Source of the DNA: Escherichia coli | Lineage (GTDB): Bacteria; Pseudomonadota; Gammaproteobacteria; Enterobacterales; Enterobacteriaceae | DNA length: 64,000 nt | Direction: 5' to 3' (one strand) | NCBI RefSeq assembly: GCF_029227855.1 | Contig: NZ_CP074356.1 | In this document: piece after piece, positions 1 to 64,000 of the stretch | How positions within the stretch are numbered: position 1 is the stretch's first letter | Layout: each line of letters begins with the position of its first letter | Position numbers and translations under genes: made by a program | Notes under the pieces: generated by a model | Databases searched by the model: none | The model's input: the letters and a program-made list of their open reading frames with translations, nothing else | Told to the model about the DNA's origin: nothing

Positions 1-1739
1 TCGTTGTACTTCTGCTGTTTCTCGCGGCGACGTTCGGTTTCGCCAATCGCTTTCGCCATTGACGGGGTGATCTTATCGCCGTAGAGAATCGCTTTACCGT
101 TAACGTTACGCGCCGCACGACCAATAGTCTGGATCAACGAACGTTCAGAACGCAGGAAGCCTTCTTTGTCGGCGTCGAGGATCGCCACCAGCGACACTTC
201 TGGCATATCCAGACCTTCGCGCAGTAAGTTGATCCCCACCAGCACGTCGAACTCGCCCAGACGCAAGTCGCGGATAATCTCCATACGCTCGACGGTGTCG
301 ATATCGGAGTGAAGATAACGCACGCGCTCGCCGTGTTCTTCGAGATATTCCGTGAGATCTTCCGCCATTCGCTTGGTCAGAGTTGTAACCAGTACGCGTT
401 CGTTAATTGCCGCTCGCTGACGAATCTCCGAAAGAAGATCATCAACCTGTGTCGCCACTGGCCGCACTTCGATAATCGGATCAAGCAATCCGGTTGGACG
501 CACCACCTGATCCACCACATCGCCGCCCGATTTTTCCAGCTCGTAATTACCCGGCGTCGCCGAAACATAGATGGTTTGCGGCGCTAATGCTTCGAACTCT
601 TCAAACTTCAGCGGACGGTTATCCAGCGCTGATGGCAGGCGGAAGCCGTACTCCACCAGCGTCTCTTTACGCGCCCGGTCACCGCGATACATGCCGCCAA
701 TTTGCGGAATGGTGACGTGTGATTCATCGACCACCAGCAGCCCATCGGCAGGCAGGTAATCAAACAGCGTCGGCGGTGGCTCACCCGGTCCACGACCGGA
801 GAGGAAGCGCGAGTAGTTCTCAATCCCGGAACAGTAGCCCAGCTCGTTCATCATCTCCAGATCAAACTGGGTACGCTGGGTCAGCCGCTGCTCTTCAAGC
901 AACTTGTTGTTCTCCAACAGCACTTTGCGTCTGGCGGCCAGTTCTTCTTTGATCTCTTCCATCGCCTGTACGATGCGCTCGCGCGGCGTGACGTAGTGCG
1001 TTTTCGGGTAGATGGTAAAACGTGGAATAGTGGAAACAATCTGCCCGGTGAGCGGGTCAAATAACGACAATCGTTCCACTTCCTCGTCAAACAGCTCCAC
1101 GCGAAGTGCAATGTCATCCGATTCTGCTGGGAAGATATCAATCACCTCACCACGAACGCGGAAAGTACCACGCTGGAATGCCTGATCATTACGAGCGTAT
1201 TGCAGCTCCGCCAGTCGGCGCAGAATCGCGCGCTGATCGATAATCATACCGACCGTGAGATGGAGCATCATCTTGAGATATAAATCAGGATCGCCCAGAC
1301 CATAAATCGCGGAAACAGAGGCCACTACAACCACATCACGCCGCTCCAGCATCGCTTTGGTGGCGGATAAACGCATCTGCTCAATATGTTCGTTAACCGA
1401 GGCATCTTTCTCAATGAAGGTGTCGGAACTCGGTACATAGGCTTCCGGCTGATAGTAGTCGTAGTAGGAGACGAAATATTCCACCGCGTTTTCCGGGAAG
1501 AACTCTTTCATTTCGCCATACAACTGGGCCGCCAGCGTTTTGTTGGGCGCAAGTACCATGGTAGGGCGCTGAAGATCAGCAATGACATTGGCAATGGTGA
1601 AGGTTTTCCCGGAGCCAGTCACGCCAAGTAACGTCTGATGCGCCAGGCCATCTTCCAGCCCCTCTTCGAGACGTCGAATCGCCTCTGGCTGATCGCCAGA
1701 AGGTTTAAAAGCGGAATTCAGTTTGAACGGTTTACTCAT
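1..1739 (-). CDS. uvrB: Excinuclease ABC subunit B (UvrB). The 5' portion is present and the 3' end lies beyond the window start.
   Basis: Absent from the ORF track because the frame runs off the edge. Reverse-complement translation from ATG (comp. 1737-1739) gives [20 protein letters not shown]... At the window edge it reads ...[42 protein letters not shown], which matches UvrB as I know it. Confidence 0.97.
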
Positions 1740-1813
1740 GAGTCGCTACCTGAAGGAGTTGGGCGGGCAGGTATGTAATTTTACTCGTCGTACTTAATTA
1801 TGCCAACAAATTA

Positions 1814-1833
1814 TACTGGATAAAAAAACAGTT
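1814..1833. promoter_or_regulatory. LexA (SOS) box upstream of uvrB
   Basis: tactggataaaaaaacagtt contains CTG-N10-CAG (CTG 1816-1818, CAG 1829-1831) about 75 nt upstream of the uvrB ATG. It matches the known uvrB SOS box. Confidence 0.85.
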
Positions 1834-2135
1834 CCTCACCATAATATTTCTGTTACAGCGTAAACTCCGCTGTCAATCATGAGCAAAATTTACTCTGTGG
1901 CGAGATAAAACTCCGGCCTTACCGGGTTATCCCCAAAGCAACGGCTTTTTTAACATTTGTCAAGATGAGTGATGACAGTTTTATGGCAAGAGATGCCTCT
2001 TCAGTGACTGCCATTGCAATTATCTAACCAGTTAAAAAATAAAAGATATTTCTTTGAGCCGTCTTTAACGCCAATTCGCGTGCAAGCCGCGTATTCTCTC
2101 GCTTGCCTCGTGTTTTCTAACTCTAATACACATGG

Positions 2136-2158
2136 TTATCCACAGGAATAGTGGATAA
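2136..2158. promoter_or_regulatory. Inverted pair of DnaA-box-like 9-mers in the uvrB-bioD spacer
   Basis: ttatccaca (2136-2144) is the consensus DnaA box. agtggataa (2150-2158) is its inverted copy with one mismatch. uvrB is reported to have a DnaA-responsive upstream promoter. Confidence 0.5.
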
Positions 2159-2317
2159 CTGTCTGCAGCCCCTATCCCCCGCCGCCTGGGCAATTCCCAC
2201 ATTCATCGCATGATGCGGAAGTAAAATTTTTTTCGTGATTATTTTAGAATTTAATTGGTTAAATTGCAGTCAATCGAAGACGCGATCTCGCTCGCAATTT
2301 AACCAAATACAGGATGG

Positions 2318-2995
2318 CTACAACAAGGCAAGGTTTATGTACTTTCCGGTTGCCGCATTTTCTGGATTTTCTGCAAGCCAGGGGATCTCTCCCAGCAGCG
2401 GCGCGGGAATCATGCGGGTGAGCGTGGTCATATATTCAGCGTGACGTTTTCCCGGAGGCGTGACATCATTCGCCACCCAACCCGCCAGAGTCAGCCCGGC
2501 GTGTTGTATTGCCTGTGCCGTCAACATCGCGTGATTAATACAGCCGAGTTTCACACCAACTACCAGTATCACCGGCAGTTGTTCCTGTGTTACCCAATCT
2601 GCAAAAGTGAAAGTGTCAGAAAGCGGCGTAAACCAGCCGCCAGCACCTTCCACTAACACCCAGTCAGCCTGTTGTTCAAGCGCGCGTAATCCGGCGCTCA
2701 TTACCAATGATTCTATCGGCCTGCCCTCTTGTGCGCTGATGATGTGCGGCGAAGTGGGTTCTGCGAAGGTGTAAGGATTTACCGTTGCGTAATCCAGCTG
2801 CAGGCTGCTGTTGCGCTGTAACGCCAGCGCGTCACTATTACGTAAGCCTTCCGGGGTCTTTTCGCTGCCAGAGGCGACCGGTTTATAACCTGCCGTCCGA
2901 TAACCTGCTGCCTTCGCGGCTTGTAAAAGTGCACAACTGGCGACAGTTTTCCCCACTTCGGTATCCGTTCCGGTGACAAAATAACGTTTACTCAC
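2318..2995 (-). CDS. bioD: Dethiobiotin synthetase
   Basis: The ORF-track protein from [17 protein letters not shown]... (P-loop) to ...GKYINLALL matches BioD at 225 aa. I place the start at GTG (comp. 2993-2995) rather than the upstream ATG. Confidence 0.95.
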
Positions 2996-3743
2996 GAGCA
3001 ATTACTCCCAAAAAAAGATGATACGTCAGAGGATATCGCCCCTGTTGTTGCGGCCAGGCCAGTTGCAATCGCTGCAACTGCGAACGCGTTAATATTCGTG
3101 GGTCGCGCCCTTTATGAATATGCGTGGCACCGATGCCTTTCAGCGAACGCATGGCACTGAGCGCATCAGCAAACCACAGCGTGATGGGCTGAATATGATG
3201 TTGATAATGCACGCCGTTCAGCGACTGTTCGATTTCATCTGGCGGTAAAAAGCGATTAGCATGCGGGCGCTCGTCCACCGCCTGCCACGCCTGATGTAAT
3301 TCAGGGAGCGATCCCTGCGCCAGCGTGGTAAACGCGACCACGCCTCCGGGGCGCACCACCCTGTATAGCTCGCGGAGTGCCGTGGATAAATTACCGCACC
3401 ACTGCACCGCGAGATTGCTCCATGCAAGATCGAACGTCGCAGTCGCTAACGGCAGGGATTCGATATCTCCCGCCAGATAATGGTCTGCGGCATCTTTATG
3501 GCGGGCTTGCGCAAGCATTGGCGGCGAGAGATCTAACGCCGTCACCTGCGCGTGACGTTCCCGCCAGTGGCGGCTCATCCAGCCAGGTCCACAACCCGCG
3601 TCCAGTACGTGGGTGTATTTACGCTGTGGAAGCATTGCCAGTAAGACGTCAGCACTCTGGCGCTGTAACTCTGCGTGTTGCTCATAGTGCGCGGCTGCCC
3701 GACCAAATGCCGCTGCAATGGCTTGTTTATTAACCGTTGCCAT
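2988..3743 (-). CDS. bioC: Malonyl-ACP O-methyltransferase
   Basis: [27 protein letters not shown]... plus the SAM motif LDAGCGPG gives 251 aa from the internal ATG. The 13-codon N-terminal extension in the track is rejected. The gene overlaps bioD by 8 nt. Confidence 0.95.
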
Positions 3744-4884
3744 GCAGCACCTCCAGCAGACGGTCGATATCCTGCATTTCATGCGCGGCGGTTAGTGTTA
3801 AGCGCAGTCGCGCAGTACCAGCAGGTACGGTTGGCGGGCGAATCGCCGTGACCCAGCAGCCTTGCTGGCGCAGTTTTTCTGCCAGTTGTAACGCACGGCT
3901 GTTATCACCAACAATCAATGGCTGGATGGCGCTGCATGAATCAGCAAGCGTAAACGGTAAATCCTGTACTCCGGCACGAAAACGCGTAATGAGTGCCGCC
4001 AGTTTTTCGCGCCGTGCATCACCCTCATCACTGCGAATGACCGCCAGCGATGCACGTAATGCCTGCGCCTGAGCGGGCGGCATACTGGTGCTGTAGATAA
4101 GATGGCGGGCGAATTGCAGCAGATAATCCGCCACCGTATTGGAGCAAAGCACCGCAGCCCCGCTGACGCCAAATCCTTTGCCAAAAGTCACCACCAGCAA
4201 TTCTGGTTTTACCTTTTGCAACCAGCAGGTGCCGCGCCCCTGCTCCCCGATAACGCCCGTGCCGTGGGCATCATCGACCATCAACCAGCCATTGTGCTGT
4301 TGCGTTACCTGCTGGATTTCCGCCAGTGGCGCACTATCGCCGTCCATGCTGAACACGCCTTCTGTCACCACCAGTTGCTGCCCCGGACAGGGGGAAGCAA
4401 GCAGTCGCGCCAGATGAGTAACATCGTTATGAACAAAACGGCGAAGCTGCGCCGGGCTTAAACTGGCAGCTTCCAGCAATGAGGCGTGACTCAGCCGATC
4501 GGCAACAATACGGTCCTCTTTCGCCGTCATCGCGGTAATAACTGCCTGGTTAGCGGCAAAACCAGAGATAAACAGCAGTGCCCGCGAATAGCCCAGCCAC
4601 TCGGCCAGTTCTTCTTCCAGCGCCTGATGCGCCACGCTATAACCGCTGACGTGACCGGAACCGCCGCTACCGACGCCAAATTGCTCCGCACTCTGCTTCC
4701 AGGCACGGATAATTTGCGGATGATGGCTTAAACCTAAATAATCGTTACTGGAAAAGTTCAGATACTGGCGATCGTCCGCCACCAGCCAGCGTCCGGCCCC
4801 TTGCGCCACTGGATAACGGCGACGCAGGGCATCGGCAGCACGCCGCGCATCGAGCGCCGCGTTGATTTTATCCTGCCAGCTCAT
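3730..4884 (-). CDS. bioF: 8-amino-7-oxononanoate synthase
   Basis: A 384 aa ORF ([25 protein letters not shown]...) that is a PLP-dependent acyltransferase. It overlaps bioC and bioB, indicating operon coupling. Confidence 0.96.
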
Positions 4885-5921
4885 AGCGCTGCCGCGTTGT
4901 AATATTCGTCAGTGTCCGGGGTCATCAGTGCCTGCTCCAGACGCTGCTGTTGTTCGTTATCCCCTGCCAGCACGGCAGTTTGCTGCGGATTTAGCCCCAG
5001 TTTGCGGAACAGTTGCAGGTCTTTATCTTCTTCCGGATTCGGCGTGGTTAGCAGTTTGCAACCGTAGAAAATCGAGTTAGCCCCGGCCATAAAGCACATC
5101 GCCTGAGTCTGTTCATTCATCTGCTCGCGTCCGGCAGAAAGGCGCACGTATGAGGTCGGCATCATGATCCGCGCTACGGCAATGGTGCGAATAAAATCAA
5201 AGGCATCGACATCATCGTTATCCGCCAGCGGTGTGCCTTTCACCTTCACCAGCATGTTGATTGGCACGCTTTCCGGCGGCGTCGGCAGGTTTGCCAGTTG
5301 CAGTAATAATCCGGCGCGATCTTTCACCGTTTCGCCTAAGCCCACAATGCCACCTGAGCAGACTTTGATCCCGGCATCGCGCACTTTTTCCAGCGTATCA
5401 AGGCGTTCCTGATAAGTGCGTGTGGTGATGATATTGCCGTAAAACTCCGGCGAGGTGTCGAGGTTGTGGTTGTAGTAATCCAGCCCGGCGTTCGCAAGGC
5501 GCTGCGCCTGAGATTCACTCAACGTACCCAGCGTCATACACGCCTCCAGCCCCATCGCTTTTACTCCCTGCACCATTTGTTCCAGGTAGGGCATATCGCG
5601 TTCGTGGGGATTCTTCCACGCCGCGCCCATGCAGAAGCGCGTCGATCCTGCCGCTTTCGCTTTGCGCGCCGACTCCAGCACCTGTTCAACTTCCATCAAC
5701 CGCTCGGCTTCCAGCCCGGTTTTGTAGCGCGAGCTTTGCGGGCAGTATTTGCAATCTTCCGGACAAGCTCCGGTCTTAATTGACAGCAAAGTGCTGACCT
5801 GCACCTGACGTGGATCGAAATGCTGACGATGCACCTGCTGCGCTTCAAACAGCAGATCCAGCAACGGTTTTTCAAATAATTCTGTGACTTGCGACAATGT
5901 CCAGCGTGGGCGGTGAGCCAT
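4881..5921 (-). CDS. bioB: Biotin synthase (radical SAM)
   Basis: A 346 aa ORF with [28 protein letters not shown] and the radical-SAM motif CPEDCKYC. Confidence 0.97.
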
Positions 5922-5966
5922 GGGGCTTCTCCAAAACGTGTTTTTTGTTGTTAATTCGGTGTAGAC

Positions 5967-6001
5967 TCGTAAACCTAAATCTTTTCAATTTGGTTTACAA
6001 G
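5967..6001. promoter_or_regulatory. bio operator (BirA binding site) with divergent bioA / bioBFCD promoters
   Basis: Imperfect palindrome tcgtaaacctaaatcttttcaatttggtttacaag lies between the divergent bioB and bioA starts. Confidence 0.85.
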
Positions 6002-6007
6002 TCGATT

Positions 6008-7297
6008 ATGACAACGGACGATCTTGCCTTTGACCAACGCCATATCTGGCACCCATACACATCCATGACCTCCCCGCTACCGGTTTATCCGGTGGCGAGC
6101 GCCGAAGGTTGCGAGCTAATTTTGTCTGACGGCAGACGCCTGGTTGACGGTATGTCGTCCTGGTGGGCGGCGATCCACGGCTACAATCACCCGCAGCTTA
6201 ATGCGGCGATGAAGTCGCAAATTGATGCCATGTCGCATGTGATGTTTGGTGGTATCACTCATGCGCCAGCCATTGAGCTGTGCCGCAAACTGGTGGCGAT
6301 GACGCCGCAACCGCTGGAATGCGTTTTTCTCGCGGACTCCGGTTCCGTAGCGGTGGAAGTGGCGATGAAAATGGCGTTGCAGTACTGGCAGGCCAAAGGC
6401 GAAGCGCGCCAGCGTTTTCTGACCTTCCGCAATGGTTATCATGGCGATACCTTTGGCGCGATGTCTGTGTGCGATCCGGACAACTCGATGCACAGCCTGT
6501 GGAAAGGCTATCTGCCAGAAAACTTGTTTGCTCCCGCCCCGCAAAGCCGCATGGATGGTGAATGGGATGAACGCGATATGGTGGGCTTTGCCCGCCTGAT
6601 GGCGGCACATCGTCATGAAATCGCCGCCGTGATCATTGAACCGATTGTCCAGGGCGCAGGCGGGATGCGCATCTACCATCCGGAATGGTTAAAACGAATC
6701 CGCAAAATGTGCGATCGCGAAGGTATCTTGCTGATTGCTGACGAGATCGCCACCGGATTTGGTCGTACCGGCAAACTGTTTGCCTGTGAACATGCAGATA
6801 TCGCGCCGGACATTTTGTGCCTCGGTAAAGCCTTAACCGGCGGTACAATGACCCTTTCCGCCACACTCACCACGCGCGAGGTTGCGGAAACCATCAGCAA
6901 CGGCGAAGCCGGTTGCTTTATGCATGGGCCAACTTTTATGGGCAATCCGCTGGCCTGCGCAGCAGCAAACGCCAGCCTGGCGATTCTCGAATCTGGCGAC
7001 TGGCAGCATCAGGTGGCGGCTATTGAAGGGCAGCTACGCGAGCAACTTGCCCCCGCCTGTGACGCCGAAATGGTTGCCGATGTGCGCGTACTGGGGGCAA
7101 TCGGCGTGGTCGAAACCACTCGTCCGGTGAATATGGCGGCGCTGCAAAAATTCTTTGTCGAACAGGGGGTATGGATCCGGCCTTTTGGCAAACTGATTTA
7201 CCTGATGCCGCCCTATATTATTCTCCCGCAACAGTTGCAGCGTCTGACCGCAGCGGTTAATCGTGCGGTGCAGGATGAAACATTTTTTTGCCAATAA
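6008..7297 (+). CDS. bioA: Adenosylmethionine-8-amino-7-oxononanoate aminotransferase
   Basis: [29 protein letters not shown]... gives 429 aa from ATG 6008. The 37-codon upstream extension in the track crosses the operator and is rejected. Confidence 0.96.
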
Positions 7298-7355
7298 CGG
7301 GAAGTCAGCGTGAGGGTTTCTGGCTACACTTTCTGCAAACTAGAAAGGAGGGTTC

Positions 7356-7832
7356 ATGAAACTCATCAGTAATGATCTGCGCGATGGCGATAAGCTGCCG
7401 CATCGTCATGTCTTTAACGGCATGGGTTACGATGGCGATAATATTTCACCGCATCTGGCGTGGGATGATGTTCCTGTGGGAACGAAAAGTTTTGTTGTCA
7501 CCTGCTACGACCCGGATGCGCCAACTGGCTCCGGCTGGTGGCACTGGGTAGTTGTTAATTTACCCGCGGATACCCGCGTATTACCGCAAGGGTTTGGCTC
7601 TGGTCTGGTAGCAATGCCAGACGGCGTTTTGCAGACGCGTACCGACTTTGGTAAAACCGGGTACGATGGTGCAGCGCCGCCGAAAGGCGAAACCCATCGC
7701 TACATTTTTACCGTTCACGCGCTGGATGTAGAACGTATTGATGTCGATGAAGGTGCCAGCGGCGCGATGGTCGGGTTTAACGTCCATTTCCATTCTCTGG
7801 CAAGCGCCTCGATTACTGCGATGTTTAGTTAA
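7356..7832 (+). CDS. ybhB: PEBP/RKIP-family protein YbhB
   Basis: A 158 aa ORF (MKLISNDLRDGDKLPHRHVFNG...) with RBS aggagg 7 nt upstream. Confidence 0.92.
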   Translation: MKLISNDLRDGDKLPHRHVFNGMGYDGDNISPHLAWDDVPVGTKSFVVTCYDPDAPTGSGWWHWVVVNLPADTRVLPQGFGSGLVAMPDGVLQTRTDFGKTGYDGAAPPKGETHRYIFTVHALDVERIDVDEGASGAMVGFNVHFHSLASASITAMFS

Positions 7833-7983
7833 TCACTCTGCCAGATGGCGCTATGCCATCTGGTATCACTTAAAGGTATTAAAAACAACTTTTTGTCTTT
7901 TTACCTTCCCGTTTCGCTCAAGTTAGTATAAAAAAGCAGGCTTCAACGGATTCATTTTTCTATTTCATAGCCCGGAGCAACCT

Positions 7984-9267
7984 GTGAACACATTTTCAGT
8001 TTCCCGTCTGGCGCTGGCATTGGCTTTTGGCGTGACGCTGACCGCCTGTAGCTCAACACCGCCCGATCAACGTCCTTCTGATCAAACCGCGCCTGGTACC
8101 TCTTCTCGCCCGATTCTGTCGGCAAAAGAAGCGCAGAATTTCGATGCTCAACACTATTTTGCATCCCTGACACTAGGTGCGGCAGCGTGGAATCCTTCCC
8201 CGATTACCCTGCCTGCGCAACCTGACTTTGTTGTCGGCCCGGCGGGTACTCAAGGTGTAACGCATACCACGATTCAGGCGGCGGTAGATGCGGCAATTAT
8301 CAAGCGCACCAACAAGCGCCAGTATATTGCCGTGATGCCTGGTGAGTATCAGGGAACGGTGTATGTCCCTGCCGCTCCGGGTGGAATTACTCTGTACGGT
8401 ACAGGTGAAAAACCGATTGATGTGAAGATTGGGCTTTCCCTTGATGGTGGCATGAGCCCTGCCGACTGGCGTCACGACGTCAACCCGCGCGGCAAATATA
8501 TGCCAGGTAAACCGGCGTGGTATATGTACGATAGCTGCCAGAGCAAACGCAGCGACAGTATCGGCGTTCTCTGCTCTGCGGTCTTCTGGTCACAAAACAA
8601 TGGCCTGCAACTGCAAAACCTGACCATCGAAAACACGCTGGGCGATAGCGTAGATGCGGGTAACCATCCGGCGGTGGCACTGCGTACTGATGGTGACCAG
8701 GTACAGATTAACAACGTTAACATTCTCGGTCGTCAGAACACCTTCTTTGTCACCAACAGCGGTGTGCAGAACCGTCTGGAAACGAATCGTCAGCCGCGTA
8801 CTCTGGTGACCAACAGTTACATTGAAGGGGATGTGGATATCGTTTCTGGTCGCGGCGCAGTGGTGTTCGATAATACCGAATTCCGCGTGGTGAACTCACG
8901 TACTCAGCAAGAAGCGTATGTGTTTGCACCGGCTACGCTGTCTAACATCTATTACGGTTTCCTCGCCGTAAACAGCCGTTTCAATGCTTCCGGTGATGGC
9001 GTGGCGCAACTGGGTCGCTCGCTGGATGTTGATGCCAATACCAACGGTCAGGTGGTGATCCGTGATAGCGCCATCAACGAAGGTTTTAACACGGCTAAAC
9101 CGTGGGCCGATGCGGTGATTTCCAATCGTCCGTTTGCGGGTAATACTGGCAACGTTGATGATAACGACGAAGTACAGCGTAATCTGAATGACACTAACTA
9201 CAACCGCATGTGGGAATACAATAACCGCGGCGTGGGTAGCAAAGTGGTTGCAGAGGCGAAGAAGTAA
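7984..9267 (+). CDS. ybhC: Pectinesterase-like outer-membrane lipoprotein YbhC
   Basis: A 427 aa ORF with a GTG start. It has a signal peptide with lipobox LTAC|SS and a parallel beta-helix pectinesterase-like sequence. Confidence 0.92.
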   Translation: MNTFSVSRLALALAFGVTLTACSSTPPDQRPSDQTAPGTSSRPILSAKEAQNFDAQHYFASLTLGAAAWNPSPITLPAQPDFVVGPAGTQGVTHTTIQAAVDAAIIKRTNKRQYIAVMPGEYQGTVYVPAAPGGITLYGTGEKPIDVKIGLSLDGGMSPADWRHDVNPRGKYMPGKPAWYMYDSCQSKRSDSIGVLCSAVFWSQNNGLQLQNLTIENTLGDSVDAGNHPAVALRTDGDQVQINNVNILGRQNTFFVTNSGVQNRLETNRQPRTLVTNSYIEGDVDIVSGRGAVVFDNTEFRVVNSRTQQEAYVFAPATLSNIYYGFLAVNSRFNASGDGVAQLGRSLDVDANTNGQVVIRDSAINEGFNTAKPWADAVISNRPFAGNTGNVDDNDEVQRNLNDTNYNRMWEYNNRGVGSKVVAEAKK

Positions 9268-9310
9268 AAAAGAAAACCCGATAGTCTGAACCATCGGGTT
9301 AATGAAACAG

Positions 9311-9338
9311 GGCGCTATATTTCATAGCGCCTTTTTTT
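9311..9338 (+). terminator. Rho-independent terminator after ybhC
   Basis: ggcgctat-atttc-atagcgcc stem-loop followed by T7. The T-run overlaps the ybhJ stop codon on the other strand. Confidence 0.75.
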
Positions 9339-11598
9339 ACATCTGACGGTTTTTATTGAAATTAATCAAACTACCCGCCTTGATAATCTCGCGCTCTTCA
9401 GCAGTCAGACTTTCCATATAGAGCGTAATCTCTGTTACCGGCGCATCTTCATGGATCACATAACCTTTAAACGTCGTACCCGGATTATCCAGCGCCGCTT
9501 TAATGCCAGGGATGTAAATGTAATCCCCCACTTCAAACGTTGGTGCTTCCGCCATTTGCAGCGGTAACATCCCCCAGTTGATGACGTTAGAACGGTAGCG
9601 TTTAGTCGCGTATTCCTCGGCAATATTCGCCAGACCGCCAATCACACGCTGGCAGCTCGCCGCCTGCTCACGCGCAGAACCATCGCCTGGTTTCACCGCA
9701 TAGACCATGCTGCCAATTTCAGTTTGCAGCGGATCAATATGCTCCTGACCAGCAATCTGCTTAATGCGCGCAAACACCTCTGTCAGCTCGCTGACATTCC
9801 CCGCCAGACGCTGATTTTCCAGCTCGGCAGTCGCTTTACTTCTGCCAACATAACCTGGATCGCGGCGTGACAGGGTAAACTCCGCCAGACCAATCGGATT
9901 TGAACGATAAGAAGATGTTTCACCGGAAGGAATCAGTTCGTCGGTGGTGGTGACTTCGTCGAGGATCTTCGAGCACACTTTGAGGACGATATTGTCAGTC
10001 AGCGCACCCAATTCCGGCCAGTCTTTAATGTTCGGTCCGTAAATCAGCGGTTGCTGGGTCGCCCCTTTCACAAAGCCCTGATAAACACGGTTTTTATACG
10101 GCGTTACATCGAAGGCGTACTCCGGCACGTTGTCCCAGCAATCGAGTTCGCTGGCAGAAGTTAAATAGCCACCGTTTGCCGCAGTCGCAGCGATAGAACG
10201 AGCGTCCATCAACGCCACCGCTGACATCTGCCCATTAGCTGGCTTAGAGCCTTCGCGGTTCGGGAAGTTACGCGTAGTGTGGCGAATACTTAAACCGTTG
10301 TTGATTGGCGTATCGCCCGCGCCAAAGCATGGGCCGCAGAACGCGGTTCTGATGATTGCGCCTGCGCCAATCAAATCTGCTACCACACCTTTTTTGGCGA
10401 GATCCATAAACACCGGCTGTGATGACGGGTAAACCGCCAGCGAGAAGGTGTCATTGCCACAGGATTGACCGCGCAGTGCATTCGCCGCCGCGATGACGTT
10501 TTCGTAGTTACCGCCAGAACAGCCCGCGATAATCCCCTGCTGCACTTTCAGGCGACCATTTTCCACTTTATCCAGCAGCGAGAGTTTGGCTTTACCGTGC
10601 GCCACGCGTTCGGACTCAATTTCAATCTCACGCAGAATGTCGGTCAGGTTCTGGTTCAGTGTGTCGATTTCATACACGTTGCTCGGGTGGAACGGCAGCG
10701 CAATCATTGGTTTGATAGCGCTTAAATCAACGCTGATGCAGCCATCGTAGTACGCCATCGGTTGAGGGTTAAGCTGGCAGTAATCCTGGCCGCGACCGTG
10801 CAGCGCCAGCCAGTTATGGACTTCTTCATCGGTTTGCCAGACAGAACTTAAACAGGTCGTTTCAGTGGTCATAACGTCAACGCTGTTACGGAAATCGGTA
10901 GAGAGCGCAGCAACACCGGGACCTACGAATTCCATCACTTTGTTTTTGACGTAGCCGTTTTTGAACACCGCGCCGATAATCGCCAGCGCCACATCCTGCG
11001 GACCCACATACGGAGCAGGTTTTCCGGTCAGATGCACCGCAACCACGTCCGGATAGTCGATATCCCATGTGTCATTAAGCAGTTGTTTTACCAGCTCGCC
11101 GCCGCCCTCACCGACTGCCATTGTCCCTAATGCACCGTAACGGGTGTGGCTGTCTGACCCGAGGATCATTTTGCCGCCGCCTGCCATCATTTCACGCATA
11201 TATTGATGGATAACCGCAATATGCGGAGGCACAAAAATACCGCCATAACGCTGCGCTGCCGATAAGCCAAAAATATGGTCATCACCGTTAATGGTGCCGC
11301 CGACGGCGCAGAGTGAGTTATGGCAGTTGGTCAGCACATACGGCAGCGGGAAACGTTCCATACCCGACGCTTTAGCGGTCTGTACAATACCAACAAAGGT
11401 AATATCGTGAGAGGCTAATGAATCAAACTTAATTTTAAGTTTATCCATATTTCCGGACGTATTATGAGAAGAGAGAATAGACCAGGCAATAGTGCCTTTT
11501 TTTGCTTCTTCTTTTTTAATTTCGCCGGTGAAATGTTCTTCGGCAATTATTTCGTTATTACTGGCGAGAAACACGCCTTTTTCAGATAACTTGATCAT
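9337..11598 (-). CDS. ybhJ: Aconitase-family putative hydratase YbhJ
   Basis: [23 protein letters not shown]... gives 753 aa from the internal ATG. It carries the aconitase-type motifs GSDSHT and CGPCFG. Confidence 0.93.
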
Positions 11599-11652
11599 CA
11601 AATGCTCCAGATATCTGCGCACCGAGAAGTGCGCAGAAAGATAATAAATGGA

Positions 11653-11779
11653 TATACTCTAAATAATTCGAGTTGCAGGAAGGCGACAATCGAGTGAATC
11701 CCCAGGAGCTTACATAAGTAAGTGACTGGGGTGAGCGAACGCAGACGCAGCACATGCAACTTGAAGTATGACGAGTATA
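11653..11779. repeat. ERIC (IRU) repeat, full-length copy
   Basis: tatactctaaataattcgagttgcaggaaggc...gtgaatccccaggagcttacataagtaagtgactggggtgagcg...gcaacttgaagtatgacgagtata matches the ERIC consensus core. It lies between ybhJ and ybhI. Confidence 0.9.
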
Positions 11780-11780
11780 T

Positions 11781-13214
11781 TTACAGCATGTTCCAGCCGA
11801 TCAGCATATTCCACCACCACACGCCAAGGGTGATATGCACCAGGAAGGTTAATATCGTCAGTACCGCACCGACCAACCACCAGGATTTAATATCGTTATA
11901 ACCCACGCCAAAGATGACCGGACCTGCCGCGCCGCCATAGTGAGTAACCATGCCGCCATAGGAGTTGGAGAACAACAGTGCCAGCGCGGTTAACATTAAC
12001 GGTGCGCCGGAGACGTTCGCCAGCATGGCAAATACCGGTAACATGGCAACGATATAGGCACTACCGGAAGCGAAGAAATAACGCACGATAATGCTGAGGA
12101 AAATAATAACGAAGAAAGCAACGTTACCGTGACCATCAAATGCCAGGTTATTTTTAAAGACTTCAGCTAACCATTCGAAGAATTTAACTTTCGATAATAA
12201 GGAGCTTAAGCCGATAATACCGCCGTACCAGATTAAGGTATTCCAGCCGCCTTTATTTTTAACCACGTCTTCCCAGGTAACGATACCCAGCAGCAGCATA
12301 GTCGCCATAACAACGATTGCCACGGTGGATTCATCAACCCCCAGTGACTTACTGAAAATCCAGCCCAGCAGCGCCAGCACGAAGACACCGAGCAGCATTT
12401 TTTCGCGGATTTTCATCGGTCCCAGTTCGGCAAGGCCCGCTTTGGCGATGGTTTTGTTATCCACCTTCTTAATTTCTGGCGGATACATGGTGTAAATCAC
12501 CAGCGGGGTGACCAGCAGCATAATGATACCCGGCAATCCGGCTGCCAGCGCCCATCCACCCCAGCTAATTTGCAGGTGCAGAATGTCGTTGATCATTTTC
12601 AGCGCCAGAATGTTCCCCGCCATTGCGGTAAAGAACATATAGCTGGTGGTTTTGGTGACCATGTAAATGGACATCATCAGGTAATGTCCGACACGACGCG
12701 GACTTTTTTCCGGTTCTGACCCCAAAGCCACCGCCACGCTGTTGATGATCGGTAACACAATGCCGCCCGCACGCGCGGTGTTAGACGGTGTTGCCGGAGC
12801 CAGTACCAGATCGAGGAATACCGTAACGTAACCCAGACCCAGCGTGGTGTTACCGATTTTACCAATCAGCAGATAGGCAATACGTTTACCTAAGCCGGTG
12901 GTCACAAATGCGGCGCTTAAGGTAAACGCGGAGAACACCAGCCAGGTGGTACCTGAAGAGTAACCGCTTAATACGGCGGTGGTCTTAAACGCACCGTCGG
13001 ATAAGTTACCGACCACCACCATGGAGGCAGCAACGGCAATTAACAGTACGACAGGTTCCGGGAAAGGCTTGATAACCAGCCCCACAATGGCCGCCAGGTA
13101 AATACCAAAAAGCACCCACGCCAGTTCGCTTAATCCTGCCGGAGCTGGCATAAAGCCAATAATACATGGGATCGCTAATATCAGAATTAGCTTCCATAAC
13201 GATTTTTTATTCAT
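11781..13214 (-). CDS. ybhI: DASS-family anion:sodium/anion exchanger YbhI
   Basis: A 477 aa polytopic membrane protein (MNKKSLWKLILILAIPCIIGF...). Confidence 0.92.
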   Translation of the reverse strand: MNKKSLWKLILILAIPCIIGFMPAPAGLSELAWVLFGIYLAAIVGLVIKPFPEPVVLLIAVAASMVVVGNLSDGAFKTTAVLSGYSSGTTWLVFSAFTLSAAFVTTGLGKRIAYLLIGKIGNTTLGLGYVTVFLDLVLAPATPSNTARAGGIVLPIINSVAVALGSEPEKSPRRVGHYLMMSIYMVTKTTSYMFFTAMAGNILALKMINDILHLQISWGGWALAAGLPGIIMLLVTPLVIYTMYPPEIKKVDNKTIAKAGLAELGPMKIREKMLLGVFVLALLGWIFSKSLGVDESTVAIVVMATMLLLGIVTWEDVVKNKGGWNTLIWYGGIIGLSSLLSKVKFFEWLAEVFKNNLAFDGHGNVAFFVIIFLSIIVRYFFASGSAYIVAMLPVFAMLANVSGAPLMLTALALLFSNSYGGMVTHYGGAAGPVIFGVGYNDIKSWWLVGAVLTILTFLVHITLGVWWWNMLIGWNML

Positions 13215-13289
13215 TTAAAATCCTGTTCTTTCTGTATGACTCATACAGAAGTCCTTTATTGATTGTCCTTATCCTGACAACGAATTTTT

Positions 13290-14342
13290 TCAGGGAAGAA
13301 AAACTTCACCGGAAAATATTTTTCTGGTTGTCCGAATAACAGATGCGCGTAACGTCGTGGCATCCTGACCTTCATTACTTAAATGAACGTCGAGCGCACC
13401 ACTGGGGTGTTCAATATTGATATTGCCGTATCCTATAGAAGAGACGATTTGTCGGGTGACGGTGCCTTCCAATGCACAACTACTGGAAATGGCAATAGCA
13501 CCGGTTATCGCCAGCGCGCGATGGCAAGAATGCGGCATAAAATAACGCACATTAATTGCTCCGCCTTTCTGCGCTGGAGAAATAAGCACAGGTTTAGGGA
13601 TAACCATATTACTGACATCGCCTAAGCCCATTGCTTTACCCGCTTGTAGACGGATAGATTCAATGCGAGCTAATAATGCTTTGTCGGCATCCAGTTCCGT
13701 CGGTAATTCATAGCCTGTTTTTCCCAGATATTCAGCAGGAATAATGACAACTGGCATCGCCATATCGATACAGGTCACCGGGACATCGTCAAAATAATCA
13801 ATCTGATTATCCGTCGGGAAGACTTTTCCGGTTTTGGTTCCGGCGGCATTCAGGAAAGTGAGCGCAACCGGTGCGGCAGTACCCGGTACGCCGTCAATTC
13901 TGGCGCTACCCTCGTACTCGACAACACCATTTGGCGTTTGCACATCAGCTTCGATGAACGTACCCGTATTGACGTTGCGGATACGTACGCGGGTAACTGG
14001 CGAAGTCGCTGCAATCAAACCATTTTCAATGGCGAATGCCCCAACGCCAGACAGCATATTGCCGCAGTTAGGCGTGGTATCGACACGTTGCTCATGGACG
14101 ATAACTTGAGCAAACAGATAATCGACATCAGCACGCGGATCGCTGGAACGGCTAATAATGGCGACTTTACTGGTCAGCGGATTACCGCCGCCAATACCGT
14201 CAATTTCCAGATCGTTACCGGAACCCATAATTGCCATCAATATTTTATCGCGCTGCGTTTGATCTTCGGGTAGATGTTCCGCTAACAGGAACGCGCCCCT
14301 CGAGGTTCCACCTCGCATCATCACGCAGGGTATTTTTTTCAT
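13290..14342 (-). CDS. ybhH: PrpF-family isomerase YbhH
   Basis: A 350 aa ORF. The MKKIPCVMMRGGTSRGAFL N-terminus is typical of the PrpF / 4-oxalomesaconate tautomerase family. Confidence 0.92.
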   Translation of the reverse strand: MKKIPCVMMRGGTSRGAFLLAEHLPEDQTQRDKILMAIMGSGNDLEIDGIGGGNPLTSKVAIISRSSDPRADVDYLFAQVIVHEQRVDTTPNCGNMLSGVGAFAIENGLIAATSPVTRVRIRNVNTGTFIEADVQTPNGVVEYEGSARIDGVPGTAAPVALTFLNAAGTKTGKVFPTDNQIDYFDDVPVTCIDMAMPVVIIPAEYLGKTGYELPTELDADKALLARIESIRLQAGKAMGLGDVSNMVIPKPVLISPAQKGGAINVRYFMPHSCHRALAITGAIAISSSCALEGTVTRQIVSSIGYGNINIEHPSGALDVHLSNEGQDATTLRASVIRTTRKIFSGEVFLP

Positions 14343-14525
14343 AATAATGCCCTCAATTTAAAAACATAACTTATTGCGATATGGTTACATTAAGGGCAAA
14401 GCATCTCTAATGACTTTAGCTCAACGATTAATAACATTTTTTCATTAATTTAAGTTAGCTAAATGCAGTTAGAATTTTTAACGGCCAGTCACCCAAAATC
14501 GACGCTTCCATTTTCCGGAGTAATA

Positions 14526-15479
14526 ATGAAGCATGAATTATCAAGTATGAAGGCATTTGTCATACTGGCAGAGTCCAGTTCATTTAACAATGCCGCTAAA
14601 TTACTCAATATTACGCAACCTGCATTAACGCGAAGAATAAAAAAGATGGAGGAAGATTTACATATCCAACTATTTGAGCGTACAACTCGCAAGGTTACGT
14701 TAACAAAAGCAGGAAAAAGATTGCTCCCGGAGGCGCGGGAATTAATAAAGAAATTCGATGAAACGCTTTTTAATATTCGTGATATGAATGCTTATCATCG
14801 TGGTATGGTGACATTAGCGTGTATTCCGACCGCAGTATTTTATTTTTTACCGCTGGCAATCGGTAAATTTAATGAGCTTTATCCCAATATTAAAGTGCGG
14901 ATTCTGGAACAAGGTACGAATAATTGCATGGAATCGGTGCTGTGTAACGAATCAGACTTTGGCATAAACATGAACAACGTCACAAATTCATCCATCGATT
15001 TTACCCCACTGGTCAACGAGCCGTTCGTGCTGGCCTGTCGGCGTGACCATCCATTGGCCAAAAAGCAGCTTGTAGAATGGCAGGAGTTAGTGGGTTACAA
15101 AATGATTGGCGTACGCTCCTCCAGCGGCAACCGACTGTTGATAGAACAACAGCTAGCCGACAAGCCCTGGAAGCTGGACTGGTTTTACGAAGTGCGTCAT
15201 CTTTCGACGTCATTAGGACTGGTGGAGGCAGGACTGGGGATTTCGGCGCTTCCTGGTCTGGCAATGCCCCATGCGCCCTATTCTTCGATTATTGGTATCC
15301 CACTGGTGGAACCGGTTATACGTCGGACATTGGGGATTATTCGCCGCAAAGATGCCGTGCTTTCTCCGGCAGCTGAACGCTTTTTTGCCTTGCTGATTAA
15401 TTTGTGGACTGACGATAAAGACAATTTGTGGACCAATATCGTCGAACGCCAGAGACATGCGTTACAGGAGATAGGTTAA
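14526..15479 (+). CDS. ybhD: LysR-type transcriptional regulator YbhD
   Basis: MKHELSSMKAFVILAESSSFNNAAKLLNITQPALTRRIKKMEEDL (HTH) gives 317 aa from ATG 14526. It is divergent from ybhH. Confidence 0.92.
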   Translation: MKHELSSMKAFVILAESSSFNNAAKLLNITQPALTRRIKKMEEDLHIQLFERTTRKVTLTKAGKRLLPEARELIKKFDETLFNIRDMNAYHRGMVTLACIPTAVFYFLPLAIGKFNELYPNIKVRILEQGTNNCMESVLCNESDFGINMNNVTNSSIDFTPLVNEPFVLACRRDHPLAKKQLVEWQELVGYKMIGVRSSSGNRLLIEQQLADKPWKLDWFYEVRHLSTSLGLVEAGLGISALPGLAMPHAPYSSIIGIPLVEPVIRRTLGIIRRKDAVLSPAAERFFALLINLWTDDKDNLWTNIVERQRHALQEIG

Positions 15480-15483
15480 TACA

Positions 15484-15508
15484 CCGGCGCAGAAGAGACT
15501 GCGCCGGG
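15484..15508. terminator. Hairpin between convergent ybhD and pgl
   Basis: Stem-loop ccggcgcag-aagagac-tgcgccgg. Confidence 0.5.
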
Positions 15509-15519
15509 TAAATCAGCGG

Positions 15520-16551
<1,032 letters not shown>

Positions 16552-16669
16552 CTAAAATTAGTCGCTTTTGGCGGTGAATGCTGAATTAAAACGCAGAATT
16601 TTGTCCGATAGTGGTATCGGTGTACCATTCGCGCAGAAGAAAATTCTTAACCTTAATCTGGAATACGCC

Positions 16670-17488
16670 ATGACCACACGCGTGATTGCTCTCGACTTAG
16701 ACGGCACCTTATTGACCCCGAAAAAGACCTTGCTTCCATCATCGATAGAAGCCCTGGCCCGCGCTCGCGAAGCAGGCTATCAATTAATCATCGTCACAGG
16801 TCGCCATCACGTCGCTATTCATCCTTTTTATCAGGCGCTGGCGCTGGATACACCTGCTATTTGCTGTAATGGCACCTATTTGTATGATTATCATGCAAAA
16901 ACAGTGCTGGAAGCGGACCCAATGCCCGTTAATAAAGCCCTGCAACTCATTGAGATGCTGAATGAACACCACATTCACGGTCTGATGTATGTCGATGATG
17001 CAATGGTCTATGAGCACCCGACCGGGCATGTCATTCGCACGTCTAACTGGGCGCAAACCCTGCCGCCGGAACAGCGTCCGACTTTCACACAAGTCGCTTC
17101 TCTGGCTGAAACGGCGCAACAAGTTAACGCCGTATGGAAGTTCGCCCTGACGCACGATGACCTGCCGCAATTGCAGCATTTTGGTAAGCATGTCGAACAT
17201 GAACTGGGACTTGAGTGTGAATGGTCCTGGCACGATCAGGTTGATATTGCACGCGGCGGCAACAGCAAAGGTAAACGTTTGACGAAATGGGTTGAGGCAC
17301 AAGGTTGGTCGATGGAAAACGTCGTGGCATTCGGCGATAACTTTAATGATATCAGTATGCTGGAAGCCGCTGGTACAGGCGTGGCGATGGGCAACGCCGA
17401 TGACGCGGTAAAAGCGCGCGCCAACATTGTGATTGGTGATAACACTACCGACAGCATTGCCCAGTTCATTTATAGCCACCTGATTTAA
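16670..17488 (+). CDS. ybhA: HAD-family sugar/pyridoxal phosphate phosphatase YbhA
   Basis: MTTRVIALDLDGTLL (HAD motif I) gives 272 aa from ATG 16670. The upstream extension in the track is rejected. Confidence 0.93.
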   Translation: MTTRVIALDLDGTLLTPKKTLLPSSIEALARAREAGYQLIIVTGRHHVAIHPFYQALALDTPAICCNGTYLYDYHAKTVLEADPMPVNKALQLIEMLNEHHIHGLMYVDDAMVYEHPTGHVIRTSNWAQTLPPEQRPTFTQVASLAETAQQVNAVWKFALTHDDLPQLQHFGKHVEHELGLECEWSWHDQVDIARGGNSKGKRLTKWVEAQGWSMENVVAFGDNFNDISMLEAAGTGVAMGNADDAVKARANIVIGDNTTDSIAQFIYSHLI

Positions 17489-18547
17489 TCAGGCGGTTAT
17501 CGACACACTTTTAATTTGCGCGTACAGCCACAGGCCTGGTTTGATCGCCAGTTCATCCCTGGCCCACGGGCTGATACGCGCCCACAGCGTTTTACCGCCG
17601 ACTTCCAGCTCCACTTCCACCTGGCCGTTGTCGTCATAACTATTAACAACTTTTGCCCGCAATACGTTACGAATGCTGGTTTGCTGCGGCGGTTGTAAAA
17701 CCAGCGAGACATCGGAAGCCTGAATGCGGATGCGTAGTGCAGCTTGCAGCGGTTCGTCCAGCTTATTGACCCACAAATGCTGATCGCCCAGCGCCAGCGC
17801 GGTCATCGCGTAATGCGGATGATGCTCAAGCACCGTCACTTTCAGAATGCTACTTTGTTGCTCTTTCGGCAGCCACGGATTCATCACGCTACTGCCCCAC
17901 ACTTCCTCCAGCGCGCCAAAGGCTTTCACCTGACCGTTTTCCAGTACCATCACTCTGTCTGCCAGATGGAGGATCTCATCCAGCGAATGGCTGACATACA
18001 ACATCGGAATGTTGATTTCCCGTGTCAGCCGTTGCAGATAAGGCAACAGTTCGCGTTTACGCGGAATATCCAGTGACGCCAGCGGTTCATCCAGCAACAG
18101 CAATTCCGGTGCTGTCAGCAAAGCCCGACCAATCGCCACGCGCTGTTTTTCGCCTCCGGACAGGCTGCCTGGTAAACGGTCAAGCAACGGTTCAATGCCT
18201 AAAAGCGCCACCAGCTTATCGAACTGATCGACCATACTTTTCGACATGCCGTAGCGCAGATTGCCACGCACTTTGTAATGCGGGAACAGCCGCGCATCCT
18301 GAAAAACATAGCCAACGCGACGCTTTTCCGGCGTCAGGCAGATACCTTTTTCGGCATCATTTAGTACCCGCCCATTGAGGACAATCCGCCCTTTTTGCGG
18401 ACGCGTCAGTCCACTGATGGCGTTAATCAGCGAAGTTTTTCCGGCACCGGAGACGCCAAAGATAGCAGTGATGCCATTGGCGGGCAGCGTTTCATTAATG
18501 GTCAGGCAATGGTTGCCCAACGTCTGGGAAAAATTCAGTTCCAGCAT
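17489..18547 (-). CDS. modC: Molybdate ABC transporter ATPase
   Basis: A 352 aa ORF with Walker A GVSGAGKT, the LSGGEKQR signature and a C-terminal Mop domain. Confidence 0.96.
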
Positions 18548-18549
18548 GA

Positions 18550-19239
18550 TTAGCGCCCCGCCCGTTCACGGCTGATTCTGGCCAGCCATTCTGAAATCAA
18601 CAGGGAGATCATCGCCAGCGCAATAGAAATAATGCACAGTCTCGCCGCGCCACTTTCCCCGCCGGGGGTCTGGATCAGGGTATACATGGCAGAAGGAATG
18701 GTTCGCGTTTCACCAGGAATGTTCGACACAAAGGTGATGGTTGCACCAAACTCACCGAGAGAACGAGCAAAAGCCAGTACCGTACCAACAATAATGCCCG
18801 GTAAGGTCAGCGGTAACGTGATAGTAAAGAAAACGCGCCAGCGCCCGGCACCCAGTGTTCTTGCGGCCTGTTCCAGTTTGACATCAACCCCTTCCAGCGC
18901 CAGACGAATTGCCCGCACCATCAGCGGAAACGACATGACGGCGGCAGCGAGAACCGCGCCGCGCCAGCTAAAGGCGAAGGTAATGCCAAACCAGTCATAC
19001 AGACGTTCACCGATAAATCCGCGCCGTCCCATCGAAACTAATAATAAGTAACCGACGACCACGGGCGGTAACACCAGCGGTAGATGCAGTACGCTGTCGA
19101 GCAGAGCTTTGCCCGGAAACGTGCAACGCACCAGTAACCAGGCAAAAAAGATCCCAAACGGCAGGCTAAACAGCACAGCCAGGGAAGAAACTTTCAGGCT
19201 TAATAAAACTGCCTGCCATTCTGGATCGGTCAGTATCAT
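18550..19239 (-). CDS. modB: Molybdate ABC transporter permease
   Basis: A 229 aa membrane protein in the operon with modA and modC. Confidence 0.95.
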
Positions 19240-20012
19240 TACTTGGTTGTAAATCCGTAACGTTTAAAGATTTCCGCAGCCTGCGGCCCTTTCAAATAAT
19301 CATAAAATGCTTTCACCGTCGCATTGTTATGCCCTTCCACAACAGCAACCGGATATTCCACTTTTTTATGCGAATCTTCCGGGAAGGTGGCAACCACTTT
19401 TACCCCTTTGCTGGCAACTGCGTCAGAACCGTAAACAATACCCAGCGGCGCTTCATTGCGTTCGACCAACGCCAGCGCGCCACGAACATCTTCCGCCGGA
19501 GCCAGTTTCGGGGAGAGCGTATCCCATGCGCCCAGTTTTTGCAGTGCTTCTTTTGCATAAATGCCAGCGGGAACATGTTCCGGATCGCCAACCGCCAGAC
19601 GACCGCCATTCAGCAGCGAAGTCCAGTTGGTTTTGCTGTCGATGGTGAAATCTTTCTGCTCGCTGGCTTTCGGTGCTACAACGACCAGGCTATTGCCGAG
19701 CAGTGTCTGACGCGTAGCTGTATCGATCGCTTTTTTATCAACCGCATAATCCATCCATTTCTGATCGGCAGAAATAAACAGATCCGCAGGGGCTCCCGCT
19801 TCAATCTGACGGGCGAGAGTAGATGACGAAGCGAAAGAAGAAACCACATCCACGCCTTTCTCTTTTTTATACTGCGTAGCAATGTCCTGCATTGCGTTAG
19901 TCAGTGATGCGGCGGCGAACACCGTGATTTTCCCTTCATCTGCCAGTGCATTGCCAGCAACAGCGAAAGAGAGTGCCGCCCCGGCAAACAAGTTCAACCA
20001 TTTACGAGCCAT
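19239..20012 (-). CDS. modA: Periplasmic molybdate-binding protein
   Basis: A 257 aa ORF with a signal peptide (MARKWLNLFAGAALSFAVAGNALA). Its stop overlaps the modB start. Confidence 0.95.
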   Translation of the reverse strand: MARKWLNLFAGAALSFAVAGNALADEGKITVFAAASLTNAMQDIATQYKKEKGVDVVSSFASSSTLARQIEAGAPADLFISADQKWMDYAVDKKAIDTATRQTLLGNSLVVVAPKASEQKDFTIDSKTNWTSLLNGGRLAVGDPEHVPAGIYAKEALQKLGAWDTLSPKLAPAEDVRGALALVERNEAPLGIVYGSDAVASKGVKVVATFPEDSHKKVEYPVAVVEGHNNATVKAFYDYLKGPQAAEIFKRYGFTTK

Positions 20013-20031
20013 TGGTAACCCCTTAATCTAA

Positions 20032-20055
20032 CGTTATGTAGGCGTCAATATAACG
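20032..20055. promoter_or_regulatory. ModE operator at the modA promoter
   Basis: Palindrome cgttatgtaggcgtcaatataacg lies about 20 nt upstream of the modA ATG. It matches the CGTTATAT-N-ATATAACG type Mo-box. Confidence 0.7.
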
Positions 20056-20178
20056 GCAAGTTCGGAATTTTCCCAGCAGTTATTGCTAACCTTTGTGAGG
20101 TAGATGAGAAAAAATATCGGCAGGAAAAGCAGGAAGTTGAGAAAAAGAAAATGCCCGACTAAGCGGGCATTCAGGGAA

Positions 20179-20346
<168 letters not shown>

Positions 20347-20456
20347 TCATGAGACTATTCTAACCGCTAAGCACAGAAAAGCACTCCCCTTTTGTGCGGT
20401 CAGCTTTGCGTGGCGTTCGTTTTCCGTCACAATAAGACTTTTGCCAGGATATTGTT

Positions 20457-21245
20457 ATGCAGGCCGAAATCCTTCTCACCCTTAAGCTCCAACAAAAATT
20501 ATTCGCCGACCCGCGCCGCATTTCGCTACTAAAACACATTGCGCTTTCCGGTTCCATTAGCCAGGGAGCGAAAGATGCCGGTATCAGCTATAAAAGCGCC
20601 TGGGATGCCATTAACGAAATGAATCAGTTAAGTGAGCATATTCTGGTCGAGCGCGCAACAGGCGGTAAAGGTGGCGGCGGCGCAGTACTGACCCGCTATG
20701 GTCAGCGACTGATTCAGCTCTATGACTTACTGGCGCAAATCCAGCAAAAAGCCTTTGATGTGTTAAGTGACGATGACGCCCTGCCACTGAACAGCCTGCT
20801 GGCCGCGATCTCACGTTTTTCACTGCAAACCAGCGCCCGTAACCAGTGGTTCGGTACCATCACCGCCCGCGATCATGATGACGTTCAACAGCATGTTGAT
20901 GTCTTACTGGCTGATGGAAAAACACGCCTGAAAGTCGCAATTACCGCACAAAGCGGCGCGCGTCTGGGGCTGGATGAAGGCAAAGAAGTGTTGATATTGC
21001 TAAAAGCGCCGTGGGTAGGCATTACTCAGGACGAAGCTGTCGCACAAAACGCCGACAACCAATTACCGGGTATTATTAGTCATATTGAGCGCGGCGCAGA
21101 GCAGTGCGAAGTATTAATGGCGCTACCCGACGGGCAAACACTGTGCGCCACAGTGCCGGTAAATGAAGCGACTTCTCTTCAGCAAGGACAGAATGTCACG
21201 GCCTACTTTAATGCCGACAGCGTGATTATCGCCACGCTGTGCTAA
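20457..21245 (+). CDS. modE: Molybdate-responsive transcriptional regulator
   Basis: A 262 aa ORF (MQAEILLTLKLQQKLFADPRRISLLKHIALSGSISQGAK...). Confidence 0.95.
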   Translation: MQAEILLTLKLQQKLFADPRRISLLKHIALSGSISQGAKDAGISYKSAWDAINEMNQLSEHILVERATGGKGGGGAVLTRYGQRLIQLYDLLAQIQQKAFDVLSDDDALPLNSLLAAISRFSLQTSARNQWFGTITARDHDDVQQHVDVLLADGKTRLKVAITAQSGARLGLDEGKEVLILLKAPWVGITQDEAVAQNADNQLPGIISHIERGAEQCEVLMALPDGQTLCATVPVNEATSLQQGQNVTAYFNADSVIIATLC

Positions 21246-21312
21246 GCGTGTTGACAATTTGTTATGAAACACGTATCCCTGTCAGTAATCTCTGCAAAAA
21301 ATGGGATATAAA

Positions 21313-22785
21313 ATGTCATCGTTGCAAATTTTGCAAGGCACGTTTCGTCTTAGCGACACAAAAACACTGCAATTGCCTCAGCTAACGTTAAACGCGGGTG
21401 ATAGTTGGGCGTTTGTCGGTTCGAATGGAAGCGGCAAGTCAGCGCTGGCCCGCGCGCTGGCGGGGGAACTTCCGCTTTTGAAAGGTGAACGGCAAAGCCA
21501 GTTTTCCCACATCACTCGTCTCTCCTTCGAGCAATTGCAAAAGCTCGTCAGCGACGAATGGCAGCGGAATAACACCGATATGCTCGGCCCTGGCGAAGAT
21601 GACACCGGGCGTACCACGGCTGAAATCATTCAGGATGAAGTAAAGGATACTCCGCGTTGCATGCAACTGGCGCAGCAGTTCGGTATTACCGCCCTCCTCG
21701 ACCGACGCTTTAAATACCTTTCCACTGGCGAGACGCGAAAAACCCTGCTGTGTCAGGCGCTGATGTCGGAGCCTGACTTGTTGATCCTTGATGAACCGTT
21801 CGATGGCCTGGATGTTGCCTCACGTCAGCAGCTGGCTGAGCTACTCGCCTCGTTACATCAGTCCGGTATTACTCTGGTACTGGTGCTCAATCGCTTCGAT
21901 GAGATCCCAGAATTTGTCCAGTTTGCTGGCGTGCTGGCGGATTGTACGTTAGCGGAAACTGGCGCTAAAGAGGAACTGCTCCAGCAAGCACTCGTCGCGC
22001 AACTGGCGCATAGCGAACAGCTTGAAGGTGTACAATTGCCGGAGCCGGATGAACCTTCAGCACGTCACGCCTTACCCGCCAACGAACCGCGCATTGTGCT
22101 GAGCAATGGCGTGGTTTCTTATAACGATCGCCCCATTCTTAATAACCTTAGCTGGCAGGTGAATCCAGGCGAGCACTGGCAAATTGTCGGGCCAAATGGC
22201 GCGGGAAAATCGACGTTATTAAGCCTGATTACTGGCGATCATCCGCAAGGTTACAGCAACGATTTGACGCTTTTCGGCCGACGTCGCGGCAGCGGCGAAA
22301 CCATCTGGGACATCAAAAAGCATATCGGTTACGTCAGCAGTAGTTTGCATCTGGATTACCGGGTCAGCACTACTGTGCGTAATGTGATTCTTTCTGGCTA
22401 TTTTGATTCGATTGGCATTTATCAGGCCGTTTCGGATCGCCAGCAAAAACTGGTGCAGCAGTGGCTGGATATTCTCGGCATTGATAAACGCACGGCTGAC
22501 GCTCCTTTCCATAGTCTTTCCTGGGGACAGCAGCGTCTGGCGCTGATCGTCCGTGCACTGGTGAAACATCCGACGTTGCTTATTCTCGATGAACCACTAC
22601 AGGGGCTTGATCCGCTCAATCGCCAGCTTATCCGCCGTTTTGTTGATGTGCTGATTAGCGAAGGTGAAACGCAATTGTTGTTTGTTTCGCACCACGCTGA
22701 AGATGCGCCTTCCTGTATTACCCATCGTCTTGAGTTCGTGCCGGACGGTGACTTTTATCGCTATGCGCTGACAAAAATAAACTGA
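21313..22785 (+). CDS. modF: ABC-type ATPase ModF (two nucleotide-binding domains)
   Basis: MSSLQILQGTFRLSD... gives 490 aa from ATG 21313. It has two Walker A motifs (GSNGSGKS, GPNGAGKS). Confidence 0.93.
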   Translation: MSSLQILQGTFRLSDTKTLQLPQLTLNAGDSWAFVGSNGSGKSALARALAGELPLLKGERQSQFSHITRLSFEQLQKLVSDEWQRNNTDMLGPGEDDTGRTTAEIIQDEVKDTPRCMQLAQQFGITALLDRRFKYLSTGETRKTLLCQALMSEPDLLILDEPFDGLDVASRQQLAELLASLHQSGITLVLVLNRFDEIPEFVQFAGVLADCTLAETGAKEELLQQALVAQLAHSEQLEGVQLPEPDEPSARHALPANEPRIVLSNGVVSYNDRPILNNLSWQVNPGEHWQIVGPNGAGKSTLLSLITGDHPQGYSNDLTLFGRRRGSGETIWDIKKHIGYVSSSLHLDYRVSTTVRNVILSGYFDSIGIYQAVSDRQQKLVQQWLDILGIDKRTADAPFHSLSWGQQRLALIVRALVKHPTLLILDEPLQGLDPLNRQLIRRFVDVLISEGETQLLFVSHHAEDAPSCITHRLEFVPDGDFYRYALTKIN

Positions 22786-22951
22786 GTCGGTAATGCTGAC
22801 TGTACCGGAGGCGGCCTAAGCGCCCTCTCCGGCCTAAAGTCCGACGCATCCAGGCATGAAACCGCGACTTTTTTCAGATAAAAAGCGCAATCATTCATAA
22901 ACCCTCTGTTTTATAATCACTTAATCGCGCATAAAAAACGGCTAAATTCTT

Positions 22952-22967
22952 GTGTAAACGATTCCAC
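22952..22967. promoter_or_regulatory. gal operator OE (GalR/GalS)
   Basis: gtgtaaacgattccac lies upstream of the gal promoters. Confidence 0.85.
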
Positions 22968-22989
22968 TAATTTATTCCATGTCACACTT
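22968..22989. promoter_or_regulatory. CRP site of galP1. The overlapping P1/P2 -10 hexamers follow at 23003-23013.
   Basis: taatttattccatgtcacactt contains the TCACA half-site. tatgctatggt carries both -10 elements. Confidence 0.7.
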
Positions 22990-23045
22990 TTCGCATCTTT
23001 GTTATGCTATGGTTATTTCATACCATAAGCCTAATGGAGCGAATT

Positions 23046-24062
23046 ATGAGAGTTCTGGTTACCGGTGGTAGCGGTTACATTGGAAGTCATACCTGTGTGC
23101 AATTACTGCAAAACGGTCATGATGTCATCATTCTTGATAACCTCTGTAACAGTAAGCGCAGCGTACTGCCCGTTATCGAGCGTTTAGGCGGCAAACATCC
23201 AACGTTTGTTGAAGGCGATATCCGTAACGAAGCGTTGATGACCGAGATCCTGCACGATCACGCTATCGACACCGTGATCCACTTCGCCGGGCTGAAAGCC
23301 GTTGGCGAATCGGTACAAAAACCGCTGGAATATTACGACAACAATGTTAACGGCACCCTGCGCCTGATTAGCGCCATGCGCGCCGCGAACGTCAAAAACT
23401 TTATCTTTAGCTCCTCCGCCACCGTTTATGGCGATCAGCCCAAAATTCCATACGTTGAAAGCTTCCCGACCGGCACACCGCAAAGCCCTTACGGCAAAAG
23501 CAAACTGATGGTTGAACAGATCCTCACCGATCTGCAAAAAGCCCAGCCGGACTGGAGCATTGCCCTGCTGCGCTACTTCAACCCGGTTGGCGCGCATCCG
23601 TCGGGCGATATGGGCGAAGATCCGCAAGGCATTCCGAATAACCTGATGCCATACATCGCCCAGGTTGCTGTAGGCCGTCGCGACTCGCTGGCGATTTTTG
23701 GTAACGATTATCCGACTGAAGACGGTACTGGTGTACGCGATTACATCCACGTAATGGATCTGGCCGACGGTCACGTCGTGGCGATGGAAAAACTGGCGAA
23801 CAAGCCCGGCGTACACATCTACAACCTCGGCGCTGGCGTAGGCAGCAGCGTGCTGGACGTGGTTAATGCCTTCAGCAAAGCCTGCGGCAAACCGGTTAAC
23901 TATCATTTTGCACCGCGTCGCGAGGGCGACCTTCCGGCCTACTGGGCGGACGCCAGCAAAGCCGACCGTGAACTGAACTGGCGCGTGACGCGCACACTCG
24001 ATGAAATGGCGCAGGACACCTGGCACTGGCAGTCACGCCATCCACAGGGATATCCCGATTAA
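23046..24062 (+). CDS. galE: UDP-glucose 4-epimerase
   Basis: MRVLVTGGSGYIGSHTCVQLLQNGHDVIILDN... gives 338 aa from ATG 23046. Confidence 0.97.
   Translation: MRVLVTGGSGYIGSHTCVQLLQNGHDVIILDNLCNSKRSVLPVIERLGGKHPTFVEGDIRNEALMTEILHDHAIDTVIHFAGLKAVGESVQKPLEYYDNNVNGTLRLISAMRAANVKNFIFSSSATVYGDQPKIPYVESFPTGTPQSPYGKSKLMVEQILTDLQKAQPDWSIALLRYFNPVGAHPSGDMGEDPQGIPNNLMPYIAQVAVGRRDSLAIFGNDYPTEDGTGVRDYIHVMDLADGHVVAMEKLANKPGVHIYNLGAGVGSSVLDVVNAFSKACGKPVNYHFAPRREGDLPAYWADASKADRELNWRVTRTLDEMAQDTWHWQSRHPQGYPD
23065..23080. promoter_or_regulatory. gal internal operator OI
   Basis: gtggtagcggttacat lies inside the first codons of galE. Confidence 0.85.
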
Positions 24063-24071
24063 GGAACGACC

Positions 24072-25118
24072 ATGACGCAATTTAATCCCGTTGATCATCC
24101 ACATCGCCGCTATAACCCGCTCACCGGGCAATGGATTCTGGTTTCACCGCACCGCGCTAAGCGCCCCTGGCAGGGGGCGCAGGAAACGCCAGCCAAACAG
24201 GTGTTACCTGCGCACGATCCAGATTGCTTCCTCTGCGCAGGTAATGTGCGGGTGACAGGCGATAAAAACCCCGATTACACCGGGACTTACGTTTTCACTA
24301 ATGACTTTGCGGCCTTGATGTCTGACACGCCAGATGCGCCAGAAAGCAACGATCCGCTGATGCGTTGCCAGAGCGCGCGCGGTACCAGCCGGGTGATCTG
24401 CTTTTCACCGGATCACAGTAAAACGTTGCCAGAACTCAGCGTTGCGGCATTGACGGAAATCGTCAAAACCTGGCAGGAGCAAACCGCAGAACTGGGGAAA
24501 ACATACCCATGGGTGCAGGTCTTTGAAAACAAAGGTGCGGCGATGGGCTGCTCTAACCCGCATCCGCACGGACAGATTTGGGCAAATAGCTTCCTGCCTA
24601 ACGAAGCTGAGCGTGAAGACCGCCTGCAAAAAGAATATTTTGCCGAACAGAAATCACCAATGCTGGTGGATTATGTTCAGCGCGAGCTGGCAGACGGTAG
24701 CCGTACCGTTGTCGAAACCGAACACTGGTTAGCCGTTGTGCCTTACTGGGCTGCCTGGCCGTTCGAAACGCTACTGCTGCCCAAAGCCCACGTTTTGCGG
24801 ATCACCGATTTGACCGACGCCCAGCGCAGCGATTTGGCGCTGGCGTTGAAAAAGCTGACCAGTCGTTATGACAACCTCTTCCAGTGCTCCTTCCCCTACT
24901 CTATGGGCTGGCACGGCGCGCCATTTAATGGCGAAGAGAATCAACACTGGCAGCTGCACGCGCACTTTTATCCGCCTCTGTTGCGCTCCGCCACCGTACG
25001 TAAATTTATGGTTGGTTATGAAATGCTGGCAGAGACCCAGCGAGACCTGACCGCAGAACAGGCAGCAGAGCGTTTGCGCGCAGTCAGCGATATCCATTTT
25101 CGCGAATCCGGAGTGTAA
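24072..25118 (+). CDS. galT: Galactose-1-phosphate uridylyltransferase
   Basis: A 348 aa ORF with the HPHGQ active-site motif. Confidence 0.97.
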
Positions 25119-25121
25119 GAA

Positions 25122-26270
25122 ATGAGTCTGAAAGAAAAAACACAATCTCTGTTTGCCAACGCATTTGGCTACCCTGCCACTCACACCATTCAGGCGCCTG
25201 GCCGCGTGAATTTGATTGGTGAACACACCGACTACAACGACGGTTTCGTTCTGCCCTGCGCGATTGATTATCAAACCGTGATCAGTTGTGCACCACGCGA
25301 TGACCGTAAAGTTCGCGTGATGGCAGCCGATTATGAAAATCAGCTCGACGAGTTTTCCCTCGATGCGCCCATTGTCGCACATGAAAGCTATCAGTGGGCT
25401 AACTACGTTCGTGGCGTGGTGAAACATCTGCAACTGCGTAACAACAGCTTCGGCGGCGTGGACATGGTGATCAGCGGCAATGTTCCGCAGGGTGCCGGGT
25501 TAAGTTCTTCCGCTTCACTGGAAGTCGCGGTCGGAACCGTATTGCAGCAGCTTTATCATTTGCCGCTGGACGGCGCACAAATCGCGCTTAACGGTCAGGA
25601 AGCAGAAAACCAGTTTGTTGGCTGTAACTGCGGGATCATGGATCAGCTAATTTCCGCACTCGGCAAGAAAGATCATGCCTTGCTGATTGACTGCCGCTCA
25701 CTGGGGACTAAAGCAGTCTCCATGCCGAAAGGTGTGGCTGTCGTCATCATTAACAGTAACTTCAAACGTACCCTGGTTGGCAGCGAATACAACACCCGTC
25801 GTGAACAGTGCGAAACCGGTGCGCGTTTCTTCCAGCAGCCAGCGCTGCGCGATGTCACCATTGAAGAGTTCAACGCTGTTGCGCATGAACTGGACCCAAT
25901 CGTGGCGAAACGCGTGCGTCATATCCTGACTGAAAACGCCCGCACCGTTGAAGCTGCCAGCGCGCTGGAGCAAGGCGACCTGAAACGTATGGGCGAGTTG
26001 ATGGCGGAGTCTCATGCCTCTATGCGCGATGATTTCGAAATCACCGTGCCGCAAATTGACACTCTGGTAGAAATCGTCAAAGCTGTGATTGGTGACAAAG
26101 GTGGCGTACGCATGACCGGCGGCGGATTTGGCGGCTGTATCGTCGCGCTGATCCCGGAAGAGCTGGTGCCTGCCGTACAGCAAGCTGTCGCTGAACAATA
26201 TGAAGCAAAAACAGGTATTAAAGAGACTTTTTACGTTTGTAAACCATCACAAGGAGCAGGACAGTGCTGA
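25122..26270 (+). CDS. galK: Galactokinase
   Basis: A 382 aa ORF with GHMP kinase motifs ([23 protein letters not shown]). Confidence 0.97.
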
Positions 26271-27304
26271 ACGAAACTCCCGCACTGGCACCCGATGGTC
26301 AGCCGTACCGACTGTTAACTTTGCGTAACAACGCAGGGATGGTAGTCACGCTGATGGACTGGGGTGCGACTTTACTTTCAGCCCGTATTCCGCTTTCCGA
26401 TGGCAGCGTCCGCGAGGCGCTGCTCGGCTGTGCCAGCCCGGAATGCTATCAGGATCAGGCCGCGTTTCTGGGGGCCTCTATTGGTCGTTATGCCAACCGT
26501 ATCGCCAATAGCCGTTATACCTTTGACGGTGAAACCGTGACGCTTTCGCCAAGTCAGGGCGTTAACCAGCTGCACGGCGGCCCGGAAGGGTTCGACAAAC
26601 GTCGCTGGCAGATTGTGAACCAGAACGATCGTCAGGTACTGTTTGCCCTGAGTTCAGATGATGGCGATCAGGGCTTCCCGGGTAATCTCGGTGCGACGGT
26701 GCAATATCGTCTGACCGACGATAACCGTATCTCCATTACTTATCGCGCCACAGTTGATAAACCTTGCCCGGTGAATATGACTAATCACGTCTATTTCAAT
26801 CTTGACGGCGAGCAGTCTGACGTGCGCAATCACAAGTTGCAGATTCTGGCGGACGAATATCTGCCGGTTGATGAAGGCGGCATTCCGCTCGACGGCCTGA
26901 AATCTGTCGCCGGAACGTCTTTTGATTTCCGCAGCGCCAAAATCATCGCCAGTGAGTTTCTTGCCGACGACGATCAGCGCAAAGTGAAAGGTTACGATCA
27001 CGCATTCTTGTTACAGGCCAAAGGCGATGGCAAGAAAGTGGCGGCGCATGTCTGGTCAGCAGATGAAAAATTGCAGCTGAAGGTCTACACCACCGCTCCG
27101 GCTCTGCAATTCTACTCCGGCAACTTCCTCGGCGGCACACCTTCGCGGGGAACCGAACCTTACGCCGACTGGCATGGGCTGGCTCTGGAAAGCGAGTTTC
27201 TGCCGGACAGCCCGAACCACCCTGAATGGCCGCAACCGGACTGCTTCCTGCGTCCTGGCGAAGAGTATTCCAGCCTGACGGAATATCAGTTTATTGCTGA
27301 GTAA
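26264..27304 (+). CDS. galM: Aldose 1-epimerase (mutarotase)
   Basis: A 346 aa ORF that overlaps the galK end by 7 nt. Confidence 0.96.
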
Positions 27305-27308
27305 TGTT

Positions 27309-27331
27309 AAGCCCTCGTCATGAGGGCTTTA
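27309..27331 (+). terminator. Hairpin after galM (gal operon end)
   Basis: aagccctc-gtcat-gagggctt stem-loop immediately after the stop codon. The T-tract is weak. Confidence 0.45.
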
Positions 27332-27460
27332 TCTTCATATTGTTCAAATCACCAGCGAACACCGACATATTTGCAACTCAATATTCACAACAACCTTACA
27401 CTGCGACACTATTTTCGCTATGGTTATGCGTAAGCATTGCTGTTGCTTCGTCACGGCAAT

Positions 27461-27481
27461 ATAATGAGAATTATTATCATT
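27461..27481. promoter_or_regulatory. Fur box in the gpmA promoter
   Basis: ataatgagaattattatcatt closely resembles the Fur consensus GATAATGATAATCATTATC. It lies about 25 nt upstream of the gpmA ATG. Confidence 0.7.
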
Positions 27482-27506
27482 AAAAGATGATTTGAGGAGT
27501 AAGTAT

Positions 27507-28259
27507 ATGGCTGTAACTAAGCTGGTTCTGGTTCGTCATGGCGAAAGTCAGTGGAACAAAGAAAACCGTTTCACCGGTTGGTACGACGTGGATCTGTCTG
27601 AGAAAGGCGTAAGCGAAGCAAAAGCAGCAGGTAAGCTGCTGAAAGAGGAAGGTTACAGCTTTGACTTTGCTTACACCTCTGTGCTGAAACGCGCTATTCA
27701 TACCCTGTGGAATGTGCTGGACGAACTGGATCAGGCATGGCTGCCCGTTGAGAAATCCTGGAAACTGAACGAACGTCACTACGGTGCGTTGCAGGGTCTG
27801 AACAAAGCGGAAACCGCTGAAAAGTATGGCGACGAGCAGGTGAAACAATGGCGTCGTGGTTTTGCGGTGACTCCGCCGGAACTGACTAAAGATGATGAGC
27901 GTTATCCGGGTCACGATCCCCGTTACGCGAAACTGAGCGAGAAAGAACTGCCGCTAACGGAAAGCCTGGCGCTGACCATTGACCGCGTGATCCCTTACTG
28001 GAATGAAACTATTCTACCGCGTATGAAGAGCGGTGAGCGCGTCATCATCGCTGCACACGGTAACTCGTTACGTGCGCTGGTGAAATATCTTGATAACATG
28101 AGCGAAGAAGAGATTCTTGAGCTGAATATCCCGACTGGCGTGCCGCTGGTTTATGAGTTTGACGAGAACTTCAAACCGCTGAAACGCTATTATCTGGGTA
28201 ATGCTGACGAGATCGCGGCGAAAGCAGCGGCCGTTGCAAACCAGGGTAAAGCGAAGTAA
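27507..28259 (+). CDS. gpmA: 2,3-bisphosphoglycerate-dependent phosphoglycerate mutase
   Basis: [25 protein letters not shown]... gives 250 aa from ATG 27507. Confidence 0.97.
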
Positions 28260-28285
28260 ACGTCATTCGTTTAAAAAATAAATAT

Positions 28286-28309
28286 CCTCCGGCATAGCCG
28301 GAGGTTTTT
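28286..28309 (+). terminator. Rho-independent terminator of gpmA
   Basis: cctccggc-ata-gccggagg stem-loop followed by ttttt. Confidence 0.85.
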
Positions 28310-28311
28310 CA

Positions 28312-29026
28312 AATGCGCCTATAAGGCTCTCTTACCAGCCGCGCCCTAACAGGCGCACACGATCTGACATTTGCATCCAACTTCGTTACTTACGGCCCGT
28401 AAACGGGCTGCCCGGATAGGGAATCGATAACTGCTCTCCCATTTTATCCTCTTCAAGCTGGTGCTTTATGTAATCCTGTATCTTCGCCGTGTTCTTACCC
28501 ACTGTATCGACGTAGTACCCTCTGCACCAGAACTCCCTGTTCCTGTATTTGAATTTCAAATCACCAAACTGCTCGTAAAGCATCAGACTGCTTTTCCCTT
28601 TCAGATATCCCATAAACCCGGATACGCTCATTTTGGGCGGGATCTCCACAAGCATATGGATATGATCTGCACAGCATTCAGCTTCCAGAATCCGTACGCT
28701 TTTCCACTCACACAGCTTTCTCAAAATACTGCCTATTGCTCTACGCTTCTCTCTGTAGAACACCTGTCTTCGGTATTTTGGCGCAAAAACTATGTGATAT
28801 TTACAGTTCCATCGGGTGTGCGCTAAGCTCTTTTCGTTCCCCATTGGGACCCCCTTTTGATTTCTTGTTTGACACTTGCAGTTGCCAGACCGCAAAGTGT
28901 TTTAACAAATCAAAAGGGGTTTTAATAACTGGCTCAAAGCTGAAAGCTTTCCGGAACCCCCAGCCTAGCTGGGGGTTTTCTGTGCACAATGAGAAAGCCG
29001 ACTGCAAGTGAGTCGGCTTTTTTGTT
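28312..29026 (-). mobile_element. IS200-family insertion sequence (IS200/IS605 family). The ends are approximate.
   Basis: It contains an IS200-type tnpA. Upstream of tnpA sit the characteristic structured left end with two hairpins (28955-28977 aacccccagc-cta-gctgggggtt; 28994-29023 aaagccgact-gcaagtg-agtcggcttt plus T-run). The total span of about 0.71 kb is typical of IS200. No terminal inverted repeats are present, as expected for this family. Confidence 0.85.
28386..28844 (-). CDS. tnpA: IS200 transposase TnpA (HUH Y1 transposase), 152 aa
   Basis: MGNEKSLAHTRWNCKYHIVFAPKYRRQVFY...CADHIHMLVEIPPKMSVS... carries the HUH motif (HIH) and is near-identical to the IS200 TnpA I remember. I place the start at the internal ATG 28844. 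Confidence 0.93.
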   Translation of the reverse strand: MGNEKSLAHTRWNCKYHIVFAPKYRRQVFYREKRRAIGSILRKLCEWKSVRILEAECCADHIHMLVEIPPKMSVSGFMGYLKGKSSLMLYEQFGDLKFKYRNREFWCRGYYVDTVGKNTAKIQDYIKHQLEEDKMGEQLSIPYPGSPFTGRK

Positions 29027-29052
29027 TGTCGTTGCTAACAATGGAGCACATT

Positions 29053-29127
29053 GCCTGATGCGACGCTGCGCGTCTTGTCAGGGCTACGGTGATTCATCGG
29101 ATACGCCACTCTGACGGCGCATCCGAC
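29053..29127. repeat. REP/BIME element (two inverted REP units)
   Basis: gcctgatgcgacgctgcgcgtcttgtcagggc plus cggatacgccactctgacggcgcatccgac lie just downstream of the aroG stop. Confidence 0.8.
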
Positions 29128-29136
29128 AATTAAACC

Positions 29137-30189
29137 TTACCCGCGACGCGCTTTTACTGCATTCGCCAGTTGACGTAACAGAGCATCGGTATCTTCCCAG
29201 CCGATGCAGGCATCAGTGATGCTCTTGCCATAGGCCAGCGGTTCCCCACTCTCGAGGCTCTGATTGCCTTCCACCAGATGGCTTTCCACCATCACGCCAA
29301 TAATGGCCTTTTCGCCACCGGCAATCTGCTGGCAAACGTCAGCACAAACATCCATCTGCTTTTTAAATTGTTTTGACGAGTTAGCATGGCTGAAATCGAT
29401 CATCACCTGTGCTGGCAGGCCTGCTTTGTTCAGCCCTTCTTTCACTTCAGCAACGTGCTTCGCGCTGTAGTTAGGCTCTTTACCGCCGCGCAGAATGATA
29501 TGGCAATCGCCGTTACCGCTGGTATTCACAATCGCCGAATGCCCCCATTTCGTTACGGACAGGAAGCAGTGCGGCGCACCGGCGGCATTAATGGCATCGA
29601 TAGCCACTTTAATCGTACCATCAGTGCCATTTTTGAAGCCTACCGGGCAAGAAAGCCCTGATGCCAGTTCGCGGTGCACCTGCGATTCCGTAGTACGTGC
29701 GCCAATTGCGCCCCAGCTCATCAGGTCAGCGAGATACTGCGGGGTGATCATATCGAGAAATTCACCCGCTGCTGGCAAACCGCTGTCGTTAATATCAAGC
29801 AGCAATTTACGGGCAATACGCAGACCGTCGTTGATCTGGAAGCTGTTATCCATATGCGGATCATTAATCAGCCCTTTCCAGCCCACAGTGGTACGCGGCT
29901 TTTCAAAATAGACGCGCATCACGATTTCCAGCTCATCTTGCAGCTCTTCACGCAGCGTCAGCAAGCGAGTGGCATACTCTTTAGCCGCGACAGGATCATG
30001 AATTGAGCACGGACCAATCACCACCAACAGGCGATCATCATTACCTTTCAGGATCTTATGGATCTCTTTTCGGGCATGGGCGACCGTATTCGCGGCATTT
30101 TCAGTAGCGGGGAATTTTTCCAGCAATGCGACAGGAGGAAGTAACTCTTTGATTTCTTTGATGCGTAAATCGTCGTTCTGATAATTCAT
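29137..30189 (-). CDS. aroG: Phe-sensitive DAHP synthase
   Basis: A 350 aa ORF (MNYQNDDLRIKEIKELLPPVALLEKFPATENAANTVAHARK...). Confidence 0.97.
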   Translation of the reverse strand: MNYQNDDLRIKEIKELLPPVALLEKFPATENAANTVAHARKEIHKILKGNDDRLLVVIGPCSIHDPVAAKEYATRLLTLREELQDELEIVMRVYFEKPRTTVGWKGLINDPHMDNSFQINDGLRIARKLLLDINDSGLPAAGEFLDMITPQYLADLMSWGAIGARTTESQVHRELASGLSCPVGFKNGTDGTIKVAIDAINAAGAPHCFLSVTKWGHSAIVNTSGNGDCHIILRGGKEPNYSAKHVAEVKEGLNKAGLPAQVMIDFSHANSSKQFKKQMDVCADVCQQIAGGEKAIIGVMVESHLVEGNQSLESGEPLAYGKSITDACIGWEDTDALLRQLANAVKARRG

Positions 30190-30259
30190 GTCTGTTCCAG
30201 TGTTGCCATACTTATCTTAGTGAATGCAATACTTCCAATCTATATCTTCCGTCAGAATG

Positions 30260-30277
30260 TGTAAACGGGGTTTTACA
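30260..30277. promoter_or_regulatory. TyrR box upstream of aroG
   Basis: tgtaaacggggttttaca is a perfect TGTAAA-N6-TTTACA. Confidence 0.8.
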
Positions 30278-30504
30278 CTATGAACGGATTAATCCTGGAA
30301 TTAGCAAGAAAAACGCCAGATTGTCGCGAAAAACGAGATCTCTCCTACAATTTCTAACTGTAACTCCTTTGTTTGTTAATTATTTCAAGATTCTCTGCTG
30401 GATATCTTTGCCTGGCTGAAATCTTAAACCATTGCCTTATATTCACCTGCAAATGCACTGTTGGAAGAGGTTATCCGACATAACGACCATAACAGGAGCA
30501 TCCT

Positions 30505-30885
30505 ATGAAAATGACAAAACTGGCCACACTATTTTTGACTGCCACTCTAAGCCTTGCCAGCGGTGCCACACTGGCTGCCGATAGCGGAGCGCAAAGCAAT
30601 AACGGCCAGGCAAACGCCGCAGCTGATGCGGGCCAGGTAGCCCCTGATGCCCGTGAAAATGTCGCGCCAAATAACGTCGACAATAACGGGGTAAATACCG
30701 GCTCTGGCGGCACAATGCTGCATCCGGATGGTTCTTCAATGAACAATGACGGCATGACCAAAGATGAAGAGCACAAGAACACCATGTGCAAAGATGGTCG
30801 CTGCCCGGATATCAATAAAAAAGTCCAAACCGGTGATGGCATCAACAATGATGTCGATACCAAAACCGACGGTACCACGCAGTAA
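30505..30885 (+). CDS. ybgS: Secreted protein YbgS
   Basis: A 126 aa ORF with a signal peptide ([24 protein letters not shown]) and an N/D/G-rich mature part. Confidence 0.88.
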
Positions 30886-30998
30886 CCCTGCGAAATAGCC
30901 AATAATGGGAGAGCGGAGTCTCTCCCTTTTAATTTTTCCCTTCTAAAAGCAGTATGATGTCATAAAGTTAAGTGAGAATAATTAAGGGATGACTCGTC

Positions 30999-31940
30999 AT
31001 GGCGCACTCACACTCACACACTTCCTCACACCTGCCAGAAGATAATAATGCTCGTCGCTTGTTGTATGCTTTCGGCGTGACTGCCGGGTTTATGCTCGTA
31101 GAAGTCATTGGTGGTTTTCTTTCCGGTTCTCTGGCATTGCTGGCCGATGCGGGTCATATGTTGACCGATACTGCCGCCCTGCTTTTTGCCCTACTCGCAG
31201 TGCAATTTTCCCGTCGTCCTCCCACCATTCGCCACACTTTCGGTTGGCTAAGATTGACCACGCTCGCGGCGTTTGTGAATGCCATCGCCCTGGTGGTGAT
31301 TACTATTTTGATTGTCTGGGAGGCGATAGAACGCTTCCGCACTCCGCGTCCGGTCGAGGGCGGCATGATGATGGCAATTGCCGTGGCTGGGCTGCTGGCA
31401 AATATACTTTCTTTCTGGTTACTTCATCACGGCAGCGAAGAGAAAAACCTCAACGTGCGAGCAGCGGCACTGCATGTCCTCGGGGACCTGCTGGGTTCGG
31501 TTGGGGCTATTATTGCCGCGTTGATTATTATCTGGACCGGCTGGACACCTGCTGATCCCATTCTCTCAATACTGGTGTCGCTTCTGGTTCTGCGTAGCGC
31601 GTGGCGACTGTTGAAAGATAGCGTGAATGAATTACTTGAAGGTGCACCGGTATCGCTGGATATCGCCGAACTGAAGCGTCGTATGTGCCGGGAAATCCCG
31701 GAAGTCCGCAATGTGCACCATGTACATGTATGGATGGTAGGCGAGAAGCCGGTGATGACGCTGCATGTGCAGGTGATCCCGCCACACGATCACGATGCCT
31801 TGTTAGATCAGATCCAACACTACCTGATGGATCACTATCAGATTGAGCACGCCACTATTCAAATGGAATATCAACCTTGTCATGGGCCAGACTGCCACCT
31901 GAATGAAGGGGGGTCTGGCCATTCACATCATCACCATTAA
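30999..31940 (+). CDS. zitB: CDF-family Zn(II) efflux transporter
   Basis: A 313 aa ORF with His-rich termini ([11 protein letters not shown]...GSGHSHHHH) and six transmembrane segments. Confidence 0.95.
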
Positions 31941-32656
31941 TGGGACAGCGCGCGTGAACCTCTTTCGCGTGCGCTGTTGATCCACATCCGGCTGCCGTTG
32001 AGGGCAATAAAGGTCAGGATGATGTACTCCAGAGACATGGCGTAAACGCCCTGAAGTGCAAAAATAACGACGCTAATCACGTTAATAATCACCCACAACA
32101 GCCAGTTTTCCACATACTTACGCGTCATCAGAATCATTGCCACGATAGATAACACCATCATGCAGGAATCCCAGAACGGGAAAGCGTCCGGTTGCAGTTC
32201 AGGCATCACAACCTGTAATCCTAATGCTTGCATGATCATGACTGCCACGCGGGTCAAAAATGCAAACACCGGATTGATAAATACCGTCATCAGACCAATC
32301 GAAACAACGCAAACCGCCAACCAGCTTAGCGCCTTCGGCAATGGCAACCAGCGAATTTTCAACTCCGCCTCGTTCTGACTGGTTTGTCGCGACCACGCAT
32401 ACCAACCGTAAATATTCGCGGCAAAGAAAAACACCTGTAATAGCAGGCTGGCATACAGCTGAATCTGAAAGAAAATAATGCCAAACAAGGTGACGTTGAT
32501 CAGGCCAAAGAAGTAGTTGCTGATCTTCTCCAGACTGGCAAGGCCAATACACAGCAACCCGGCGATCGTGCCTACCGCTTCGATCCATGAGAGATCATAA
32601 CCGCCTGCTCCTATTGGTATATGTACCAGGATATTCTGCACACTAAAAAAATCCAT
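31937..32656 (-). CDS. pnuC: Nicotinamide riboside transporter
   Basis: A 239 aa membrane protein downstream of nadA in the same orientation. Confidence 0.95.
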
Positions 32657-32693
32657 CTTTCCCCCAAAGCGTAACGTTACGCCTTATTATTCG

Positions 32694-33737
32694 TTATCCA
32701 CGTAGTGTAGCCGCAAAATCCAGCATACGATTGAGCGGCACCAGCGCCCTCTCTCGCAGCCTTTCATCAACATGAACCTCGTGATTGCTTCCTTCCTGTT
32801 CTAATGCCTCTGCGATGGCCTGAAGGCCATTCATGGCCATCCACGGACAATGCGCGCAGCTGCGGCAGGTTGCACCCTCACCTGCGGTTGGTGCTTCCAG
32901 TAACTCTTTATCTGGCACCGCCTGCTGCATTTTGTAGAAAATACCCCGATCGGTTGCCACAATAAGCCTCTGATGTGGCAATGTTTTCGCAGCAGCGATC
33001 AGTTGACTGGTGGAACCGACCGCATCCGCCATATCGACAATAGCTTGTGGTGATTCTGGATGCACCAGTATGGCAGCATCCGGGTATTCTTCTTGCAAGC
33101 GGGTTAACGCCTGAGTCTTAAATTCATCATGCACAATGCAGGCACCCTGCCAGCATAAAATGTCTGCGCCCGTCTGTTTTTGCACGTAACGCCCCAGATG
33201 TTTGTCGGGTGCCCAGATGATTTTTTCACCCAAACTATCCAGATGATCAATAAGTTCGACGGCAATGCTTGAAGTTACCACCCAATCTGCCCGCGCTTTT
33301 ACCGCAGCAGAAGTGTTGGCGTAGACGACGACAGTATGATCGGGATGGGCATCGCAAAATGCGTTAAATTCTTCAACAGGGCAGCCGAGATCCAGTGAAC
33401 ATTCAGCCTGAAGTGTCGGCATCAGAATTGTTTTTTCCGGACTGAGAATTTTGGCGGTTTCTCCCATAAATCTCACCCCAGCGACTAACAACGTAGAAGC
33501 GGGATGCTTTGCACCGAAGCGCGCCATTTCCAGAGAATCAGAAATACAGCCACCGGTTTCTTCTGCCAGTTGTTGAATTTCGGGATCGGTATAGTAATGG
33601 GCAACCATCACCGCATTACGTTCTTTTAGCAGACGTTTTATCTTCTCGCGGTAATACGCTTTTTCATCAATGCTTAACGGCGTCGGCTTCGGGGGGAAAG
33701 GATAAATCGCCGTGTCTGGATCAAACATCACGCTCAT
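32694..33737 (-). CDS. nadA: Quinolinate synthase A
   Basis: A 347 aa ORF ([37 protein letters not shown]...). Confidence 0.97.
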
Positions 33738-33809
33738 CTTACCATCTCGTTTTACAGGCTTAACGTTAAAACCGACATGAGCGTAATATTCGCTGTTATC
33801 GGTGTAATT

Positions 33810-33827
33810 TGTTTTATATGCTAAACA
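33810..33827. promoter_or_regulatory. NadR operator upstream of nadA
   Basis: tgttttatatgctaaaca is a TGTTTA-N6-TAAACA type palindrome about 75 nt upstream of the nadA ATG. Confidence 0.7.
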
Positions 33828-33983
33828 AGATAGTCGAATGGTGGGGAAAAGTCACTCGAATTACGTATGAGATGCCGAATGCCACACTTTGCGTCTTATT
33901 TCTCCGACGTAAAGTTGTTTACGCAGCAAACGCGGAGTATGTCATCTGGGTTAAGAATTGAAATTGAGAGATGCCTGAATAGC

Positions 33984-34010
33984 AAAAAAGCGCCTTTAGG
34001 GCGCTTTTTT
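33984..34010 (-). terminator. Distal rho-independent terminator of the lysT operon (second copy)
   Basis: aaaaaagcgcc-ttta-gggcgctttttt is a symmetric hairpin flanked by A- and T-runs. It directly follows the tRNA-Lys 3' fragment at 34015-34032. Confidence 0.75.
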
Positions 34011-34014
34011 ACAT

Positions 34015-34032
34015 TGGTGGGTCGTGCAGGAT
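34015..34032 (-). repeat. tRNA-Lys 3'-end fragment (18 nt), copy A, with conserved adjoining sequence
   Basis: tggtgggtcgtgcaggat is identical to the first 18 nt (plus strand) of every tRNA-Lys gene here. It then diverges into gactcgcttcgctcgccctacgggccgt. Confidence 0.9.
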
Positions 34033-34139
34033 GACTCGCTTCGCTCGCCCTACGGGCCGTCGCCGCGAGCGGCTCCGTTATTTCGCTGCGCTCAACTCGA
34101 ACCTGCTGCAGGTTCGAATCTTTGAGTATCGCAGATAGT

Positions 34140-34166
34140 AAAAAAGCGCCTTTAGGGCGCTTTTTT
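34140..34166 (-). terminator. Proximal rho-independent terminator directly after lysQ
   Basis: Same 27-nt hairpin aaaaaagcgcctttagggcgctttttt as at 33984-34010. Confidence 0.75.
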
Positions 34167-34170
34167 ACAT

Positions 34171-34246
34171 TGGTGGGTCGTGCAGGATTCGAACCTGCGA
34201 CCAATTGATTAAAAGTCAACTGCTCTACCAACTGAGCTAACGACCC
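34171..34246 (-). tRNA. lysQ: tRNA-Lys (UUU)
   Basis: The reverse complement equals GGGTCGTTAGCTCAGTTGGTAGAGCAGTTGACTTTTAATCAATTGGTCGCAGGTTCGAATCCTGCACGACCCACCA. The gene name is assigned by position. Confidence 0.97.
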
Positions 34247-34279
34247 CTTGCGGGATTATGCTGCTTTAATCATTCAGGA

Positions 34280-34355
34280 TGGTGGGTCGTGCAGGATTCG
34301 AACCTGCGACCAATTGATTAAAAGTCAACTGCTCTACCAACTGAGCTAACGACCC
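34280..34355 (-). tRNA. lysZ: tRNA-Lys (UUU)
   Basis: Identical 76-nt tRNA-Lys sequence. Confidence 0.97.
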
Positions 34356-34403
34356 ATACGGGTGTTACCTGAAAGATTTCTACTCGGAACCAATCTTTAA
34401 AAT

Positions 34404-34421
34404 TGGTGGGTCGTGCAGGAT
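34404..34421 (-). repeat. tRNA-Lys 3'-end fragment, copy B
   Basis: tggtgggtcgtgcaggat followed by gactcgcttcgctcgccctacgggccgttgctggcgcaacgttatccttcacg. Confidence 0.9.
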
Positions 34422-34501
34422 GACTCGCTTCGCTCGCCCTACGGGCCGTTGCTGGCGCAACGTTATCCTTCACGCTTAACATCTGAGTTTGATGTTAAAA
34501 T

Positions 34502-34577
34502 TGGTGGGTCGTGCAGGATTCGAACCTGCGACCAATTGATTAAAAGTCAACTGCTCTACCAACTGAGCTAACGACCC
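34502..34577 (-). tRNA. lysY: tRNA-Lys (UUU)
   Basis: Identical 76-nt tRNA-Lys sequence. Confidence 0.97.
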
Positions 34578-34580
34578 GAG

Positions 34581-34656
34581 TGGTGGGTGATGACGGGATC
34601 GAACCGCCGACCCCCTCCTTGTAAGGGAGGTGCTCTCCCAGCTGAGCTAATCACCC
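34581..34656 (-). tRNA. valZ: tRNA-Val (UAC)
   Basis: The reverse complement equals GGGTGATTAGCTCAGCTGGGAGAGCACCTCCCTTACAAGGAGGGGGTCGGCGGTTCGATCCCGTCATCACCCACCA. Confidence 0.97.
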
Positions 34657-34707
34657 GATACTGCGCTGGATACTACAAACTACTTCCACCGAACCCACCG
34701 TAATTAG

Positions 34708-34783
34708 TGGTGGGTCGTGCAGGATTCGAACCTGCGACCAATTGATTAAAAGTCAACTGCTCTACCAACTGAGCTAACGACCC
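34708..34783 (-). tRNA. lysW: tRNA-Lys (UUU)
   Basis: Identical 76-nt tRNA-Lys sequence. Confidence 0.97.
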
Positions 34784-34785
34784 GG

Positions 34786-34861
34786 TGGTGGGTGATGACG
34801 GGATCGAACCGCCGACCCCCTCCTTGTAAGGGAGGTGCTCTCCCAGCTGAGCTAATCACCC
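34786..34861 (-). tRNA. valT: tRNA-Val (UAC)
   Basis: Identical 76-nt tRNA-Val sequence, 2 nt from lysW. Confidence 0.97.
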
Positions 34862-34896
34862 GATACTACGCTGGATACTACAACTAACTAGGTTAG

Positions 34897-34914
34897 TGGT
34901 GGGTCGTGCAGGAT
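34897..34914 (-). repeat. tRNA-Lys 3'-end fragment, copy C
   Basis: tggtgggtcgtgcaggat followed by gactcgacttcgtctcgcccttcgggccgttgctgacgcaacgttatccttcacg. Confidence 0.9.
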
Positions 34915-34996
34915 GACTCGACTTCGTCTCGCCCTTCGGGCCGTTGCTGACGCAACGTTATCCTTCACGTTTTACTACCGCTTCCACCTTAGCGAT

Positions 34997-35072
34997 TGGT
35001 GGGTCGTGCAGGATTCGAACCTGCGACCAATTGATTAAAAGTCAACTGCTCTACCAACTGAGCTAACGACCC
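34997..35072 (-). tRNA. lysT: tRNA-Lys (UUU), first gene of the operon
   Basis: Identical 76-nt tRNA-Lys sequence. Confidence 0.97.
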
Positions 35073-35122
35073 ACTTTTTCGTTGCTTTCGGTTTGTTTGA
35101 TATCCCGTGGCAACGGCGGCAT

Positions 35123-35150
35123 ATATTACTGATTTCAGACTTGAGCGCAA
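35123..35150 (-). promoter_or_regulatory. Candidate lysT operon promoter
   Basis: On the minus strand, TTGCGC (-35) is followed by a 16-nt spacer, TAATAT (-10) and then the GC-rich discriminator gccgccg. An A/T-rich UP-like tract (aaatttttg) lies upstream. This architecture is typical of stringently controlled tRNA promoters. Confidence 0.55.
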
Positions 35151-35236
35151 CAAAAATTTCGATGTAGATCACTCAACTGCTTATGATTCGCACGACACGA
35201 CCAGAAATAATGCGACTTCTGGTCGTGTGTTATGCA

Positions 35237-36028
35237 TTACATCGCGTTCAGACGTTTTTGTGCCTGTTTAGCGCCATCAGTACCAGGGTATTTACTGATA
35301 ACCTGCTGGTATACGGCTTTCGCTTTTGCGGTGTCACCTTTGTCCTGCATGATGACGCCGACTTTAAACATCGCATCTGCAGCCTTTGGTGACTTCGGAT
35401 AGTTTTTTACTACCGAAGCAAAATAGTACGCCGCATCATCTTTTTTACCCTTGTTGTAGTTTAACTGACCCAGCCAATAATTGGCGTTTGGCAGGTAAGT
35501 TGAATCAGGGTAATTTTTGATGAAATTCTGAAATGCCACCATTGCGTCATCCTGGCGGGATTTATCCTGCACCAGCGCAATTGCTGCATTGTAATCCGTG
35601 TTTGCATCGCCGCTTTTCACCGGCGCGCCAGCATTCGCAGTACCAGCATCAGCTGTCGGCGTCGTTGATGCCGCCGCACCGCTTTGATCACCGCTGGTTG
35701 ATTGCGCCGCTGCACCACCGCTGCTGAGGCTGTCGATCTGCAACAGGATCTGCTTTTGCCGCTCCACGACCTGATTCAGTTGATACTGATTTTCCTGAAT
35801 CTGGCCACGCAGGGAATCAATATCGGATTGATTATCAGAGAGTTGTTGCTGGAGTTGGGTTAAAAGCTGGCTGTGAGCATTTGAAATACGCTCAAGTTGA
35901 GTGACGCGGTCTTCGACCGAGCCTGAGCCGACACTACTGATTGGTGCCTGAGCAAAAGCGGCCCAGGGGGCCGCTATACCAACCAGTAACGACAGACTCA
36001 ATAGTTGATGTCTGAAGTTACTGCTCAT
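35237..36028 (-). CDS. cpoB: Cell division coordinator CpoB (YbgF), TPR protein
   Basis: A 263 aa ORF with a signal peptide, a coiled-coil Q-rich region and TPR repeats. Confidence 0.95.
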   Translation of the reverse strand: MSSNFRHQLLSLSLLVGIAAPWAAFAQAPISSVGSGSVEDRVTQLERISNAHSQLLTQLQQQLSDNQSDIDSLRGQIQENQYQLNQVVERQKQILLQIDSLSSGGAAAQSTSGDQSGAAASTTPTADAGTANAGAPVKSGDANTDYNAAIALVQDKSRQDDAMVAFQNFIKNYPDSTYLPNANYWLGQLNYNKGKKDDAAYYFASVVKNYPKSPKAADAMFKVGVIMQDKGDTAKAKAVYQQVISKYPGTDGAKQAQKRLNAM

Positions 36029-36037
36029 GCAATTCTC

Positions 36038-36583
<546 letters not shown>

Positions 36584-36593
36584 TTAATTATTA

Positions 36594-37886
36594 TCACAGA
36601 TACGGCGACCAGGCAGGGAATTTGACCTGTCCATCAGTTGCCGGAAGACGCGCTTTGAAACGCCCATCTGTAGAAACCAAATTCAGCACGGATCCCATCC
36701 CCTGAGAAGAGCTGTAGATTACCATAGTGCCGTTAGGTGCCAGACTTGGCGTTTCATCCAGGAACGTGGACGACAGAACTTGTACGCCTCCCGTTGCCAG
36801 ATCTTGTTTGGCAATGTGCTGCTGCCCACCATTGGAGCTGACCATTACCATAAATTTACCGTCGCTGCTGACATCCGCATCCTGGTTCTGCGAACCTTCC
36901 CAGGTAATACGTTGTGGCGCACCGCCGTTGATATTCACTTTATAAACCTGTGGACGACCGGCCTGGTCAGAAGTAAATGCCAGGTTCTGGCTGTCCGGGA
37001 ACCAGGTCGGTTCGGTATTGTTACTGCGACCATCCGTCACCTGGCGGATCTGACCAGAAGCCAAATCCATTACGTACAGGTTCAGACTACCGGTTTTCGA
37101 CAAGGCGAATGCCAGTTTGCTGCCGTCTGGCGAGAATGCAGGTGCACCGTTGTGACGCGGGAATGAAGCCACCTGACGTACAGCGCCATTTGCCAGCGTT
37201 TGGATGACCAGCGCGGAACGACCGCTTTCGAAGGTCACATAAGCCAGTTTAGAACCGTCTGGTGACCACGCCGGAGACATCAGCGGCTGCGGTGAACGGT
37301 GAACGACAAACTGGTTGTAACCGTCATAGTCAGATACGCGCAGTTCATACGGGAACTGACCGCCGTTGGTCTGAACAACGTAGGCAATACGGGTACGGAA
37401 CGCACCTTTAATGCCGGTCAGTTTTTCAAACACTTCATCACTGGCGGTATGACCAGCATAACGCAGCCACTGCTTGTTCACTTTGTACGAGTTCTGAGCA
37501 AGTACAGTACCCGGTGCGCCGCCAGTGTCAACAAGTTGATAAGCAACATTGTAAGAACCATCCGGATTCGGAGTGACCTGACCGACAACTACAGCGTCAA
37601 TGCCCAGTGCGGACCATGCAGCTGGTTGTACTTCCTGCGCACTACCCGGCTGCTGTGGCAGACGAGCGCGATCTAACGGATTAAATTTACCGCTGTTACG
37701 CAAGTCAGCAGCAACGATGCCGCCAATATCTTCAGGTGCCGCACCAGGACCCGCCCACTGGAAAGGAACAACACCAATAGGACGACCGGAATCTACACCG
37801 CTGTCGATCACAATGCGGACTTCAGCATGCAGAACTGATGCCCACAGTATGAGAAAACCAAATGCTACTCGTAATGCCTGCTTCAT
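36594..37886 (-). CDS. tolB: Tol-Pal system periplasmic beta-propeller protein
   Basis: [21 protein letters not shown]... gives 430 aa. The ORF has tandem ATG codons (37889 or 37886), and I chose the second. Confidence 0.95.
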
Positions 37887-38018
37887 CATATCTCCCTTAT
37901 CTGGACCGATGGCCCACGATAATTTAGCAGAATGTTAACAAACTAAAATACACAAAACTACCAGAACCCCGTGGCAACCGGTGCCTGATGTTGACCGTCG
38001 GAACAGTCAACATCGCGA

Positions 38019-39329
38019 TTACGGTTTGAAGTCCAATGGCGCGTTTTTGAACACTTCATATACTGCCTGGCTTGGTGGTTTCGGGATCTTCGCAAGTTTA
38101 GCTGCTGCCAACGCAGCCTGACAAAGTGCGGGATCGCCACCTTCAGGTTTGATATCCAGTAACATACCATCGGGTGCCAGTTTTATGCGCAGCGTACAGG
38201 TTTTGCCTGCATAGGACGATGCGTCATAGAACTTACTTTCGATAGCAGATTTAATCTGCCCGGCATAGTTATTGATATCGGCCCCTGATGCGCCATTGTT
38301 TTTAGTATTACCACTCCCGGCAGGCGAAGCATTGTTCCCTTTCGCCCCTCCCCCCGTTTTCGGTGCATTCTTACCAGAGCTTAGCTCACCGAAAATATCA
38401 TCTGCCTCTGCGGCAGCTTTTGCTGCAGCGGCTTTTTCAGCTGCTGCTTTTGCAGCTGCTGCTTTTGCAGCTGCCGCTTTTTTGTCTGCGGCGGCTTTTT
38501 CTGCCGCTGCTTTCTTATCAGCTGCTGCCTTTTCAGCAGCTGCCTTTTCAGCAGCTGCCTTTTCAGCAGCCGCTTTTTCTGCTGCTTTTTTGTCGGCTGC
38601 AGCTTTCTCTGCTGCCACTTTCTTATCAGCTGCAGCCTTTTCAGCAGCCGCTTTCTTCTCAGCTTCTGCCTTGGCTTTTTCAGCAGCTTCAGTTGCCGCT
38701 TTCTTTCTTGCTTCAGCTGCAGCTGCTTCTGCCGCTTCCGCTTTCTTCTTCAGTGCCGCAGCGGCTGCCTCGGCTTTTTTCTGCGCTTCGGCTGCGGCTT
38801 TGGCGGCTTCTGCTTCTGCTTTTTTCTTCGCGTCTGCAGCCGCTTTCTTCGCAGCTTCTTCCGCAGCTTTAGCATCCGCTTCAGCCTTCGCTTTAGCATC
38901 TTCCGCCGCTTTCGCTGCCGCTTCTTCCGCTTGCTTCTGCTTTAACTCGGCCTGTTTTGCGGCTTCTTCAGCCTGCTTTTTCTGTTCCTGAGCAGCTAAC
39001 CGCTCTTTCTCAAGTTGCTTCAGGCGTTCCTGTTCAGCCGCTTGTTTCTCACGCAGTTCTTCAGCAGCCTGCTGTTCCTTCATCTTGCGCTGCTCATCAG
39101 AACGCTTCGCGCTTGATTCCTGGCTTTGCATGCGTTTGTACTGCTCAACTACCGCACCTGAATCAACCATGACAGCGTCGATGGATGAACCACCGCCGCC
39201 TCCGGCTGAAGCTTCTATATTCTCATCGAACGAACTCCAGATCAGCGCCGCAAATAAGATGACATGCAGCACTGCTGAAATAATTATCGCCCGCTTGAGC
39301 TTGTCGTTTTGTTCGGTTGCCTTTGACAC
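38019..39329 (-). CDS. tolA: Tol-Pal system protein TolA (436 aa, GTG start)
   Basis: VSKATEQNDKLKRAIIISAVLHVILFAALIW... is followed by a long Ala/Lys/Glu helical domain II and the C-terminal domain ...AVYEVFKNAPLDFKP. Confidence 0.96.
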   Translation of the reverse strand: MSKATEQNDKLKRAIIISAVLHVILFAALIWSSFDENIEASAGGGGGSSIDAVMVDSGAVVEQYKRMQSQESSAKRSDEQRKMKEQQAAEELREKQAAEQERLKQLEKERLAAQEQKKQAEEAAKQAELKQKQAEEAAAKAAEDAKAKAEADAKAAEEAAKKAAADAKKKAEAEAAKAAAEAQKKAEAAAAALKKKAEAAEAAAAEARKKAATEAAEKAKAEAEKKAAAEKAAADKKVAAEKAAADKKAAEKAAAEKAAAEKAAAEKAAADKKAAAEKAAADKKAAAAKAAAAKAAAEKAAAAKAAAEADDIFGELSSGKNAPKTGGGAKGNNASPAGSGNTKNNGASGADINNYAGQIKSAIESKFYDASSYAGKTCTLRIKLAPDGMLLDIKPEGGDPALCQAALAAAKLAKIPKPPSQAVYEVFKNAPLDFKP

Positions 39330-39393
39330 TCTCGGTTTCCAAAAACTGTTCGCCTGTTACCCGCTCTCTTTCAAGCAAGGGAAACGCAGATGT

Positions 39394-39822
39394 TTAGATA
39401 GGCTGCGTCATTAAACCAACCGATTTCACACCCGCACTATGTAACAAGTTCAGTGCTTTAATTATTTCATCGTAAGGCACATCTTTTGCGCCACCGATCA
39501 GAAAGACCGTTTTCGGGTTGGCCTTGAAACGGCTGGACACTTCCGCCACCACCTGCTCTGGTGGTAAACGCTCCAGGCGATCTTTCTCAACCACCACGGT
39601 GTACTGACCAATACCAGACACTTCAACAATCACTGGCGGATTATCGTTACTGCTAACCGCCTGTGATTCAGTAGCGTCTGGCAGATCGACCTCCACGCTC
39701 TGGGTGATGATGGGCGCTGTCGCCATAAAGATCAGCAACAGCACCAGCAGTACGTCCAGCAACGGTACAATGTTGATTTCGGACTTGAGATCGCGACGAC
39801 CTCGTCCACGCGCTCTGGCCAT
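39394..39822 (-). CDS. tolR: Tol-Pal system protein TolR
   Basis: A 142 aa ORF (MARARGRGRRDLKSEINIVPLLDVLLVLLLIFM). Confidence 0.96.
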   Translation of the reverse strand: MARARGRGRRDLKSEINIVPLLDVLLVLLLIFMATAPIITQSVEVDLPDATESQAVSSNDNPPVIVEVSGIGQYTVVVEKDRLERLPPEQVVAEVSSRFKANPKTVFLIGGAKDVPYDEIIKALNLLHSAGVKSVGLMTQPI

Positions 39823-39825
39823 GGC

Positions 39826-40919
<1,094 letters not shown>

Positions 40920-41068
40920 TTTACATCCCGGTAATGCAACAAAAGTTAGAGCTTTTAAACGCTGCTACTATACGCGCGCGATTGAGGTTTGGGAATGAGG
41001 GCAAGTTAAGGGAGCGTAAAAATTTATGGGCCTGGAGCGGCCCATAATTTTTTAAAGAGAATTCTGAT

Positions 41069-41362
41069 TTAAAAGAAGAAGAAAATCAGCCCGACAATGA
41101 GAACAATATCAGCAAGCAATGGGCAAAAAATCCCTTGCCAAAGAACCTTCTGCGGACGAAAGCCCACGCCGTGAATCACACCAGCACAGACGGCCCACAT
41201 CAGCAATAAACCATGCCAGATTTCCAGTTCACTGGTCTTCGCGGCGAAACGTGATGGGTCCCAAAACATACATCCGGCTAACAGAAGCGCCATCACGAAG
41301 GAAAGCGCCCGCAGGGGGCGCTTGTCCATTACCGCATACAAGGTTGCGATAATCTTACTCAT
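41069..41362 (-). CDS. ybgE: cyd operon membrane protein YbgE
   Basis: A 97 aa ORF. Its ATG overlaps the cydX stop (ATGA). Confidence 0.9.
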   Translation of the reverse strand: MSKIIATLYAVMDKRPLRALSFVMALLLAGCMFWDPSRFAAKTSELEIWHGLLLMWAVCAGVIHGVGFRPQKVLWQGIFCPLLADIVLIVGLIFFFF

Positions 41363-41475
41363 CAGATGTCTTCTTGACCGGCTTTGCCTGATTCGACGTG
41401 CTCAAGCGCCAGCGCGGTGATTACCCCAAACGAACAGGCAAGAAGCGTTCCCAGAATCCATGCGAAATACCACAT
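41362..41475 (-). CDS. cydX: Cytochrome bd-I small subunit CydX (YbgT), 37 aa
   Basis: Below the ORF-track cutoff. The reverse-complement translation ends ...ALALEHVESGKAGQEDI* and starts MWYFAWILGTLLAC..., 14 nt downstream of the cydB stop. Confidence 0.9.
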   Translation of the reverse strand: MWYFAWILGTLLACSFGVITALALEHVESGKAGQEDI

Positions 41476-41489
41476 TTTTAGCTCCTTAC

Positions 41490-42629
41490 TTAGTACAGAG
41501 AGTGGGTGTTACGTTCAATATCTTCTTTGGTGATACGACCGAACATTTTCCAGTAACACCAGGCGGTGTAGAGCAGAATGATCGGTACCAGAACCACCGC
41601 AACCCAGGTCATGACGTTAAGCGTCAGCTGGCTGGAAGTTGCATCCCACATTGTCAGACTTGCGTTCATCATGGTGCTGGACGGCATCACAAACGGGAAC
41701 ATTGCGATACCGGCAGTCAGGATGATGCAGGCCAGCGTCAGGGAGGAGAACACAAACGCCCACGCGGCTTTATCCATACGTGCAGTCAGGATGGTCAGCA
41801 GCGGCAGAACCACACCCAGTGCCGGAATAGCCCACAGAATTGGCGTGTTGTTGAAGTTTACCAGCCATGCGCCAGCTTCACGAACCACTTCTTTATTCAG
41901 TGGGTTAGAGGCTGCGTAATGGTCCATTGTCGATTTCACGACATAACCATCGATACCGTACATCACCCATACGCCAGCCAGTGCGAAACAGACCAGTGTC
42001 ACCAGTGCCGCCACCTGAGCCGTTGCACGGGTACGCAGGTGCAGTTCGCCCACGGTACGCATTTGCAGATAGGTTGCGCCCTGAGTAATGATCATCCCTA
42101 CGCTCACCACGCCTGCCAGCAGGCCGAACGGGTTAAGCAGCTGGAAGAAGTTACCGGTGTAGTACAGACGCAGATATTCATCAACGTTGAACGGTACGCC
42201 CTGCAACAGGTTACCGAACGCTACACCAATCACCAGCGGCGGAACGAAGCTACCAATGAAGATGCCCCAGTCCCACATGTTACGCCAGCGGGTTTCTTCA
42301 ATCTTGGAGCGGTAGTCAAAACCGACCGGACGGAAGAACAAAGACGCCAGCACGAGGATCATCGCCACATAGAAGCCGGAGAACGCAGCGGCATAGACCA
42401 TCGGCCAGGCAGCAAAGAGTGCGCCGCCTGCGGTGATCAGCCAAACCTGGTTACCGTCCCAGTGTGGTGCAATGGAGTTAATCATAATTCGACGCTCGGT
42501 GTCGTTACGACCGAGGAAACGGGTGAGCATGCCCACCCCCATGTCGAAACCGTCAGTGACTGCAAAACCAATCAGCAGAACGCCAACCAGCAGCCACCAG
42601 ATAAAACGCAATACTTCATAATCGATCAT
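41490..42629 (-). CDS. cydB: Cytochrome bd-I ubiquinol oxidase subunit II
   Basis: A 379 aa ORF (MIDYEVLRFIWWLLVGVLLIGFAVTDGFDMG...). Confidence 0.97.
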   Translation of the reverse strand: MIDYEVLRFIWWLLVGVLLIGFAVTDGFDMGVGMLTRFLGRNDTERRIMINSIAPHWDGNQVWLITAGGALFAAWPMVYAAAFSGFYVAMILVLASLFFRPVGFDYRSKIEETRWRNMWDWGIFIGSFVPPLVIGVAFGNLLQGVPFNVDEYLRLYYTGNFFQLLNPFGLLAGVVSVGMIITQGATYLQMRTVGELHLRTRATAQVAALVTLVCFALAGVWVMYGIDGYVVKSTMDHYAASNPLNKEVVREAGAWLVNFNNTPILWAIPALGVVLPLLTILTARMDKAAWAFVFSSLTLACIILTAGIAMFPFVMPSSTMMNASLTMWDATSSQLTLNVMTWVAVVLVPIILLYTAWCYWKMFGRITKEDIERNTHSLY

Positions 42630-42644
42630 TTGACGACTCCTGTC

Positions 42645-44213
42645 TTAGCGTGCCGGCTGAGTAGTCGTGGAAGACTGCTCAAAGTGATAGCGACCGGTTT
42701 TCAGGCTGCTTGGGCCGAGGCGTGCAAACTTGAACATTAAGAACAATTCTGCCACCAGGAACAGGGTATACAGGCCGCAAATCAGCACCATTGAGAAGAT
42801 GAGATCGCCTGCGGTCAGTGACGAGTTCGCCACAGCTGTCGGCAGCACTTCACCGATAGCCCACGGTTGGCGGCCATATTCAGCCACAAACCAGCCCGCT
42901 TCTACAGCAATCCACGGCAGCGGAATACCGTACAGCGCGGCGCGCAGCAGCCATTTTTTCTCGCCAATGCGGTTGCGGATGACACTCCAGAAAGAGAGCG
43001 CGATGATTGCCAGCAGTAGGAAGCCACACGCCACCATGATACGGAACGCGAAGTACAGCGGCGCTACACGCGGAATGGAGTCTTTGGTTGCCTGTTGAAT
43101 CTGCGCTTCAGTCGCATCAGCCACGTTTGGCGTATAGCGTTTCAGCAGCAGACCGTAACCGAGGTCTTTCTTCATGCTATTGAACTGGTCACGAACCGCC
43201 TGGTCGGTAGAACCAGAACGCAGTTGCTCGAGCAGAGAGTACGCCTTCATCCCGTTACGAATGCGTTCTTCATGCTGCACCATCAGTTCTTTCAGGCCGA
43301 TAACTGGAGTATCCACGGAACGCGTTGCAATGATGCCCAGCGCGTAAGGGATCTGGATCGCAAATTTGTTCGTCTCCTCTTCCTGATCAGGAATGCCGAA
43401 CAGAGTAAAGGCAGCAGGCGCAGGTTGCGTTTCCCACTCGGCTTCAATAGCAGCCAGTTTGGTTTTCTGCACGTCGCCCATTTCGTAACCAGATTCATCA
43501 CCCAGAACAATAACAGACAGAACGGCAGCCATACCGAAGCTGGCAGCGATAGCAAAGGAGCGTTTAGCGAAGGCGAAGTCACGACCTTTCAGCATATACC
43601 ATGCGCTGATACCGAGGATGAACATCGCGCCAGTCACATAACCAGACGCTACAGTGTGAACGAATTTCACCTGAGCAACCGGGTTAAGCACCAGCTCGGA
43701 GAAGCTCACCATCTCCATACGCATAGTTTCAAAGTTGAAATCGGACGCGATTGGGTTTTGCATCCAGCCGTTCGCAACCAGAATCCACAGTGCGGACAGG
43801 TTTGAACCGAGCGCCACCAGCCAGGTGACACACATATGCTGAACTTTACCCAGACGATCCCAACCGAAGAAGAACAGACCTACAAAGGTGGATTCGAGGA
43901 AGAAGGCCATCAGACCTTCGATTGCCAGCGGCGCACCGAAGATATCCCCTACATAGTGGGAATAGTAAGACCAGTTAGTCCCGAACTGGAACTCCATGGT
44001 CAGACCGGTAGCCACACCCAGAGCGAAGTTGATACCAAACAACTTGCCCCAGAACTTGGTCATATCTTTATAAATCTGTTTGCCGGAAAGGACGTAGACC
44101 GTTTCCATAATGGCCAGCAGGAACGCCATACCGAGCGTCAGTGGCACAAAAAGGAAGTGGTACATCGCGGTCAAGGCAAACTGTAAGCGCGACAGTTCGA
44201 CTATATCTAACAT
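42645..44213 (-). CDS. cydA: Cytochrome bd-I ubiquinol oxidase subunit I
   Basis: [28 protein letters not shown]... gives 522 aa from the second of two tandem ATG codons. Confidence 0.97.
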
Positions 44214-44550
44214 CATGACTCCTTGCTCATCGCATGAAGACTCCGAGAGTGAACCCCGTTAGAAAGGGTCACACGCATGCCCCAATACAAAATTATTTGC
44301 TCGCCTCTATCGTTGCCATTTCATCAAAAGAGGAAAAGACAATGATAAAAAAGTTACAAATATGTTAATGAATAAACCAAATTGATCCCGTAATTATATT
44401 ACGCCGCAAAATCCTTACAATAAACATGTTTTTATTGAGCAAATTTGCATTTTTCGACAGTGATCAATTTATAGCGAAATTGTCACGATCTCACCAATTT
44501 GATCTACGACAATTTATCGTGTTTTGCAGATTTTTTTCAAGAATTAAAAA

Positions 44551-44564
44551 TTGATTTATATCAA
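44551..44564. promoter_or_regulatory. FNR site in the cydA promoter region
   Basis: ttgatttatatcaa is a perfect TTGAT-N4-ATCAA. A weaker copy, ttgatctacgacaa, is at 44499-44512. Confidence 0.75.
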
Positions 44565-45018
44565 AACCAACCAAATATGTTAATTGTGTATAAACCATAG
44601 ATCATTGGTGATTTTATTGTTAATTTATTGTGAAATATTTATGCAACACAATTATTACAATGAAAAGGTATAGATAAAAAACCAGTGTTTTATTTAACAG
44701 AACCGCCTTATCCACTTTTTATAATACCAATTGATTAGATTAGCCAATTTGTTGCTATTTTACATAACATATTTTTATCAAAGTTAATTGATTGTTGCGT
44801 TTATGAGCACCGGCCGTAAGCCCGTTATGTTATTGTTTCATTAGTAATAATCACTTAAATGTATCGATGAAACAGGTATGACTTAGCGGGAGTGATTGTT
44901 TCTGAGTGAACAGAGACCACTTTCGCCTGATAAATGAAAAATGAGCGATTTTTGCAAGTTAGTTTTTCTATAGCCGAGTACGCTCAGCGCCTCGCTTGAT
45001 TACAATGAGGTTGCTGCT

Positions 45019-45963
45019 ATGAGTCCTGATAATATCAGTTCTGCTGTCAATCGCTTCTCAGGTTGGCCATCTAATGATCCTCTAAAAACAGATAAAGAAT
45101 CAATGACATCACCCATGACTGTGCAGGTAATAAAGATGATTGCCGCCATCCTTGACCCACATCGGATAGTCGTTGGAATCGATACACTTTATACAACGCA
45201 GCGCGAAACATTTACCTCAGAGAGTCAACAGCTCATTGAATCAGCATTGCAAACACTTCATGTGATGAATTTAAATAACCTGGAAACAAATCTCGATGAG
45301 GAAGGTCACTATCTGGCTTTTGGATATAACGTTGACACTCCTGACAGAATAACCGTTTCTGCTTATAATGAAAAAAAGCCTGGCTGCTATGGCCAATGTC
45401 TTTTAATACAGGATGACGAAACAGACTTATTTAACCTGATAAAAGTTAAAATTTTTGAAGCCAGGCATAATTATGTCGCTCAATTGATGAGCGATCCGGA
45501 ATTTATGTTCAAATTTAGTTATAGCGCTCAACAAAATAGATTAGAACCTCATCTTCTGGTTCCCACTTATTTCCCTCTAAAAACAAACGAACCGGTTACG
45601 CAAGAGGATGTACTGTTACTTTATCGTTTCTTTAAAATGGATGGTGATTTTAATATATTAACATCAGATGAATACATGAGTATCATGACACCTCTAATGA
45701 AGTGTGAGCGTAGCATCCACGACCACAACAGGTATGTGACGGGCAAAGATACCCTTCTTCTGGACTATCCTCCTTCTGGTAACCAGATATATTTCCATAT
45801 TTTTCCTGACGAATCAGCAACACTAGTCCTTTATTTTTCAAACAATGACATTGAATGTTTCGTCTTTGAAAGAGATATTCCGAGCCAGTATCGCTTTTTC
45901 AAAATGTTTACCAATCTGGCACTGGTTATTGATCAGTTAACCGATGCCAATCAAATACTTTAA
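45019..45963 (+). CDS. Hypothetical protein, 314 aa, with no recognisable family
   Basis: A 315-codon open frame in very AT-rich DNA, where stops are frequent, so coding is likely. A GAGG sits 8 nt upstream of the ATG. I could recognise no motif. Confidence 0.75.
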   Translation: MSPDNISSAVNRFSGWPSNDPLKTDKESMTSPMTVQVIKMIAAILDPHRIVVGIDTLYTTQRETFTSESQQLIESALQTLHVMNLNNLETNLDEEGHYLAFGYNVDTPDRITVSAYNEKKPGCYGQCLLIQDDETDLFNLIKVKIFEARHNYVAQLMSDPEFMFKFSYSAQQNRLEPHLLVPTYFPLKTNEPVTQEDVLLLYRFFKMDGDFNILTSDEYMSIMTPLMKCERSIHDHNRYVTGKDTLLLDYPPSGNQIYFHIFPDESATLVLYFSNNDIECFVFERDIPSQYRFFKMFTNLALVIDQLTDANQIL

Positions 45964-46043
45964 TTTTTATATATTCCCTGTGGCAAATATTGCTAAACAA
46001 TGCCCGGGGATTAATTTTTATTACTCACGGAAAGATTTAAATA

Positions 46044-46466
46044 ATGATCCCATCTCAAATCTCTTTCAACACCCTTCCTGTCAATGCAACATACGCTTCA
46101 GAGACAACAGTTGACACACAAAAATTCTCTGACATCCTCTACTCAGCGGGGTGTTCCCTAAAGGATCTGGCTTATTTGAGCAGATGTCTGGCATCAATAC
46201 ATCCGACTATCGCCAAAAACATTTATGAAACAGAAAATCTCAGCGATCAAAAATTACTACATATTGATTGCCGTAGTACAAATGAAATCAAGATAAATAT
46301 CTTTTTTGGTCGACAACGAGAAGGATTAATTGAAATTAGTTCTGACACAGTCATTTTTTCGATACTGTCTTCATTGATTGACTCCACCATTTCTAAATTT
46401 CAACACCAAAACCCCGTTAACGGTTCTGTAAATCCTGACCTATTGTATGAGGATTATACTGATTAA
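46044..46466 (+). CDS. Hypothetical protein, 140 aa, with no recognisable family
   Basis: A 141-codon open frame in AT-rich DNA, 80 nt downstream of the previous ORF on the same strand. The RBS is weak. Confidence 0.6.
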   Translation: MIPSQISFNTLPVNATYASETTVDTQKFSDILYSAGCSLKDLAYLSRCLASIHPTIAKNIYETENLSDQKLLHIDCRSTNEIKINIFFGRQREGLIEISSDTVIFSILSSLIDSTISKFQHQNPVNGSVNPDLLYEDYTD

Positions 46467-47013
46467 ATCCCTCCTGTCGCGAAAAATGGCCTGCGTTATT
46501 GCCAGACGTAATAAAACTTTTGATTAACGTTTCTCGTACTGGTAGCACCCTCATGTACTTTTCTTTTTTACGAAAAATCAAAAGAGCTAACAAAGGTCAT
46601 AATTCGCATGAATCATTAATTATTTGTTATTTTCAACATTATTTTTACATTAAGCAGAGATGAATTGCAGTGAAATTCGACTTAACTTTTATGAAATGCA
46701 TTTACTCATGGCTAAAGCCACGTCACAAAAATGCAAATTAGAAGTTGATCACAATTATCTCAATACATCAAATCAAGTTAATTTTAAAAATTTAACATTC
46801 ATGACATCAGTTGACATAACACACTGAATTAAAATGAGAATTTGAAAACACACTTTAAACAATCATTTCCCGAAAGACATTTTGAAAATAGATCAATTGC
46901 AACATTACGGTCAGATAAAGACACTCCTGTGATATTAAACCTGTGCCGTTATGAACGGCCATAAATACGACGTGTGTAACTTATTTTACTCTCTGTCTTA
47001 CAAAGGATTACCC

Positions 47014-47463
47014 ATGAAGAAAGCAACACTTGTGATTGGCGTTATTGGCGCGGACTGCCATGCAGTAGGCAATAAAGTTCTGGACCGCGTTTTTAGCAAC
47101 CATGGCTTCAGAGTCATTAATCTGGGCGTAATGGTCAGCCAGGACGAATATATTGATGCTGCCATTGAAACTGGTGCTGACGCGATTGTCGTCTCCTCTA
47201 TCTATGGGCATGGCGATATCGACTGTCTGGACATGCGCGAACGCTGCATCGAGCGTGGACTGGGGGACATCCTGCTCTATGTGGGCGGTAACCTGGTGGT
47301 CGGAAAACATGACTTCGCTGACGTGGAAACCAAATTCAAAGAGATGGGATTTGATCGCGTCTTTGCCCCAAGTCATGACTTAGAAGATGTTTGTCAGCTG
47401 ATGGCCCACGATATCAACCAACGTCATGACGTTGATACTCGTATTCTTGAAGAGGCAATCTGA
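47014..47463 (+). CDS. glmS: Glutamate mutase (methylaspartate mutase) sigma / B12-binding subunit. This is not the GlcN-6-P synthase glmS.
   Basis: [23 protein letters not shown] carries the base-off/His-on cobalamin motif DxHxxG (DCHAVG). RBS aaagga lies upstream of ATG 47014. It is homologous to clostridial GlmS/MutS. Confidence 0.92.
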
Positions 47464-48851
47464 TGCAAATCGTCTCTGTCGATATTGGATCGACGTGGAC
47501 CAAAGCAGCCCTCTTCGCCCGGGAGGGGGACGCGTTAACGTTGGTTAACCACGTACTGACCCCAACCACCCCCCATCATCTGGCGAAGGGGTTTTTCTCC
47601 AGTCTGAACCTGGTGTTAAACGTAGATGATGCCCTCCCCCTGTTTAACAGCGGTGAGGTTGCATTGAAGTATTCCTCCTCTGCCAAAGGTGGGCTGGCGG
47701 TTGCCGCAATGGGATTGGTGCCTTCTATCACCCTGGAAACCGCGAAAGTAACCGCTCACTCTGCGGGGGCTAAAATTGCGCAATATTACGCCTACAAGCT
47801 GAACCGCCGTGATATCCAGGCACTGGAAGAAACGCAGCCCGATATTCTCTTGTTCACCGGCGGCACCGACGGCGGAGAAGAAAGCTACGGCCTGAATAAC
47901 GCCCGTGTGCTGGCAGAATCCAAACTCGACTGCGCCATTATTTATGCCGGAAACCGGGATATTCAGGACAAGGTGCAGGAGATCCTAGGGCATAAAGACC
48001 TGACCATCGTCGACAACGTTCTGCCCGATCTTGACCATCCGAACCCTTTAGCTGCACGCCAGGCTATCTGCGACATATTCCTTAAACGCATCGTTAAAGG
48101 GAAAGGGCTGGATGTCGTTGTTGATAAAACAGGCGAAGAACCAATGCCGACACCGTGGACAGTCTTTGAACTGGTTAAGGCAATCAGTAATGTCGATCAC
48201 AGCTGGAAAGAGTTCATGCTGATCGACATGGGCGGCGCAACCACCGATGTCTATTCCGCCTGTGCCAACACGCTCTCGCCCGACACCGTTTTACACGGCG
48301 TACCGGAACCCTTCGTGAAACGGACGGTGGAAGGCGATCTGGGAATGCGCGTCTCGGCAATGGTGGTTGGTGAAAGTGCGAAAGAGTTAGTCAATGTGAA
48401 TTTTGCTCAGCAACCCGCACAGCTGGACGCTTTTTATCATTACCTCCGTCATCTAGTCGCTCATCCCGACTACTTACCCGCGAATTCAGAAGAAAAATAT
48501 TTCGATACCGTCCTGGCCGGACTGTGTGTGGGTTATGCCACCGAAAGACATGCGGGCACCAAAAAAGAGGTCTGCACCTGCGTCGGCAATGTCGATTTAC
48601 AGATGGGACGTGACCTGACAACCGTGCGTAAAGTCGTCGGATCCGGCGGATGGCTCTCGCGTGCCAGTCAGTTCGATATGCATCACTGGTTGAAATACCG
48701 CAAGTTAAACGACGACGGTAAACGCATTCTCTTACCGACCGAATTTGAATATTACCGCGATTCCCGGGGGCTATTACCATTGCTGGCAAACGTCGCCAGA
48801 GTCGATCCGCTGGCCGCCGCGCGCACCAGTATTCAATGCTTAACCCTATAA
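47463..48851 (+). CDS. glmL: Glutamate mutase accessory protein GlmL/MutL (ASKHA-fold putative reactivase)
   Basis: A 462 aa ORF ([18 protein letters not shown]...). Its start overlaps the glmS stop (TGATG) and it sits between the S and E subunits, as in Clostridium. Confidence 0.85.
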   Translation: MQIVSVDIGSTWTKAALFAREGDALTLVNHVLTPTTPHHLAKGFFSSLNLVLNVDDALPLFNSGEVALKYSSSAKGGLAVAAMGLVPSITLETAKVTAHSAGAKIAQYYAYKLNRRDIQALEETQPDILLFTGGTDGGEESYGLNNARVLAESKLDCAIIYAGNRDIQDKVQEILGHKDLTIVDNVLPDLDHPNPLAARQAICDIFLKRIVKGKGLDVVVDKTGEEPMPTPWTVFELVKAISNVDHSWKEFMLIDMGGATTDVYSACANTLSPDTVLHGVPEPFVKRTVEGDLGMRVSAMVVGESAKELVNVNFAQQPAQLDAFYHYLRHLVAHPDYLPANSEEKYFDTVLAGLCVGYATERHAGTKKEVCTCVGNVDLQMGRDLTTVRKVVGSGGWLSRASQFDMHHWLKYRKLNDDGKRILLPTEFEYYRDSRGLLPLLANVARVDPLAAARTSIQCLTL

Positions 48852-48869
48852 CAATTAAGGCTGCAATCA

Positions 48870-50315
48870 ATGGAACTTCGAAATAAGAAATTAACCCATG
48901 ACGAATTCATGACCGAGCGGCAACAGGTACTGAAAACCTGGGAAACCGGCAAGGATGTTGAAAACTTTGAAGATGGCGTTAAATACCAACAAACCATTCC
49001 TGAGCATAAACGCTTCTCTCTTGCGCTGTTGAAAGCAGACAAGGAAGGTAAAACCCTTAGCCAACCGCGCGCAGGTGTGGCGCTGATGGACGAACACATC
49101 GAACTACTGAAAACACTACAAGAAGAGTGCGATCTGCTGCCGAGCACTATCGATGCATATACCCGTCTGAATCGGTACGAAGAAGCGGCTGTAGGGATTA
49201 AAAAATCCATCGAAGCCGGAACCTCTAAACTGAACGGTTTGCCGGTAGTTAACCATGGCGTCGCAGCTTGCCGTCGCCTCACCGAAACCCTGCAAAAACC
49301 GCTACAGATCCGCCACGGCACGCCAGATGCGCGTCTGCTGGCTGAAATCTCGATGTCCAGCGGCTTTACCAGTTACGAAGGCGGCGGCATTTCCTACAAC
49401 ATTCCGTATGCCAAACGCGTAACGCTGGAAAAATCGATCCGCGACTGGCAGTACTGCGACCGTTTAATGGGGATGTATGAAGAACACGGGATCCGCATCA
49501 ACCGCGAACCGTTTGGCCCACTAACAGGTACGCTGATCCCGCCGTTTATCTCGCACTCTATCGCGATAATCGAAGGCTTGCTGGCGCTGGAACAGGGTGT
49601 GAAATCTATCACCGTTGGTTATGGACAGGTCGGCAGCCTGACGCAGGATGTTGCGGCGATCCAGTCTCTGCGTGAACTTGCACACGAATATTTTCAGAGC
49701 TATGGCTATACCGACTATGAATTAAGTACCGTGTTTCACCAGTGGATGGGCGGCTTTCCGGAAGACGAATCGAAAGCGTTCGCTATTATCTCCTGGGGCG
49801 CAGCCGTCGCGGGGATGTCTGGTGCCACCAAAGTCATCACCAAAAGCCCGCACGAAGCCTGGGGTATCCCGACTGCCGCTGCCAACATTCAGGGGCTGAA
49901 AGCCTCCCGCCAGATGCTCAACATGGTCAACGAGCAGAAATTCCCGCCGTGCCCTGCGGTTGAACTGGAAATTGAACTGATTAAGAGCGAGGTTCGCGCG
50001 GTACTGAATAAAGTGTTCGAACTGGGTAATGGTGATATTGCGCGCGGTACGGTGCTGGCATTTGAAGCGGGCGTACTGGATGTGCCGTTTGCGCCAGCCG
50101 CCTGCAACGCGGGCAAAATTCTTCCGGTCCGTGACAACACCGGCGCGATACGCGTACTGGAAGCCGGAGCCGTTCCATTGCCAAAAGATATTCTCGACCT
50201 CCACCACGATTACGTTGCTGAACGCGCACGCTTTGAAGGACGCCAACCGACATTCCAGATGGTTGTAGATGACATCAATGCTGTATCCCACAGTAAATTA
50301 ATAGGAAGACCATAA
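48870..50315 (+). CDS. glmE: Glutamate mutase epsilon (catalytic) subunit
   Basis: A 481 aa ORF. MELRNKKLTHDEF...SQPRAGVALMDEHIELL...PSTIDAYTRLNRY...HQWMGGFPEDESKAF aligns along its length with clostridial GlmE as I remember it. Confidence 0.93.
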   Translation: MELRNKKLTHDEFMTERQQVLKTWETGKDVENFEDGVKYQQTIPEHKRFSLALLKADKEGKTLSQPRAGVALMDEHIELLKTLQEECDLLPSTIDAYTRLNRYEEAAVGIKKSIEAGTSKLNGLPVVNHGVAACRRLTETLQKPLQIRHGTPDARLLAEISMSSGFTSYEGGGISYNIPYAKRVTLEKSIRDWQYCDRLMGMYEEHGIRINREPFGPLTGTLIPPFISHSIAIIEGLLALEQGVKSITVGYGQVGSLTQDVAAIQSLRELAHEYFQSYGYTDYELSTVFHQWMGGFPEDESKAFAIISWGAAVAGMSGATKVITKSPHEAWGIPTAAANIQGLKASRQMLNMVNEQKFPPCPAVELEIELIKSEVRAVLNKVFELGNGDIARGTVLAFEAGVLDVPFAPAACNAGKILPVRDNTGAIRVLEAGAVPLPKDILDLHHDYVAERARFEGRQPTFQMVVDDINAVSHSKLIGRP

Positions 50316-51556
50316 TGAAAATAAAACAGGCCCTTTTTACCGCTGGCTACTCCTCATTCTATTTCGATGACCAGCAGGCGATAAAAAACGGAGCGGGTCA
50401 CGACGGTTTTTTTTATACCGGGGAGCCAGTAACACAGGGGTTTAACGCCGTACGTCAGGCCGGGGAGTGCGTATCGGTACAGTTGATTCTGGAAAACGGC
50501 GCGGTCGCCGTAGGTGACTGTGCTGCCGTACAGTATTCCGGGGCAGGCGGTCGCGATCCACTGTTCCTCGCGGAGCACTTTATTCCGTTCCTCAACGACC
50601 ATATCAAGCCATTACTGGTAGGCCGCGATGTGGATGTTTTCCTGCCGAATGCCCGTTTCTTCGACAAATTGCGTATTGACGGCAACTTGCTGCATACCGC
50701 CGTGCGCTACGGATTATCACAGGCTCTGCTTGATGCTACCGCGCTGGCAACCGGCCGTCTGAAAACTGAAGTGATCTGTGATGAATGGCAGTTGCCACGC
50801 GTGGCGGAATCCATTCCATTATTTGGTCAGAGCGGGGACGATCGATATATCGCCGTCGATAAGATGATCCTTAAGGGCATCGACGTGCTGCCCCATGCGC
50901 TGATTAATAACGTCGAAGAGAAGCTGGGCTTTAAAGGTGAAAAACTGCGCGAATATGTCCGCTGGTTGTCGGATCGCATTCTGAGCAAGCGCACCAGCGC
51001 ACGCTACCACCCAATCCTGCACATCGATGTATACGGCACTATCGGTCTGATCTTCGATATGGATCCGCTTCGCTGTGCGCAATACATCGCCAGCCTGGAA
51101 AAAGAAGCGCAAGGCCTGCCGCTCTACATTGAAGGGCCGGTCGATGCCGGTAACAAGCCCGATCAAATTCGCCTGCTGACCGCGATTACCAAAGAGCTGA
51201 CGCGCCTCGGTTCCGGCGTGAAACTAGTGGCCGATGAATGGTGTAACACCTACCAGGATATTGTTGATTTCACAGATGCCGCCAGTTGCCACATGGTGCA
51301 AATCAAAACCCCGGATCTGGGCAGTATTCACAACATCGTCGATGCAGTTCTTTATTGCAACAGCCACAGCATGGAAGCGTACCAGGGCGGCACCTGCAAT
51401 GAAACTGATGTCAGTGCCCGCACCTGTGTCCACGTCGCCCTTGCCGCTCGCCCCATGCGTATGCTGGTAAAACCAGGGATGGGCTTTGACGAAGGCCTCG
51501 ATATCGTCTTCAACGAAATGAATCGTACTATCGCGCTGTTGCAGGCTAAGGATTAA
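50315..51556 (+). CDS. mal: 3-methylaspartate ammonia-lyase (enolase superfamily)
   Basis: A 413 aa ORF. MKIKQALFTAGYSSFYFDDQQAIKNGAGHDGF...AVQYSGAGGRDPLF...HMVQIKTPDLG...GGTCNET is clearly homologous to the Clostridium tetanomorphum methylaspartase. Its start overlaps the glmE stop (TAATG). Confidence 0.94.
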   Translation: MKIKQALFTAGYSSFYFDDQQAIKNGAGHDGFFYTGEPVTQGFNAVRQAGECVSVQLILENGAVAVGDCAAVQYSGAGGRDPLFLAEHFIPFLNDHIKPLLVGRDVDVFLPNARFFDKLRIDGNLLHTAVRYGLSQALLDATALATGRLKTEVICDEWQLPRVAESIPLFGQSGDDRYIAVDKMILKGIDVLPHALINNVEEKLGFKGEKLREYVRWLSDRILSKRTSARYHPILHIDVYGTIGLIFDMDPLRCAQYIASLEKEAQGLPLYIEGPVDAGNKPDQIRLLTAITKELTRLGSGVKLVADEWCNTYQDIVDFTDAASCHMVQIKTPDLGSIHNIVDAVLYCNSHSMEAYQGGTCNETDVSARTCVHVALAARPMRMLVKPGMGFDEGLDIVFNEMNRTIALLQAKD

Positions 51557-51559
51557 CAA

Positions 51560-52930
51560 ATGGCTCGTTCTTTTAAAGTCTTATCGCCAACGGCAATCCT
51601 CGGGTATGGATTCCCGGAAGAGAGCTTCCGCAAAGCGATGGCAGAATCGCCCGATCTGATCGCCGTTGATGCAGGCTCTTCCGATCCTGGCCCCCACTAC
51701 CTCGGGGCGGGCAAACCGTTTACCGATCGCGCAGGGGTCAAGCGCGATCTGCGCTATATGATCACCGCAGGCGTGCAAAATAATATACCGGTGGTGATCG
51801 GAACGGCCGGCGGTTCTGGTGCCGCTCCACACCTGGAGTGGTGCCGAGAAATAATTCATGAGATTGCCCGGGAAGAGCACCTCTCGTTCTCGATGGCGTT
51901 GATCCCGGCAGACGTTGACAAAGCCATCGTCCACCAGGCGCTGGATAACGGCAAAATCACGGCGCTGGAGTTTGTCCCGCCGTTAACCCACGACGCGATT
52001 GACGAAAGTACGTATATCGTTGCGCAAATGGGCATCGAACCCTTCCAGCGGGCGCTGAAAGAAGGCGCGCAAGTGGTGCCGGGCGGGCGCGCTTACGACC
52101 CGGCCTGCTTTGCTGCGCTTCCGATCATGCAAGGCTTTGATGAAGGTCTGGCGCTTCATTGTGGGAAAATCCTTGAATGCGCGGCAATCGCCGCAACGCC
52201 CGGCTCAGGCTCTGACTGTGCGATGGGCATCATTGATGACAACGGCTTTACGCTGAAGACATTTAATCCGAAGCGTAAATTTACCGAAACGTCAGCAGCT
52301 GCACACACACTGTATGAGAAATCCGATCCCTACTTCCTGCCTGGACCTGGCGGCGTGTTGAACCTGAAAGGCTGCACATTTAAAGCGGTCAATGACAGCG
52401 AAGTGTACGTCAGCGGTTCTAAGCATGAAGAAACGCCGTATTCCCTGAAACTGGAAGGTGCGCGACGGGTGGGCTTCCGCTGTCTGACCATCGCAGGAAC
52501 GCGCGACCCGATCATGATCGCCGGGATCGATAAAATCATCGATGAAGTCAAAACCAGCGTTTCGCGTAACCTGTCGCTCGACGATGACAGCATTCACATC
52601 AATTTCCACCTGTACGGCAAAAACGGGGTGATGGGCGACCATGAACCGATGCAAACTGCCGGGCATGAGCTGGGGATTGTCCTAGATGTAGTTGCGCCGA
52701 CCCAGGAAATTGCCAACAGCGTTTGCTCGCTGGTGCGCTCTACTATGCTGCACTACGGCTATGAAAACCGCATCGCTACCGCAGGCAACCTGGCGTTCCC
52801 GTTCTCCCCTTCTGATATCCAGGGCGGGCCGGTATACGAATTTTCCATATATCACCTGATTGAAGCCAACGACGCTCTGCGTTTTGATTTCCATATTGAA
52901 CAGGTGACGCCAGAAGGAGTTCAGGCATGA
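51560..52930 (+). CDS. Uncharacterised protein, DUF1446 / AtuA-like family (by recollection)
   Basis: A 456 aa ORF starting 3 nt after the mal stop. Its overall look and its pairing with a DUF4387-type small protein match AtuA-like proteins. The family assignment comes from memory only. Confidence 0.8.
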   Translation: MARSFKVLSPTAILGYGFPEESFRKAMAESPDLIAVDAGSSDPGPHYLGAGKPFTDRAGVKRDLRYMITAGVQNNIPVVIGTAGGSGAAPHLEWCREIIHEIAREEHLSFSMALIPADVDKAIVHQALDNGKITALEFVPPLTHDAIDESTYIVAQMGIEPFQRALKEGAQVVPGGRAYDPACFAALPIMQGFDEGLALHCGKILECAAIAATPGSGSDCAMGIIDDNGFTLKTFNPKRKFTETSAAAHTLYEKSDPYFLPGPGGVLNLKGCTFKAVNDSEVYVSGSKHEETPYSLKLEGARRVGFRCLTIAGTRDPIMIAGIDKIIDEVKTSVSRNLSLDDDSIHINFHLYGKNGVMGDHEPMQTAGHELGIVLDVVAPTQEIANSVCSLVRSTMLHYGYENRIATAGNLAFPFSPSDIQGGPVYEFSIYHLIEANDALRFDFHIEQVTPEGVQA

Positions 52931-53244
52931 AACAGTCAATTGTCTCACTGGCGCAAGTCATTCGTTCGAAAAATGCCGGACCTTACGAACTGGTTTTAGA
53001 TATTTTATTTAAAACGAAAGAAAACTATGAGCGAGTTAAATCATCAGGGCAATTAACCCCAGAACTGATTGCGCGCTTATATCATGTTGAACCTGACTTT
53101 ATTCACCGTATTGTCTGGTTTGATCCTTCTAACGCAGTAAAAATCGTCATGCCACGAGATATTATCTCCGGGAATGTAGGTGACAATGATGTCTATGGTG
53201 CACAGCAACATGCACCTTTATTAAATATGAGTTTCGATTTGTAA
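52927..53244 (+). CDS. Uncharacterised small protein, DUF4387-like
   Basis: A 105 aa ORF whose start overlaps the upstream stop (ATGA). The motifs VIRSKNAGPYEL and YGAQQHAPLL are what I recall as DUF4387 hallmarks. Confidence 0.8.
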   Translation: MKQSIVSLAQVIRSKNAGPYELVLDILFKTKENYERVKSSGQLTPELIARLYHVEPDFIHRIVWFDPSNAVKIVMPRDIISGNVGDNDVYGAQQHAPLLNMSFDL

Positions 53245-53326
53245 AAATCCGAATACTTTTAGCCAACTGACATCCCGTCACTTATTGCAGTTCAACACTT
53301 CAGCTATTTGTAAGGTTGTAATAGCA

Positions 53327-53360
53327 GGTAGATGCCTGAATCTCTATTCAGGCATCTACT
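53327..53360 (+). terminator. Long perfect inverted repeat between the DUF4387 gene and the transporter gene (possible attenuator/terminator or protein site)
   Basis: ggtagatgcctgaat-ctct-attcaggcatctac has a 14-15 bp stem, but the downstream T-tract is poor (ttctcctgatt). Confidence 0.4.
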
Positions 53361-53404
53361 TCTCCTGATTCTGATTTATCGCCGTGCACCTGATGGAGGA
53401 AAAA

Positions 53405-54685
53405 ATGAAGAAAATAAGTTTAACCACGATGATTCTTTTGGCGCTGGTACTTGGAATGATTATCGGCGTAGTGCTCAATAACACTGCTTCACCGGAAACC
53501 GCAAAACTCTATGCGCAAGAAATATCGATATTCACGACGATTTTCTTACGACTGATAAAAATGATTATCGCTCCGTTAGTGGTCTCTACCCTGGTGGTAG
53601 GTATAGCTAAAATGGGCGATGCCAAAGCCCTTGGTCGTATTTTTTCTAAAACACTCTTTTTATTTATTTGCGCCTCATTGCTGTCAATTGCCTTAGGCTT
53701 GATAACAGTAAATTTCTTCATGCCAGGCACAGGAATTAATTTTGTTGCACACGGAGCCGAAACCACCGGAGTGGTCGCGTCAGAACCCTTTACGCTAAAA
53801 GTATTTATTTCGCATGCTTTCCCCACCAGCATTGTCGATGCCATGGCGCACAATGAAATTTTGCAAATCGTGGTGTTCTCAATTTTCCTCGGCTGTAGCC
53901 TGACGGCGATTGGCGAGAAAGGCAGCGCCATCGTTCACGCCTTAGATTCGCTGGCACATGCCATGTTAAAGCTCACTGGCTACGTCATGCTCTTCGCTCC
54001 CCTGACCGTATTCGCTGCTATTTCAGCATTGATTGCTGAACGAGGACTGGCAGTTATGGTGAGCGCCGGGATCTTTATGGGTGAATTTTATTTCACCATG
54101 TTATTACTTTGGGTGCTGCTTATCGGTCTGGCCATCGTTTATGTTGGCCCCTGCATCAGACGCCTGACCCGCGCCCTTTCGGAACCCGCCCTGCTGGCAT
54201 TTACCACATCCAGTTCTGAAGCGGCTTTTCCGGGAACGCTTGAAAAACTGGAGCAATTTGGCGTTTCCCCAAAAATTGCCAGTTTTGTCTTACCCATTGG
54301 CTACTCATTTAATCTCGTTGGATCAATGGCCTACTGCTCCTTCGCCACAGTTTTCATCGCCCAGGCCTGCAATATCCATTTATCCATCGGTGAGCAAATC
54401 ACCATGCTGTTGATCCTGATGTTGACCTCGAAAGGAATGGCTGGCGTACCACGCGCCTCAATGGTGGTTATCGCCGCCACGCTCAACCAGTTCAATATTC
54501 CGGAAGCGGGGCTGATCTTGCTGATGGGCGTTGATCCGTTCCTTGATATGGGGCGTTCAGCGACAAACGTCATGAGCAACGCAATGGGCGCTGCGATGGT
54601 GAGTCGGTGGGAAGGCGAACATTTCGGCGAGGGCTGTCGGGGTAAAGCATTAAAACCCAATGAATCGAACGTTGCTCTGCCCTGA
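53405..54685 (+). CDS. DAACS-family (GltP/DctA-like) dicarboxylate/amino acid:cation symporter
   Basis: A polytopic membrane protein with the family motif TSSSEAAFP. I place the start at ATG 53405, behind GGAGGA. Alternative starts lie at 53384 and 53393. Confidence 0.88.
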   Translation: MKKISLTTMILLALVLGMIIGVVLNNTASPETAKLYAQEISIFTTIFLRLIKMIIAPLVVSTLVVGIAKMGDAKALGRIFSKTLFLFICASLLSIALGLITVNFFMPGTGINFVAHGAETTGVVASEPFTLKVFISHAFPTSIVDAMAHNEILQIVVFSIFLGCSLTAIGEKGSAIVHALDSLAHAMLKLTGYVMLFAPLTVFAAISALIAERGLAVMVSAGIFMGEFYFTMLLLWVLLIGLAIVYVGPCIRRLTRALSEPALLAFTTSSSEAAFPGTLEKLEQFGVSPKIASFVLPIGYSFNLVGSMAYCSFATVFIAQACNIHLSIGEQITMLLILMLTSKGMAGVPRASMVVIAATLNQFNIPEAGLILLMGVDPFLDMGRSATNVMSNAMGAAMVSRWEGEHFGEGCRGKALKPNESNVALP

Positions 54686-54792
54686 GGGGGATCTTAAGCA
54701 ATCAGAAGCCAATGACTACGCATTTTTATAAGCCGGATCATGAAGTTAGACGGCAATTAAGTAAAACTAACGTTTAAGGTGAAAAGTGAAAT

Positions 54793-56445
54793 ATGTCCAA
54801 ACCATTTATCTGGCAAGAACCGTTTCTACAAAATAAAGACGGTACAGAATATACATTAATTAGCGATCAACATATTACAGTAACGGAATTAGACGGCGAA
54901 GAAGTAATAAAAATCGCTCCTGAAGCATTAACGCTGCTTGCCCGGCAGGCATTTTATGAAGCCTCTTTTTTCTTACGTTCCGCTCATTTGCAACAGGTCG
55001 CCAGCATTCTTAACGATCCGCAGGCCAGTAGTAATGATAAATACGTTGCGTTGCAGTTATTACGTAATGCTGAAGTCTCAGCAAAAGGGGTATTACCCAA
55101 CTGTCAGGATACCGGCACCGCAACTATTGTTGCCAGTAAAGGGCAACAGATATGGACGGGAGGTAACGACGCTGAAGCCTTAAGCAAAGGCATTTACACC
55201 ACTTTTCAGGAAAATAATCTGCGCTTTTCACAAAATGCGCCACTGGATATGTTTACCGAAGTCAATACGCAAACCAATCTCCCGGCGCAGATTGATATCA
55301 GCGCCGTCGCTGGTGATGAGTACCATTTTCTCTGTATTAATAAAGGGGGCGGCTCTGCCAATAAAGCCGCGCTTTATCAGGAAACCAAATCCCTATTGCA
55401 ACCAGAAAAACTGACCGCATTTTTAATCGAAAAAATGAAATCGCTGGGCACCGCTGCCTGCCCGCCTTACCACATCGCCTTTGTCGTCGGAGGACTTTCA
55501 GCCGATCAAACCTTAAAAGTTGCCAAGCTGGCCTCAACGAAATATTACGACAATTTGCCCACCAGCGGAAACGAGCAAGGACAAGCATTCCGTGATATTG
55601 AGCTGGAAAAAGTATTGCTCGAGGCCAGTCAGCAATTTGGTATTGGTGCGCAATTTGGGGGTAAATATTTCGCTCATGATATTCGCGTCATTCGTCTGCC
55701 GCGTCACGGTGGCTCTTGCCCGATAGCTATGGCGCTCTCCTGTTCTGCGGATCGCAATATCAAAGCAAAAATTAACAAGCACGGTATCTGGCTGGAAAAA
55801 CTCGAACACAATCCGGGGCAATATATTCCAGCCTCACTGCGGGAAGAAAATCACGCGCAACATGTACAGCTGGATCTAAACCGTCCGTTGCGTGACGTGA
55901 TGCAGGATCTCGCCAGATTACCGGTAGGCACCCGCGTGTCGTTAAGTGGTCCCATCGTAGTGGCGCGCGATATCGCCCACGCCAAAATAAAAGCGCGGCT
56001 GGATAGCGGCGAACCGATGCCGGATTACCTGAAGCATCATATTGTCTATTACGCTGGCCCGGCGAAAACACCGGAGAACATGGCCTGCGGTTCACTGGGT
56101 CCAACCACGGGCGGTCGAATGGACGGTTATGTCGATACCTTCCAGGCGGTTGGCGGCAGTCTGGTGATGTTATCGAAAGGTCACCGCAGCCAGCAGGTCA
56201 CCGATGCCTGTCACAAACATGGCGGCTTCAATCTGGGAAGTATTGGCGGTGCAGCTGCGTTACTGGCGCAAGAATATGTCAAAAGTCTGCGTTGCCTGGA
56301 ATACCCGGAGCTGGGTATGGAAGCGGTGTGGATGATGGAAGTGGAAAATCTGCCCGCATTCATCCTGGTAGATGATAAAGGCAATAATTTCTTTAGTCAG
56401 TTTGAGCAGCAACACCGCTGCGCCAGTTGCCCTGCGGGACATTAA
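54793..56445 (+). CDS. fumD: Class I (Fe-S) fumarate hydratase homologue, the FumD-type mesaconase/fumarase
   Basis: A 550 aa ORF colinear with E. coli FumA ([11 protein letters not shown]...CQDTGTA...GGGSANK...CPPYHIAFV...GPTTGGRMD...). It is a third class I paralogue located in the methylaspartate cluster. Confidence 0.9.
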
Positions 56446-56454
56446 GGAAAATGA

Positions 56455-57057
56455 ATGGAAGCGCGAATTTCAACTGAACGGCATGTGCAGCGCCAGCAGA
56501 AATTGAAGGAACAGGTCGATACGCGCATCGCGGCGGCGATAGAGAAAAAAGGGATTTTGATTGTTTTCACCGGCAATGGCAAAGGGAAATCCACTGCCGC
56601 GTTTGGTACTGTGACGCGCGCGGTGGGTCATGGCAAAACGGTGGGGGTTGCGCAGTACATCAAGGGGCAATGGGACAACGGCGAATACAACCTTCTCCAG
56701 CCGCTGGGGGTTGAGTTTCATATTATGGGAACCGGTTTTACCTGGGAGACACAGAACCGGCAAGCGGATATCGACGCGGCGAAAGAGGTCTGGTCGGAAA
56801 GCAAACGGATGCTGGCTGACAAGCGTTACGACTTAGTGGTGCTTGATGAGCTGACCTATATGCTGGCTTACCATTATCTGGATACCGAAGAAGTGATCGC
56901 TTCTCTGCAAAACCGCCCGGCACAACAAAGTGTCATTGTCACCGGACGCGGTTGCCACAGTCAGATATTAAAAATGGCGGATACGGTCAGCGAAATCCGC
57001 CCCGTCAAACATGCTTTTGATAACGGCATTCAGGCGCAGCCGGGTATCGACTGGTAA
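56455..57057 (+). CDS. ATP:cob(I)alamin adenosyltransferase (CobA/BtuR family paralogue)
   Basis: A 200 aa ORF. ILIVFTGNGKGKSTAAFG (P-loop)...GFTWETQNR...VVLDELTYM...RPVKHAFDNGIQAQPGIDW aligns with BtuR. It starts 9 nt after fumD. Confidence 0.92.
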   Translation: MEARISTERHVQRQQKLKEQVDTRIAAAIEKKGILIVFTGNGKGKSTAAFGTVTRAVGHGKTVGVAQYIKGQWDNGEYNLLQPLGVEFHIMGTGFTWETQNRQADIDAAKEVWSESKRMLADKRYDLVVLDELTYMLAYHYLDTEEVIASLQNRPAQQSVIVTGRGCHSQILKMADTVSEIRPVKHAFDNGIQAQPGIDW

Positions 57058-57060
57058 TAA

Positions 57061-57092
57061 CTGCGCCTGGCATCCCGCCAGGCGCAGGTTTT
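57061..57092. terminator. Bidirectional hairpin between the convergent adenosyltransferase and LysR genes
   Basis: ctgcgcctgg-catcccg-ccaggcgcag followed by gtttta. Confidence 0.6.
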
Positions 57093-57996
57093 ACATCTCC
57101 TGCGGTACAACCGATTTCGCCAGCAACCATTCACGAAATTGCTGCAAGTGCGGTGAGTCAGACTTCTCTTCCTGCCACGTCATAATAAAACGATTACCGG
57201 TACGAATAGGCACATCACAGGGGATCACCATATCGCCACTATCCAAATCATGTTGAATAGCGAAACGTGGTAACAGCGCCACGCCGAGATTAGAGCGCAC
57301 GGCGGCAATCAGCATTGAAAGCAAATCGAAACGTGGTCCGTTGTTGACCAGTGGACTGCTAACGCCAGATAAAGCAAACCACTCTTCCCAGCCAGTAATA
57401 CGGGTGCTTTGATGCAGAAGTGGTAACTCAGTAAGCAGTTCTGCCACTGACAGTTTTTGATCGGACATTGCAAGCAAACTGCCGCTGCATACCGGCAAAA
57501 TCTCCTCATCAAAGAGATATTCTACTTCCGCCCAGGGCGCGCAAAAATTTTCGCGCATAATGACAGCATCGTACTCCCGATTAAGAAAATCGCCGTTATT
57601 AGCTAAAGAGTGAATATTAACAATAATATCGGGATGTAACTTTGTGAATTCATGTAAATTTGGGATTAACCAGTGGGTACTAAACGTAGGATTCACGGCA
57701 AGTTCAATAACCTGAACCGTAGGCTGCCAGGTCATAATAGTATTGGTATCGCGTTCCAGCTTATTTAATGTTTCTTTTACTATCCCCAGGTAATACTTCC
57801 CTGCATCATTAAGAAAAATACGTTTTTTAGAGTGTGAAAATAACGGAGTATGTAAAAATTCCTCCAGCGCACTCACTTGTCTGAATACAGCACTTTGGGT
57901 TAACGCTAACTCCTCTGCCGCTCTGGTATAACTTTCATAACGTGCGACGACCTCAAAAGTCACCAGCAGCTCCGTTTTAGGTATTTTTCCTCGCAT
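57091..57996 (-). CDS. LysR-type transcriptional regulator
   Basis: MRGKIPKTELLVTFEVVARYESYTRAAEELALTQSAVFRQVSALEEFL (wHTH) gives 301 aa from ATG 57996. The track ORF begins at an upstream TTG. The gene is visibly AT-rich. Confidence 0.88.
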   Translation of the reverse strand: MRGKIPKTELLVTFEVVARYESYTRAAEELALTQSAVFRQVSALEEFLHTPLFSHSKKRIFLNDAGKYYLGIVKETLNKLERDTNTIMTWQPTVQVIELAVNPTFSTHWLIPNLHEFTKLHPDIIVNIHSLANNGDFLNREYDAVIMRENFCAPWAEVEYLFDEEILPVCSGSLLAMSDQKLSVAELLTELPLLHQSTRITGWEEWFALSGVSSPLVNNGPRFDLLSMLIAAVRSNLGVALLPRFAIQHDLDSGDMVIPCDVPIRTGNRFIMTWQEEKSDSPHLQQFREWLLAKSVVPQEM

Positions 57997-58208
57997 AATT
58001 CCGTCCGTGAAAAAATAACAATTCAAAAATTATTTTATAAAAAACAGTAGCACTAATGAATATCATAATTCAAATAAACAAACCAGTCAGCTATATGTCT
58101 AACCAGGAAAATAAAGTGACAATAATCCTAAAACAGGAATTTCACCTCAGTTATCCGCATGCAATACTTTAAAGCTATTATTGCAAGAATATTATTCATA
58201 TACATGAA

Positions 58209-58334
58209 TATACTCTAAATAAGTCAAGTTGCAGGAAGGGAACAAATAATGAATTTCCAGAAGCTTACATAAGTAAGTGACCTGAGTGAGCGAACATCGA
58301 TGCAGCACATGCAACTTGAATTATGACAAGTATA
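58209..58334. repeat. ERIC (IRU) repeat, degenerate copy
   Basis: tatactctaaataagtcaagttgcaggaaggg...atgaatttccagaagcttacataagtaagtgacctgagtgagcg...gcaacttgaattatgacaagtata aligns end to end with the copy at 11653-11779. It has many substitutions that weaken the central hairpin. Confidence 0.85.
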
Positions 58335-58585
58335 CAATGATAAATTTATATACCCTATGTTATATATTATCTATGTCCGGTTAAATTGAATGAGTCATGG
58401 CCTTAAAAGACTTCACAAAAGATAATTCCTCTTTAACAATAAGCCAGATTTACCACTTGTAAAACTTGCTATCGCCACATACACTACGCGCGTTTTCTTT
58501 CCCTTTTGCTGGCTGCTGACCGGAAAGACAAAATTACCCTCGCAATACAGGGGGTTGTTTAACGTCTATATTTCAGGACAGCGTT

Positions 58586-59983
58586 ATGCATCATCTTTCA
58601 AGGCTTGATAAAGCCTTTCTGCGCAAAGGGATCCAACTTTCCCGCGCCAACAATATTGTTTCATTATCTCGTCCATCAGGTGCCAGTGCCCGCGTACTGC
58701 TGCCGGACGAACTGCCGCTGGAAGAAAAAGCAGTAACACAACTGCTTGATTTTGCAGAAGTGAAGCTACCAGACCACCCAGGTTATGTGCGCCAGACGTG
58801 CGCGACGCCAGATTTTCATCCCGGCAATGGCGTCCCCGTTGGCGCGGTGGTGGCCTCAACGCCGGATTTAGTCATTCCCGCCGCCATCGGCACCGATATT
58901 TCTTGTGGCATGCGGCTGCTGACGACCGGATTAACACTTGAGCAAGCCGAAGCGCATAAAGACATCATCGCTCAGCGGTTAACGCAAGTGCTGCTGCAAA
59001 ATGAGCGCGATGTTCCGTTATCCGCACAGGCGTTCACTGCGCTTTTTGATGGCGGACCGGCAGATTGCGTGTCGACCTTGCCATCAGCAGGTCTCTGGAC
59101 ACGCACGAATATCCCCCGAATGGTACAAGAGATTGACTGCTGCATTGGGCTTAACGAGCATAACAGTCATTCGCGTTATGCCCCACCCGCCCTGCTGGCA
59201 ACGGACCGCGCATTACTCCGCGATCCTTGTCTGGGTACGCCGGGTTCAGGTAATCATTTTATTGAACTTCAGGTCGTTGATAGCGTGGTTGATCGCCATG
59301 TAGCCTGGCAACAAGGGCTGAAAACAGGCGATATTGTGGTGATGATCCACAGTGGATCGCGAGATGTTGGCTTTTACGTCGGAAGACGCTGGATGGATCG
59401 CGCCCGTGCTGAATGGCCCACCGGACATAAACATCCACAAAGCGGGTTATATGGTCTGGCAGGCGGACTGGCGGAGGAATATCTACAAGCGATAGGAATG
59501 GCTGCGCGTTACGCGTGGTTAAATCGCGTCACAATTGCCGAAATGGTGCGCGTATGTCTCGCCAATCTCTTTCATCAGGACAATTCGCATCTGGTGGTGG
59601 ATGTGCCGCATAACATCATCCTTCGCGAGCATGAAATGAATATTCATCGCAAAGGTGCAACACCGGCACGAGTGGGCGATCTGGCATTAATCCCCGGTTC
59701 AATGGGCGATTATTCGTGGCTTGCAGTCGGTTGCGGCAACCCGGAGTGGCTGTGGTCATGCAGTCACGGAGCAGGACGCAGCCAGCGTCGACAGGCCATG
59801 CGCTCAAGCGCGACTGAAGAGTCAACGCTGCCGTGGCAATGCGTCACATTGCGTGAAGAACGACGTCTTGAAGAAGCGCCAGCGGCTTATAAAGATATTG
59901 GTCCGGTTATCGAAGCCCAACAAGAAGCCGGATTAATTCAACCAGCGGTCAGATTTCGACCGTGGTTAACGTTTAAGGGGTAA
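58586..59983 (+). CDS. RtcB-family RNA 3'-phosphate ligase homologue (stand-alone)
   Basis: A 465 aa ORF carrying the RtcB signature motifs DFHPGNG, GTDISCGM, GSGNHFIE, HSGSRDVG, VPHNI, HRKGATP, PGSMG, SHGAGR and EAPAAYK. Confidence 0.9.
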   Translation: MHHLSRLDKAFLRKGIQLSRANNIVSLSRPSGASARVLLPDELPLEEKAVTQLLDFAEVKLPDHPGYVRQTCATPDFHPGNGVPVGAVVASTPDLVIPAAIGTDISCGMRLLTTGLTLEQAEAHKDIIAQRLTQVLLQNERDVPLSAQAFTALFDGGPADCVSTLPSAGLWTRTNIPRMVQEIDCCIGLNEHNSHSRYAPPALLATDRALLRDPCLGTPGSGNHFIELQVVDSVVDRHVAWQQGLKTGDIVVMIHSGSRDVGFYVGRRWMDRARAEWPTGHKHPQSGLYGLAGGLAEEYLQAIGMAARYAWLNRVTIAEMVRVCLANLFHQDNSHLVVDVPHNIILREHEMNIHRKGATPARVGDLALIPGSMGDYSWLAVGCGNPEWLWSCSHGAGRSQRRQAMRSSATEESTLPWQCVTLREERRLEEAPAAYKDIGPVIEAQQEAGLIQPAVRFRPWLTFKG

Positions 59984-60065
59984 CTGAAATGATAAATGGC
60001 CTGCGGTTCTCACGCAGGTCAAATCTGGTATCTGCGTAAGCTAACAAACTTGTTTATCAACAATC

Positions 60066-60089
60066 TCAGGCCATCCGAAGATGGCCTGA
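60066..60089. terminator. Hairpin downstream of mngB
   Basis: tcaggccatc-cgaa-gatggcctga stem-loop. There is no clear U-tract on either strand. Confidence 0.35.
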
Positions 60090-60127
60090 AATTATTGCCC
60101 CCCTTAGATACACTTTTAGCGCAATAA

Positions 60128-62761
60128 TCAGCCAAGGCGGTAGCTAAATGTCCGTGACTGCCCCGGTAAAAATGCCCCCAGTTCCTTTAAATTATCTCTT
60201 TCCGCTGTGCTGATGCTTTCATCCATCATCGTTTGCGTACATGAAATCACCTCACGACTGAACGCGACAGTTGCCTCACAGGTTGTCGATTCTGCCGGAT
60301 TAAACAGTCGCAATACCACTTCTTGCCGGTCTTCCGCTTTTTTAAGAGCGCTAATCAGGCATCCCACAGGGGGCATTTTCAGCAAGCTATAGCTTTCCGG
60401 CACATTGAATCCGGCTTTATTTAACTTCATCGCATCCCACGGGATTTTGTTGTAACACTGTACTGGCGTCAGCCATGCACGCGCCTGCTGGGCTACACCG
60501 GCGGTCGAAGGCGTACCTGTATAACTAAATAAGCTCAGACGGCAGCTAAAGGAGCCACGTAATTGTGAATCGGGCACCGGCATTTTTATACCCGAAGGAC
60601 GTCCAGGCCTTAAAAGCAGATCTTCTTTCCCCAGTAAGCCCACGCCACGCAGCAACGTAATGGCAAAGGTTTTCTTCTCTTCACCGATGACTTCGAATTC
60701 ACGTAGCCCTTCGCTAAAGACAGCCAGACCGTTACGCCCTTCCTGTAAGGCAGCATAGTTGAGCATATTCCATACCGGAACAGGCGCTTCTTTCCAGCCT
60801 TCTTGTTGCCAGACATCCATCGCACTGTCGCTCACCGGGCGCGTTAGCGAACCAAACTGGGTATCGGCCAGAACATTGTCGGTGTTGAAAGGTGTAGGGA
60901 CCAGGACGCGAAGGCGATGATCGTCAGCCTGGTTATCAAGGTTGATAACCACATCAATGCGCCTGCTGTTATCACTCAGAGTGACAACCAACTCCACCCC
61001 TACTCTACCCGTGCATTGCCGTGCGCTGCGTTCTTGTAGATTACGCGGCACCGCCATGTCATAGCGGATAACAGCCCTGCTCTGCCAGGCCTCATGAATA
61101 ATCTCGCATTGCGGTTTCGCATTCGCCGAAGTAATTACCCACTCTTCTTTTGCAGGTGAATAGTCATATTCATCACCATCATCAGAGCTTTCTTCAATTT
61201 GCAATACCCGGTCATAGCGCACACCGCTGTCTTTATCTACCAGTTGTAGCGTTCCATCCTCATTGAGCGCAATTTGCCAGAAAGCATTTTCCAGTATCCC
61301 TTCAGCGTCACTTTTTGCCGCAATCACGTTGCCAGGCTGATTCGTTTCGATATAAAGCGTGCGATAGCCCATAGAAGGGACAATCTGGTTGATCTGAATA
61401 TCAAACTCCATAAAGGGATCGTAATTACCGTAATGAACGATTTGCCGATCGATTAGGCCAGGATCGATCTCACGGGCATGGCGAATAAAATACGGTACAG
61501 GCTGACCGCGATCGTCCCGCAAATTAAACTGGCTAGCGCGCAGCCGCACAGTGGTGTTGATCACTTCTTCCCGCGGCCAGGGCATCAGGTTAAACAGCAC
61601 AAGTTTGTCGGCATCACTCTGTGGCATGTTATCGGCAATTTTGCGCATGTAGAAACGAATCAGATTATCCGCCATGTCTTCAGCCAGTTCGAAGCGGGCG
61701 ACGATTTCGCGATGAACTTTGTCACTGCAACAACAACCGATACTGTCGTGGGCATGATTTTTTAAGATCTCTTTCCACATTTTCTCCAGCAAGCCGTGGT
61801 GGTATTCAAAACCTAAAGTCCAGGCCAGTGTTGCCAGCGGTTCCAGCAGATTAACAATCTTATTTTCAATACGCGCGTGGGCAATTTTGATATCCATGCG
61901 CGTGGAACCGATGGTGCGATGCACGCGCATATATTTGCCATCGATAAATTCACCTTTCAGAGTCGCCAGATTATCTCGCTGCGCTTCAATCTGCTCGAAT
62001 ACCTCTTCAAAGCGGCTCATCACAAACTTTCGTTGAGGATAAATTTCGCGAAGTTTCTCCATCACTTCGAAGATATTTTGCTGCAATGGCATCTGATCAT
62101 GACCATTCGGCAATAAAATTTCTTTGGTTACTGACGCTTTTTCCAGCACGTCAAAATAACTGTCGAGACGTTTGCGTAATCCGTCTTCGTCGGCAGGTAA
62201 GTACTTACCGATGGCGTAGCCCAGCGGCAGCACCTGCGCCGTCACTTCGCTACCATCACTGCTTTGCCACAAAAACTCGGTTTTATCAGTACCGTGGCGC
62301 TCAGAACATCCGCGCCAGAACATGGTGCGGGTAATGCCAAATCCATTGTAAATATGCGGCAGTTGCTCGGACATGCCAAAGGAATCTGGTAAATAACCTA
62401 TTTTCATCGGCTCGCCAAACGCGAGGCAGTCACGCATTCCGTACATCAGATTACGGACGATGGATTCCGCAGAAACAATCGTGGTATCGGTCTGGGTATA
62501 CCAGGGGCCGATAATCAACTTACCGGCTTCTACCAGTTTCTTCACGCGCTCTTTGTTTTCCGGTTTCACCGCGAAATAATCTTCGAGGATCGCCGTTTGC
62601 CCGTCGAGTACGTAATATTTGTATTCGTTGTCCTGTTCCAGTCGGCGCAGGATCTCTTCCATATTATTGACCAGCAGAATGCGTGACTCTTCGGTGGTGA
62701 AATACCACTCCCGATCCCAGTGCATATGCGGGGTGATGTGAACGCGAGATACCGCTTTCAT
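60128..62761 (-). CDS. mngB: Alpha-mannosidase / mannosylglycerate hydrolase
   Basis: An 877 aa GH38-type ORF ([22 protein letters not shown]...). Confidence 0.95.
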
Positions 62762-62778
62762 CGTCGTTTCCTTTTTGT

Positions 62779-64000
62779 TTATGGCATTACGCCATCAGTC
62801 AGATAGTTGCCATGCTTAACCGCGTAACGCCGCCAGATCAGGAGAATTGCAGTCGAGATTGCAGCCCCCACCAATGCCGCACCAAACCAGCCAATTGCCG
62901 CCATAACACCGCCCGCGCCATTATCATGAAGTAAAAAGAGCGAGAAAATGCCGGCACCGGGTGTCGAAAGGCCGATATTCATCGCGCCGACAATAGCGCC
63001 CGTTACCATAGAGCCCAGCACAAACGAACCAATAACCCGCAGCGGATCTTCAATCGCCATCGGGATCGCCCCTTCGGTAATACCTGCCAGCCCTAACAGC
63101 CAGGTGGATTTCCCGGTCTCAATTTCAAACTCTTTAAACAGGCGCGGTGCGAGCATCGTGGAAGCGGTTACGGTAAATGCCGAAACCATTTTGACGGAGG
63201 CGAAAATGGCATACGGGCCGTAAACGCCGTTCGCCATTGCGCCCAGGCAGAATGCATAAGCGGCTTTGTTCACTGGCCCTCCAAGGTCAAAGGAACACAT
63301 AAAACCGAGAATGGCACCCAGCAACAGCGCGTTACTTCCTGACAGACCGTTCAGCCAGGCGGTAAGCGAGTTATTGATCCAGGCGACAGGTTCCCCCACC
63401 ACAAACAGCATCAGACTGCCCGCTCCCAACGTACCGAGCACCGGGTAGAGATAAAAAGTCAGGAATCCATTGAATTTACTGCTAAGACGTAAGTGATTTT
63501 TCACCCAGCGCATCAGATAACCGGCTATCAATCCGCCAACGACCGCGCCGAGAAACCCGGAACCGATCATGTTGGCGGCAAGTCCAGCCGCAAAGCCCGG
63601 CGCTAACGCCGGTTTATCTGCCAGCGAATAGGCGGTATAGGCTGCCAGCACCGGCACCATCAAAATCCCGAGCATCCCGCCGCCCAGTTTGCGGTACATC
63701 CACAACCAGGAGTTTTCTTCATTAAATAGATCTTGTAGCCCGAAGATTTGCGACAGTAATACCGCAACCGCCAGCACCGTACCCCCCGCGACAATCAACG
63801 GCACGGCGAAAGAGATCCCGCTTAACAGCGCCTGTTTCAGCTCCGTTTTGACGCTTTTCGCCGGTTGCGTATCTTGCTGTACGGTACGCGTCTCACCGCT
63901 ACGCTCGAGGGTCAGTGCTTGTTGGATCAACGCTTCAGCATGGCGAATCGGCTCGGCAACAGGCACTGAAAGCGCGGGAATGCCGTTAAAACGCTCACTC
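62779..64000 (-). CDS. mngA: PTS 2-O-alpha-mannosyl-D-glycerate EIIABC component. The C-terminal EIIC part is present and the 5' end lies beyond the window.
   Basis: The frame stays open to the window end (...[27 protein letters not shown]...). It is a fructose-family EIIC membrane domain. The M at 63966 in the track is an internal GTG codon. Confidence 0.9.

Follow-up and report, generated by a model that had tools for sequence, protein, structure and literature searches.

The ybhD gene and the divergent ybhH-ybhI-ybhJ genes of Escherichia coli may well encode an inducible system for the uptake and assimilation of trans-aconitate, or of an aconitate isomer closely related to it, an assignment derived from sequence that we rate at somewhat better than even. 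Plants contain trans-aconitate in abundance, and this tricarboxylate inhibits ordinary aconitase; if the assignment is true, E. coli has a third, Firmicute-type aconitase feeding a plant acid into citrate metabolism. Uptake, isomerisation and hydration of trans-aconitate emerged as the best model from comparative genomics of the YbhH and YbhJ neighbourhoods. No published substrate assignment for ybhHIJ was found in the literature, in agreement with the first-pass annotation.

Coordinates refer to the window, that is, the whole stretch of DNA analysed (64,000 nucleotides). Positions 9300-15500 are E. coli chromosome, 100% identical to NZ_AP045174, and at least 80% of this segment is present in 5315 of 5426 complete genomes, annotated as ybhJ/ybhI/ybhH/ybhD; ybhD/ybhH-ybhI-ybhJ is a core-genome cluster of E. 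coli. The gene order on the minus strand is ybhH, ybhI, ybhJ, with ybhD divergent from ybhH. Pfam and NCBIfam matches confirmed the gene families and layout first proposed (aconitase family, DASS, PrpF family, divergent LysR). Of the earlier span, 9337-15479, the outer limits were retained, whereas its ends were those of open reading frames and not of genes: ybhD starts at 14526 (317 aa) and not at 14463 according to the K-12 annotation, and ybhJ starts at 11598 (753 aa) and not at the GTG at 11622 according to the K-12 annotation and the fit to the NCBIfam model. The features are as follows:

9275..9300, minus strand: terminator-like hairpin with T-run (11-pair stem with 5 G-C, then TTCTTTTTTA), directly 3' of the ybhJ stop
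9337..11598, minus strand: ybhJ, Fe-S hydro-lyase of the aconitase family (753 aa), candidate aconitate hydratase that would turn cis-aconitate into citrate/isocitrate
11615..11636, minus strand: perfect 8-bp hairpin (CTGCGCAC-ttctcg-GTGCGCAG) read from the sequence, just upstream of the ybhJ RBS, with no T-run after it
11652..11780, no strand assigned: ERIC, an intergenic repeat unit that fills the spacer from the ybhI stop to the ybhJ start
11781..13214, minus strand: ybhI, DASS carrier (477 aa) of the CitT/TtdT/DiT exchanger type, candidate antiporter of trans-aconitate (tricarboxylate) against a C4-dicarboxylate
13290..14342, minus strand: ybhH, PrpF-family isomerase (350 aa) from a LigU/GalD-like clade, candidate aconitate isomerase in the trans-to-cis direction
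14343..14525, no strand assigned: divergent ybhH/ybhD control region with a LysR-type box, ATTAAT-N11-ATTAAT, at 14427-14449
14526..15479, plus strand: ybhD, 317-aa LysR-type regulator (HTH_1 and LysR_substrate), repressor of ybhH(/ybhI)

According to the proposed mechanism, YbhD would hold the operon off until an inducer is met, repression being published and trans-aconitate being the presumed inducer. The tricarboxylate would be taken up by YbhI, a CitT-like DASS exchanger, probably against succinate or malate, and YbhH, by means of Lys59 and Cys93, would turn trans- into cis-aconitate in a 1,3-allylic proton shift. YbhJ, a predicted [4Fe-4S] aconitase of a lineage common to gut Firmicutes, would then hydrate cis-aconitate to citrate and/or isocitrate, for entry into the TCA cycle or, anaerobically, for citrate lyase. 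On sequence grounds the module is likened to the known Tar-type trans-aconitate systems, as a different variant. The Bacillus Tar system comprises the LysR activator TarR, the PrpF-family aconitate isomerase TarA and the importer TarB (PMC11495376). TarA homologues (37-40% identity) occur in Escherichia fergusonii, Klebsiella and Citrobacter (PMC11495376, Table S6), and a homologue with 39-40.6% identity to TarA from trans-aconitate-assimilating Pseudomonas is fully active (PMC11495376, Table S4); a Providencia PrpF-family homologue (38.5% identity) shows almost no aconitate isomerase activity (PMC11495376), which is counted against the model. Assimilation of trans-aconitate by Enterobacter and Citrobacter isolates is also on record (PMC13188880).

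YbhH matches the PrpF family (PF04303, 1e-166), and its crystal structure is available (PDB 6OTV). Its nearest characterised relative is LigU (45% identity), followed by Mii and then PrpF; 3-methylitaconate isomerase is its second-best solved relative (3e-67). The catalytic Lys66 and Cys100 of LigU, the positions mutated in 6P3H and 6P3K, correspond to K59 and C93 of YbhH. LigU carries out 1,3-allylic chemistry on oxalomesaconate, an aconitate analogue, and the aconitate isomerases of the PrpF family perform the same allylic shift on aconitate. YbhH passes the NCBIfam model OMA_tautomer (NF033377; 515 bits, cut-off 440) and is nearer to LigU than to TarA (about 39%, by proxy); both points are counted against trans-aconitate. 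Its RefSeq name, "4-oxalomesaconate tautomerase", implies an oxalomesaconate route.

Orthologues of YbhH with 61-63% identity were found in Pseudomonas, Azotobacter, Dickeya and Enterobacter, and a divergent, full-length YbhD orthologue (52-60% identical) stands beside every one examined. Judged from these loci, the conserved core is ybhD|ybhH and not ybhH plus ybhJ. Beyond this pair, the loci have in common only a carboxylate carrier, which is several times of the tricarboxylate type (TctCBA, CitMHS). The neighbours of the pair are:

Pseudomonas, type 1: OprD-TctC-TctB-TctA
Pseudomonas, type 2: SDF, CitMHS and OprD
Azotobacter: CitMHS and OprD, directly adjoining the tricarballylate genes tcuR-tcuA-tcuB
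Dickeya: MFS carrier, FAA-hydrolase-family protein and the citrate lyase genes citC-D-E-F
Enterobacter: MFS carrier, FAA-hydrolase-family protein and a complete citC-D-E-F-X-G operon

The product of TcuA is cis-aconitate. Most YbhH orthologues in the loci examined have no aconitase-family partner, and YbhH is paired with YbhJ in Enterobacterales only. Because some YbhH loci have no second enzyme, the product of the isomerase should already be a central metabolite, and the tricarboxylate carriers and citrate lyase around YbhH point to cis-aconitate. Loci with only the regulator and tricarboxylate carriers or citrate lyase, and with no aconitase, further suggest that the isomerase acts first, on the imported compound. 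The sequence of uptake, dehydration and isomerisation suggested by the first-pass annotation is probably reversed, since YbhH orthologues stand without any aconitase; its aconitate-like substrate is probably right, and its notion of a self-contained tricarboxylate-processing unit with a dedicated carrier and LysR regulator is supported. The module of Klebsiella aerogenes lies at another chromosomal site, near citrate-fermentation genes (citAB, oadGAB, citS, citC), and has an extra CitMHS carrier; across Klebsiella, Edwardsiella and E. coli the LysR-PrpF-DASS-aconitase block moves between chromosomal sites as a unit.

YbhJ belongs to a mitochondrial-aconitase-like lineage that is common to gut Firmicutes, where orthologues are 65-73% identical, mostly have no YbhH, and adjoin citrate synthase and isocitrate dehydrogenase, or citrate lyase. 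Genes for citrate synthase, isocitrate dehydrogenase, citrate lyase subunits or MatC/CitMHS carriers lie within 5 kb in 22 of the 44 non-Collinsella loci at this identity, and three of these Firmicute loci also have a PrpF-family gene nearby. The 35 Collinsella loci and roughly half of the remainder have no informative neighbours, which is counted against the model. An RraA-like (HMG/CHA-aldolase family) gene adjoins a 47% YbhJ paralogue at one Lachnospiraceae locus, and another lies 7 kb from the Dickeya gene.

That YbhH isomerises oxalomesaconate, with YbhJ hydrating the product to the citrate-like 4-carboxy-4-hydroxy-2-oxoadipate, is considered unlikely. Gallate or protocatechuate ring cleavage by other gut bacteria could be the source, the carriers would fit because oxalomesaconate is a tricarboxylate, and the NF033377 score, the similarity to LigU with both catalytic residues kept and the RraA-like genes all favour it. 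However, no gallate- or protocatechuate-cleavage genes were found in any YbhH-orthologue locus examined, Enterobacterales included, nor was a ring-cleavage dioxygenase, a LigJ/GalB-type hydratase or an adjacent aldolase, and the product would be a dead end in Pseudomonas and Azotobacter, where the isomerase is the only enzyme. Moreover, the genes around YbhH orthologues are those of citrate lyase, tcuAB and Tct carriers, those around YbhJ orthologues encode citrate synthase and isocitrate dehydrogenase, and the clade with informative contexts is far closer to YbhH (61-63%) than LigU is.

YbhI matches PF00939 (7e-195) and TIGR00785 and is annotated in K-12 as "putative tricarboxylate transporter". 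It aligns over its full length with its E. coli paralogue CitT, the citrate:succinate antiporter (33% identity, E = 5e-85); among solved structures, DiT1/DiT2, the plastid 2-oxoglutarate/malate translocators, come closest (E = 2e-83). In the control region, a CATTAG motif lies about 12 nt from the ATTAAT-N11-ATTAAT box, on the ybhH side; box and motif recur between ybhD and ybhH in Edwardsiella, Dickeya and Enterobacter, with partial conservation in Pseudomonas and Azotobacter. Binding of YbhD by ChIP-exo and repression of ybhH/ybhI have been reported, ybhH being de-repressed in a ybhD deletion (PMC9068703); this binding presumably falls on the box. The description of the module as uncharacterised applies to its substrate and, given this report, only in part to its regulation. 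The only reported phenotype of the ybhD deletion is a growth effect that depends on L-malate, not on a tricarboxylate (PMC9068703), a point counted against trans-aconitate.

YbhJ matches PF00330 (Aconitase, 5e-88) and Aconitase_C, and NCBIfam PRK11413 "hydratase" (1540 bits, residues 9-761 of the longer reading frame). The two motifs noted earlier were both located in it, GSDSHT at residues 147-152 (window 11143-11160) and CGPCFG at residues 421-426 (window 10321-10338); the third cluster cysteine lies within AGCSGG (residues 358-363). Pig mitochondrial aconitase was used as the reference for the active site. Residues kept were the cluster cysteines (Cys358/421/424 = C360/C421/C424), the histidines and acidic residues (His101=H93, His147=H131, Asp165/Ser166/His167=D149/S150/H151, Glu262=E246, Asp568=D553) and the arginines and serine (Arg447=R443, Arg452=R448, Arg580=R565, Ser642=S641, Arg644=R643). 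All four substrate arginines are among them, including Arg580, the third-carboxylate binder and mark of true aconitases. The cluster-cysteine, DSH, Ser642 and substrate-arginine motifs are kept in all full-length family members examined (82/82); some distant members (P0148, P0154, P0214) have neither the cysteines nor the DSH motif. With every catalytic and Fe-S residue checked kept, YbhJ looks like a working aconitase. Five departures from the reference (Gln72 to His, Asp100 to Cys, Asn170 to Tyr, Asn258 to Val, Ser643 to Ala) are counted against the model. The Edwardsiella YbhJ is named "2,3-dimethylmalate dehydratase large subunit" in one source.

Less probable again is a C4/C5-dicarboxylate route resembling Mii/DmdAB of nicotinate fermentation, in which itaconate, citraconate, mesaconate or malate would be taken up, have its double bond moved by YbhH and be hydrated by YbhJ to a (methyl)malate. 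3-Methylitaconate isomerase, which partners an aconitase-family hydratase, is the second-best solved relative of YbhH, YbhI resembles 2-oxoglutarate/malate translocators, and the Edwardsiella name would agree. The role in L-malate utilisation suggested in 2022 (PMC9068703) falls under this route, as does the ybhD deletion phenotype, but malate as counter-substrate of the exchanger could explain the latter. Retention of Arg580, the presence of TctCBA and CitMHS among the carriers joined to YbhH orthologues, and neighbours such as citrate lyase, tcuAB, citrate synthase and isocitrate dehydrogenase argue against it.

An AcnD/PrpF-type pair, in which YbhJ dehydrates an imported hydroxy-tricarboxylate (2-methylcitrate, homocitrate) and YbhH corrects the geometry or double-bond position of the product, is improbable. 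The same two superfamilies are paired, PrpF has aconitate isomerase activity (PMC5690661), and PrpF-like genes lie near YbhJ orthologues at the three Firmicute loci. The analogy, drawn in the first-pass annotation, holds at the superfamily level but fails in the specific: YbhJ scores 66 bits with the AcnD equivalog (cut-off 1420) and YbhH 187 bits with the PrpF equivalog (cut-off 440). No prp gene, including prpB and prpC, is linked to the module, and YbhH and YbhJ orthologues mostly occur without each other, which makes the isomerase independent of a dehydratase product.

Inactivation of ybhJ reportedly left the residual aconitase activity of acnAB mutants unchanged (Blank et al. 2002), a result that is counted against trans-aconitate and is compatible with repression by YbhD and also with YbhJ not acting on citrate. 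AcnA and AcnB are already present in E. coli, also a point against; the need for a third aconitase might be accounted for by anaerobic expression or tolerance of trans-aconitate. YbhJ has been labelled "catalytically inactive" (PMC4054840, citing Blank 2002); according to the literature, a ybhJ deletion is sensitive to H2O2 and low in NADPH. Expression of ybhJ reportedly rises 18-fold when the cells are grown together with a green alga (PMC10972114), a point in favour of trans-aconitate. The least probable reading, that YbhJ is an inactive or regulatory aconitase paralogue (e.g., a redox or iron sensor) whose linkage to ybhHI has no pathway meaning, draws on that label, the deletion phenotype, Asp100 to Cys and the motif losses in distant members, but is opposed by the 82/82 conservation, the mobility of the block as a unit and the equally good fit of low NADPH with a lost isocitrate supply.

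The hairpin at 9275..9300 is likely to be the 3' end of the ybhHIJ transcript; no comparable terminator-like site was found on the minus strand in the ybhH/ybhI or ybhI/ybhJ gaps. The ERIC repeat noted earlier between ybhJ and ybhI, within the putative operon, was borne out by the ERIC1R primer sequence, found without mismatch at 11694-11715 (chance expectation 0.00 matches) with the reverse complement of ERIC2 adjoining, by 26-nt terminal inverted arms (11652-11677 and 11755-11780) and by its predicted RNA fold (-41.8 kcal/mol; hairpin z = -5.5); the Rfam match, to V_AS5, was sub-threshold. The insertion is fixed in E. coli, with 5330 of 5426 genomes carrying it here, and Klebsiella aerogenes has the CitMHS carrier gene in its place. 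The repeat would be a passenger in the spacer that may modulate the amount or survival of ybhJ message. The GTG at 11622, which opens the longer ybhJ reading frame, falls within the hairpin at 11615..11636.

ORFs and the K-12 annotation place three co-directional genes on the minus strand of the window, in the order ybhH, ybhI, ybhJ, with a LysR gene divergent from them and with ybhC and pgl as neighbours. The co-directional trio and its divergent LysR gene had been described in the first-pass annotation, and all four of the families named there (aconitase, DASS, PrpF and LysR) were recovered with Pfam. The features are as follows:

Features of the ybh module (window coordinates)
13290-14342, minus strand: ybhH, PrpF (Pfam, PF04303 at 1e-166)
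11781-13214, minus strand: ybhI, Na_sulph_symp (DASS) (Pfam, PF00939)
9337-11598, minus strand: ybhJ, 753 aa, Aconitase and Aconitase_C (Pfam)
14526-15479, divergent from ybhH: ybhD, 317 aa, HTH_1 and LysR_substrate (Pfam)
11652-11780, between ybhI and ybhJ: ERIC element, 129 nt
9275-9300, after ybhJ: terminator, a good candidate from the terminator scan

The gene ends assigned previously hold as ORF limits but not as gene starts, which the K-12 annotation and the fit of the NCBIfam models put at 11598 for ybhJ and at 14526 for ybhD. The ybhD ORF runs 21 codons upstream of its annotated start (14463-14525); a ribosome-binding site (GGAG) serves the annotated ATG at 14526, the HTH domain starts just after this ATG, and the longer ORF from 14463 is probably not used. 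The region 9300-15500 is 100% identical to E. coli strain JNEC-KY178, and at least 80% of it was found in 5315 of 5426 complete E. coli genomes; the genes are annotated there as hydratase (ybhJ), anion permease (ybhI), 4-oxalomesaconate tautomerase (ybhH) and LysR regulator (ybhD). Identity of 99% or more was reached in just 40 of 5445 matching E. coli records, nearly all others lying at 95-99%, which places the source of the window in a comparatively divergent lineage of E. coli. In one genome (NZ_CP044403) an IS1 element is inserted in ybhI.

The ERIC repeat reported between ybhI and ybhJ was confirmed, and it takes up most of the 182-nt spacer. The ERIC1R primer sequence is matched exactly (chance expectation 0.00 matches), the inverted arms are 26 nt long, and the element folds into a long RNA hairpin (z = -5.5), in keeping with the description of ERIC/IRU elements as imperfect palindromes of ~127 bp with a conserved core in transcribed intergenic regions. 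It is fixed at this site (5330 of 5426 E. coli genomes), and a median of five megablast places per genome was found for ERIC copies; in Klebsiella aerogenes a CitMHS gene stands at the corresponding position. The terminator scan gave no terminator inside the ybhH-ybhI-ybhJ block, and the three genes are presumably co-transcribed across the element. Counts from the promoter and terminator scan were not above those in shuffled sequence, and the terminator after ybhJ was the sole useful site. A perfect 8-bp hairpin without a T-run (CTGCGCAC-ttctcg-GTGCGCAG, 11615-11636, minus strand) stands after the ERIC element and before the ribosome-binding site of ybhJ, and might influence translation of ybhJ or the stability of its mRNA. 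An Rfam scan of 9000-16000 found neither a riboswitch nor a leader RNA and returned just sub-threshold matches: V_AS5, corresponding to the ERIC element, and the Yersinia sRNA Ysr283 at 12498-12749 (plus strand, antisense to ybhI; 39 bits, gathering score 58, E = 3e-8), which is most likely explained by conserved ybhI coding sequence and not by an RNA gene.

YbhH has the PF04303 fold and the catalytic Lys and Cys of the PrpF superfamily. Its K59 and C93 align with LigU K66 and C100 (mutated as K66M in 6P3H and as C100S in 6P3K) and correspond to PrpF K73 and C107, which are required for function (PMC5690661). A crystal structure has been deposited as "putative isomerase YbhH" (PDB 6OTV). The characterised relatives are, nearest first, LigU (45% identity, E = 8e-106), 3-methylitaconate isomerase and PrpF, and the PrpF structures are third among the PDB relatives. 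Three publications were set aside as evidence: the "YbhH" of a P. chlororaphis paper is a 34% paralogue, the protein in a Pseudomonas itaconate-cluster paper belongs to MmgE/PrpD and not to PrpF, and a ppGpp preprint names ybhJ solely as a strain-genotype SNP.

The reading implied by the RefSeq name, that YbhH acts on oxalomesaconate, agrees with its closeness to LigU and with the oxalomesaconate-tautomerase model NF033377, which YbhH passes (515 bits, cut-off 440). LigU/GalD, a (4E)-oxalomesaconate delta-isomerase (PDB 6P3H/J/K; protocatechuate 4,5-cleavage and gallate pathways), has the same fold and the same catalytic Lys/Cys pair, and it carries out a 1,3-allylic shift on a propene-tricarboxylate skeleton. 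Oxalomesaconate is aconitate with an oxalyl group in place of one carboxyl, and the isomerisation of aconitate is the same 1,3-allylic shift. The gene contexts speak against oxalomesaconate: no ring-cleavage dioxygenase, LigJ/GalB hydratase or adjacent LigK/GalC aldolase was found in the window region of E. coli, in the loci of seven YbhH orthologues at 61-63% identity or in the Klebsiella and Edwardsiella loci, and citrate or tricarboxylate genes are present instead.

These seven orthologues, far closer to YbhH than the 45% of LigU, come from Pseudomonas, Azotobacter, Dickeya and Enterobacter, i.e. from beyond the enterobacteria that carry ybhHIJ. A YbhD orthologue (full length, 52-60% identity) is the divergent LysR gene in all seven of the fetched loci, and the ybhD-ybhH intergenic regions have in common an ATTAAT-N11-ATTAAT box followed by CATTAG (14427-14449 in E. 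coli). The genes after the isomerase vary:

Genes after the isomerase gene in YbhH-orthologue loci
Pseudomonas: SDF carrier, CitMHS carrier, OprD porin
Pseudomonas: OprD, TctC, TctB, TctA, 2-hydroxyacid dehydrogenase
Azotobacter: CitMHS, TerC, OprD (tcuR-tcuA-tcuB directly before)
Dickeya: MFS carrier, FAA-hydrolase-family protein, citC-D-E-F
Enterobacter: MFS carrier, FAA-hydrolase-family protein, citC-D-E-F-X-G

With the regulator constant and the remainder variable, the evolutionary unit is the regulator together with the isomerase, to which interchangeable carriers for carboxylates, several of them of tricarboxylate type, are joined. Several of these genomes have the isomerase as their one enzyme at the locus, so what it makes must be a central metabolite. 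TcuAB makes cis-aconitate from tricarballylate, and given Tct and CitMHS carriers, tcuAB and citrate lyase as neighbours, trans-aconitate is the most plausible substrate and cis-aconitate the most plausible product. In Klebsiella aerogenes a LysR / PrpF-DASS-CitMHS-aconitase block lies at another chromosomal site, near citAB, oadGAB, citS and citC, and in Edwardsiella the module is found at yet another. The block moves as a unit. In two Edwardsiella tarda genomes (loci L003 and L004, 8483-9912) ybhI is covered by two overlapping matches with no gene called, apparently a frameshifted pseudogene, and ybhD, ybhH and ybhJ are intact.

YbhI belongs, by similarity over its full length, to the CitT/TtdT/DiT exchanger subfamily of DASS (2.A.47): it is 33% identical to CitT over 477 aa (E = 5e-85) and matches the plastid 2-oxoglutarate/malate translocators DiT1 and DiT2 at 2e-83 and 4e-78. 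Like CitT, it is a carrier genetically linked to enzymes of citrate processing, putative ones in its case, its cargo likewise being probably a tricarboxylate, and its likeness to CitT and to the 2-oxoglutarate/malate translocators makes exchange with a C4-dicarboxylate likely. Repression by YbhD has been published: the protein binds near ybhH and ybhI (ChIP-exo), and ybhH is strongly up in a ybhD deletion (RNA-seq; PMC9068703, 2022). Control by Nac was noted in the same study, which suggested that it is related to L-malate utilisation and gave no substrate. A Mii/DmdAB-like route for C5-dicarboxylates or malate would accommodate that suggestion; it is one of the main rivals, beside the oxalomesaconate reading, the AcnD/PrpF-type reading and a non-enzymatic role of YbhJ. 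C4-dicarboxylate exchange by YbhI would also explain the malate-dependent phenotype of the ybhD deletion. A literature search gave no published work joining "4-oxalomesaconate tautomerase", "Escherichia coli" and "aconitase", and no relevant RB-TnSeq result.

On balance we regard as probable, and as the best supported of the models considered, a trans-aconitate system in which YbhI would take up trans-aconitate, YbhH would isomerise it to cis-aconitate, YbhJ would hydrate cis-aconitate to citrate or isocitrate, and YbhD would act as repressor of the whole. The substrates of the module, its inducer and the mechanism of exchange are what we infer from gene content and context. The closest parallel is the Tar system of Bacillus velezensis (PMC11495376, 2024), in which a LysR regulator (TarR) likewise adjoins an operon with a PrpF-superfamily aconitate isomerase (TarA) and a carboxylate importer (TarB), and in which the logic is the same, namely import followed by one isomerisation to the TCA intermediate cis-aconitate. 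The ybh system would differ in regulator logic (TarR is an activator, YbhD a repressor), in carrier family (TarB is an MFS importer, YbhI a DASS (PF00939) exchanger, and the orthologous YbhH loci use Tct, CitMHS, SDF or MFS carriers) and in isomerase clade, YbhH being LigU/GalD-like and just ~39% identical to TarA; it would also add, in YbhJ, a dedicated aconitase-family protein of an uncharacterised lineage. The screen for TarA homologues lists Escherichia fergusonii, Klebsiella and Citrobacter at 37-40% identity; according to Table S4 of that study, a homologue at 39-40.6% in trans-aconitate-assimilating Pseudomonas is as active as TarA, one at ~36% is weak, and a Providencia homologue at 38.5% is nearly inactive (PMC11495376). 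Isolates of Enterobacter and Citrobacter assimilate trans-aconitate (PMC13188880, 2026).

YbhJ has its own NCBIfam model, PRK11413, named just "hydratase"; the next-best models are the "putative aconitate hydratase" group PRK07229/TIGR01342, and the nearest solved structure is mitochondrial aconitase and not AcnA/IRP or AcnB. With the mitochondrial-type enzymes and PRK07229/TIGR01342 it has the domain order in common (four domains, the swivel domain C-terminal), yet it is just ~30% identical to them, and its clade is set apart by NCHN in place of DH (Asp100-His101), GC(S/A)GG in place of SCTN, GSARE in place of GSSRE and ~100 extra residues. The two motifs quoted in the first-pass annotation are present, GSDSHT at residues 147-152 and CGPCFG at residues 421-426. 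In a profile alignment to pig mitochondrial aconitase, YbhJ keeps the three cluster cysteines (C360, C421, C424), His101, His147, Asp165-Ser166-His167 and Glu262 (H93, H131, D149, S150, H151 and E246 in YbhJ), the catalytic Ser642 (S641) and the four substrate arginines R443, R448, R565 and R643 (Arg447, 452, 580 and 644). Of these, Arg580 is the binder of the third carboxylate and separates aconitases from isopropylmalate-type isomerases. YbhJ departs from the pig enzyme at five positions, with His for Gln72, Cys for Asp100, Tyr for Asn170, Val for Asn258 and Ala for Ser643. DSHT, GCxGG, CGPCFG, RNFxxREG and GDGSxRE are intact in all 82 full-length family members from the fetched loci. These residues make YbhJ look like a functional aconitase that acts on a tricarboxylate.

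A non-enzymatic role of YbhJ would agree with its description, resting on a knock-out result, as a "catalytically inactive paralog" (PMC4054840), a label that the retained residues and the motifs intact in 82 of 82 proteins leave without support from the sequence. The ybhJ deletion is H2O2-sensitive and low in NADPH (PMC4054840), and ybhJ is 18-fold up in co-culture with Chlamydomonas (PMC10972114). Now that repression by YbhD is known, the 2002 result of Blank et al. says little on the catalytic capacity of YbhJ; inactivation of ybhJ reportedly left the residual aconitase activity of acnAB mutants unchanged in that work. The reason for a dedicated aconitase may lie in anaerobic conditions or in tolerance of trans-aconitate.

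The AcnD/PrpF-type unit proposed in the first-pass annotation does not extend past the superfamily level: the 2-methylcitrate cycle of Shewanella and Vibrio (PMC5690661) has the same pairing of aconitase-superfamily and PrpF-superfamily proteins, with PrpF Lys73 and Cys107 matched in YbhH, but YbhJ scores 66.4 bits against the AcnD equivalog (TIGR02333, cut-off 1419.85) and YbhH 186.7 bits against the PrpF equivalog (TIGR02334, cut-off 440.55), AcnD is AcnA-like and ~860 aa long whereas YbhJ is mitochondrial-aconitase-like with 753 aa, and no prp genes were found beside ybhHIJ (neighbours ybhC, pgl and ybhD) or in any related locus examined. The carrier and regulator that it attributed to the module are indeed there (ybhI, DASS; ybhD, LysR), and a carrier of its own distinguishes the ybh module from AcnD/PrpF. 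The order that it proposed, dehydration and then isomerisation, is probably the opposite of the order in the ybh module.

At the level of 50% clusters the YbhJ family is small, and scanning a single genome for each species gave more than 600 matches. After those of E. coli, the best are full-length proteins of 65-73% identity in gut anaerobes, namely Lachnospiraceae (Lacrimispora, Hungatella, Lachnoclostridium), Collinsella, Megasphaera, Solobacterium and Faecalibacterium; such identity across phyla points to horizontal exchange among gut bacteria. Neither YbhH nor YbhI adjoins the YbhJ orthologues in the fetched loci of these anaerobes. For a survey of neighbours, ORFs were called and clustered, and the recurrent ones were annotated. 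Citrate synthase (PF00285) and isocitrate dehydrogenase (PF00180) lie beside the YbhJ orthologue in, for example, loci L015, L025, L029, L036 and L044, and citD/E/F/G with MatC/CitMHS carriers in L017, L038, L039 and L046 and in part in L007, L011 and L034. At least one of these citrate or carrier genes occurs within 5 kb in 22 of 44 non-Collinsella loci; the neighbours in the Collinsella loci (n=35) are uninformative, and singleton neighbour ORFs in loci without citrate genes look unrelated or spurious. In three loci, CitMHS carriers and a gene of the PrpF family whose product is 34-35% identical to YbhH are also near the YbhJ orthologue. An aconitase-family gene between citrate synthase and isocitrate dehydrogenase, or next to citrate lyase, is most simply an aconitase, and where the YbhJ orthologue is clustered with the former pair (L025, 10001-12295; also L036, L044 and L015) it may be the working aconitase of the organism.

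Taken further, and with slightly less confidence than would make it probable, E. coli and its enterobacterial relatives may possess a cryptic, YbhD-repressed trans-aconitate pathway, and YbhJ may be a genuine third E. coli aconitase, of an uncharacterised lineage (NCHN / GC(S/A)GG / GSARE) exchanged horizontally with gut Firmicutes and Actinobacteria, in many of which it may do the work of aconitase in citrate synthesis or citrate fermentation; on that view "4-oxalomesaconate tautomerase" and "hydratase", the names that RefSeq applies in thousands of genomes, would be mistaken or without content. The genes ybhH, ybhI, ybhJ and ybhD are among the remaining E. coli core-genome genes of unknown function, one of them with an orphan structure (6OTV), and a concrete candidate substrate makes all four testable with simple assays. 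trans-Aconitate is a common dietary plant acid and an inhibitor of aconitase, and the Tam methyltransferase is known to deal with it. If the proposal is true, four E. coli core genes would be deorphanised and a third aconitase gained, it would be explained how a gut commensal copes, alongside Tam, with a dietary aconitase inhibitor, the "hydratase" genes beside citrate synthase/isocitrate dehydrogenase or citrate lyase in many gut Firmicutes would receive a function, and a widely propagated tautomerase annotation would be corrected. The system could also be relevant to E. coli strains engineered to produce trans-aconitate. Its biochemistry would be of a conventional kind, and the proposal is one that we infer.

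A seven-bladed lactonase (PF10282) and a MatC/CitMHS carrier recur by YbhJ orthologues in L017, L034, L039 and L048 (e.g. L048, 7407-8456), with citrate lyase genes also in three of the four loci, a linkage that may point to the breakdown of a tricarboxylate able to form a lactone. E. coli pgl (15520-16515), which abuts ybhD, belongs to the same Pfam family; it is just 23% identical to the lactonases of the Firmicute loci, so its position is probably a coincidence, and, being unlinked in Klebsiella and Edwardsiella as well, it was rejected as a member of the module. In some more distant members of the YbhJ family (P0148, P0154 and P0214, 33-38% identical) both the cluster cysteines and the DSH motif are gone, and these proteins may be pseudo-enzymes. 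A second YbhJ paralogue, 47% identical, was found in a Lachnospiraceae MAG (L019, 5684-9586), flanked by RraA-like (HMG/CHA aldolase or oxaloacetate decarboxylase family) and ketopantoate-reductase-like genes and adjoining the YbhJ orthologue together with genes for a PrpF-like protein and for carriers of the CitMHS and 2HCT types, all in a tricarboxylate gene island.

Follow-up and report, generated by a model that had tools for sequence, protein, structure and literature searches.

The window, a 64,000-nt stretch of the Escherichia coli contig NZ_CP074356.1, carries 13 intact genes at positions 45019–59983, between the cydA regulatory region and mngB, as seen in the list of open reading frames. 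All 13 are annotated as CDS in the RefSeq record of E. coli JNEC-KY178, which is 100% identical to the window. In K-12 MG1655, mngB is followed by an 846-bp spacer and cydA, and none of the block genes is present; alignment with MG1655 thus agrees with the first-pass annotation, which had reported 13 extra ORFs at this site that are missing in K-12. The features of the locus are as follows:

44214–44854, no strand: cydAB regulatory region, an Escherichia-type haplotype linked to the cluster, as judged by identity to relatives (GC 0.31)
44855–46722, no strand: AT-rich insert specific to Escherichia, separating the cyd promoter region from the region upstream of glmS (GC 0.37)
45019–45963, plus strand: hyp314, ORFan (dN/dS 0.47 against Sakai; GC3 0.35)
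46044–46466, plus strand: hyp140, ORFan (dN/dS 0.22–0.33)
46880–46900, plus strand: conserved 21-nt block TTTTGAAAATAGATCAATTGC, about 115 nt upstream of glmS
47014–47463, plus strand: glmS, glutamate (methylaspartate) mutase subunit S, B12-binding (NF002612, 252 bits, cutoff 110; TIGR01501, 242 bits, cutoff 135.8)
47463–48851, plus strand: glmL (mutL), glutamate mutase reactivating/accessory protein (NF040745, 506 bits, cutoff 475; TIGR01319, 878 bits)
48870–50315, plus strand: glmE, glutamate mutase subunit E (TIGR01503, 863 bits, cutoff 390; dN/dS 0.03)
50315–51556, plus strand: mal, 3-methylaspartate ammonia-lyase (TIGR01502, 544 bits, cutoff 286)
51560–52930, plus strand: cmlA, putative citramalate lyase subunit A, AtuA/DUF1446 family (PF07287; PDB 9ERQ/9EVF chain A)
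52927–53244, plus strand: cmlB, putative citramalate lyase subunit B, DUF4387 (PF14330; PDB 9ERQ/9EVF chain B)
53405–54685, plus strand: GltP/DctA-like dicarboxylate/amino acid:cation symporter (PF00375, 343 bits)
54793–56445, plus strand: fumD, class I fumarase acting as mesaconase (NF011921, 1281 bits, cutoff 1060)
56455–57057, plus strand: cobO, ATP:cob(I)alamin adenosyltransferase (TIGR00708, 247 bits, cutoff 168; PF02572)
57061–57087, no strand: GC-rich terminator-like hairpin between the convergent cobO and lysR (11-bp stem, 9 G-C pairs)
57091–57996, minus strand: LysR-type regulator, GcvA-like (PF00126 and PF03466)
57997–58585, no strand: AT-rich spacer between lysR and rtcB, peculiar to the window-type allele (GC 0.34)
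58209–58334, no strand: ERIC/IRU dispersed repeat, a 126-bp imperfect palindrome with 25-nt inverted ends
58586–59983, plus strand: orphan RtcB-family RNA ligase paralogue (PF01139, 319 bits)
59984–60127, no strand: rtcB-mngB spacer, unique to the window allele, with a hairpin at 60058–60097
60128–62761, minus strand: mngB, diverged allele, right flank (NF007331, 1495 bits)

Ten of the 13 genes constitute the published enterobacterial methylaspartate (glutamate fermentation) cluster, namely glmS-glmL-glmE-mal, the AtuA-family and DUF4387 genes, the gltP-like gene, fumD, cobO and the LysR gene. The block is therefore real but already known, encoding the B12-dependent route, reported for E. coli O157:H7, that turns glutamate into pyruvate and acetate. 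The initial comparison with a cluster of O157:H7-type strains was correct: the Sakai glutamate fermentation cluster ECs0755-ECs0767, reported by Kronen and Berg in 2015 (PMC4682846), is 98% identical. The two glmS profile matches both begin at residue 22–24 of the longer ORF, so the real start is 47014, as in the PGAP annotation. FumD is 98% identical to Sakai ECs0757, for which a preference for mesaconate was demonstrated biochemically (PMC4682846). CmlA aligns over residues 1–456 of 456 with chain A of PDB 9ERQ/9EVF, named “Citramalate lyase, subunit A (cmlA)” (E = 4e-289, about 91% identity), and CmlB aligns over residues 1–104 with chain B, “Citramalate lyase, subunit B (cmlB)” (E = 5e-57). 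From these PDB molecule names and one preprint, the AtuA/DUF4387 pair is assigned as a predicted citramalate lyase, CmlAB, and because of the about 91% identity to the solved two-subunit enzyme the pathway endpoint is likely pyruvate and acetate. This assignment outdates the earlier count of at least five genes with no role, leaving three: the two ORFans and the RtcB-family ligase.

In the proposed pathway, glutamate would enter through the GltP-like symporter, for which glutamate is only a presumed substrate since the protein scores below both the GltP and DctA equivalog cutoffs. The adenosylcobalamin-dependent mutase GlmS/GlmE would then convert glutamate to (2S,3S)-3-methylaspartate, with GlmL maintaining mutase activity and CobO adenosylating scavenged cobalamin. 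Methylaspartate ammonia-lyase would release ammonia and form mesaconate, which FumD would hydrate to (S)-citramalate, as demonstrated for the 98%-identical O157 enzyme, and CmlAB would cleave citramalate directly to pyruvate and acetate. E. coli is not known to synthesize B12 de novo, so the pathway would rely on outside corrinoids. Control of the cluster is likely exerted by the LysR-type protein, whose gene is kept with the cluster at all Enterobacteriaceae loci and lies divergent from glmS in Yersinia. The block TTTTGAAAATAGATCAATTGC is identical across Escherichia, Citrobacter, Salmonella, Klebsiella and Pseudescherichia, within a spacer that is otherwise unconserved, making it a candidate operator or promoter element. 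The order glmS-glmL-glmE-mal-cmlA-cmlB is maintained out to Rhodocyclales, Clostridia, Planctomycetes and Dictyoglomota, with cmlB directly behind cmlA in every case as far as Dictyoglomota. Compared with Sakai, the cluster genes show dN/dS of 0.03–0.2, and in three diverged E. coli alleles all ten core genes remain intact and show purifying selection.

The remaining three genes appear to be later additions. For hyp314, no match was found in Pfam, NCBIfam, PADLOC or the PDB, and protein libraries of 5.8 billion and 1.84 billion sequences contained only Escherichia-type relatives; its AlphaFold2 model (pLDDT 43) was of too low confidence for use. Family searches with hyp140 returned no match, and its named homologues are solely from E. 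coli or Shigella. The insert at 44855–46722 is absent in E. whittamii, Escherichia sp. E1V33 and all other genera compared, in which the cydA-glmS gap is 0.85–1.4 kb. The RtcB-family ligase falls below every NCBIfam equivalog cutoff but retains the catalytic motifs in an alignment with the Pyrococcus and Thermus structures, and neither rtcA, rtcR nor prfH was found among its neighbours. Upstream of it, only the last 108 bp of the lysR-rtcB spacer (58478–58585) are shared with the hut-type allele, where they likewise precede rtcB; downstream, nothing in the K-12, Sakai, 1532WA or TPR-type loci corresponds to the rtcB-mngB spacer. The ERIC repeat reported in the AT-rich segment beside lysR was confirmed as the palindrome listed above, and a typical genome carries 7 such repeats (median over 5,425 E. 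coli genomes).

The GC profile agrees with the mosaic composition first described by eye, with AT-rich edges (0.31 in the cyd upstream region, 0.37 at 44855–46722 and 0.34 in the lysR-rtcB spacer) and a core-like middle (0.525 from glmS to cmlB; 0.54 in rtcB). Further dips were found at 52.75–53.75 kb, covering cmlB (GC 0.39) and the 5' end of the gltP-like gene, and at 54.5–55.25 kb. Both GC and GC3 of the core cluster genes are host-like. The borders were likewise found to lack mobility markers, as had been noted: no tRNA lies within 40–64 kb (the nearest array is at 34171–35072), an Rfam search gave zero matches, family searches of the 13 block proteins detected no integrase, transposase or phage family, and no direct repeats bracket the block. 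The preference for homologous recombination in the flanks over site-specific integration held up, and the diverged flanks fit such exchange.

On the left, positions 1–44584 are collinear with K-12 from uvrB to cydA, so the K-12-like core order claimed for this part stands, with the sole exception of a 711-bp IS200 at 28277–28987. Identity to K-12 is 98–100% in most 250-bp bins from position 35.6 kb, through cydB and cydA, to about 44288, and lower (87–96%) in the tolA repeat region. Past about 44288 it drops to about 80%, in a homologous but diverged cyd promoter region, and ends at 44584, while homology to TPR-type and ST131-type E. coli alleles and to E. whittamii extends to 44854. A junction does lie near the proposed 44937, but cassette-specific DNA begins at 44855, where homology to these other alleles has ended. 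In the 400 bp upstream of cydA, the window matches E. whittamii and cryptic Escherichia at 94–98% identity and the TPR-type E. coli allele at 96%. Its identity to K-12 there is just 78.6%, so that the K-12 allele is as distant from that of the window as are the alleles of other genera. The outlier among cyd promoter alleles is that of K-12, and the cluster-linked allele is the Escherichia-wide one. On the right, K-12 homology starts again at 60125, at the mngB stop codon. Identity is 74–88% at the 3' end of mngB (74–92% across the 3' half), 97–98% at its 5' end and about 100% near 63000 in mngA; over 60125–61200, the window shares 87.8% or 82.6% identity with other E. coli mngB alleles.

Six or more structural alleles of the sucD-cydA interval exist in E. 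coli. Of 5,426 complete genomes, 1,116 (about 21%) carry at least 80% of the block, and 132 (about 2.4%) have the rtcB-mngB junction, which marks the arrangement of cluster, ERIC, rtcB and diverged mngBAR; a hut + rtcB allele is found in 144. Sampled carriers other than the window type (Sakai, AHB30 and 1532WA) lack mngRAB entirely. The Sakai lysR-sucD spacer is composed of hutH and rtcB remnants, and rtcB remnants adjoin sucD in Sakai, E. whittamii and Escherichia sp. E1V33. Beyond E. coli, the space between cydA and sucD also houses the glmS-to-lysR cluster in Klebsiella, Citrobacter, Salmonella arizonae/diarizonae, Pseudescherichia, E. whittamii and cryptic Escherichia, with cydB-cydA-[cluster]-sucD-sucC synteny in at least five genera. 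Given this shared chromosomal location in several related genera, the cluster seems to be an old resident missing from K-12 rather than a recent insertion. In a set of 32 taxa, protein distances of the island correlate with those of the flanks (Mantel r = 0.66, p about 0.0005), and both give the same ranking when measured from E. coli; nucleotide identities of cluster and flanks are also ranked alike. Strict vertical descent is nevertheless not demonstrated, since between E. coli and sister Escherichia the cluster genes differ by 9–15% at the DNA level and cydAB and sucCD by 3–4%, and the cluster proteins of Klebsiella, Citrobacter and Salmonella all lie at a distance of about 0.11 from those of E. 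coli, a flat pattern, with flanks ranging from 0.05 to 0.09; repeated allelic replacement at one site would be expected to give a similar pattern. Within E. coli, cluster alleles are 1–2% apart, like core genes.

We therefore weighed three other explanations. That the block is a horizontally acquired island, placed by flank recombination into a K-12-like mngB-cydA junction with K-12 as the ancestral empty site, is unlikely. It would account for the absence of the block from K-12 and about 79% of complete genomes, the AT-rich edges, the lack of an integrase or tRNA, the divergence of both flanks from K-12, and the position of the block in the window, bounded precisely by the cyd promoter region on one side and the mngB stop codon on the other. 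The claim of insertion into a K-12-like core is weakened by the occurrence of the cluster in the cydA-sucD slot of at least five genera and sister Escherichia species, diverging in step with its flanks, and insertion beside a K-12-like mngB by the non-K-12 allele adjoining the block and the lack of mngRAB in the other sampled carriers. The rtcB and hutH remnants beside sucD, the Escherichia-wide distribution of the cluster-linked cyd promoter allele and the host-like composition of the core genes also argue against it. Somewhat more credible, if still improbable, is repeated cross-genus transfer with conserved cydAB and sucCD as homology arms, so that shared position would reflect targeting instead of common descent. 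The roughly threefold excess divergence of the cluster over its flanks between E. coli and sister Escherichia, the flat intergeneric distances, the sharp identity break at 44288 inside the cydA leader and the patchy presence of the cluster among Salmonella and Klebsiella species (see also PMC4682846) are consistent with such transfer. Against it stand the overall agreement in distance ranking and the core-gene-like spread of E. coli alleles; moreover, cydAB and sucCD are presumably slow-evolving and highly expressed, so the cluster would be expected to change faster anyway.

A third alternative, ranking between these two and also doubtful, concerns function: the cluster may not serve glutamate fermentation in E. 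coli, being instead a silent relic, a route for mesaconate, citramalate or methylaspartate use, or a means of using histidine-derived glutamate only in hut-keeping strains. In O157:H7, Kronen and Berg found no condition under which the genes were expressed and no anaerobic growth on glutamate (PMC4682846), and the region upstream of glmS is AT-rich; the hut operon within the locus in the 144 genomes, and its remnants in Sakai, would suit a role in histidine breakdown. The purifying selection on ten intact genes, the completeness of the set from transporter through lyase, and the retention of the regulator and upstream motif across genera point the other way. We consider it probable (roughly 0.75) that the block represents the enterobacterial methylaspartate (mesaconate) cluster already described, with three later additions, its core long resident in the cydA-sucD interval and its alleles swapped by recombination. 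Under this preferred reading, the glmS-to-lysR core would be a long-term resident of Enterobacteriaceae, joined by two AT-rich Escherichia-only ORFans beside the cyd promoter, an ERIC repeat and the orphan ligase. The interval would be a recombination hot spot that holds either the cluster, which may or may not be accompanied by the hut operon and rtcB, or a TPR gene, or no cassette at all, each with or without mngRAB; these alternatives are probably exchanged through the conserved cyd and suc flanks. K-12 would lack the cluster because it carries another allele, and the window would be a rare composite of the cluster with diverged mngBAR.

Like the window, the clostridial cluster (Clostridium tetanomorphum, C. 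tetani) encodes GlmS, GlmL (MutL), GlmE and MAL, followed by mesaconase and citramalate cleavage, with the same overall chemistry (PMC4682846). In clostridia the mesaconase is the two-subunit MesAB and citramalate is cleaved by an ACP-dependent lyase of the CitDEF type, whereas the window encodes the fused class I fumarase FumD and the unrelated CmlAB. The window pair, a predicted lyase, shares the two-subunit AtuA-family and DUF4387 organization of the CmlAB citramalate lyase of PDB 9ERQ/9EVF (Cml of Raoultella planticola). With classical tRNA-linked genomic or pathogenicity islands the block shares strain-variable presence and AT-rich edge segments; unlike them, it lacks integrase and phage genes, a tRNA and direct repeats, its core is host-like in composition, and its position is common to several genera. 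From hyp314 to lysR, Sakai ECs0755-ECs0767 agrees with the window in gene content and order (98.2% DNA identity over 14 kb; 94–100% protein identity), and its left junction with cydA is identical in kind, but there hutH and rtcB remnants come after lysR and before sucD, with no ERIC-containing spacer and no mngRAB, whereas the window has an intact rtcB and diverged mngBAR. The allele of E. coli 1532WA and FDAARGOS_497, consisting of the cluster, hutHGI-hutD-permease-hutU and rtcB, shares the cluster, the left junction and rtcB (95% protein identity) with the window. It differs in having the histidine-utilisation operon between lysR and rtcB and rtcB abutting sucD; in the window, a 481-bp AT-rich stretch with ERIC replaces hut, and mngBAR lies between rtcB and sucD.

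Between the cydA upstream region and mngB, the window carries 13 open reading frames at 45019-59983, in the order hyp314, hyp140, glmS, glmL, glmE, mal, cmlA, cmlB, a gltP-like symporter gene, fumD, cobO, lysR and rtcB. The same 13 PGAP coding sequences lie between cydA and mngB in E. coli JNEC-KY178, which is 100% identical to a 16.5-kb query across the region, confirming the gene count of the first-pass annotation. That annotation had also described the block as missing from K-12, and MG1655 indeed has mngB, an 846-bp spacer and then cydA. The K-12 gene order it proposed from uvrB to cydA was likewise found, with window positions 1-44584 collinear except for a 711-bp IS200 insertion at 28277-28987 in the gpmA-aroG spacer, 16 kb from the block. 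The insertion carries one gene:

28386-28895, minus strand, IS200/IS605-family transposase ORF (NF033573, 147 bits)

On the left, most 250-bp bins across cydB and cydA match K-12 at 98-100%. This level of identity lasts until about 44288 (75 nt upstream of the cydA start), where it drops sharply to about 80%; homology to K-12 ends at 44584, with no similarity beyond. Against TPR-type and ST131-type E. coli, E. whittamii and Escherichia sp. E1V33, homology reaches 44854, so that cassette-specific DNA starts at 44855 and not at 44937, where the left edge had been placed. On the right, similarity to K-12 picks up again at 60125, the mngB stop codon. Amid the 98-100% identical core, the tolA repeat region (38250-38750) shows 87-93% identity to K-12.

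Integrase, transposase and phage families are not represented among the 13 proteins, consistent with the earlier statement that mobility genes do not mark the borders. No tRNA was found within 40-64 kb of the window; the closest form an ordinary Lys/Val array at 34171-35072, 9 kb off. A difference between this array and that of K-12 was considered and rejected, as both contain five Lys and two Val genes. No direct-repeat pair brackets 44.6-44.9 kb and 60.0-60.1 kb. Near-identical 15-mers, GAAAAATGGCCTGCG and GATAAATGGCCTGCG, occur at 46481-46495 (after the hyp140 stop) and 59991-60005 (after the rtcB stop), and may reflect chance or a common terminator-like motif. The ERIC element noted between lysR and rtcB was recovered as a 126-bp imperfect palindrome with 25-nt inverted ends at 58209-58334, which we take to match the published ERIC consensus; across 5,425 E. 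coli genomes, ERIC copies number 2-14 per genome (median 7) at 80-90% identity.

The mosaic composition first judged by eye was borne out by GC content calculated by segment, which is low in the cyd upstream region (0.31), in 44855-46722 (0.37) and in the lysR-rtcB spacer (0.34) and higher from glmS to cmlB (0.525) and in rtcB (0.54). Core genes from glmS to cobO have GC contents of 0.49-0.55, comparable to the window mean of 0.505, and the AT-rich parts are limited to the hyp segment, cmlB, lysR and the spacers. Within the 47.0-57.1 kb for which core-like GC had been proposed, dips occur at cmlB and the transporter start and at 54.5-55.25 kb. cmlB (52927-53244) has a GC of 0.39 and GC3 of 0.33, with values of 0.55 and 0.62 for the overlapping upstream cmlA, and is 99-100% conserved across the E. 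coli alleles compared.

Comparison of E. coli genomes revealed at least six structural alleles of the sucD-cydA interval.

Structural alleles of the sucD-cydA interval in E. coli (L-numbers are the compared loci)
K-12 type: mngRAB only
ST131 type: TPR gene, intact (L085 3154-4347), and mngRAB
FDAARGOS_1260 type: TPR pseudogene only (L005 10544-11659)
Sakai/AHB30 type: glutamate cluster only
1532WA type: cluster, histidine-utilisation (hut) operon and rtcB
Window type: cluster, ERIC, rtcB and mngBAR

In the ST131 and FDAARGOS_1260 types, the TPR-repeat gene fills the slot beside the cyd promoter region in place of the glutamate cluster. At least 80% of the 16.5-kb query is carried by 1,116 of 5,426 complete genomes (21%), close to the 26.5% carriage reported in 2015 (PMC4682846). 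The window allele is a rare composite: its lysR-ERIC-rtcB-mngB arrangement is present in 132 genomes (2.4%), and the firm figure for cluster carriers that also have mngRAB is limited to these 132 with the rtcB-mngB junction. The hut operon together with rtcB was found in 144 of the 5,426 (2.7%); in 1532WA, hutH, hutG, hutI, hutD, a permease gene and hutU lie between lysR and rtcB (L004 20267-28008). In Sakai, the 669 bp between lysR and sucD are made up of the hutH-proximal region together with fragments of hutH (61 bp) and rtcB (57 bp) and the 3' end of rtcB; these remnants identify the Sakai type as a deletion derivative of a hut-plus-rtcB allele. Remnants of rtcB also adjoin sucD in E. whittamii and Escherichia sp. 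E1V33. The mngB gene of the window is not the K-12 allele, since identity to K-12 is 74% at the stop codon (60125) and rises over about 3 kb through 88%, 92% and 95-98% to approximately 100% near 63000, in mngA. Over the 3' kilobase, most of the remaining E. coli mngB alleles show 87.8% or 82.6% identity to the window, so that E. coli harbours at least three deeply diverged forms of the mngB 3' region.

A protein scan with CmlA, taking one genome per species, yielded 75 loci, which were annotated by tblastn with reference proteins. The order cydB-cydA-[glmS ... lysR]-sucD-sucC was found in Klebsiella grimontii, K. michiganensis, several Citrobacter, Pseudescherichia, Salmonella enterica subsp. 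arizonae and diarizonae, E. whittamii and the cryptic Escherichia E1V33, with a cydA-glmS gap of 0.85-1.4 kb, free of the ORFans hyp314 and hyp140, in these non-E. coli taxa. For K. oxytoca, K. spallanzanii and other Citrobacter loci the cydA side was confirmed, sucD lying past the fetched DNA. Absence from sister taxa at the same site, as expected of an island, is therefore not what was observed, the cluster lying between cydA and sucD there. In Citrobacter amalonaticus S646 (L029 1-4817) and an Enterobacter MAG (L034 1-5117), mngB-mngA-mngR lies upstream of glmS, occupying its cydA side, with cydA itself outside the fetched DNA. In the window, by contrast, mng is on the sucD side of the cluster; mng and the cluster thus share a neighbourhood in other genera, in another order.

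Cluster-gene DNA identity to the window was 98-99% within E. coli, mostly 85-92% in other Escherichia (79-95% in MOD1-EC7003), 74-84% in Citrobacter, Salmonella and Klebsiella, and 70-78% in Pseudescherichia. The flanking cydAB and sucCD genes rank alike, at 98-100%, 96-99%, 84-92% and 83-88% for E. coli, Escherichia, the three genera and Pseudescherichia, respectively, and the protein distance matrices of cluster and flanks correlate (Mantel r = 0.66, p ~0.0005, 32 taxa). The first-pass annotation had implied an island placed into a K-12-like core; with the cluster in the same slot in other genera this polarity is reversed, and the cluster core appears to have resided at the site for a long time instead of having recently entered a K-12-like backbone. 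The shared position may reflect either strictly vertical inheritance with recurrent loss or repeated allelic replacement at this site. Room for such replacement is left by a divergence of the cluster genes roughly threefold that of the flanks when E. coli is compared with sister Escherichia, and by the flat distances from E. coli to the three other genera. The interval behaves as a recombination hot spot, with whole alleles probably swapped via the conserved cyd and suc homology arms, in agreement with the earlier preference for homologous recombination over site-specific integration.

The cyd promoter region differs markedly between haplotypes. Over the 400 bp upstream of cydA, the window shows 94-98% identity to other Escherichia species, 96% to the TPR type of E. 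coli and only 78.6% to K-12; window 44289-44584 aligns with the K-12 cydAB promoter region (L007 16091-16383) at about 79-80%. The K-12 upstream region is itself 72-80% identical to every other genus sampled. The K-12 cyd promoter haplotype is thus the odd one out and is not representative of the species, and regulatory sites may differ between the two haplotypes. A more far-reaching reading, tentative at a probability of roughly 0.45, is that the K-12 arrangement sucD-mngRAB-cydA, commonly regarded as core, is derived, an imported replacement that included the cydAB promoter, and that the cluster with rtcB is ancestral in Escherichia. If so, the imported K-12-type segment would have carried with it a cydAB promoter region as diverged as that of a different genus, and the cydAB regulatory region known from textbooks would be just one of two deeply different alleles. 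The sucD-cydA interval would then be a two-slot recombination hot spot in which several ancient haplotypes persist within E. coli.

The block had been likened to a methylaspartate-pathway cluster of O157:H7-type E. coli, and it corresponds to what Kronen and Berg (PMC4682846) described in Enterobacteriaceae as the 'glutamate fermentation gene cluster'. All ten core genes, glmS to lysR, are full length, with dN/dS of 0.03-0.2 relative to the Sakai allele. Apart from cmlA and cmlB, they were assigned as follows.

Assignments of core cluster genes (model, score, cutoff)
glmS, true start 47014: glutamate mutase subunit S; TIGR01501, 242 bits (135.8)
glmL/mutL: mutase reactivase/accessory protein; NF040745, 506 bits (475)
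glmE: glutamate mutase subunit E; TIGR01503, 863 bits (390)
mal: 3-methylaspartate ammonia-lyase; TIGR01502, 544 bits (286)
Symporter gene: DAACS-family symporter; family match
fumD: FumD-type class I fumarase (mesaconase); NF011921, 1281 bits (1060)
cobO: cob(I)alamin adenosyltransferase; TIGR00708, 247 bits (168)
lysR: GcvA-like LysR regulator; family match

The window FumD is 98% identical to O157:H7 ECs0757, which Kronen and Berg showed to be a genuine mesaconase. Their account left the DUF1446 gene without a function and the citramalate-cleaving enzyme missing (PMC4682846). CmlA aligns over all 456 residues to chain A of PDB entries 9ERQ and 9EVF at about 91% identity, and the DUF4387 protein CmlB aligns to chain B (E = 5e-57); the chains are named 'Citramalate lyase, subunit A (cmlA)' and 'subunit B (cmlB)'. 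A 2026 preprint employs the two-subunit citramalate lyase cmlAB of Raoultella planticola, which splits citramalate directly into pyruvate and acetate. With cmlA and cmlB assigned by sequence, the pathway is complete on paper. The earlier statement that at least five genes lack a role consequently falls for these two and stands for hyp314, hyp140 and rtcB. Annotation pipelines still label cmlA and cmlB 'AtuA family' and 'DUF4387'.

The closest cmlA relatives directly follow glmS-glmL-glmE-mal in nearly all fetched loci (directly after glmE in one Bacillota locus), and loci with cmlA after the mutase genes extend to Rhodocyclales, Telmatospirillum, Planctomycetes, Desulfotomaculum, Clostridia, Alloprevotella and Dictyoglomota. 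From this conserved order, the AtuA/DUF4387 pair was considered as a newly recognized missing citramalate lyase, a claim we dropped because the PDB entries are already solved and named. In non-enterobacterial clusters, a 288-307-aa protein with a Walker A motif (GxxGxGKS) is encoded directly after cmlB or after the mesaconase gene(s), which are mesAB in the Dictyoglomota loci and an alpha-subunit gene in the Bacillota locus. It was located at:

L058 11845-12768, Walker A protein
L059 11789-12712, Walker A protein
L060 9857-10780, Walker A protein
L064 11793-12707, Walker A protein
L072 9990-10856, Walker A protein
L077 8207-9127, Walker A protein
L078 13030-13950, Walker A protein

These proteins are 45-83% identical across Rhodocyclales, Bacillota and Dictyoglomota, match no Pfam, NCBIfam or PDB family apart from P-loop matches, and are absent from the E. 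coli island; they may represent an undescribed accessory factor of the pathway.

In the pathway we propose, the symporter, judging by its family, would import glutamate, which GlmSE, supported by GlmL and CobO, is predicted by equivalog models to convert to methylaspartate. MAL, assigned in the same way, would form mesaconate, and FumD would hydrate it to (S)-citramalate, as demonstrated for the 98%-identical enzyme. CmlAB would then yield pyruvate and acetate, given its approximately 91% identity to the solved and named enzyme and the use of a homologue in vivo. Some E. coli, including O157:H7, would thereby be able to turn glutamate into pyruvate, acetate and ammonia in a B12-dependent manner. 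Hut yields glutamate, so hut strains encode a contiguous route from histidine to pyruvate and acetate, and in them the route can begin with histidine. E. coli depends on external corrinoids, and the pathway could be of use for growing in the gut, an anaerobic setting that offers both amino acids and corrinoids.

The LysR protein may control the cluster, possibly through a conserved motif at 46880-46900. This 21-nt block, TTTTGAAAATAGATCAATTGC, lies about 115 nt upstream of glmS and is identical in five genera, the surrounding spacer being unconserved; it is probably bound by a regulator. An FNR site was considered here and is not called, because the TTGAA and ATCAA half-sites are 5 nt apart and the canonical spacing is 4. 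A B12 riboswitch or other RNA element upstream of glmS was considered and rejected, as Rfam gave no match at E <= 1 across 44000-60300. In O157:H7, Kronen and Berg found no condition under which the cluster genes are expressed (PMC4682846).

An AT-rich insert of 1.87 kb (44855-46722), missing from other Escherichia species and from other genera, contains the ORFans hyp314 and hyp140; Escherichia sp. MOD1-EC7003, whose contig ends after cobO, has a 50%-identical hyp314 homologue. Neither protein matched Pfam, NCBIfam or PADLOC, hyp314 had no PDB match, and very large protein libraries gave no relatives of either outside Escherichia and Shigella. Only Escherichia-type copies and fragments of hyp314 came back from a word-indexed search and from HMMER run against all 1.84 billion representatives, and an AlphaFold2 model of it from a 4-sequence alignment had a pLDDT of 43. 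GC3 is 0.34-0.35 for the two genes, and dN/dS values of 0.47 (hyp314) and 0.22-0.33 (hyp140) indicate relaxed but not neutral constraint. They may be new genes recruited beside the operon. Homology of hyp314 to the conserved P-loop protein of 290-307 aa encoded after cmlB in non-enterobacterial clusters was rejected, the two having no similarity. RtcB scores 319 bits against PF01139 and falls short of every NCBIfam equivalog cutoff. Alignment to the Pyrococcus and Thermus structures shows its catalytic motifs PDFHpGnG, DIsCG, GSGNHF, HSGSR, PHN and sCHGAGR to be kept, in line with an RtcB domain that has the metal-binding Cys/His/Asp residues and the His nucleophile. Its neighbours are lysR and mngB; the partner genes rtcA/rtcR, or prfH (RtcB2), are not adjacent. 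A defence system in the AT-rich ORFans or rtcB was also discarded, with no PADLOC match.

The island, the pathway it encodes, how it is distributed in E. coli and, by now, its final enzyme have all been documented before: with content and biochemistry published or deposited, no new system is added. Our additions to the glutamate fermentation cluster of O157:H7 are modest. They comprise the organisation of the site as a hot spot, the reading of the cluster as ancestral and the deep divergence of the cydAB promoter haplotype, and they correct the view of its site from a simple insertion to a multi-allele recombination hot spot.

Follow-up and report, generated by a model that had tools for sequence, protein, structure and literature searches.

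Introduction

A population survey describes the ORFans of E. coli as shorter and AT-richer (PMC3514957). Here we consider two ORFs, named ORF314 and ORF140 after the lengths of their products, that lie side by side at the edge of a glutamate-fermentation island in E. coli. They resemble E. coli ORFans in being limited to a narrow clade, in being AT-richer than the genome, in being carried by only part of the species and in evolving faster than core genes. ORF314 is nonetheless not a typical ORFan, as it is long (314 aa), is syntenic and intact in E. albertii and is under measurable purifying selection; it is a gene of the genus, unlike strain-specific ORFans.

Three further kinds of genes offer close parallels. 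Like acquired genes that are silenced by H-NS, the two ORFs and the DNA around them have a GC content of 33–38% in a genome of roughly 51% GC, and are expressed at near zero in 11 conditions. In contrast to such genes they have no identifiable donor, and vertical descent within the genus accounts for the synteny with E. albertii as well as acquisition does. Non-LEE effectors and their class I chaperones are likewise encoded by AT-rich genes and combine apparently unstructured N-termini with a small acidic second protein, but our ORFs show no similarity to LEE proteins, at least 39% of their carriers lack the LEE, and one partner has been lost in E. albertii. Finally, type II toxin–antitoxin and toxin–immunity pairs are adjacent, co-directional genes of small to medium size with a short spacer, as found here; the difference is that the present pair matches no family, is not mobile, has no homologues elsewhere and has one partner that persists alone.

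On balance we favor the explanation, which we consider probable though well short of certain, that ORF314 and ORF140 are real, single-copy orphan genes confined to Escherichia, that they are neither cargo of the island nor an obligate pair, and that they are probably accessory genes silenced by H-NS. Nothing points to a new mechanism, and we regard this as an ordinary finding from an accessory region of E. coli, of modest importance.

Organization of the locus

The window, by which we mean the whole 64,000-nt stretch of E. coli DNA that was analyzed, contains cydB and cydA on the minus strand, an 802-bp intergenic region, ORF314, ORF140 and then the genes of the island. The features at this edge are the following:

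44217–44584, no strand assigned: upstream control region of cydA, common to K-12 (blastn against MG1655), GC 0.33
44585–45018, plus strand: AT-rich non-coding stretch 5′ of ORF314, GC 0.33, missing from K-12 and conserved in E. albertii
45019–45963, plus strand: ORF314, ATG start, 314 aa, ECs_0767 in strain Sakai
45964–46043, plus strand: AT-rich spacer of 80 nt between ORF314 and ORF140, 79–81 nt in other alleles
46044–46466, plus strand: ORF140, ATG start, 140 aa, ECs_0766 in strain Sakai
46467–47013, no strand assigned: AT-rich spacer of 547 bp between ORF140 and glmS, GC 0.32

The ORF calls reproduce the coordinates, lengths, shared direction and 80-nt gap of the original prediction, and the non-coding, AT-rich gap of about 550 bp that it placed before the metabolic operon measures 547 bp. 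It had also put the ORFs in AT-rich DNA at the island edge, and this is where they are, with a GC of 0.37–0.38 and 547 bp before glmS, the gene with which the glutamate-fermentation cluster begins and whose annotated start is at window position 47014. The GC content is 0.29–0.40 across 44250–47000, against 0.51–0.57 in the flanks; it is 0.33 in the non-coding stretches that flank the ORFs and 0.51–0.53 in cydAB and the metabolic cluster. The ORFs are thus set apart from the cluster both by the 547-bp spacer with its GC of 0.32 and by their own GC of 0.37–0.38 versus 0.51. From glmS the island continues with glmL, glmE and the genes for methylaspartate ammonia-lyase, an AtuA-like protein, a DUF4387 protein, a dicarboxylate symporter and FumD (a class I fumarase/mesaconase), and then cobO. 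A LysR regulator gene and an RtcB-family gene lie 3′ of cobO, followed by mngB–mngA–mngR and sucD.

Homology to K-12 stops at window position 44584 in a blastn comparison with MG1655. In K-12, an unrelated sequence of 475 bp takes the place of everything from position 44585 to 60124. Over the last 300 bp of the cyd upstream region the identity to K-12 drops from 96–100% to 59–86%, and the 3′-end of mngB has an identity of 81%, divergence climbing towards both junctions. The whole 15.5-kb segment behaves as one presence/absence polymorphism within E. coli. The part of the window from 44200 to 47000 is 100% identical to E. coli strain JNEC-KY178.

The stretch at 44585–45018 is presumed to hold the putative promoter region of ORF314, although promoter-like hexamers are no commoner than in shuffled sequence. 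GAGG is found 8 nt before the ATG of ORF314, and AAGG takes its place in E. albertii. We found no terminator-like hairpin in the 80-nt spacer between the ORFs, and their co-transcription is plausible. Three weak terminator-like hairpins occur at the locus, all of them within ORF314, and there was no Rfam match within 44000–47200.

Distribution and relation to the island

The pair is carried by 1135 of 5426 complete E. coli genomes, nearly always in single copy, and the mutase genes of the island likewise by 1135 of the 5426; the whole segment is missing from about 79% of E. coli genomes. Outside E. coli, ORF314 adjoins cydA in E. albertii, where it is 65–69% identical and is placed relative to cydA, in orientation and distance, as in E. 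coli. The intergenic region of about 800 bp across which ORF314 diverges from cydA is thereby common to both species. E. albertii has neither the mutase cluster nor mngRAB, and a 258-aa gene and then sucD are found instead. Of the 15 cluster members listed for E. albertii, 13 have an ORF314 of 314 aa, and in the type strain the gene is frameshifted into 209 and 108 aa.

The DNA homology between the two species extends from cydA through ORF314 to window position 46069, which lies within the first codons of ORF140, and is followed by a short remnant. The remnant has a homologous ATG, a stop after 23 codons and deletions of 3 nt and 14 nt, and the homology is gone beyond about codon 60. With this early stop, the deletions and the loss of homology, ORF140 is a pseudogene in E. 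albertii. It is maintained only in E. coli, and ORF314 is the older and more autonomous gene of the two. This argues against the independent, co-inherited two-gene module that had been proposed, as in E. albertii ORF314 is intact (in the 13 of 15 members mentioned) and ORF140 has decayed. By the same comparison the two genes do not form an obligate module.

A glutamate-fermentation cluster has been reported from Klebsiella, Citrobacter, Enterobacter, Salmonella, Yersinia, Morganella and E. fergusonii (PMC4682846), and no homologue of ORF314 or ORF140 from those cluster-bearing taxa appeared in our protein and metagenome searches. As the cluster is found without the pair in other taxa, and ORF314 without the cluster in E. 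albertii, we conclude that the metabolic cluster does not have the pair as its cargo; for the same two reasons the acquisition of the pair together with the island is not supported. ORF314 predates the cluster at this site, or is at least independent of it. This corrects the picture of the O157 glutamate-fermentation island, in that the genes at its edge are not cargo, having been resident beside cydA for longer. Within E. coli a functional link between pair and island may still exist, since each is found in 1135 genomes.

Such a link is part of an explanation in which the two proteins serve their neighbors, either as regulators or accessory factors of glutamate fermentation or as modulators of cydAB expression. 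The equal counts of pair and mutase genes in E. coli speak for it, as does the divergent arrangement of ORF314 and cydA around an 800-bp intergenic region in both species. We nevertheless consider it very unlikely. Neither a DNA-binding domain nor any other domain was detected with Pfam and NCBIfam, the cluster has a LysR regulator of its own, other enterobacteria have the cluster without these genes, E. albertii has ORF314 without the cluster, and cydAB operates with neither ORF present in about 79% of E. coli genomes.

Searches for homologues

Searches of Pfam, NCBIfam, PADLOC and PHROGs at E ≤ 1 returned sub-threshold noise at most and no significant family. The noise consisted of matches to DNTTIP1_dimer, Intu_longin_2, Arylesterase, BigA_beta and phrog_24553, and PADLOC returned zero families. 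Sequence and profile searches of the PDB gave best E-values of 0.47–1.7, none of them significant. The original prediction could assign neither ORF to a family, and these five resources lead to the same result. In the databases the proteins are named hypothetical or uncharacterized and come from E. coli or E. albertii.

A search of 5.8 billion protein clusters found matches in Escherichia only. ORF314 matched five clusters and ORF140 matched 42, of which many are truncated or frameshifted copies. When a profile of four ORF314 sequences was run with HMMER against all 1.84 × 10^9 representatives, it gave 14 matches, all fragments of the same gene and 77–100% identical, and a scan of GTDB species for ORF314 found E. 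albertii only. For ORF140 the word-indexed protein search and the metagenome scan returned only E. coli copies, the latter at 17 loci, all of E. coli type. The exhaustive profile search was made with ORF314 only, so that distant relatives of ORF140 may have been missed. Judged by these searches, ORF314 and ORF140 are taxonomically restricted orphan genes confined to Escherichia.

Neither protein matched any of 50,697 phage records by tblastn. Against 72,556 plasmid records each protein matched three E. coli records only, which appear to be wrongly labelled chromosomes or else very large replicons. An origin from a phage or plasmid was therefore rejected, the phage search being negative and the plasmid matches being limited to these three suspect records.

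These results bear on whether the pair is a toxin–antitoxin, toxin–immunity or small anti-phage defence module. The two genes are adjacent and co-directional in AT-rich DNA, 80 nt apart and with no terminator between them, and they are fast-evolving orphans, which would suit such a module. Defence and toxin–antitoxin modules, however, typically spread by horizontal transfer, and here the genes are present in single copy at a fixed chromosomal position, have no homologues in other genera or in phages, and match plasmids only in the three suspect records. PADLOC was negative. Moreover, ORF314 is kept intact in E. albertii after the decay of ORF140, from which it follows that ORF140 is not an essential antidote to ORF314. 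ORF314 has a PD-x8-EKK string, for which we considered a PD-(D/E)xK nuclease, but the candidate was rejected because the string lacks conservation in E. albertii. Taken together we find this explanation highly unlikely, and continue to favor orphan genes that are neither cargo nor an obligate pair.

Coding status and selection

Both ORFs are annotated in the O157:H7 strain Sakai as "hypothetical protein" (ECs_0767 and ECs_0766). Given the base composition of the locus, stop codons have a frequency of 0.068 per codon, which gives a chance of 2.7 × 10^−10 that a given frame stays open over 314 codons and of 5.4 × 10^−5 over 140 codons. Compared with an intact E. albertii allele (65% amino acid identity), ORF314 has a dS of 0.51, a dN of 0.22 and an omega of 0.43. 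Synonymous changes are enriched over nonsynonymous ones (Fisher p = 2.7 × 10^−7), and the differences by codon position (64/54/95) show a third-position excess (chi-square p = 0.0016). Compared with O157, the dN/dS is 0.47 for ORF314 and 0.22 for ORF140. For cydA, dN/dS is 0.006. Purifying selection on both genes is thus weak but real, and both evolve fast; we call the selection on ORF314 weak because a dN/dS of about 0.45 is a high value.

The sampled RefSeq genomes O157 Wll001, A34 and 3CM have both frames at full length, and most independent metagenome and Logan contigs have them intact. In FDAARGOS_946, ORF314 is frameshifted, insertions of IS903B and IS4 break the region in two strains, and a few low-coverage contigs carry disrupted frames. 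A C-terminal frameshift variant of ORF140, 160 aa long, has more than 100 member sequences. One apparently divergent allele was rejected as a new lineage, being an error-ridden E. coli contig. The frames are therefore open in most loci sampled, and the concern that they might be disrupted in most strains is not borne out. With frames open beyond chance, dN/dS below 1 and most alleles intact, the data support the earlier view that both ORFs are probably real genes.

Expression and silencing

In RNA-seq data from EDL933, every candidate gene at the locus is at or below 12 RPKM in 11 conditions, laboratory and environmental, and our search found no Ribo-seq or proteomic entry for either ORF. As the DNA has a GC of 33–38% and is almost untranscribed, we infer that both genes are probably subject to xenogeneic silencing of the H-NS type. 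The cydAB upstream region that adjoins the ORFs is reported to bind H-NS in K-12.

Low expression could also mean that the ORFs are relics drifting to loss, whether once functional or never so, and that the constraint on them is a leftover. This would agree with the near absence of transcription in the 11 conditions, with the dN/dS of about 0.45 of ORF314, with the scattered frameshifts and IS insertions, with the lack of the segment in about 79% of E. coli genomes, and with the pseudogene state that ORF140 has already reached in E. albertii. On the other hand, a 314-codon frame has stayed open in DNA of 38% GC across a dS of 0.51, for which the chance without selection is negligible, and dN is significantly below dS (Fisher p given above). 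Most alleles are full length in both species, and residues 27–117 of ORF140 are nearly invariant among E. coli alleles. We consider drift to loss unlikely.

ORF314 adjoins the control region of cydAB in E. coli as well as in E. albertii, and survives alone. If, as we favor, these are functional accessory genes, both genes would be kept silent through H-NS-type silencing, and ORF314 and ORF140 would act as separate accessory proteins only under a niche-specific condition. A stronger version, which we hold to be quite unlikely, is that ORF314 is a genus-specific protein of a new fold with a condition-specific role, or a gene that was born or has diverged beyond recognition within Escherichia. 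If the former were true, ORF314 could perhaps be a hitherto unrecognized secreted or host-interaction factor common to E. coli and E. albertii. If the latter, it would make recent gene birth tractable at one fixed and syntenic site, with ORF140 as a younger companion found only in E. coli. The pair makes a convenient test case for the origin and persistence of orphan genes, as it combines fixed synteny, two species, purifying selection and natural knock-outs.

Protein properties and possible secretion

The product of ORF314 is an acidic, soluble protein of 36.3 kDa with a pI of 4.7, and that of ORF140 is an acidic, soluble protein of 15.7 kDa with a pI of 4.8. Neither has a hydrophobic segment, the maximum of the Kyte–Doolittle 19-residue window being 1.25 for ORF314 and 1.52 for ORF140, and neither has a Walker A motif; the absence of transmembrane segments and nucleotide-binding motifs from both had been noted before and is confirmed here. 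The N-termini of both proteins are predicted to be unstructured. Ser, Thr, Asn, Pro and Gln together make up 14 (ORF314) and 15 (ORF140) of their first 30 residues, and each has one Leu.

N-termini of this kind raise the question of whether one or both proteins are type III secretion substrates, that is, effectors or an effector with its chaperone, like the AT-rich non-LEE effectors whose genes are dispersed over the E. coli backbone. ORF140 would fit the second role, since class I chaperones are likewise small and acidic and ORF140 has 140 aa and a pI of 4.8. The dN/dS values are fairly high, and both carrier species include LEE-positive lineages. E. albertii generally bears the LEE.

Against this stands first the distribution. 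The LEE, counted by escN–escV and with ETT2 outside this count, is present in 697 of the 5426 genomes compared with 1135 for the pair, so that at least 438 of the 1135 carriers (at least 39%) are without it. Among the carriers are isolates from water, from birds and from other animals. The tie to pathogenic E. coli that was part of the original prediction is supported by neither of these observations. In a BLASTP comparison with 17 LEE proteins of Sakai, ORF314 had no match at E ≤ 10 and the best match of ORF140 had an E of 0.19, and neither ORF matched an effector family in Pfam or NCBIfam. The composition of the N-termini is what would be expected from AT-rich codons anyway. ORF140 is furthermore lost in E. 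albertii, and its topology in a low-confidence model (three helices, three strands and one long helix) is unlike the alpha-beta3-alpha-beta2-alpha fold of the chaperones. We therefore regard type III secretion as very improbable for these proteins, and the reading as accessory orphan genes is the one that we retain.

Resemblance between the two proteins

It had been suggested, from seven identities in 17 positions, that a segment of ORF140 and the C-terminal part of ORF314 share a beta-rich domain. The count of identities is correct, but homology is not supported. BLASTP of ORF314 against ORF140 gives an E of 2.2 for the single comparison, and hhalign of the two family alignments gives a probability of 1.1% and pairs other segments. 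Smith–Waterman scores compared with 2000 shuffles gave a p of 0.52 for the whole proteins; compared with ORF140, the C-terminal part of ORF314 gave 0.23 and its N-terminal part 0.66. The resemblance is thus at chance level. An internal duplication in ORF314 was likewise rejected, the shuffle p for its N-terminal against its C-terminal half being 0.95.

The low-confidence models show a similar order of elements in both proteins, with helices followed by a meander of three strands and then one long helix, a likeness to which we attach no weight and which is not evidence of homology. As for conservation along the proteins, residues 1–100 are the most conserved part of ORF314, and in ORF140 the nearly invariant segment is followed by a C-terminal tail that varies among E. 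coli alleles.

Junctions of the segment with K-12

Opposite the 15.5 kb between window positions 44584 and 60125, K-12 MG1655 carries 475 bp of mngB-cydA intergenic DNA (7616-8090 of its locus, L005). This K-12 stretch has no counterpart at any place in the window, so neither arrangement is a simple deletion of the other. Both flanks of the segment are abnormally diverged from K-12 at the junctions: the last 300 bp of the common cydA upstream region (window 44301-44584) show 59–86% identity, and the 3′-end of mngB (window 60125-60439) shows 81%, as against 96–100% in 100-bp blocks of cydA. On nucleotide identity, the raised divergence at both junctions suggests either an ancient presence/absence polymorphism with linked divergence, or recombination that would have imported the entire segment together with its flanks.

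The far end of the glutamate-fermentation island within this segment holds two further genes:

57091-57996, minus strand, LysR-family regulator
58586-59983, plus strand, RtcB-family (RNA ligase) gene

The RtcB-family gene is solitary, neither rtcA nor rtcR being annotated adjoining it in the window.

The corresponding region of E. albertii

In E. albertii the island and mngRAB are replaced by a different gene, located between ORF314 and sucD:

L002 (E. albertii locus) 11786-12562, gene of 258 aa
L004 (locus of the E. albertii type strain) 11862-12206, 114-aa C-terminal piece of the same gene

The N-terminus of the 258-aa protein is signal-peptide-like, and no Pfam match is recorded for the gene. 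As the 114-aa piece is the sole part that is open in the type strain, ORF314 and the 258-aa gene are both disrupted there.

Natural variants of the orphan pair

ORF140 (window 46044-46466) has a recurring C-terminal frameshift variant of 160 aa, which reads through into the spacer; one protein record of it, P0014, represents 105 member sequences, and another, P0010, is found on a 4.7-Mb contig. Residues 118-134 of ORF140 form a variable C-terminal tail, which may be dispensable. Two complete genomes, GN25 and Br_112_kylling, show insertions of IS903B and of an IS4-family element in or next to the pair (equivalent of window 45019-46466); they constitute natural knock-outs that could serve for comparing phenotypes.

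Follow-up and report, generated by a model that had tools for sequence, protein, structure and literature searches.

The window analysed here, a 64-kb stretch (64,000 nucleotides) of an Escherichia coli genome, carries a glutamate-fermentation island that sits between cydAB and mngBA. Within the island, two open reading frames of 456 and 105 aa, both beginning with ATG and called cmlA and cmlB below, lie downstream of glmS, glmL, glmE and mal and upstream of the genes for a GltP-like symporter, FumD and CobO (Table 1). The TAA stop codon of mal (51554–51556) is separated from the cmlA start codon by three nucleotides (51557–51559), and the TGA of cmlA (52928–52930) overlaps the ATG of cmlB (52927–52929) to form a shared ATGA (52927–52930). 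The sequence confirmed the reading-frame coordinates, the gap and the overlap reported in an earlier sequence-only reading of this DNA, and the ATGA overlap bears out the translational coupling that it had expected. Two start sites in the table call for comment: the mechanical ORF of glmS begins at 46951, with the RefSeq start of a near-identical strain corresponding to 47014, and the RefSeq start of the symporter corresponds to 53405.

Table 1. Features of the methylaspartate island, with positions in the window.
Feature	Position	Strand	Evidence
glmS, methylaspartate (glutamate) mutase subunit S	47014..47463	+	NCBIfam NF002612 E=1e-75; JNEC-KY178 RefSeq annotation
glmL/mutL, mutase accessory (reactivating) protein	47463..48851	+	TIGR01319 878 bits; PF13941
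glmE, methylaspartate mutase subunit E	48870..50315	+	TIGR01503 863 bits
mal, methylaspartate ammonia-lyase	50315..51556	+	TIGR01502 544 bits
Shine-Dalgarno-like AAGGA, inside mal end, 7 nt 5' of cmlA ATG	51548..51552	+	sequence reading
cmlA, probable citramalate lyase large subunit (AtuA/DUF1446 family); allele L174P, C at 52080	51560..52930	+	
Shine-Dalgarno-like GAAGGAG, inside cmlA end, 7 nt 5' of cmlB ATG	52913..52919	+	sequence reading
cmlB, probable citramalate lyase small subunit (DUF4387)	52927..53244	+	chain B identity 85%; PF14330; context; fusions
perfect 15-bp hairpin, cmlB-gltP spacer	53327..53360	+	RNA fold
GltP/DctA-like dicarboxylate/amino acid:cation symporter	53384..54685	+	PF00375 E=2e-102
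fumD, class I fumarase/mesaconase (mesaconate to (S)-citramalate)	54793..56445	+	NF011921 1281 bits
cobO/cobA, ATP:cob(I)alamin adenosyltransferase	56455..57057	+	TIGR00708, NF004637
terminator-like GC-rich hairpin at operon end	57061..57087	+	11-bp stem, 9 GC pairs
LysR-family regulator of island, divergent	57091..58026	-	PF00126 + PF03466

The spacer between cmlB and the symporter gene (53245–53383) is predicted to fold with an energy of −38.5 kcal/mol (z = −4.66; none of 200 shuffles was equally stable), and its hairpin is a possible attenuator, terminator or RNA-stabilising element. An Rfam scan of positions 44000–60200 at E ≤ 0.1 returned no riboswitch or other RNA match, including in the region upstream of glmS. 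A promoter scan found 22 candidates against 21.4 expected from shuffles, and no promoter is claimed.

The two proteins had been assigned to DUF1446 (AtuA) and DUF4387, and Pfam HMMs uphold both calls. The 456-aa protein matches PF07287 (AtuA, formerly DUF1446) above the gathering threshold (E = 3.8e-19, 69.3 bits against a cut-off of 22.8); the match is partial, extending over profile positions 61–396 of 437, and by this measure CmlA is classed as a divergent member of the family. The 105-aa protein matches PF14330 (DUF4387) with E = 2.6e-39 (134.3 bits against a cut-off of 27) over profile positions 2–97 of 98. At least 6813 homologues were found, at 60–90% identity, in Enterobacterales, Riflebacteria, Lentisphaerota, Spirochaetes, Firmicutes and others, and of 5426 complete E. 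coli genomes 1125 carry the pair itself at 95–100% identity, O157:H7 and O55:H7 among the matches; given this distribution, cmlA and cmlB are genuine genes under strong conservation rather than chance reading frames. The AtuA/DUF4387 family as a whole comprises 2370 clusters at 50% identity.

To identify the pair, we compared both proteins with the PDB by phmmer. The 456-aa protein matches chain A of entries 9ERQ and 9EVF across residues 1–456 (E = 4e-289), with 91.2% identity over the full length, no gaps and 40 substitutions, and the 105-aa protein matches chain B (E = 5e-57) with 84.6% identity over 104 residues, likewise gapless, and 16 substitutions. The depositors name these chains “Citramalate lyase, subunit A (cmlA)” and “subunit B (cmlB)”, alongside the names “AtuA family protein” and “DUF4387 domain-containing protein”, and the entries are titled “Citramalate lyase - ADP - pyruvate complex” (2025-10-08) and “Citramalate lyase - AMPPNP - citramalate complex” (2025-10-22). 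The source of the crystallised protein is probably Raoultella planticola, from the Berg laboratory. [quoted passage not shown]

We conclude, with high confidence, that CmlA and CmlB are together an (S)-citramalate lyase of two subunits that works independently of CoA and ACP, the probable E. coli orthologue of the enzyme in 9ERQ and 9EVF; the function name of E. coli CmlAB takes its basis from the depositors' titles and one preprint's use of the orthologue. Among the roles proposed in the sequence-only reading, the first, replacement of a missing citramalate lyase, coincides with the depositors' name for this 91%/85%-identical orthologue, and nothing was found in favour of the other two, a branch reaction and repair of the radical enzyme. 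The biochemistry that it took to be undescribed is already known: the enzyme has been solved with substrate and product (structures released in October 2025), named, and used as a tool in the January 2026 preprint. NCBIfam release 20 contains no model for CmlA, CmlB or their fused AtuA-DUF4387 relatives, and the name citramalate lyase is attached to CmlA or CmlB in none of Pfam, NCBIfam (June 2026) and RefSeq. Current labels read “acyclic terpene utilization AtuA family protein”, “DUF4387” or, wrongly, “3-methylaspartate ammonia-lyase”.

The assignment fits the remainder of the island. Glutamate would be imported by the GltP-like symporter, a presumed glutamate importer that Kronen & Berg call GltP in the E. 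coli island (PMC4682846), and converted to 3-methylaspartate by GlmSE with the help of GlmL and CobO. Mal would then deaminate 3-methylaspartate to mesaconate, FumD, an enzyme characterised in the same study (PMC4682846), would hydrate mesaconate to (S)-citramalate, and CmlAB would cleave (S)-citramalate to pyruvate and acetate; this placement of CmlAB at the last step of the methylaspartate pathway in the E. coli island is well supported. In 2015, Kronen & Berg, from the laboratory that supplied the preprint's cmlAB, flagged the pair of the O157:H7 island as “DUF1446, unknown function”, found the citrate, isocitrate and methylisocitrate lyases of E. coli O157:H7 to be without citramalate lyase activity, and called the fate of citramalate in this organism unclear (PMC4682846).

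We examined the genomic context of the pair in 80 genome loci from one-per-species genomes by tblastn with the window proteins and E. coli CitE and CitF. CmlB directly follows CmlA in all 77 loci with enough downstream DNA, Mal lies immediately upstream of cmlA in 62 of 73, and GlmE is present in 58 of 64, so that the pair is tightly linked to both; neither CitE nor CitF was detected by tblastn within 10 kb of cmlA in any of the 80 loci. The gene order of the window recurs in Riflebacteria, Lentisphaerota, Spirochaetes and Firmicutes, and Pfam-annotated contigs from three phyla show the order glmS, mutL, glmE, mal, AtuA, DUF4387. A second sample, drawn from metagenomes, centred on mal and seeded with a Firmicutes Mal, contained three loci with cmlAB and without citEF, eight with citE and citF and without cmlA, and none with both; the 69 loci with neither lyase in reach belong mostly to one redundant human-gut lineage. 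In the clostridial-type loci the same search recovered CitE at 37–38% and CitF at 49–51% identity, a positive control for the tblastn negative. Because they exclude each other in both the cmlA-centred and the mal-centred samples, CmlAB and CitEF are alternatives at one pathway position. Taken together, the identity to the solved enzyme, the preprint's use of the orthologue and the comparative data indicate that cmlAB supplies the citramalate lyase that was missing from the account of the E. coli island by Kronen & Berg (2015).

The sequence-only reading had also supposed that the two proteins form a complex, and here the evidence agrees with it. Both chains are present in the same PDB entries, and in family proteins of ~610 aa DUF4387 is joined to the AtuA domain at its C-terminal end; because of these natural fusions and two-chain crystal entries, the data support a physical CmlA-CmlB complex in E. 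coli. A conserved ~315-aa P-loop protein encoded after cmlB was considered as a third CmlAB subunit and rejected, being absent from all 18 enterobacterial loci and from the mal-less cmlAB loci, yet present in citEF-type clusters.

The window allele of cmlA has one unusual feature. Residue 174 is proline in the window protein and leucine in 24 of 25 diverse CmlA-clade homologues, as well as in the crystallised enzyme, the E. coli cluster representative and JNEC-KY178. The last of these is the closest genome, with a pair that is 99.9% identical and only two differences from the window in 24,441 aligned nucleotides, both of which fall within cmlA. The residue is located in a predicted β-strand (172–175) just before the invariant G176-R177-x-Y-D180 motif, and the exact window CmlA protein has no record in a 153-billion-gene index. 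L174P might stem from an error in sequencing or be a change private to this allele, either neutral or impairing; the identity of the gene as cmlA is unchanged by it.

The alternative that survives best builds on this allele. It holds that the genes are cmlAB by descent but are cryptic or impaired, either in this strain or in E. coli generally, with the island unexpressed under known conditions and L174P disrupting a core β-strand. The rarity of the allele, the clustering of the only two differences from JNEC-KY178 in cmlA and the position of residue 174 within a strand all favour this explanation, as does the lack of methylaspartase activity and of glutamate-dependent growth in O157:H7 (PMC4682846). 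However, the other genes of the island are intact, with no pseudogene flags in the near-identical strain, and 95–100% identity across 1125 E. coli genomes argues for selection; moreover, a single proline substitution is not proof of inactivity and could itself be a sequencing error. We regard a cryptic or impaired cmlAB as improbable.

A much weaker case can be made for action on another C5 dicarboxylate, with the pair activating, isomerising or decarboxylating mesaconate or methylaspartate in a branch reaction rather than serving as a lyase. Nine of the 73 cmlAB loci with enough flank (~12%) have no mal within 10 kb, the neighbours of these mal-less pairs being uninformative, so that the family can work beyond glutamate fermentation; the family is, moreover, large and diverse. 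Against such a role stand the citramalate and pyruvate in crystals of the 91%-identical orthologue, the preprint's evidence that citramalate formed from mesaconate is turned, in a cmlAB-dependent manner, into pyruvate and acetate, and the mutual exclusion of the pair and citEF; it is largely refuted, and we give it very little credence. Least credible of all is a role in assisting or repairing glutamate mutase, the B12 radical enzyme, for although close linkage to glmSLE-mal and the adenine nucleotide bound by the orthologue speak for it, reactivation and adenosylation are already covered by GlmL and CobO, cmlAB is also found without glm genes and is wholly absent from CitEF-type clusters, and the crystal ligands are citramalate and pyruvate.

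How citramalate lyase CmlAB might cleave its substrate is a separate matter. Release of acetate from a free carboxylate requires that a very poor carbanion be stabilised, a problem that classical citrate and citramalate lyases solve with a thioester on an acyl-carrier subunit. In the crystal structures, the ligand pairs AMPPNP-citramalate and ADP-pyruvate resemble an ATP-involving reaction caught with its substrates and with its products, and for this reason we tentatively propose a route through an acyl phosphate, a suggestion drawn from the ligand names alone and perhaps somewhat less likely to be right than wrong. ATP would transiently phosphorylate the C4 carboxylate of citramalate, and the acyl phosphate would stand in for the CitDEF thioester in stabilising the acetate-side carbanion; once a retro-aldol step had taken place, the phosphate would either return to ADP, with formation of acetate, or leave as acetyl phosphate. 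Alternatively, the nucleotide in CmlAB may be a structural or allosteric ligand and the cleavage simply metal-assisted. Window CmlA retains each of the 23 positions at which 90% or more of 115 family representatives agree, but departs from its own clade at position 174, as described above; the 23 include D42, R177, D180, E206, E253, E299, E370 and H432 and the glycines of the loops DAGSSDPGP and GGSGAAPH, and are candidates for catalysis and nucleotide binding.

A bolder extension of the acyl-phosphate proposal, which we consider rather doubtful, is that ATP serves as a regenerated cofactor that is not consumed and that the whole AtuA/DUF4387 family, the fused AtuA included, consists of nucleotide-assisted lyases. 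If true, the 2370 clusters would form a mechanistically new class of lyases, removing acetate from free carboxylates with the help of a nucleotide, and fused AtuA would be the long-presumed hydroxy-isohexenylglutaryl-CoA:acetate lyase.

The assignment reaches beyond this locus. cmlAB occurs in about one in five complete E. coli genomes, in many further Enterobacterales and in anaerobes from several phyla, and transfer of the name completes the methylaspartate pathway in these carriers and closes the gap of 2015. Being made of two proteins and working without CoA or an acyl-carrier prosthetic group, such a citramalate lyase is a compact building block for synthetic pathways, a use to which it has already been put. 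For the large AtuA family, the CmlAB assignment offers a concrete activity that can be tested.

Among known systems, the closest is the CmlAB of 9ERQ and 9EVF, which likewise consists of a 456-aa AtuA-family and a 105-aa DUF4387 subunit encoded by two genes of an enterobacterial glutamate-fermentation island, and to which the predicted fold of the window protein corresponds with a TM score of 0.95. It differs in coming from another species and in lacking the proline that the window protein carries at the almost invariant position 174, and the E. coli pair is known from sequence.

The classical citramalate lyase of Clostridium tetanomorphum and relatives (EC 4.1.3.22; CitDEF) splits (S)-citramalate into acetate and pyruvate at the same place in the pathway and is encoded beside glmSLE-mal in its own hosts (PMC4682846; mal-centred sample). 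It is nevertheless unrelated to CmlAB, with no sequence similarity: CitDEF is a three-subunit complex that exchanges acetyl thioesters on the phosphoribosyl-dephospho-CoA prosthetic group of an acyl-carrier subunit, depends on CitC, CitX and CitG for activation, and never occurred together with cmlAB in the loci sampled. That the window pair is itself a classical CitDEF was ruled out, since tblastn found no CitE or CitF homologue in the whole 64-kb window and was positive in the clostridial-type control loci. The (S)-citramalyl-CoA lyases (Ccl/CitE-like), acting with a CoA-transferase, also draw pyruvate from the carbon of citramalate in mesaconate and itaconate catabolism; unlike CmlAB, they belong to the HpcH/CitE-like family, cleave a CoA ester and yield acetyl-CoA, and tblastn found no gene of this CitE-like type in the window.

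AtuA of the Pseudomonas and Thauera terpene pathway shares with the window pair the succession of PF07287 and PF14330 and the family-wide residues named above, from D42 to H432, and its presumed reaction also splits acetate off a tertiary β-hydroxy acid via the free-carboxylate arm. The two differ in that AtuA is one fused polypeptide of ~600 aa (615 aa in Thauera) whose presumed substrate is a CoA ester and whose gene lies in the atu operon with geranyl-CoA carboxylase genes, whereas the window pair consists of two genes and adjoins mal in a glutamate-fermentation island. The fused representatives compared here are 35–41% identical to the window pair in the AtuA domain and 34–41% in the DUF4387 part. 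The split genes, the low identity to the fusions, the different operon and the absence of atu genes from the window led us to reject AtuA proper as the identity of the pair. We know of no demonstration of AtuA activity with purified protein, and LiuE reportedly carries hydroxy-isohexenylglutaryl-CoA:acetate lyase activity. The sequence-only reading went too far in calling the reaction of AtuA unknown, as this lyase activity has long been presumed for it, and because CmlAB would likewise release acetate by cleaving a tertiary β-hydroxy acid, our assignment, by analogy, makes the presumed lyase reaction of AtuA more credible.

The window differs from the closest E. coli strain used for comparison, JNEC-KY178, at only two positions over 24.4 kb, 52080 and 52447, both of which lie within cmlA. 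Codon 174 (position 52080) encodes proline in the window (L174P), and sequence comparison places leucine at this residue in 24 of 25 homologues as well as in the crystallised enzyme. An exact-sequence look-up of the window's CmlA protein returned no entry in the public gene index. Several public records of CmlA homologues (P0002, P0060, and P0073) carry the name “3-methylaspartate ammonia-lyase”; this mis-annotation, already pointed out by Kronen & Berg, 2015 (PMC4682846), continues to propagate.

Downstream of cmlB, the spacer (fold z-score = −4.66) preceding the gltP-like gene contains a hairpin that may divide the island into two units of transcription or stability (see table). The island's left edge has two ORFs with a GC content of 34–38%, labeled as hypothetical proteins in RefSeq and without a Pfam match; they are followed by ∼480 nt of non-coding DNA upstream of glmS, for which no Rfam match was obtained. 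The right edge carries an RtcB-family gene, with neither rtcA nor rtcR seen beside it.

Coordinates of island-edge, spacer, and cmlB-linked features (L, compared loci outside the window)
Feature	Location	Setting
AT-rich ORF, left island edge	window 45019-45963	between cydA and glmS
AT-rich ORF, left island edge	window 46044-46466	between cydA and glmS
Perfect 15-bp hairpin	window 53327-53360	139-nt spacer, cmlB to gltP-like gene
Stand-alone RtcB-family RNA ligase gene	window 58586-59983	right island edge, adjoins LysR regulator
∼315-aa Walker A protein	L003:11677-12618; L002:11712-12665; L005:11698-12654	not in window

Loci outside the window encode a conserved protein of ∼315 residues with a Walker A motif (GxxGxGKST) and no family match in Pfam, NCBIfam, or PDB. 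Its gene follows cmlB in 36 of 42 mal-linked loci of non-enterobacterial origin, is present in none of the 18 enterobacterial loci, is missing from cmlAB loci without mal, and also occurs in citEF-type clusters (n = 7). In glutamate mutase/methylaspartase clusters, this protein appears to have an accessory role.

Human-gut metagenome contigs (L102, L113-L169) carry a large set of glmS-glmL-glmE-mal clusters that are almost identical to one another and lack both cmlAB and citEF within the contig stretch in reach, so that the citramalate-cleaving step of this lineage was not located. Pairs of cmlAB without any glm or mal gene within 10 kb were found in L007/L008 (Accumulibacter), L051, L057 (Desulfospira), L058 (Shewanella), L065 (Luteimonas), and L074 (Syntrophobacter). 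These pairs share 57–67% identity with that of the window and have unrelated neighbouring genes, one pair adjoining a carboxyltransferase gene. Evidently, CmlAB is also used outside glutamate fermentation.
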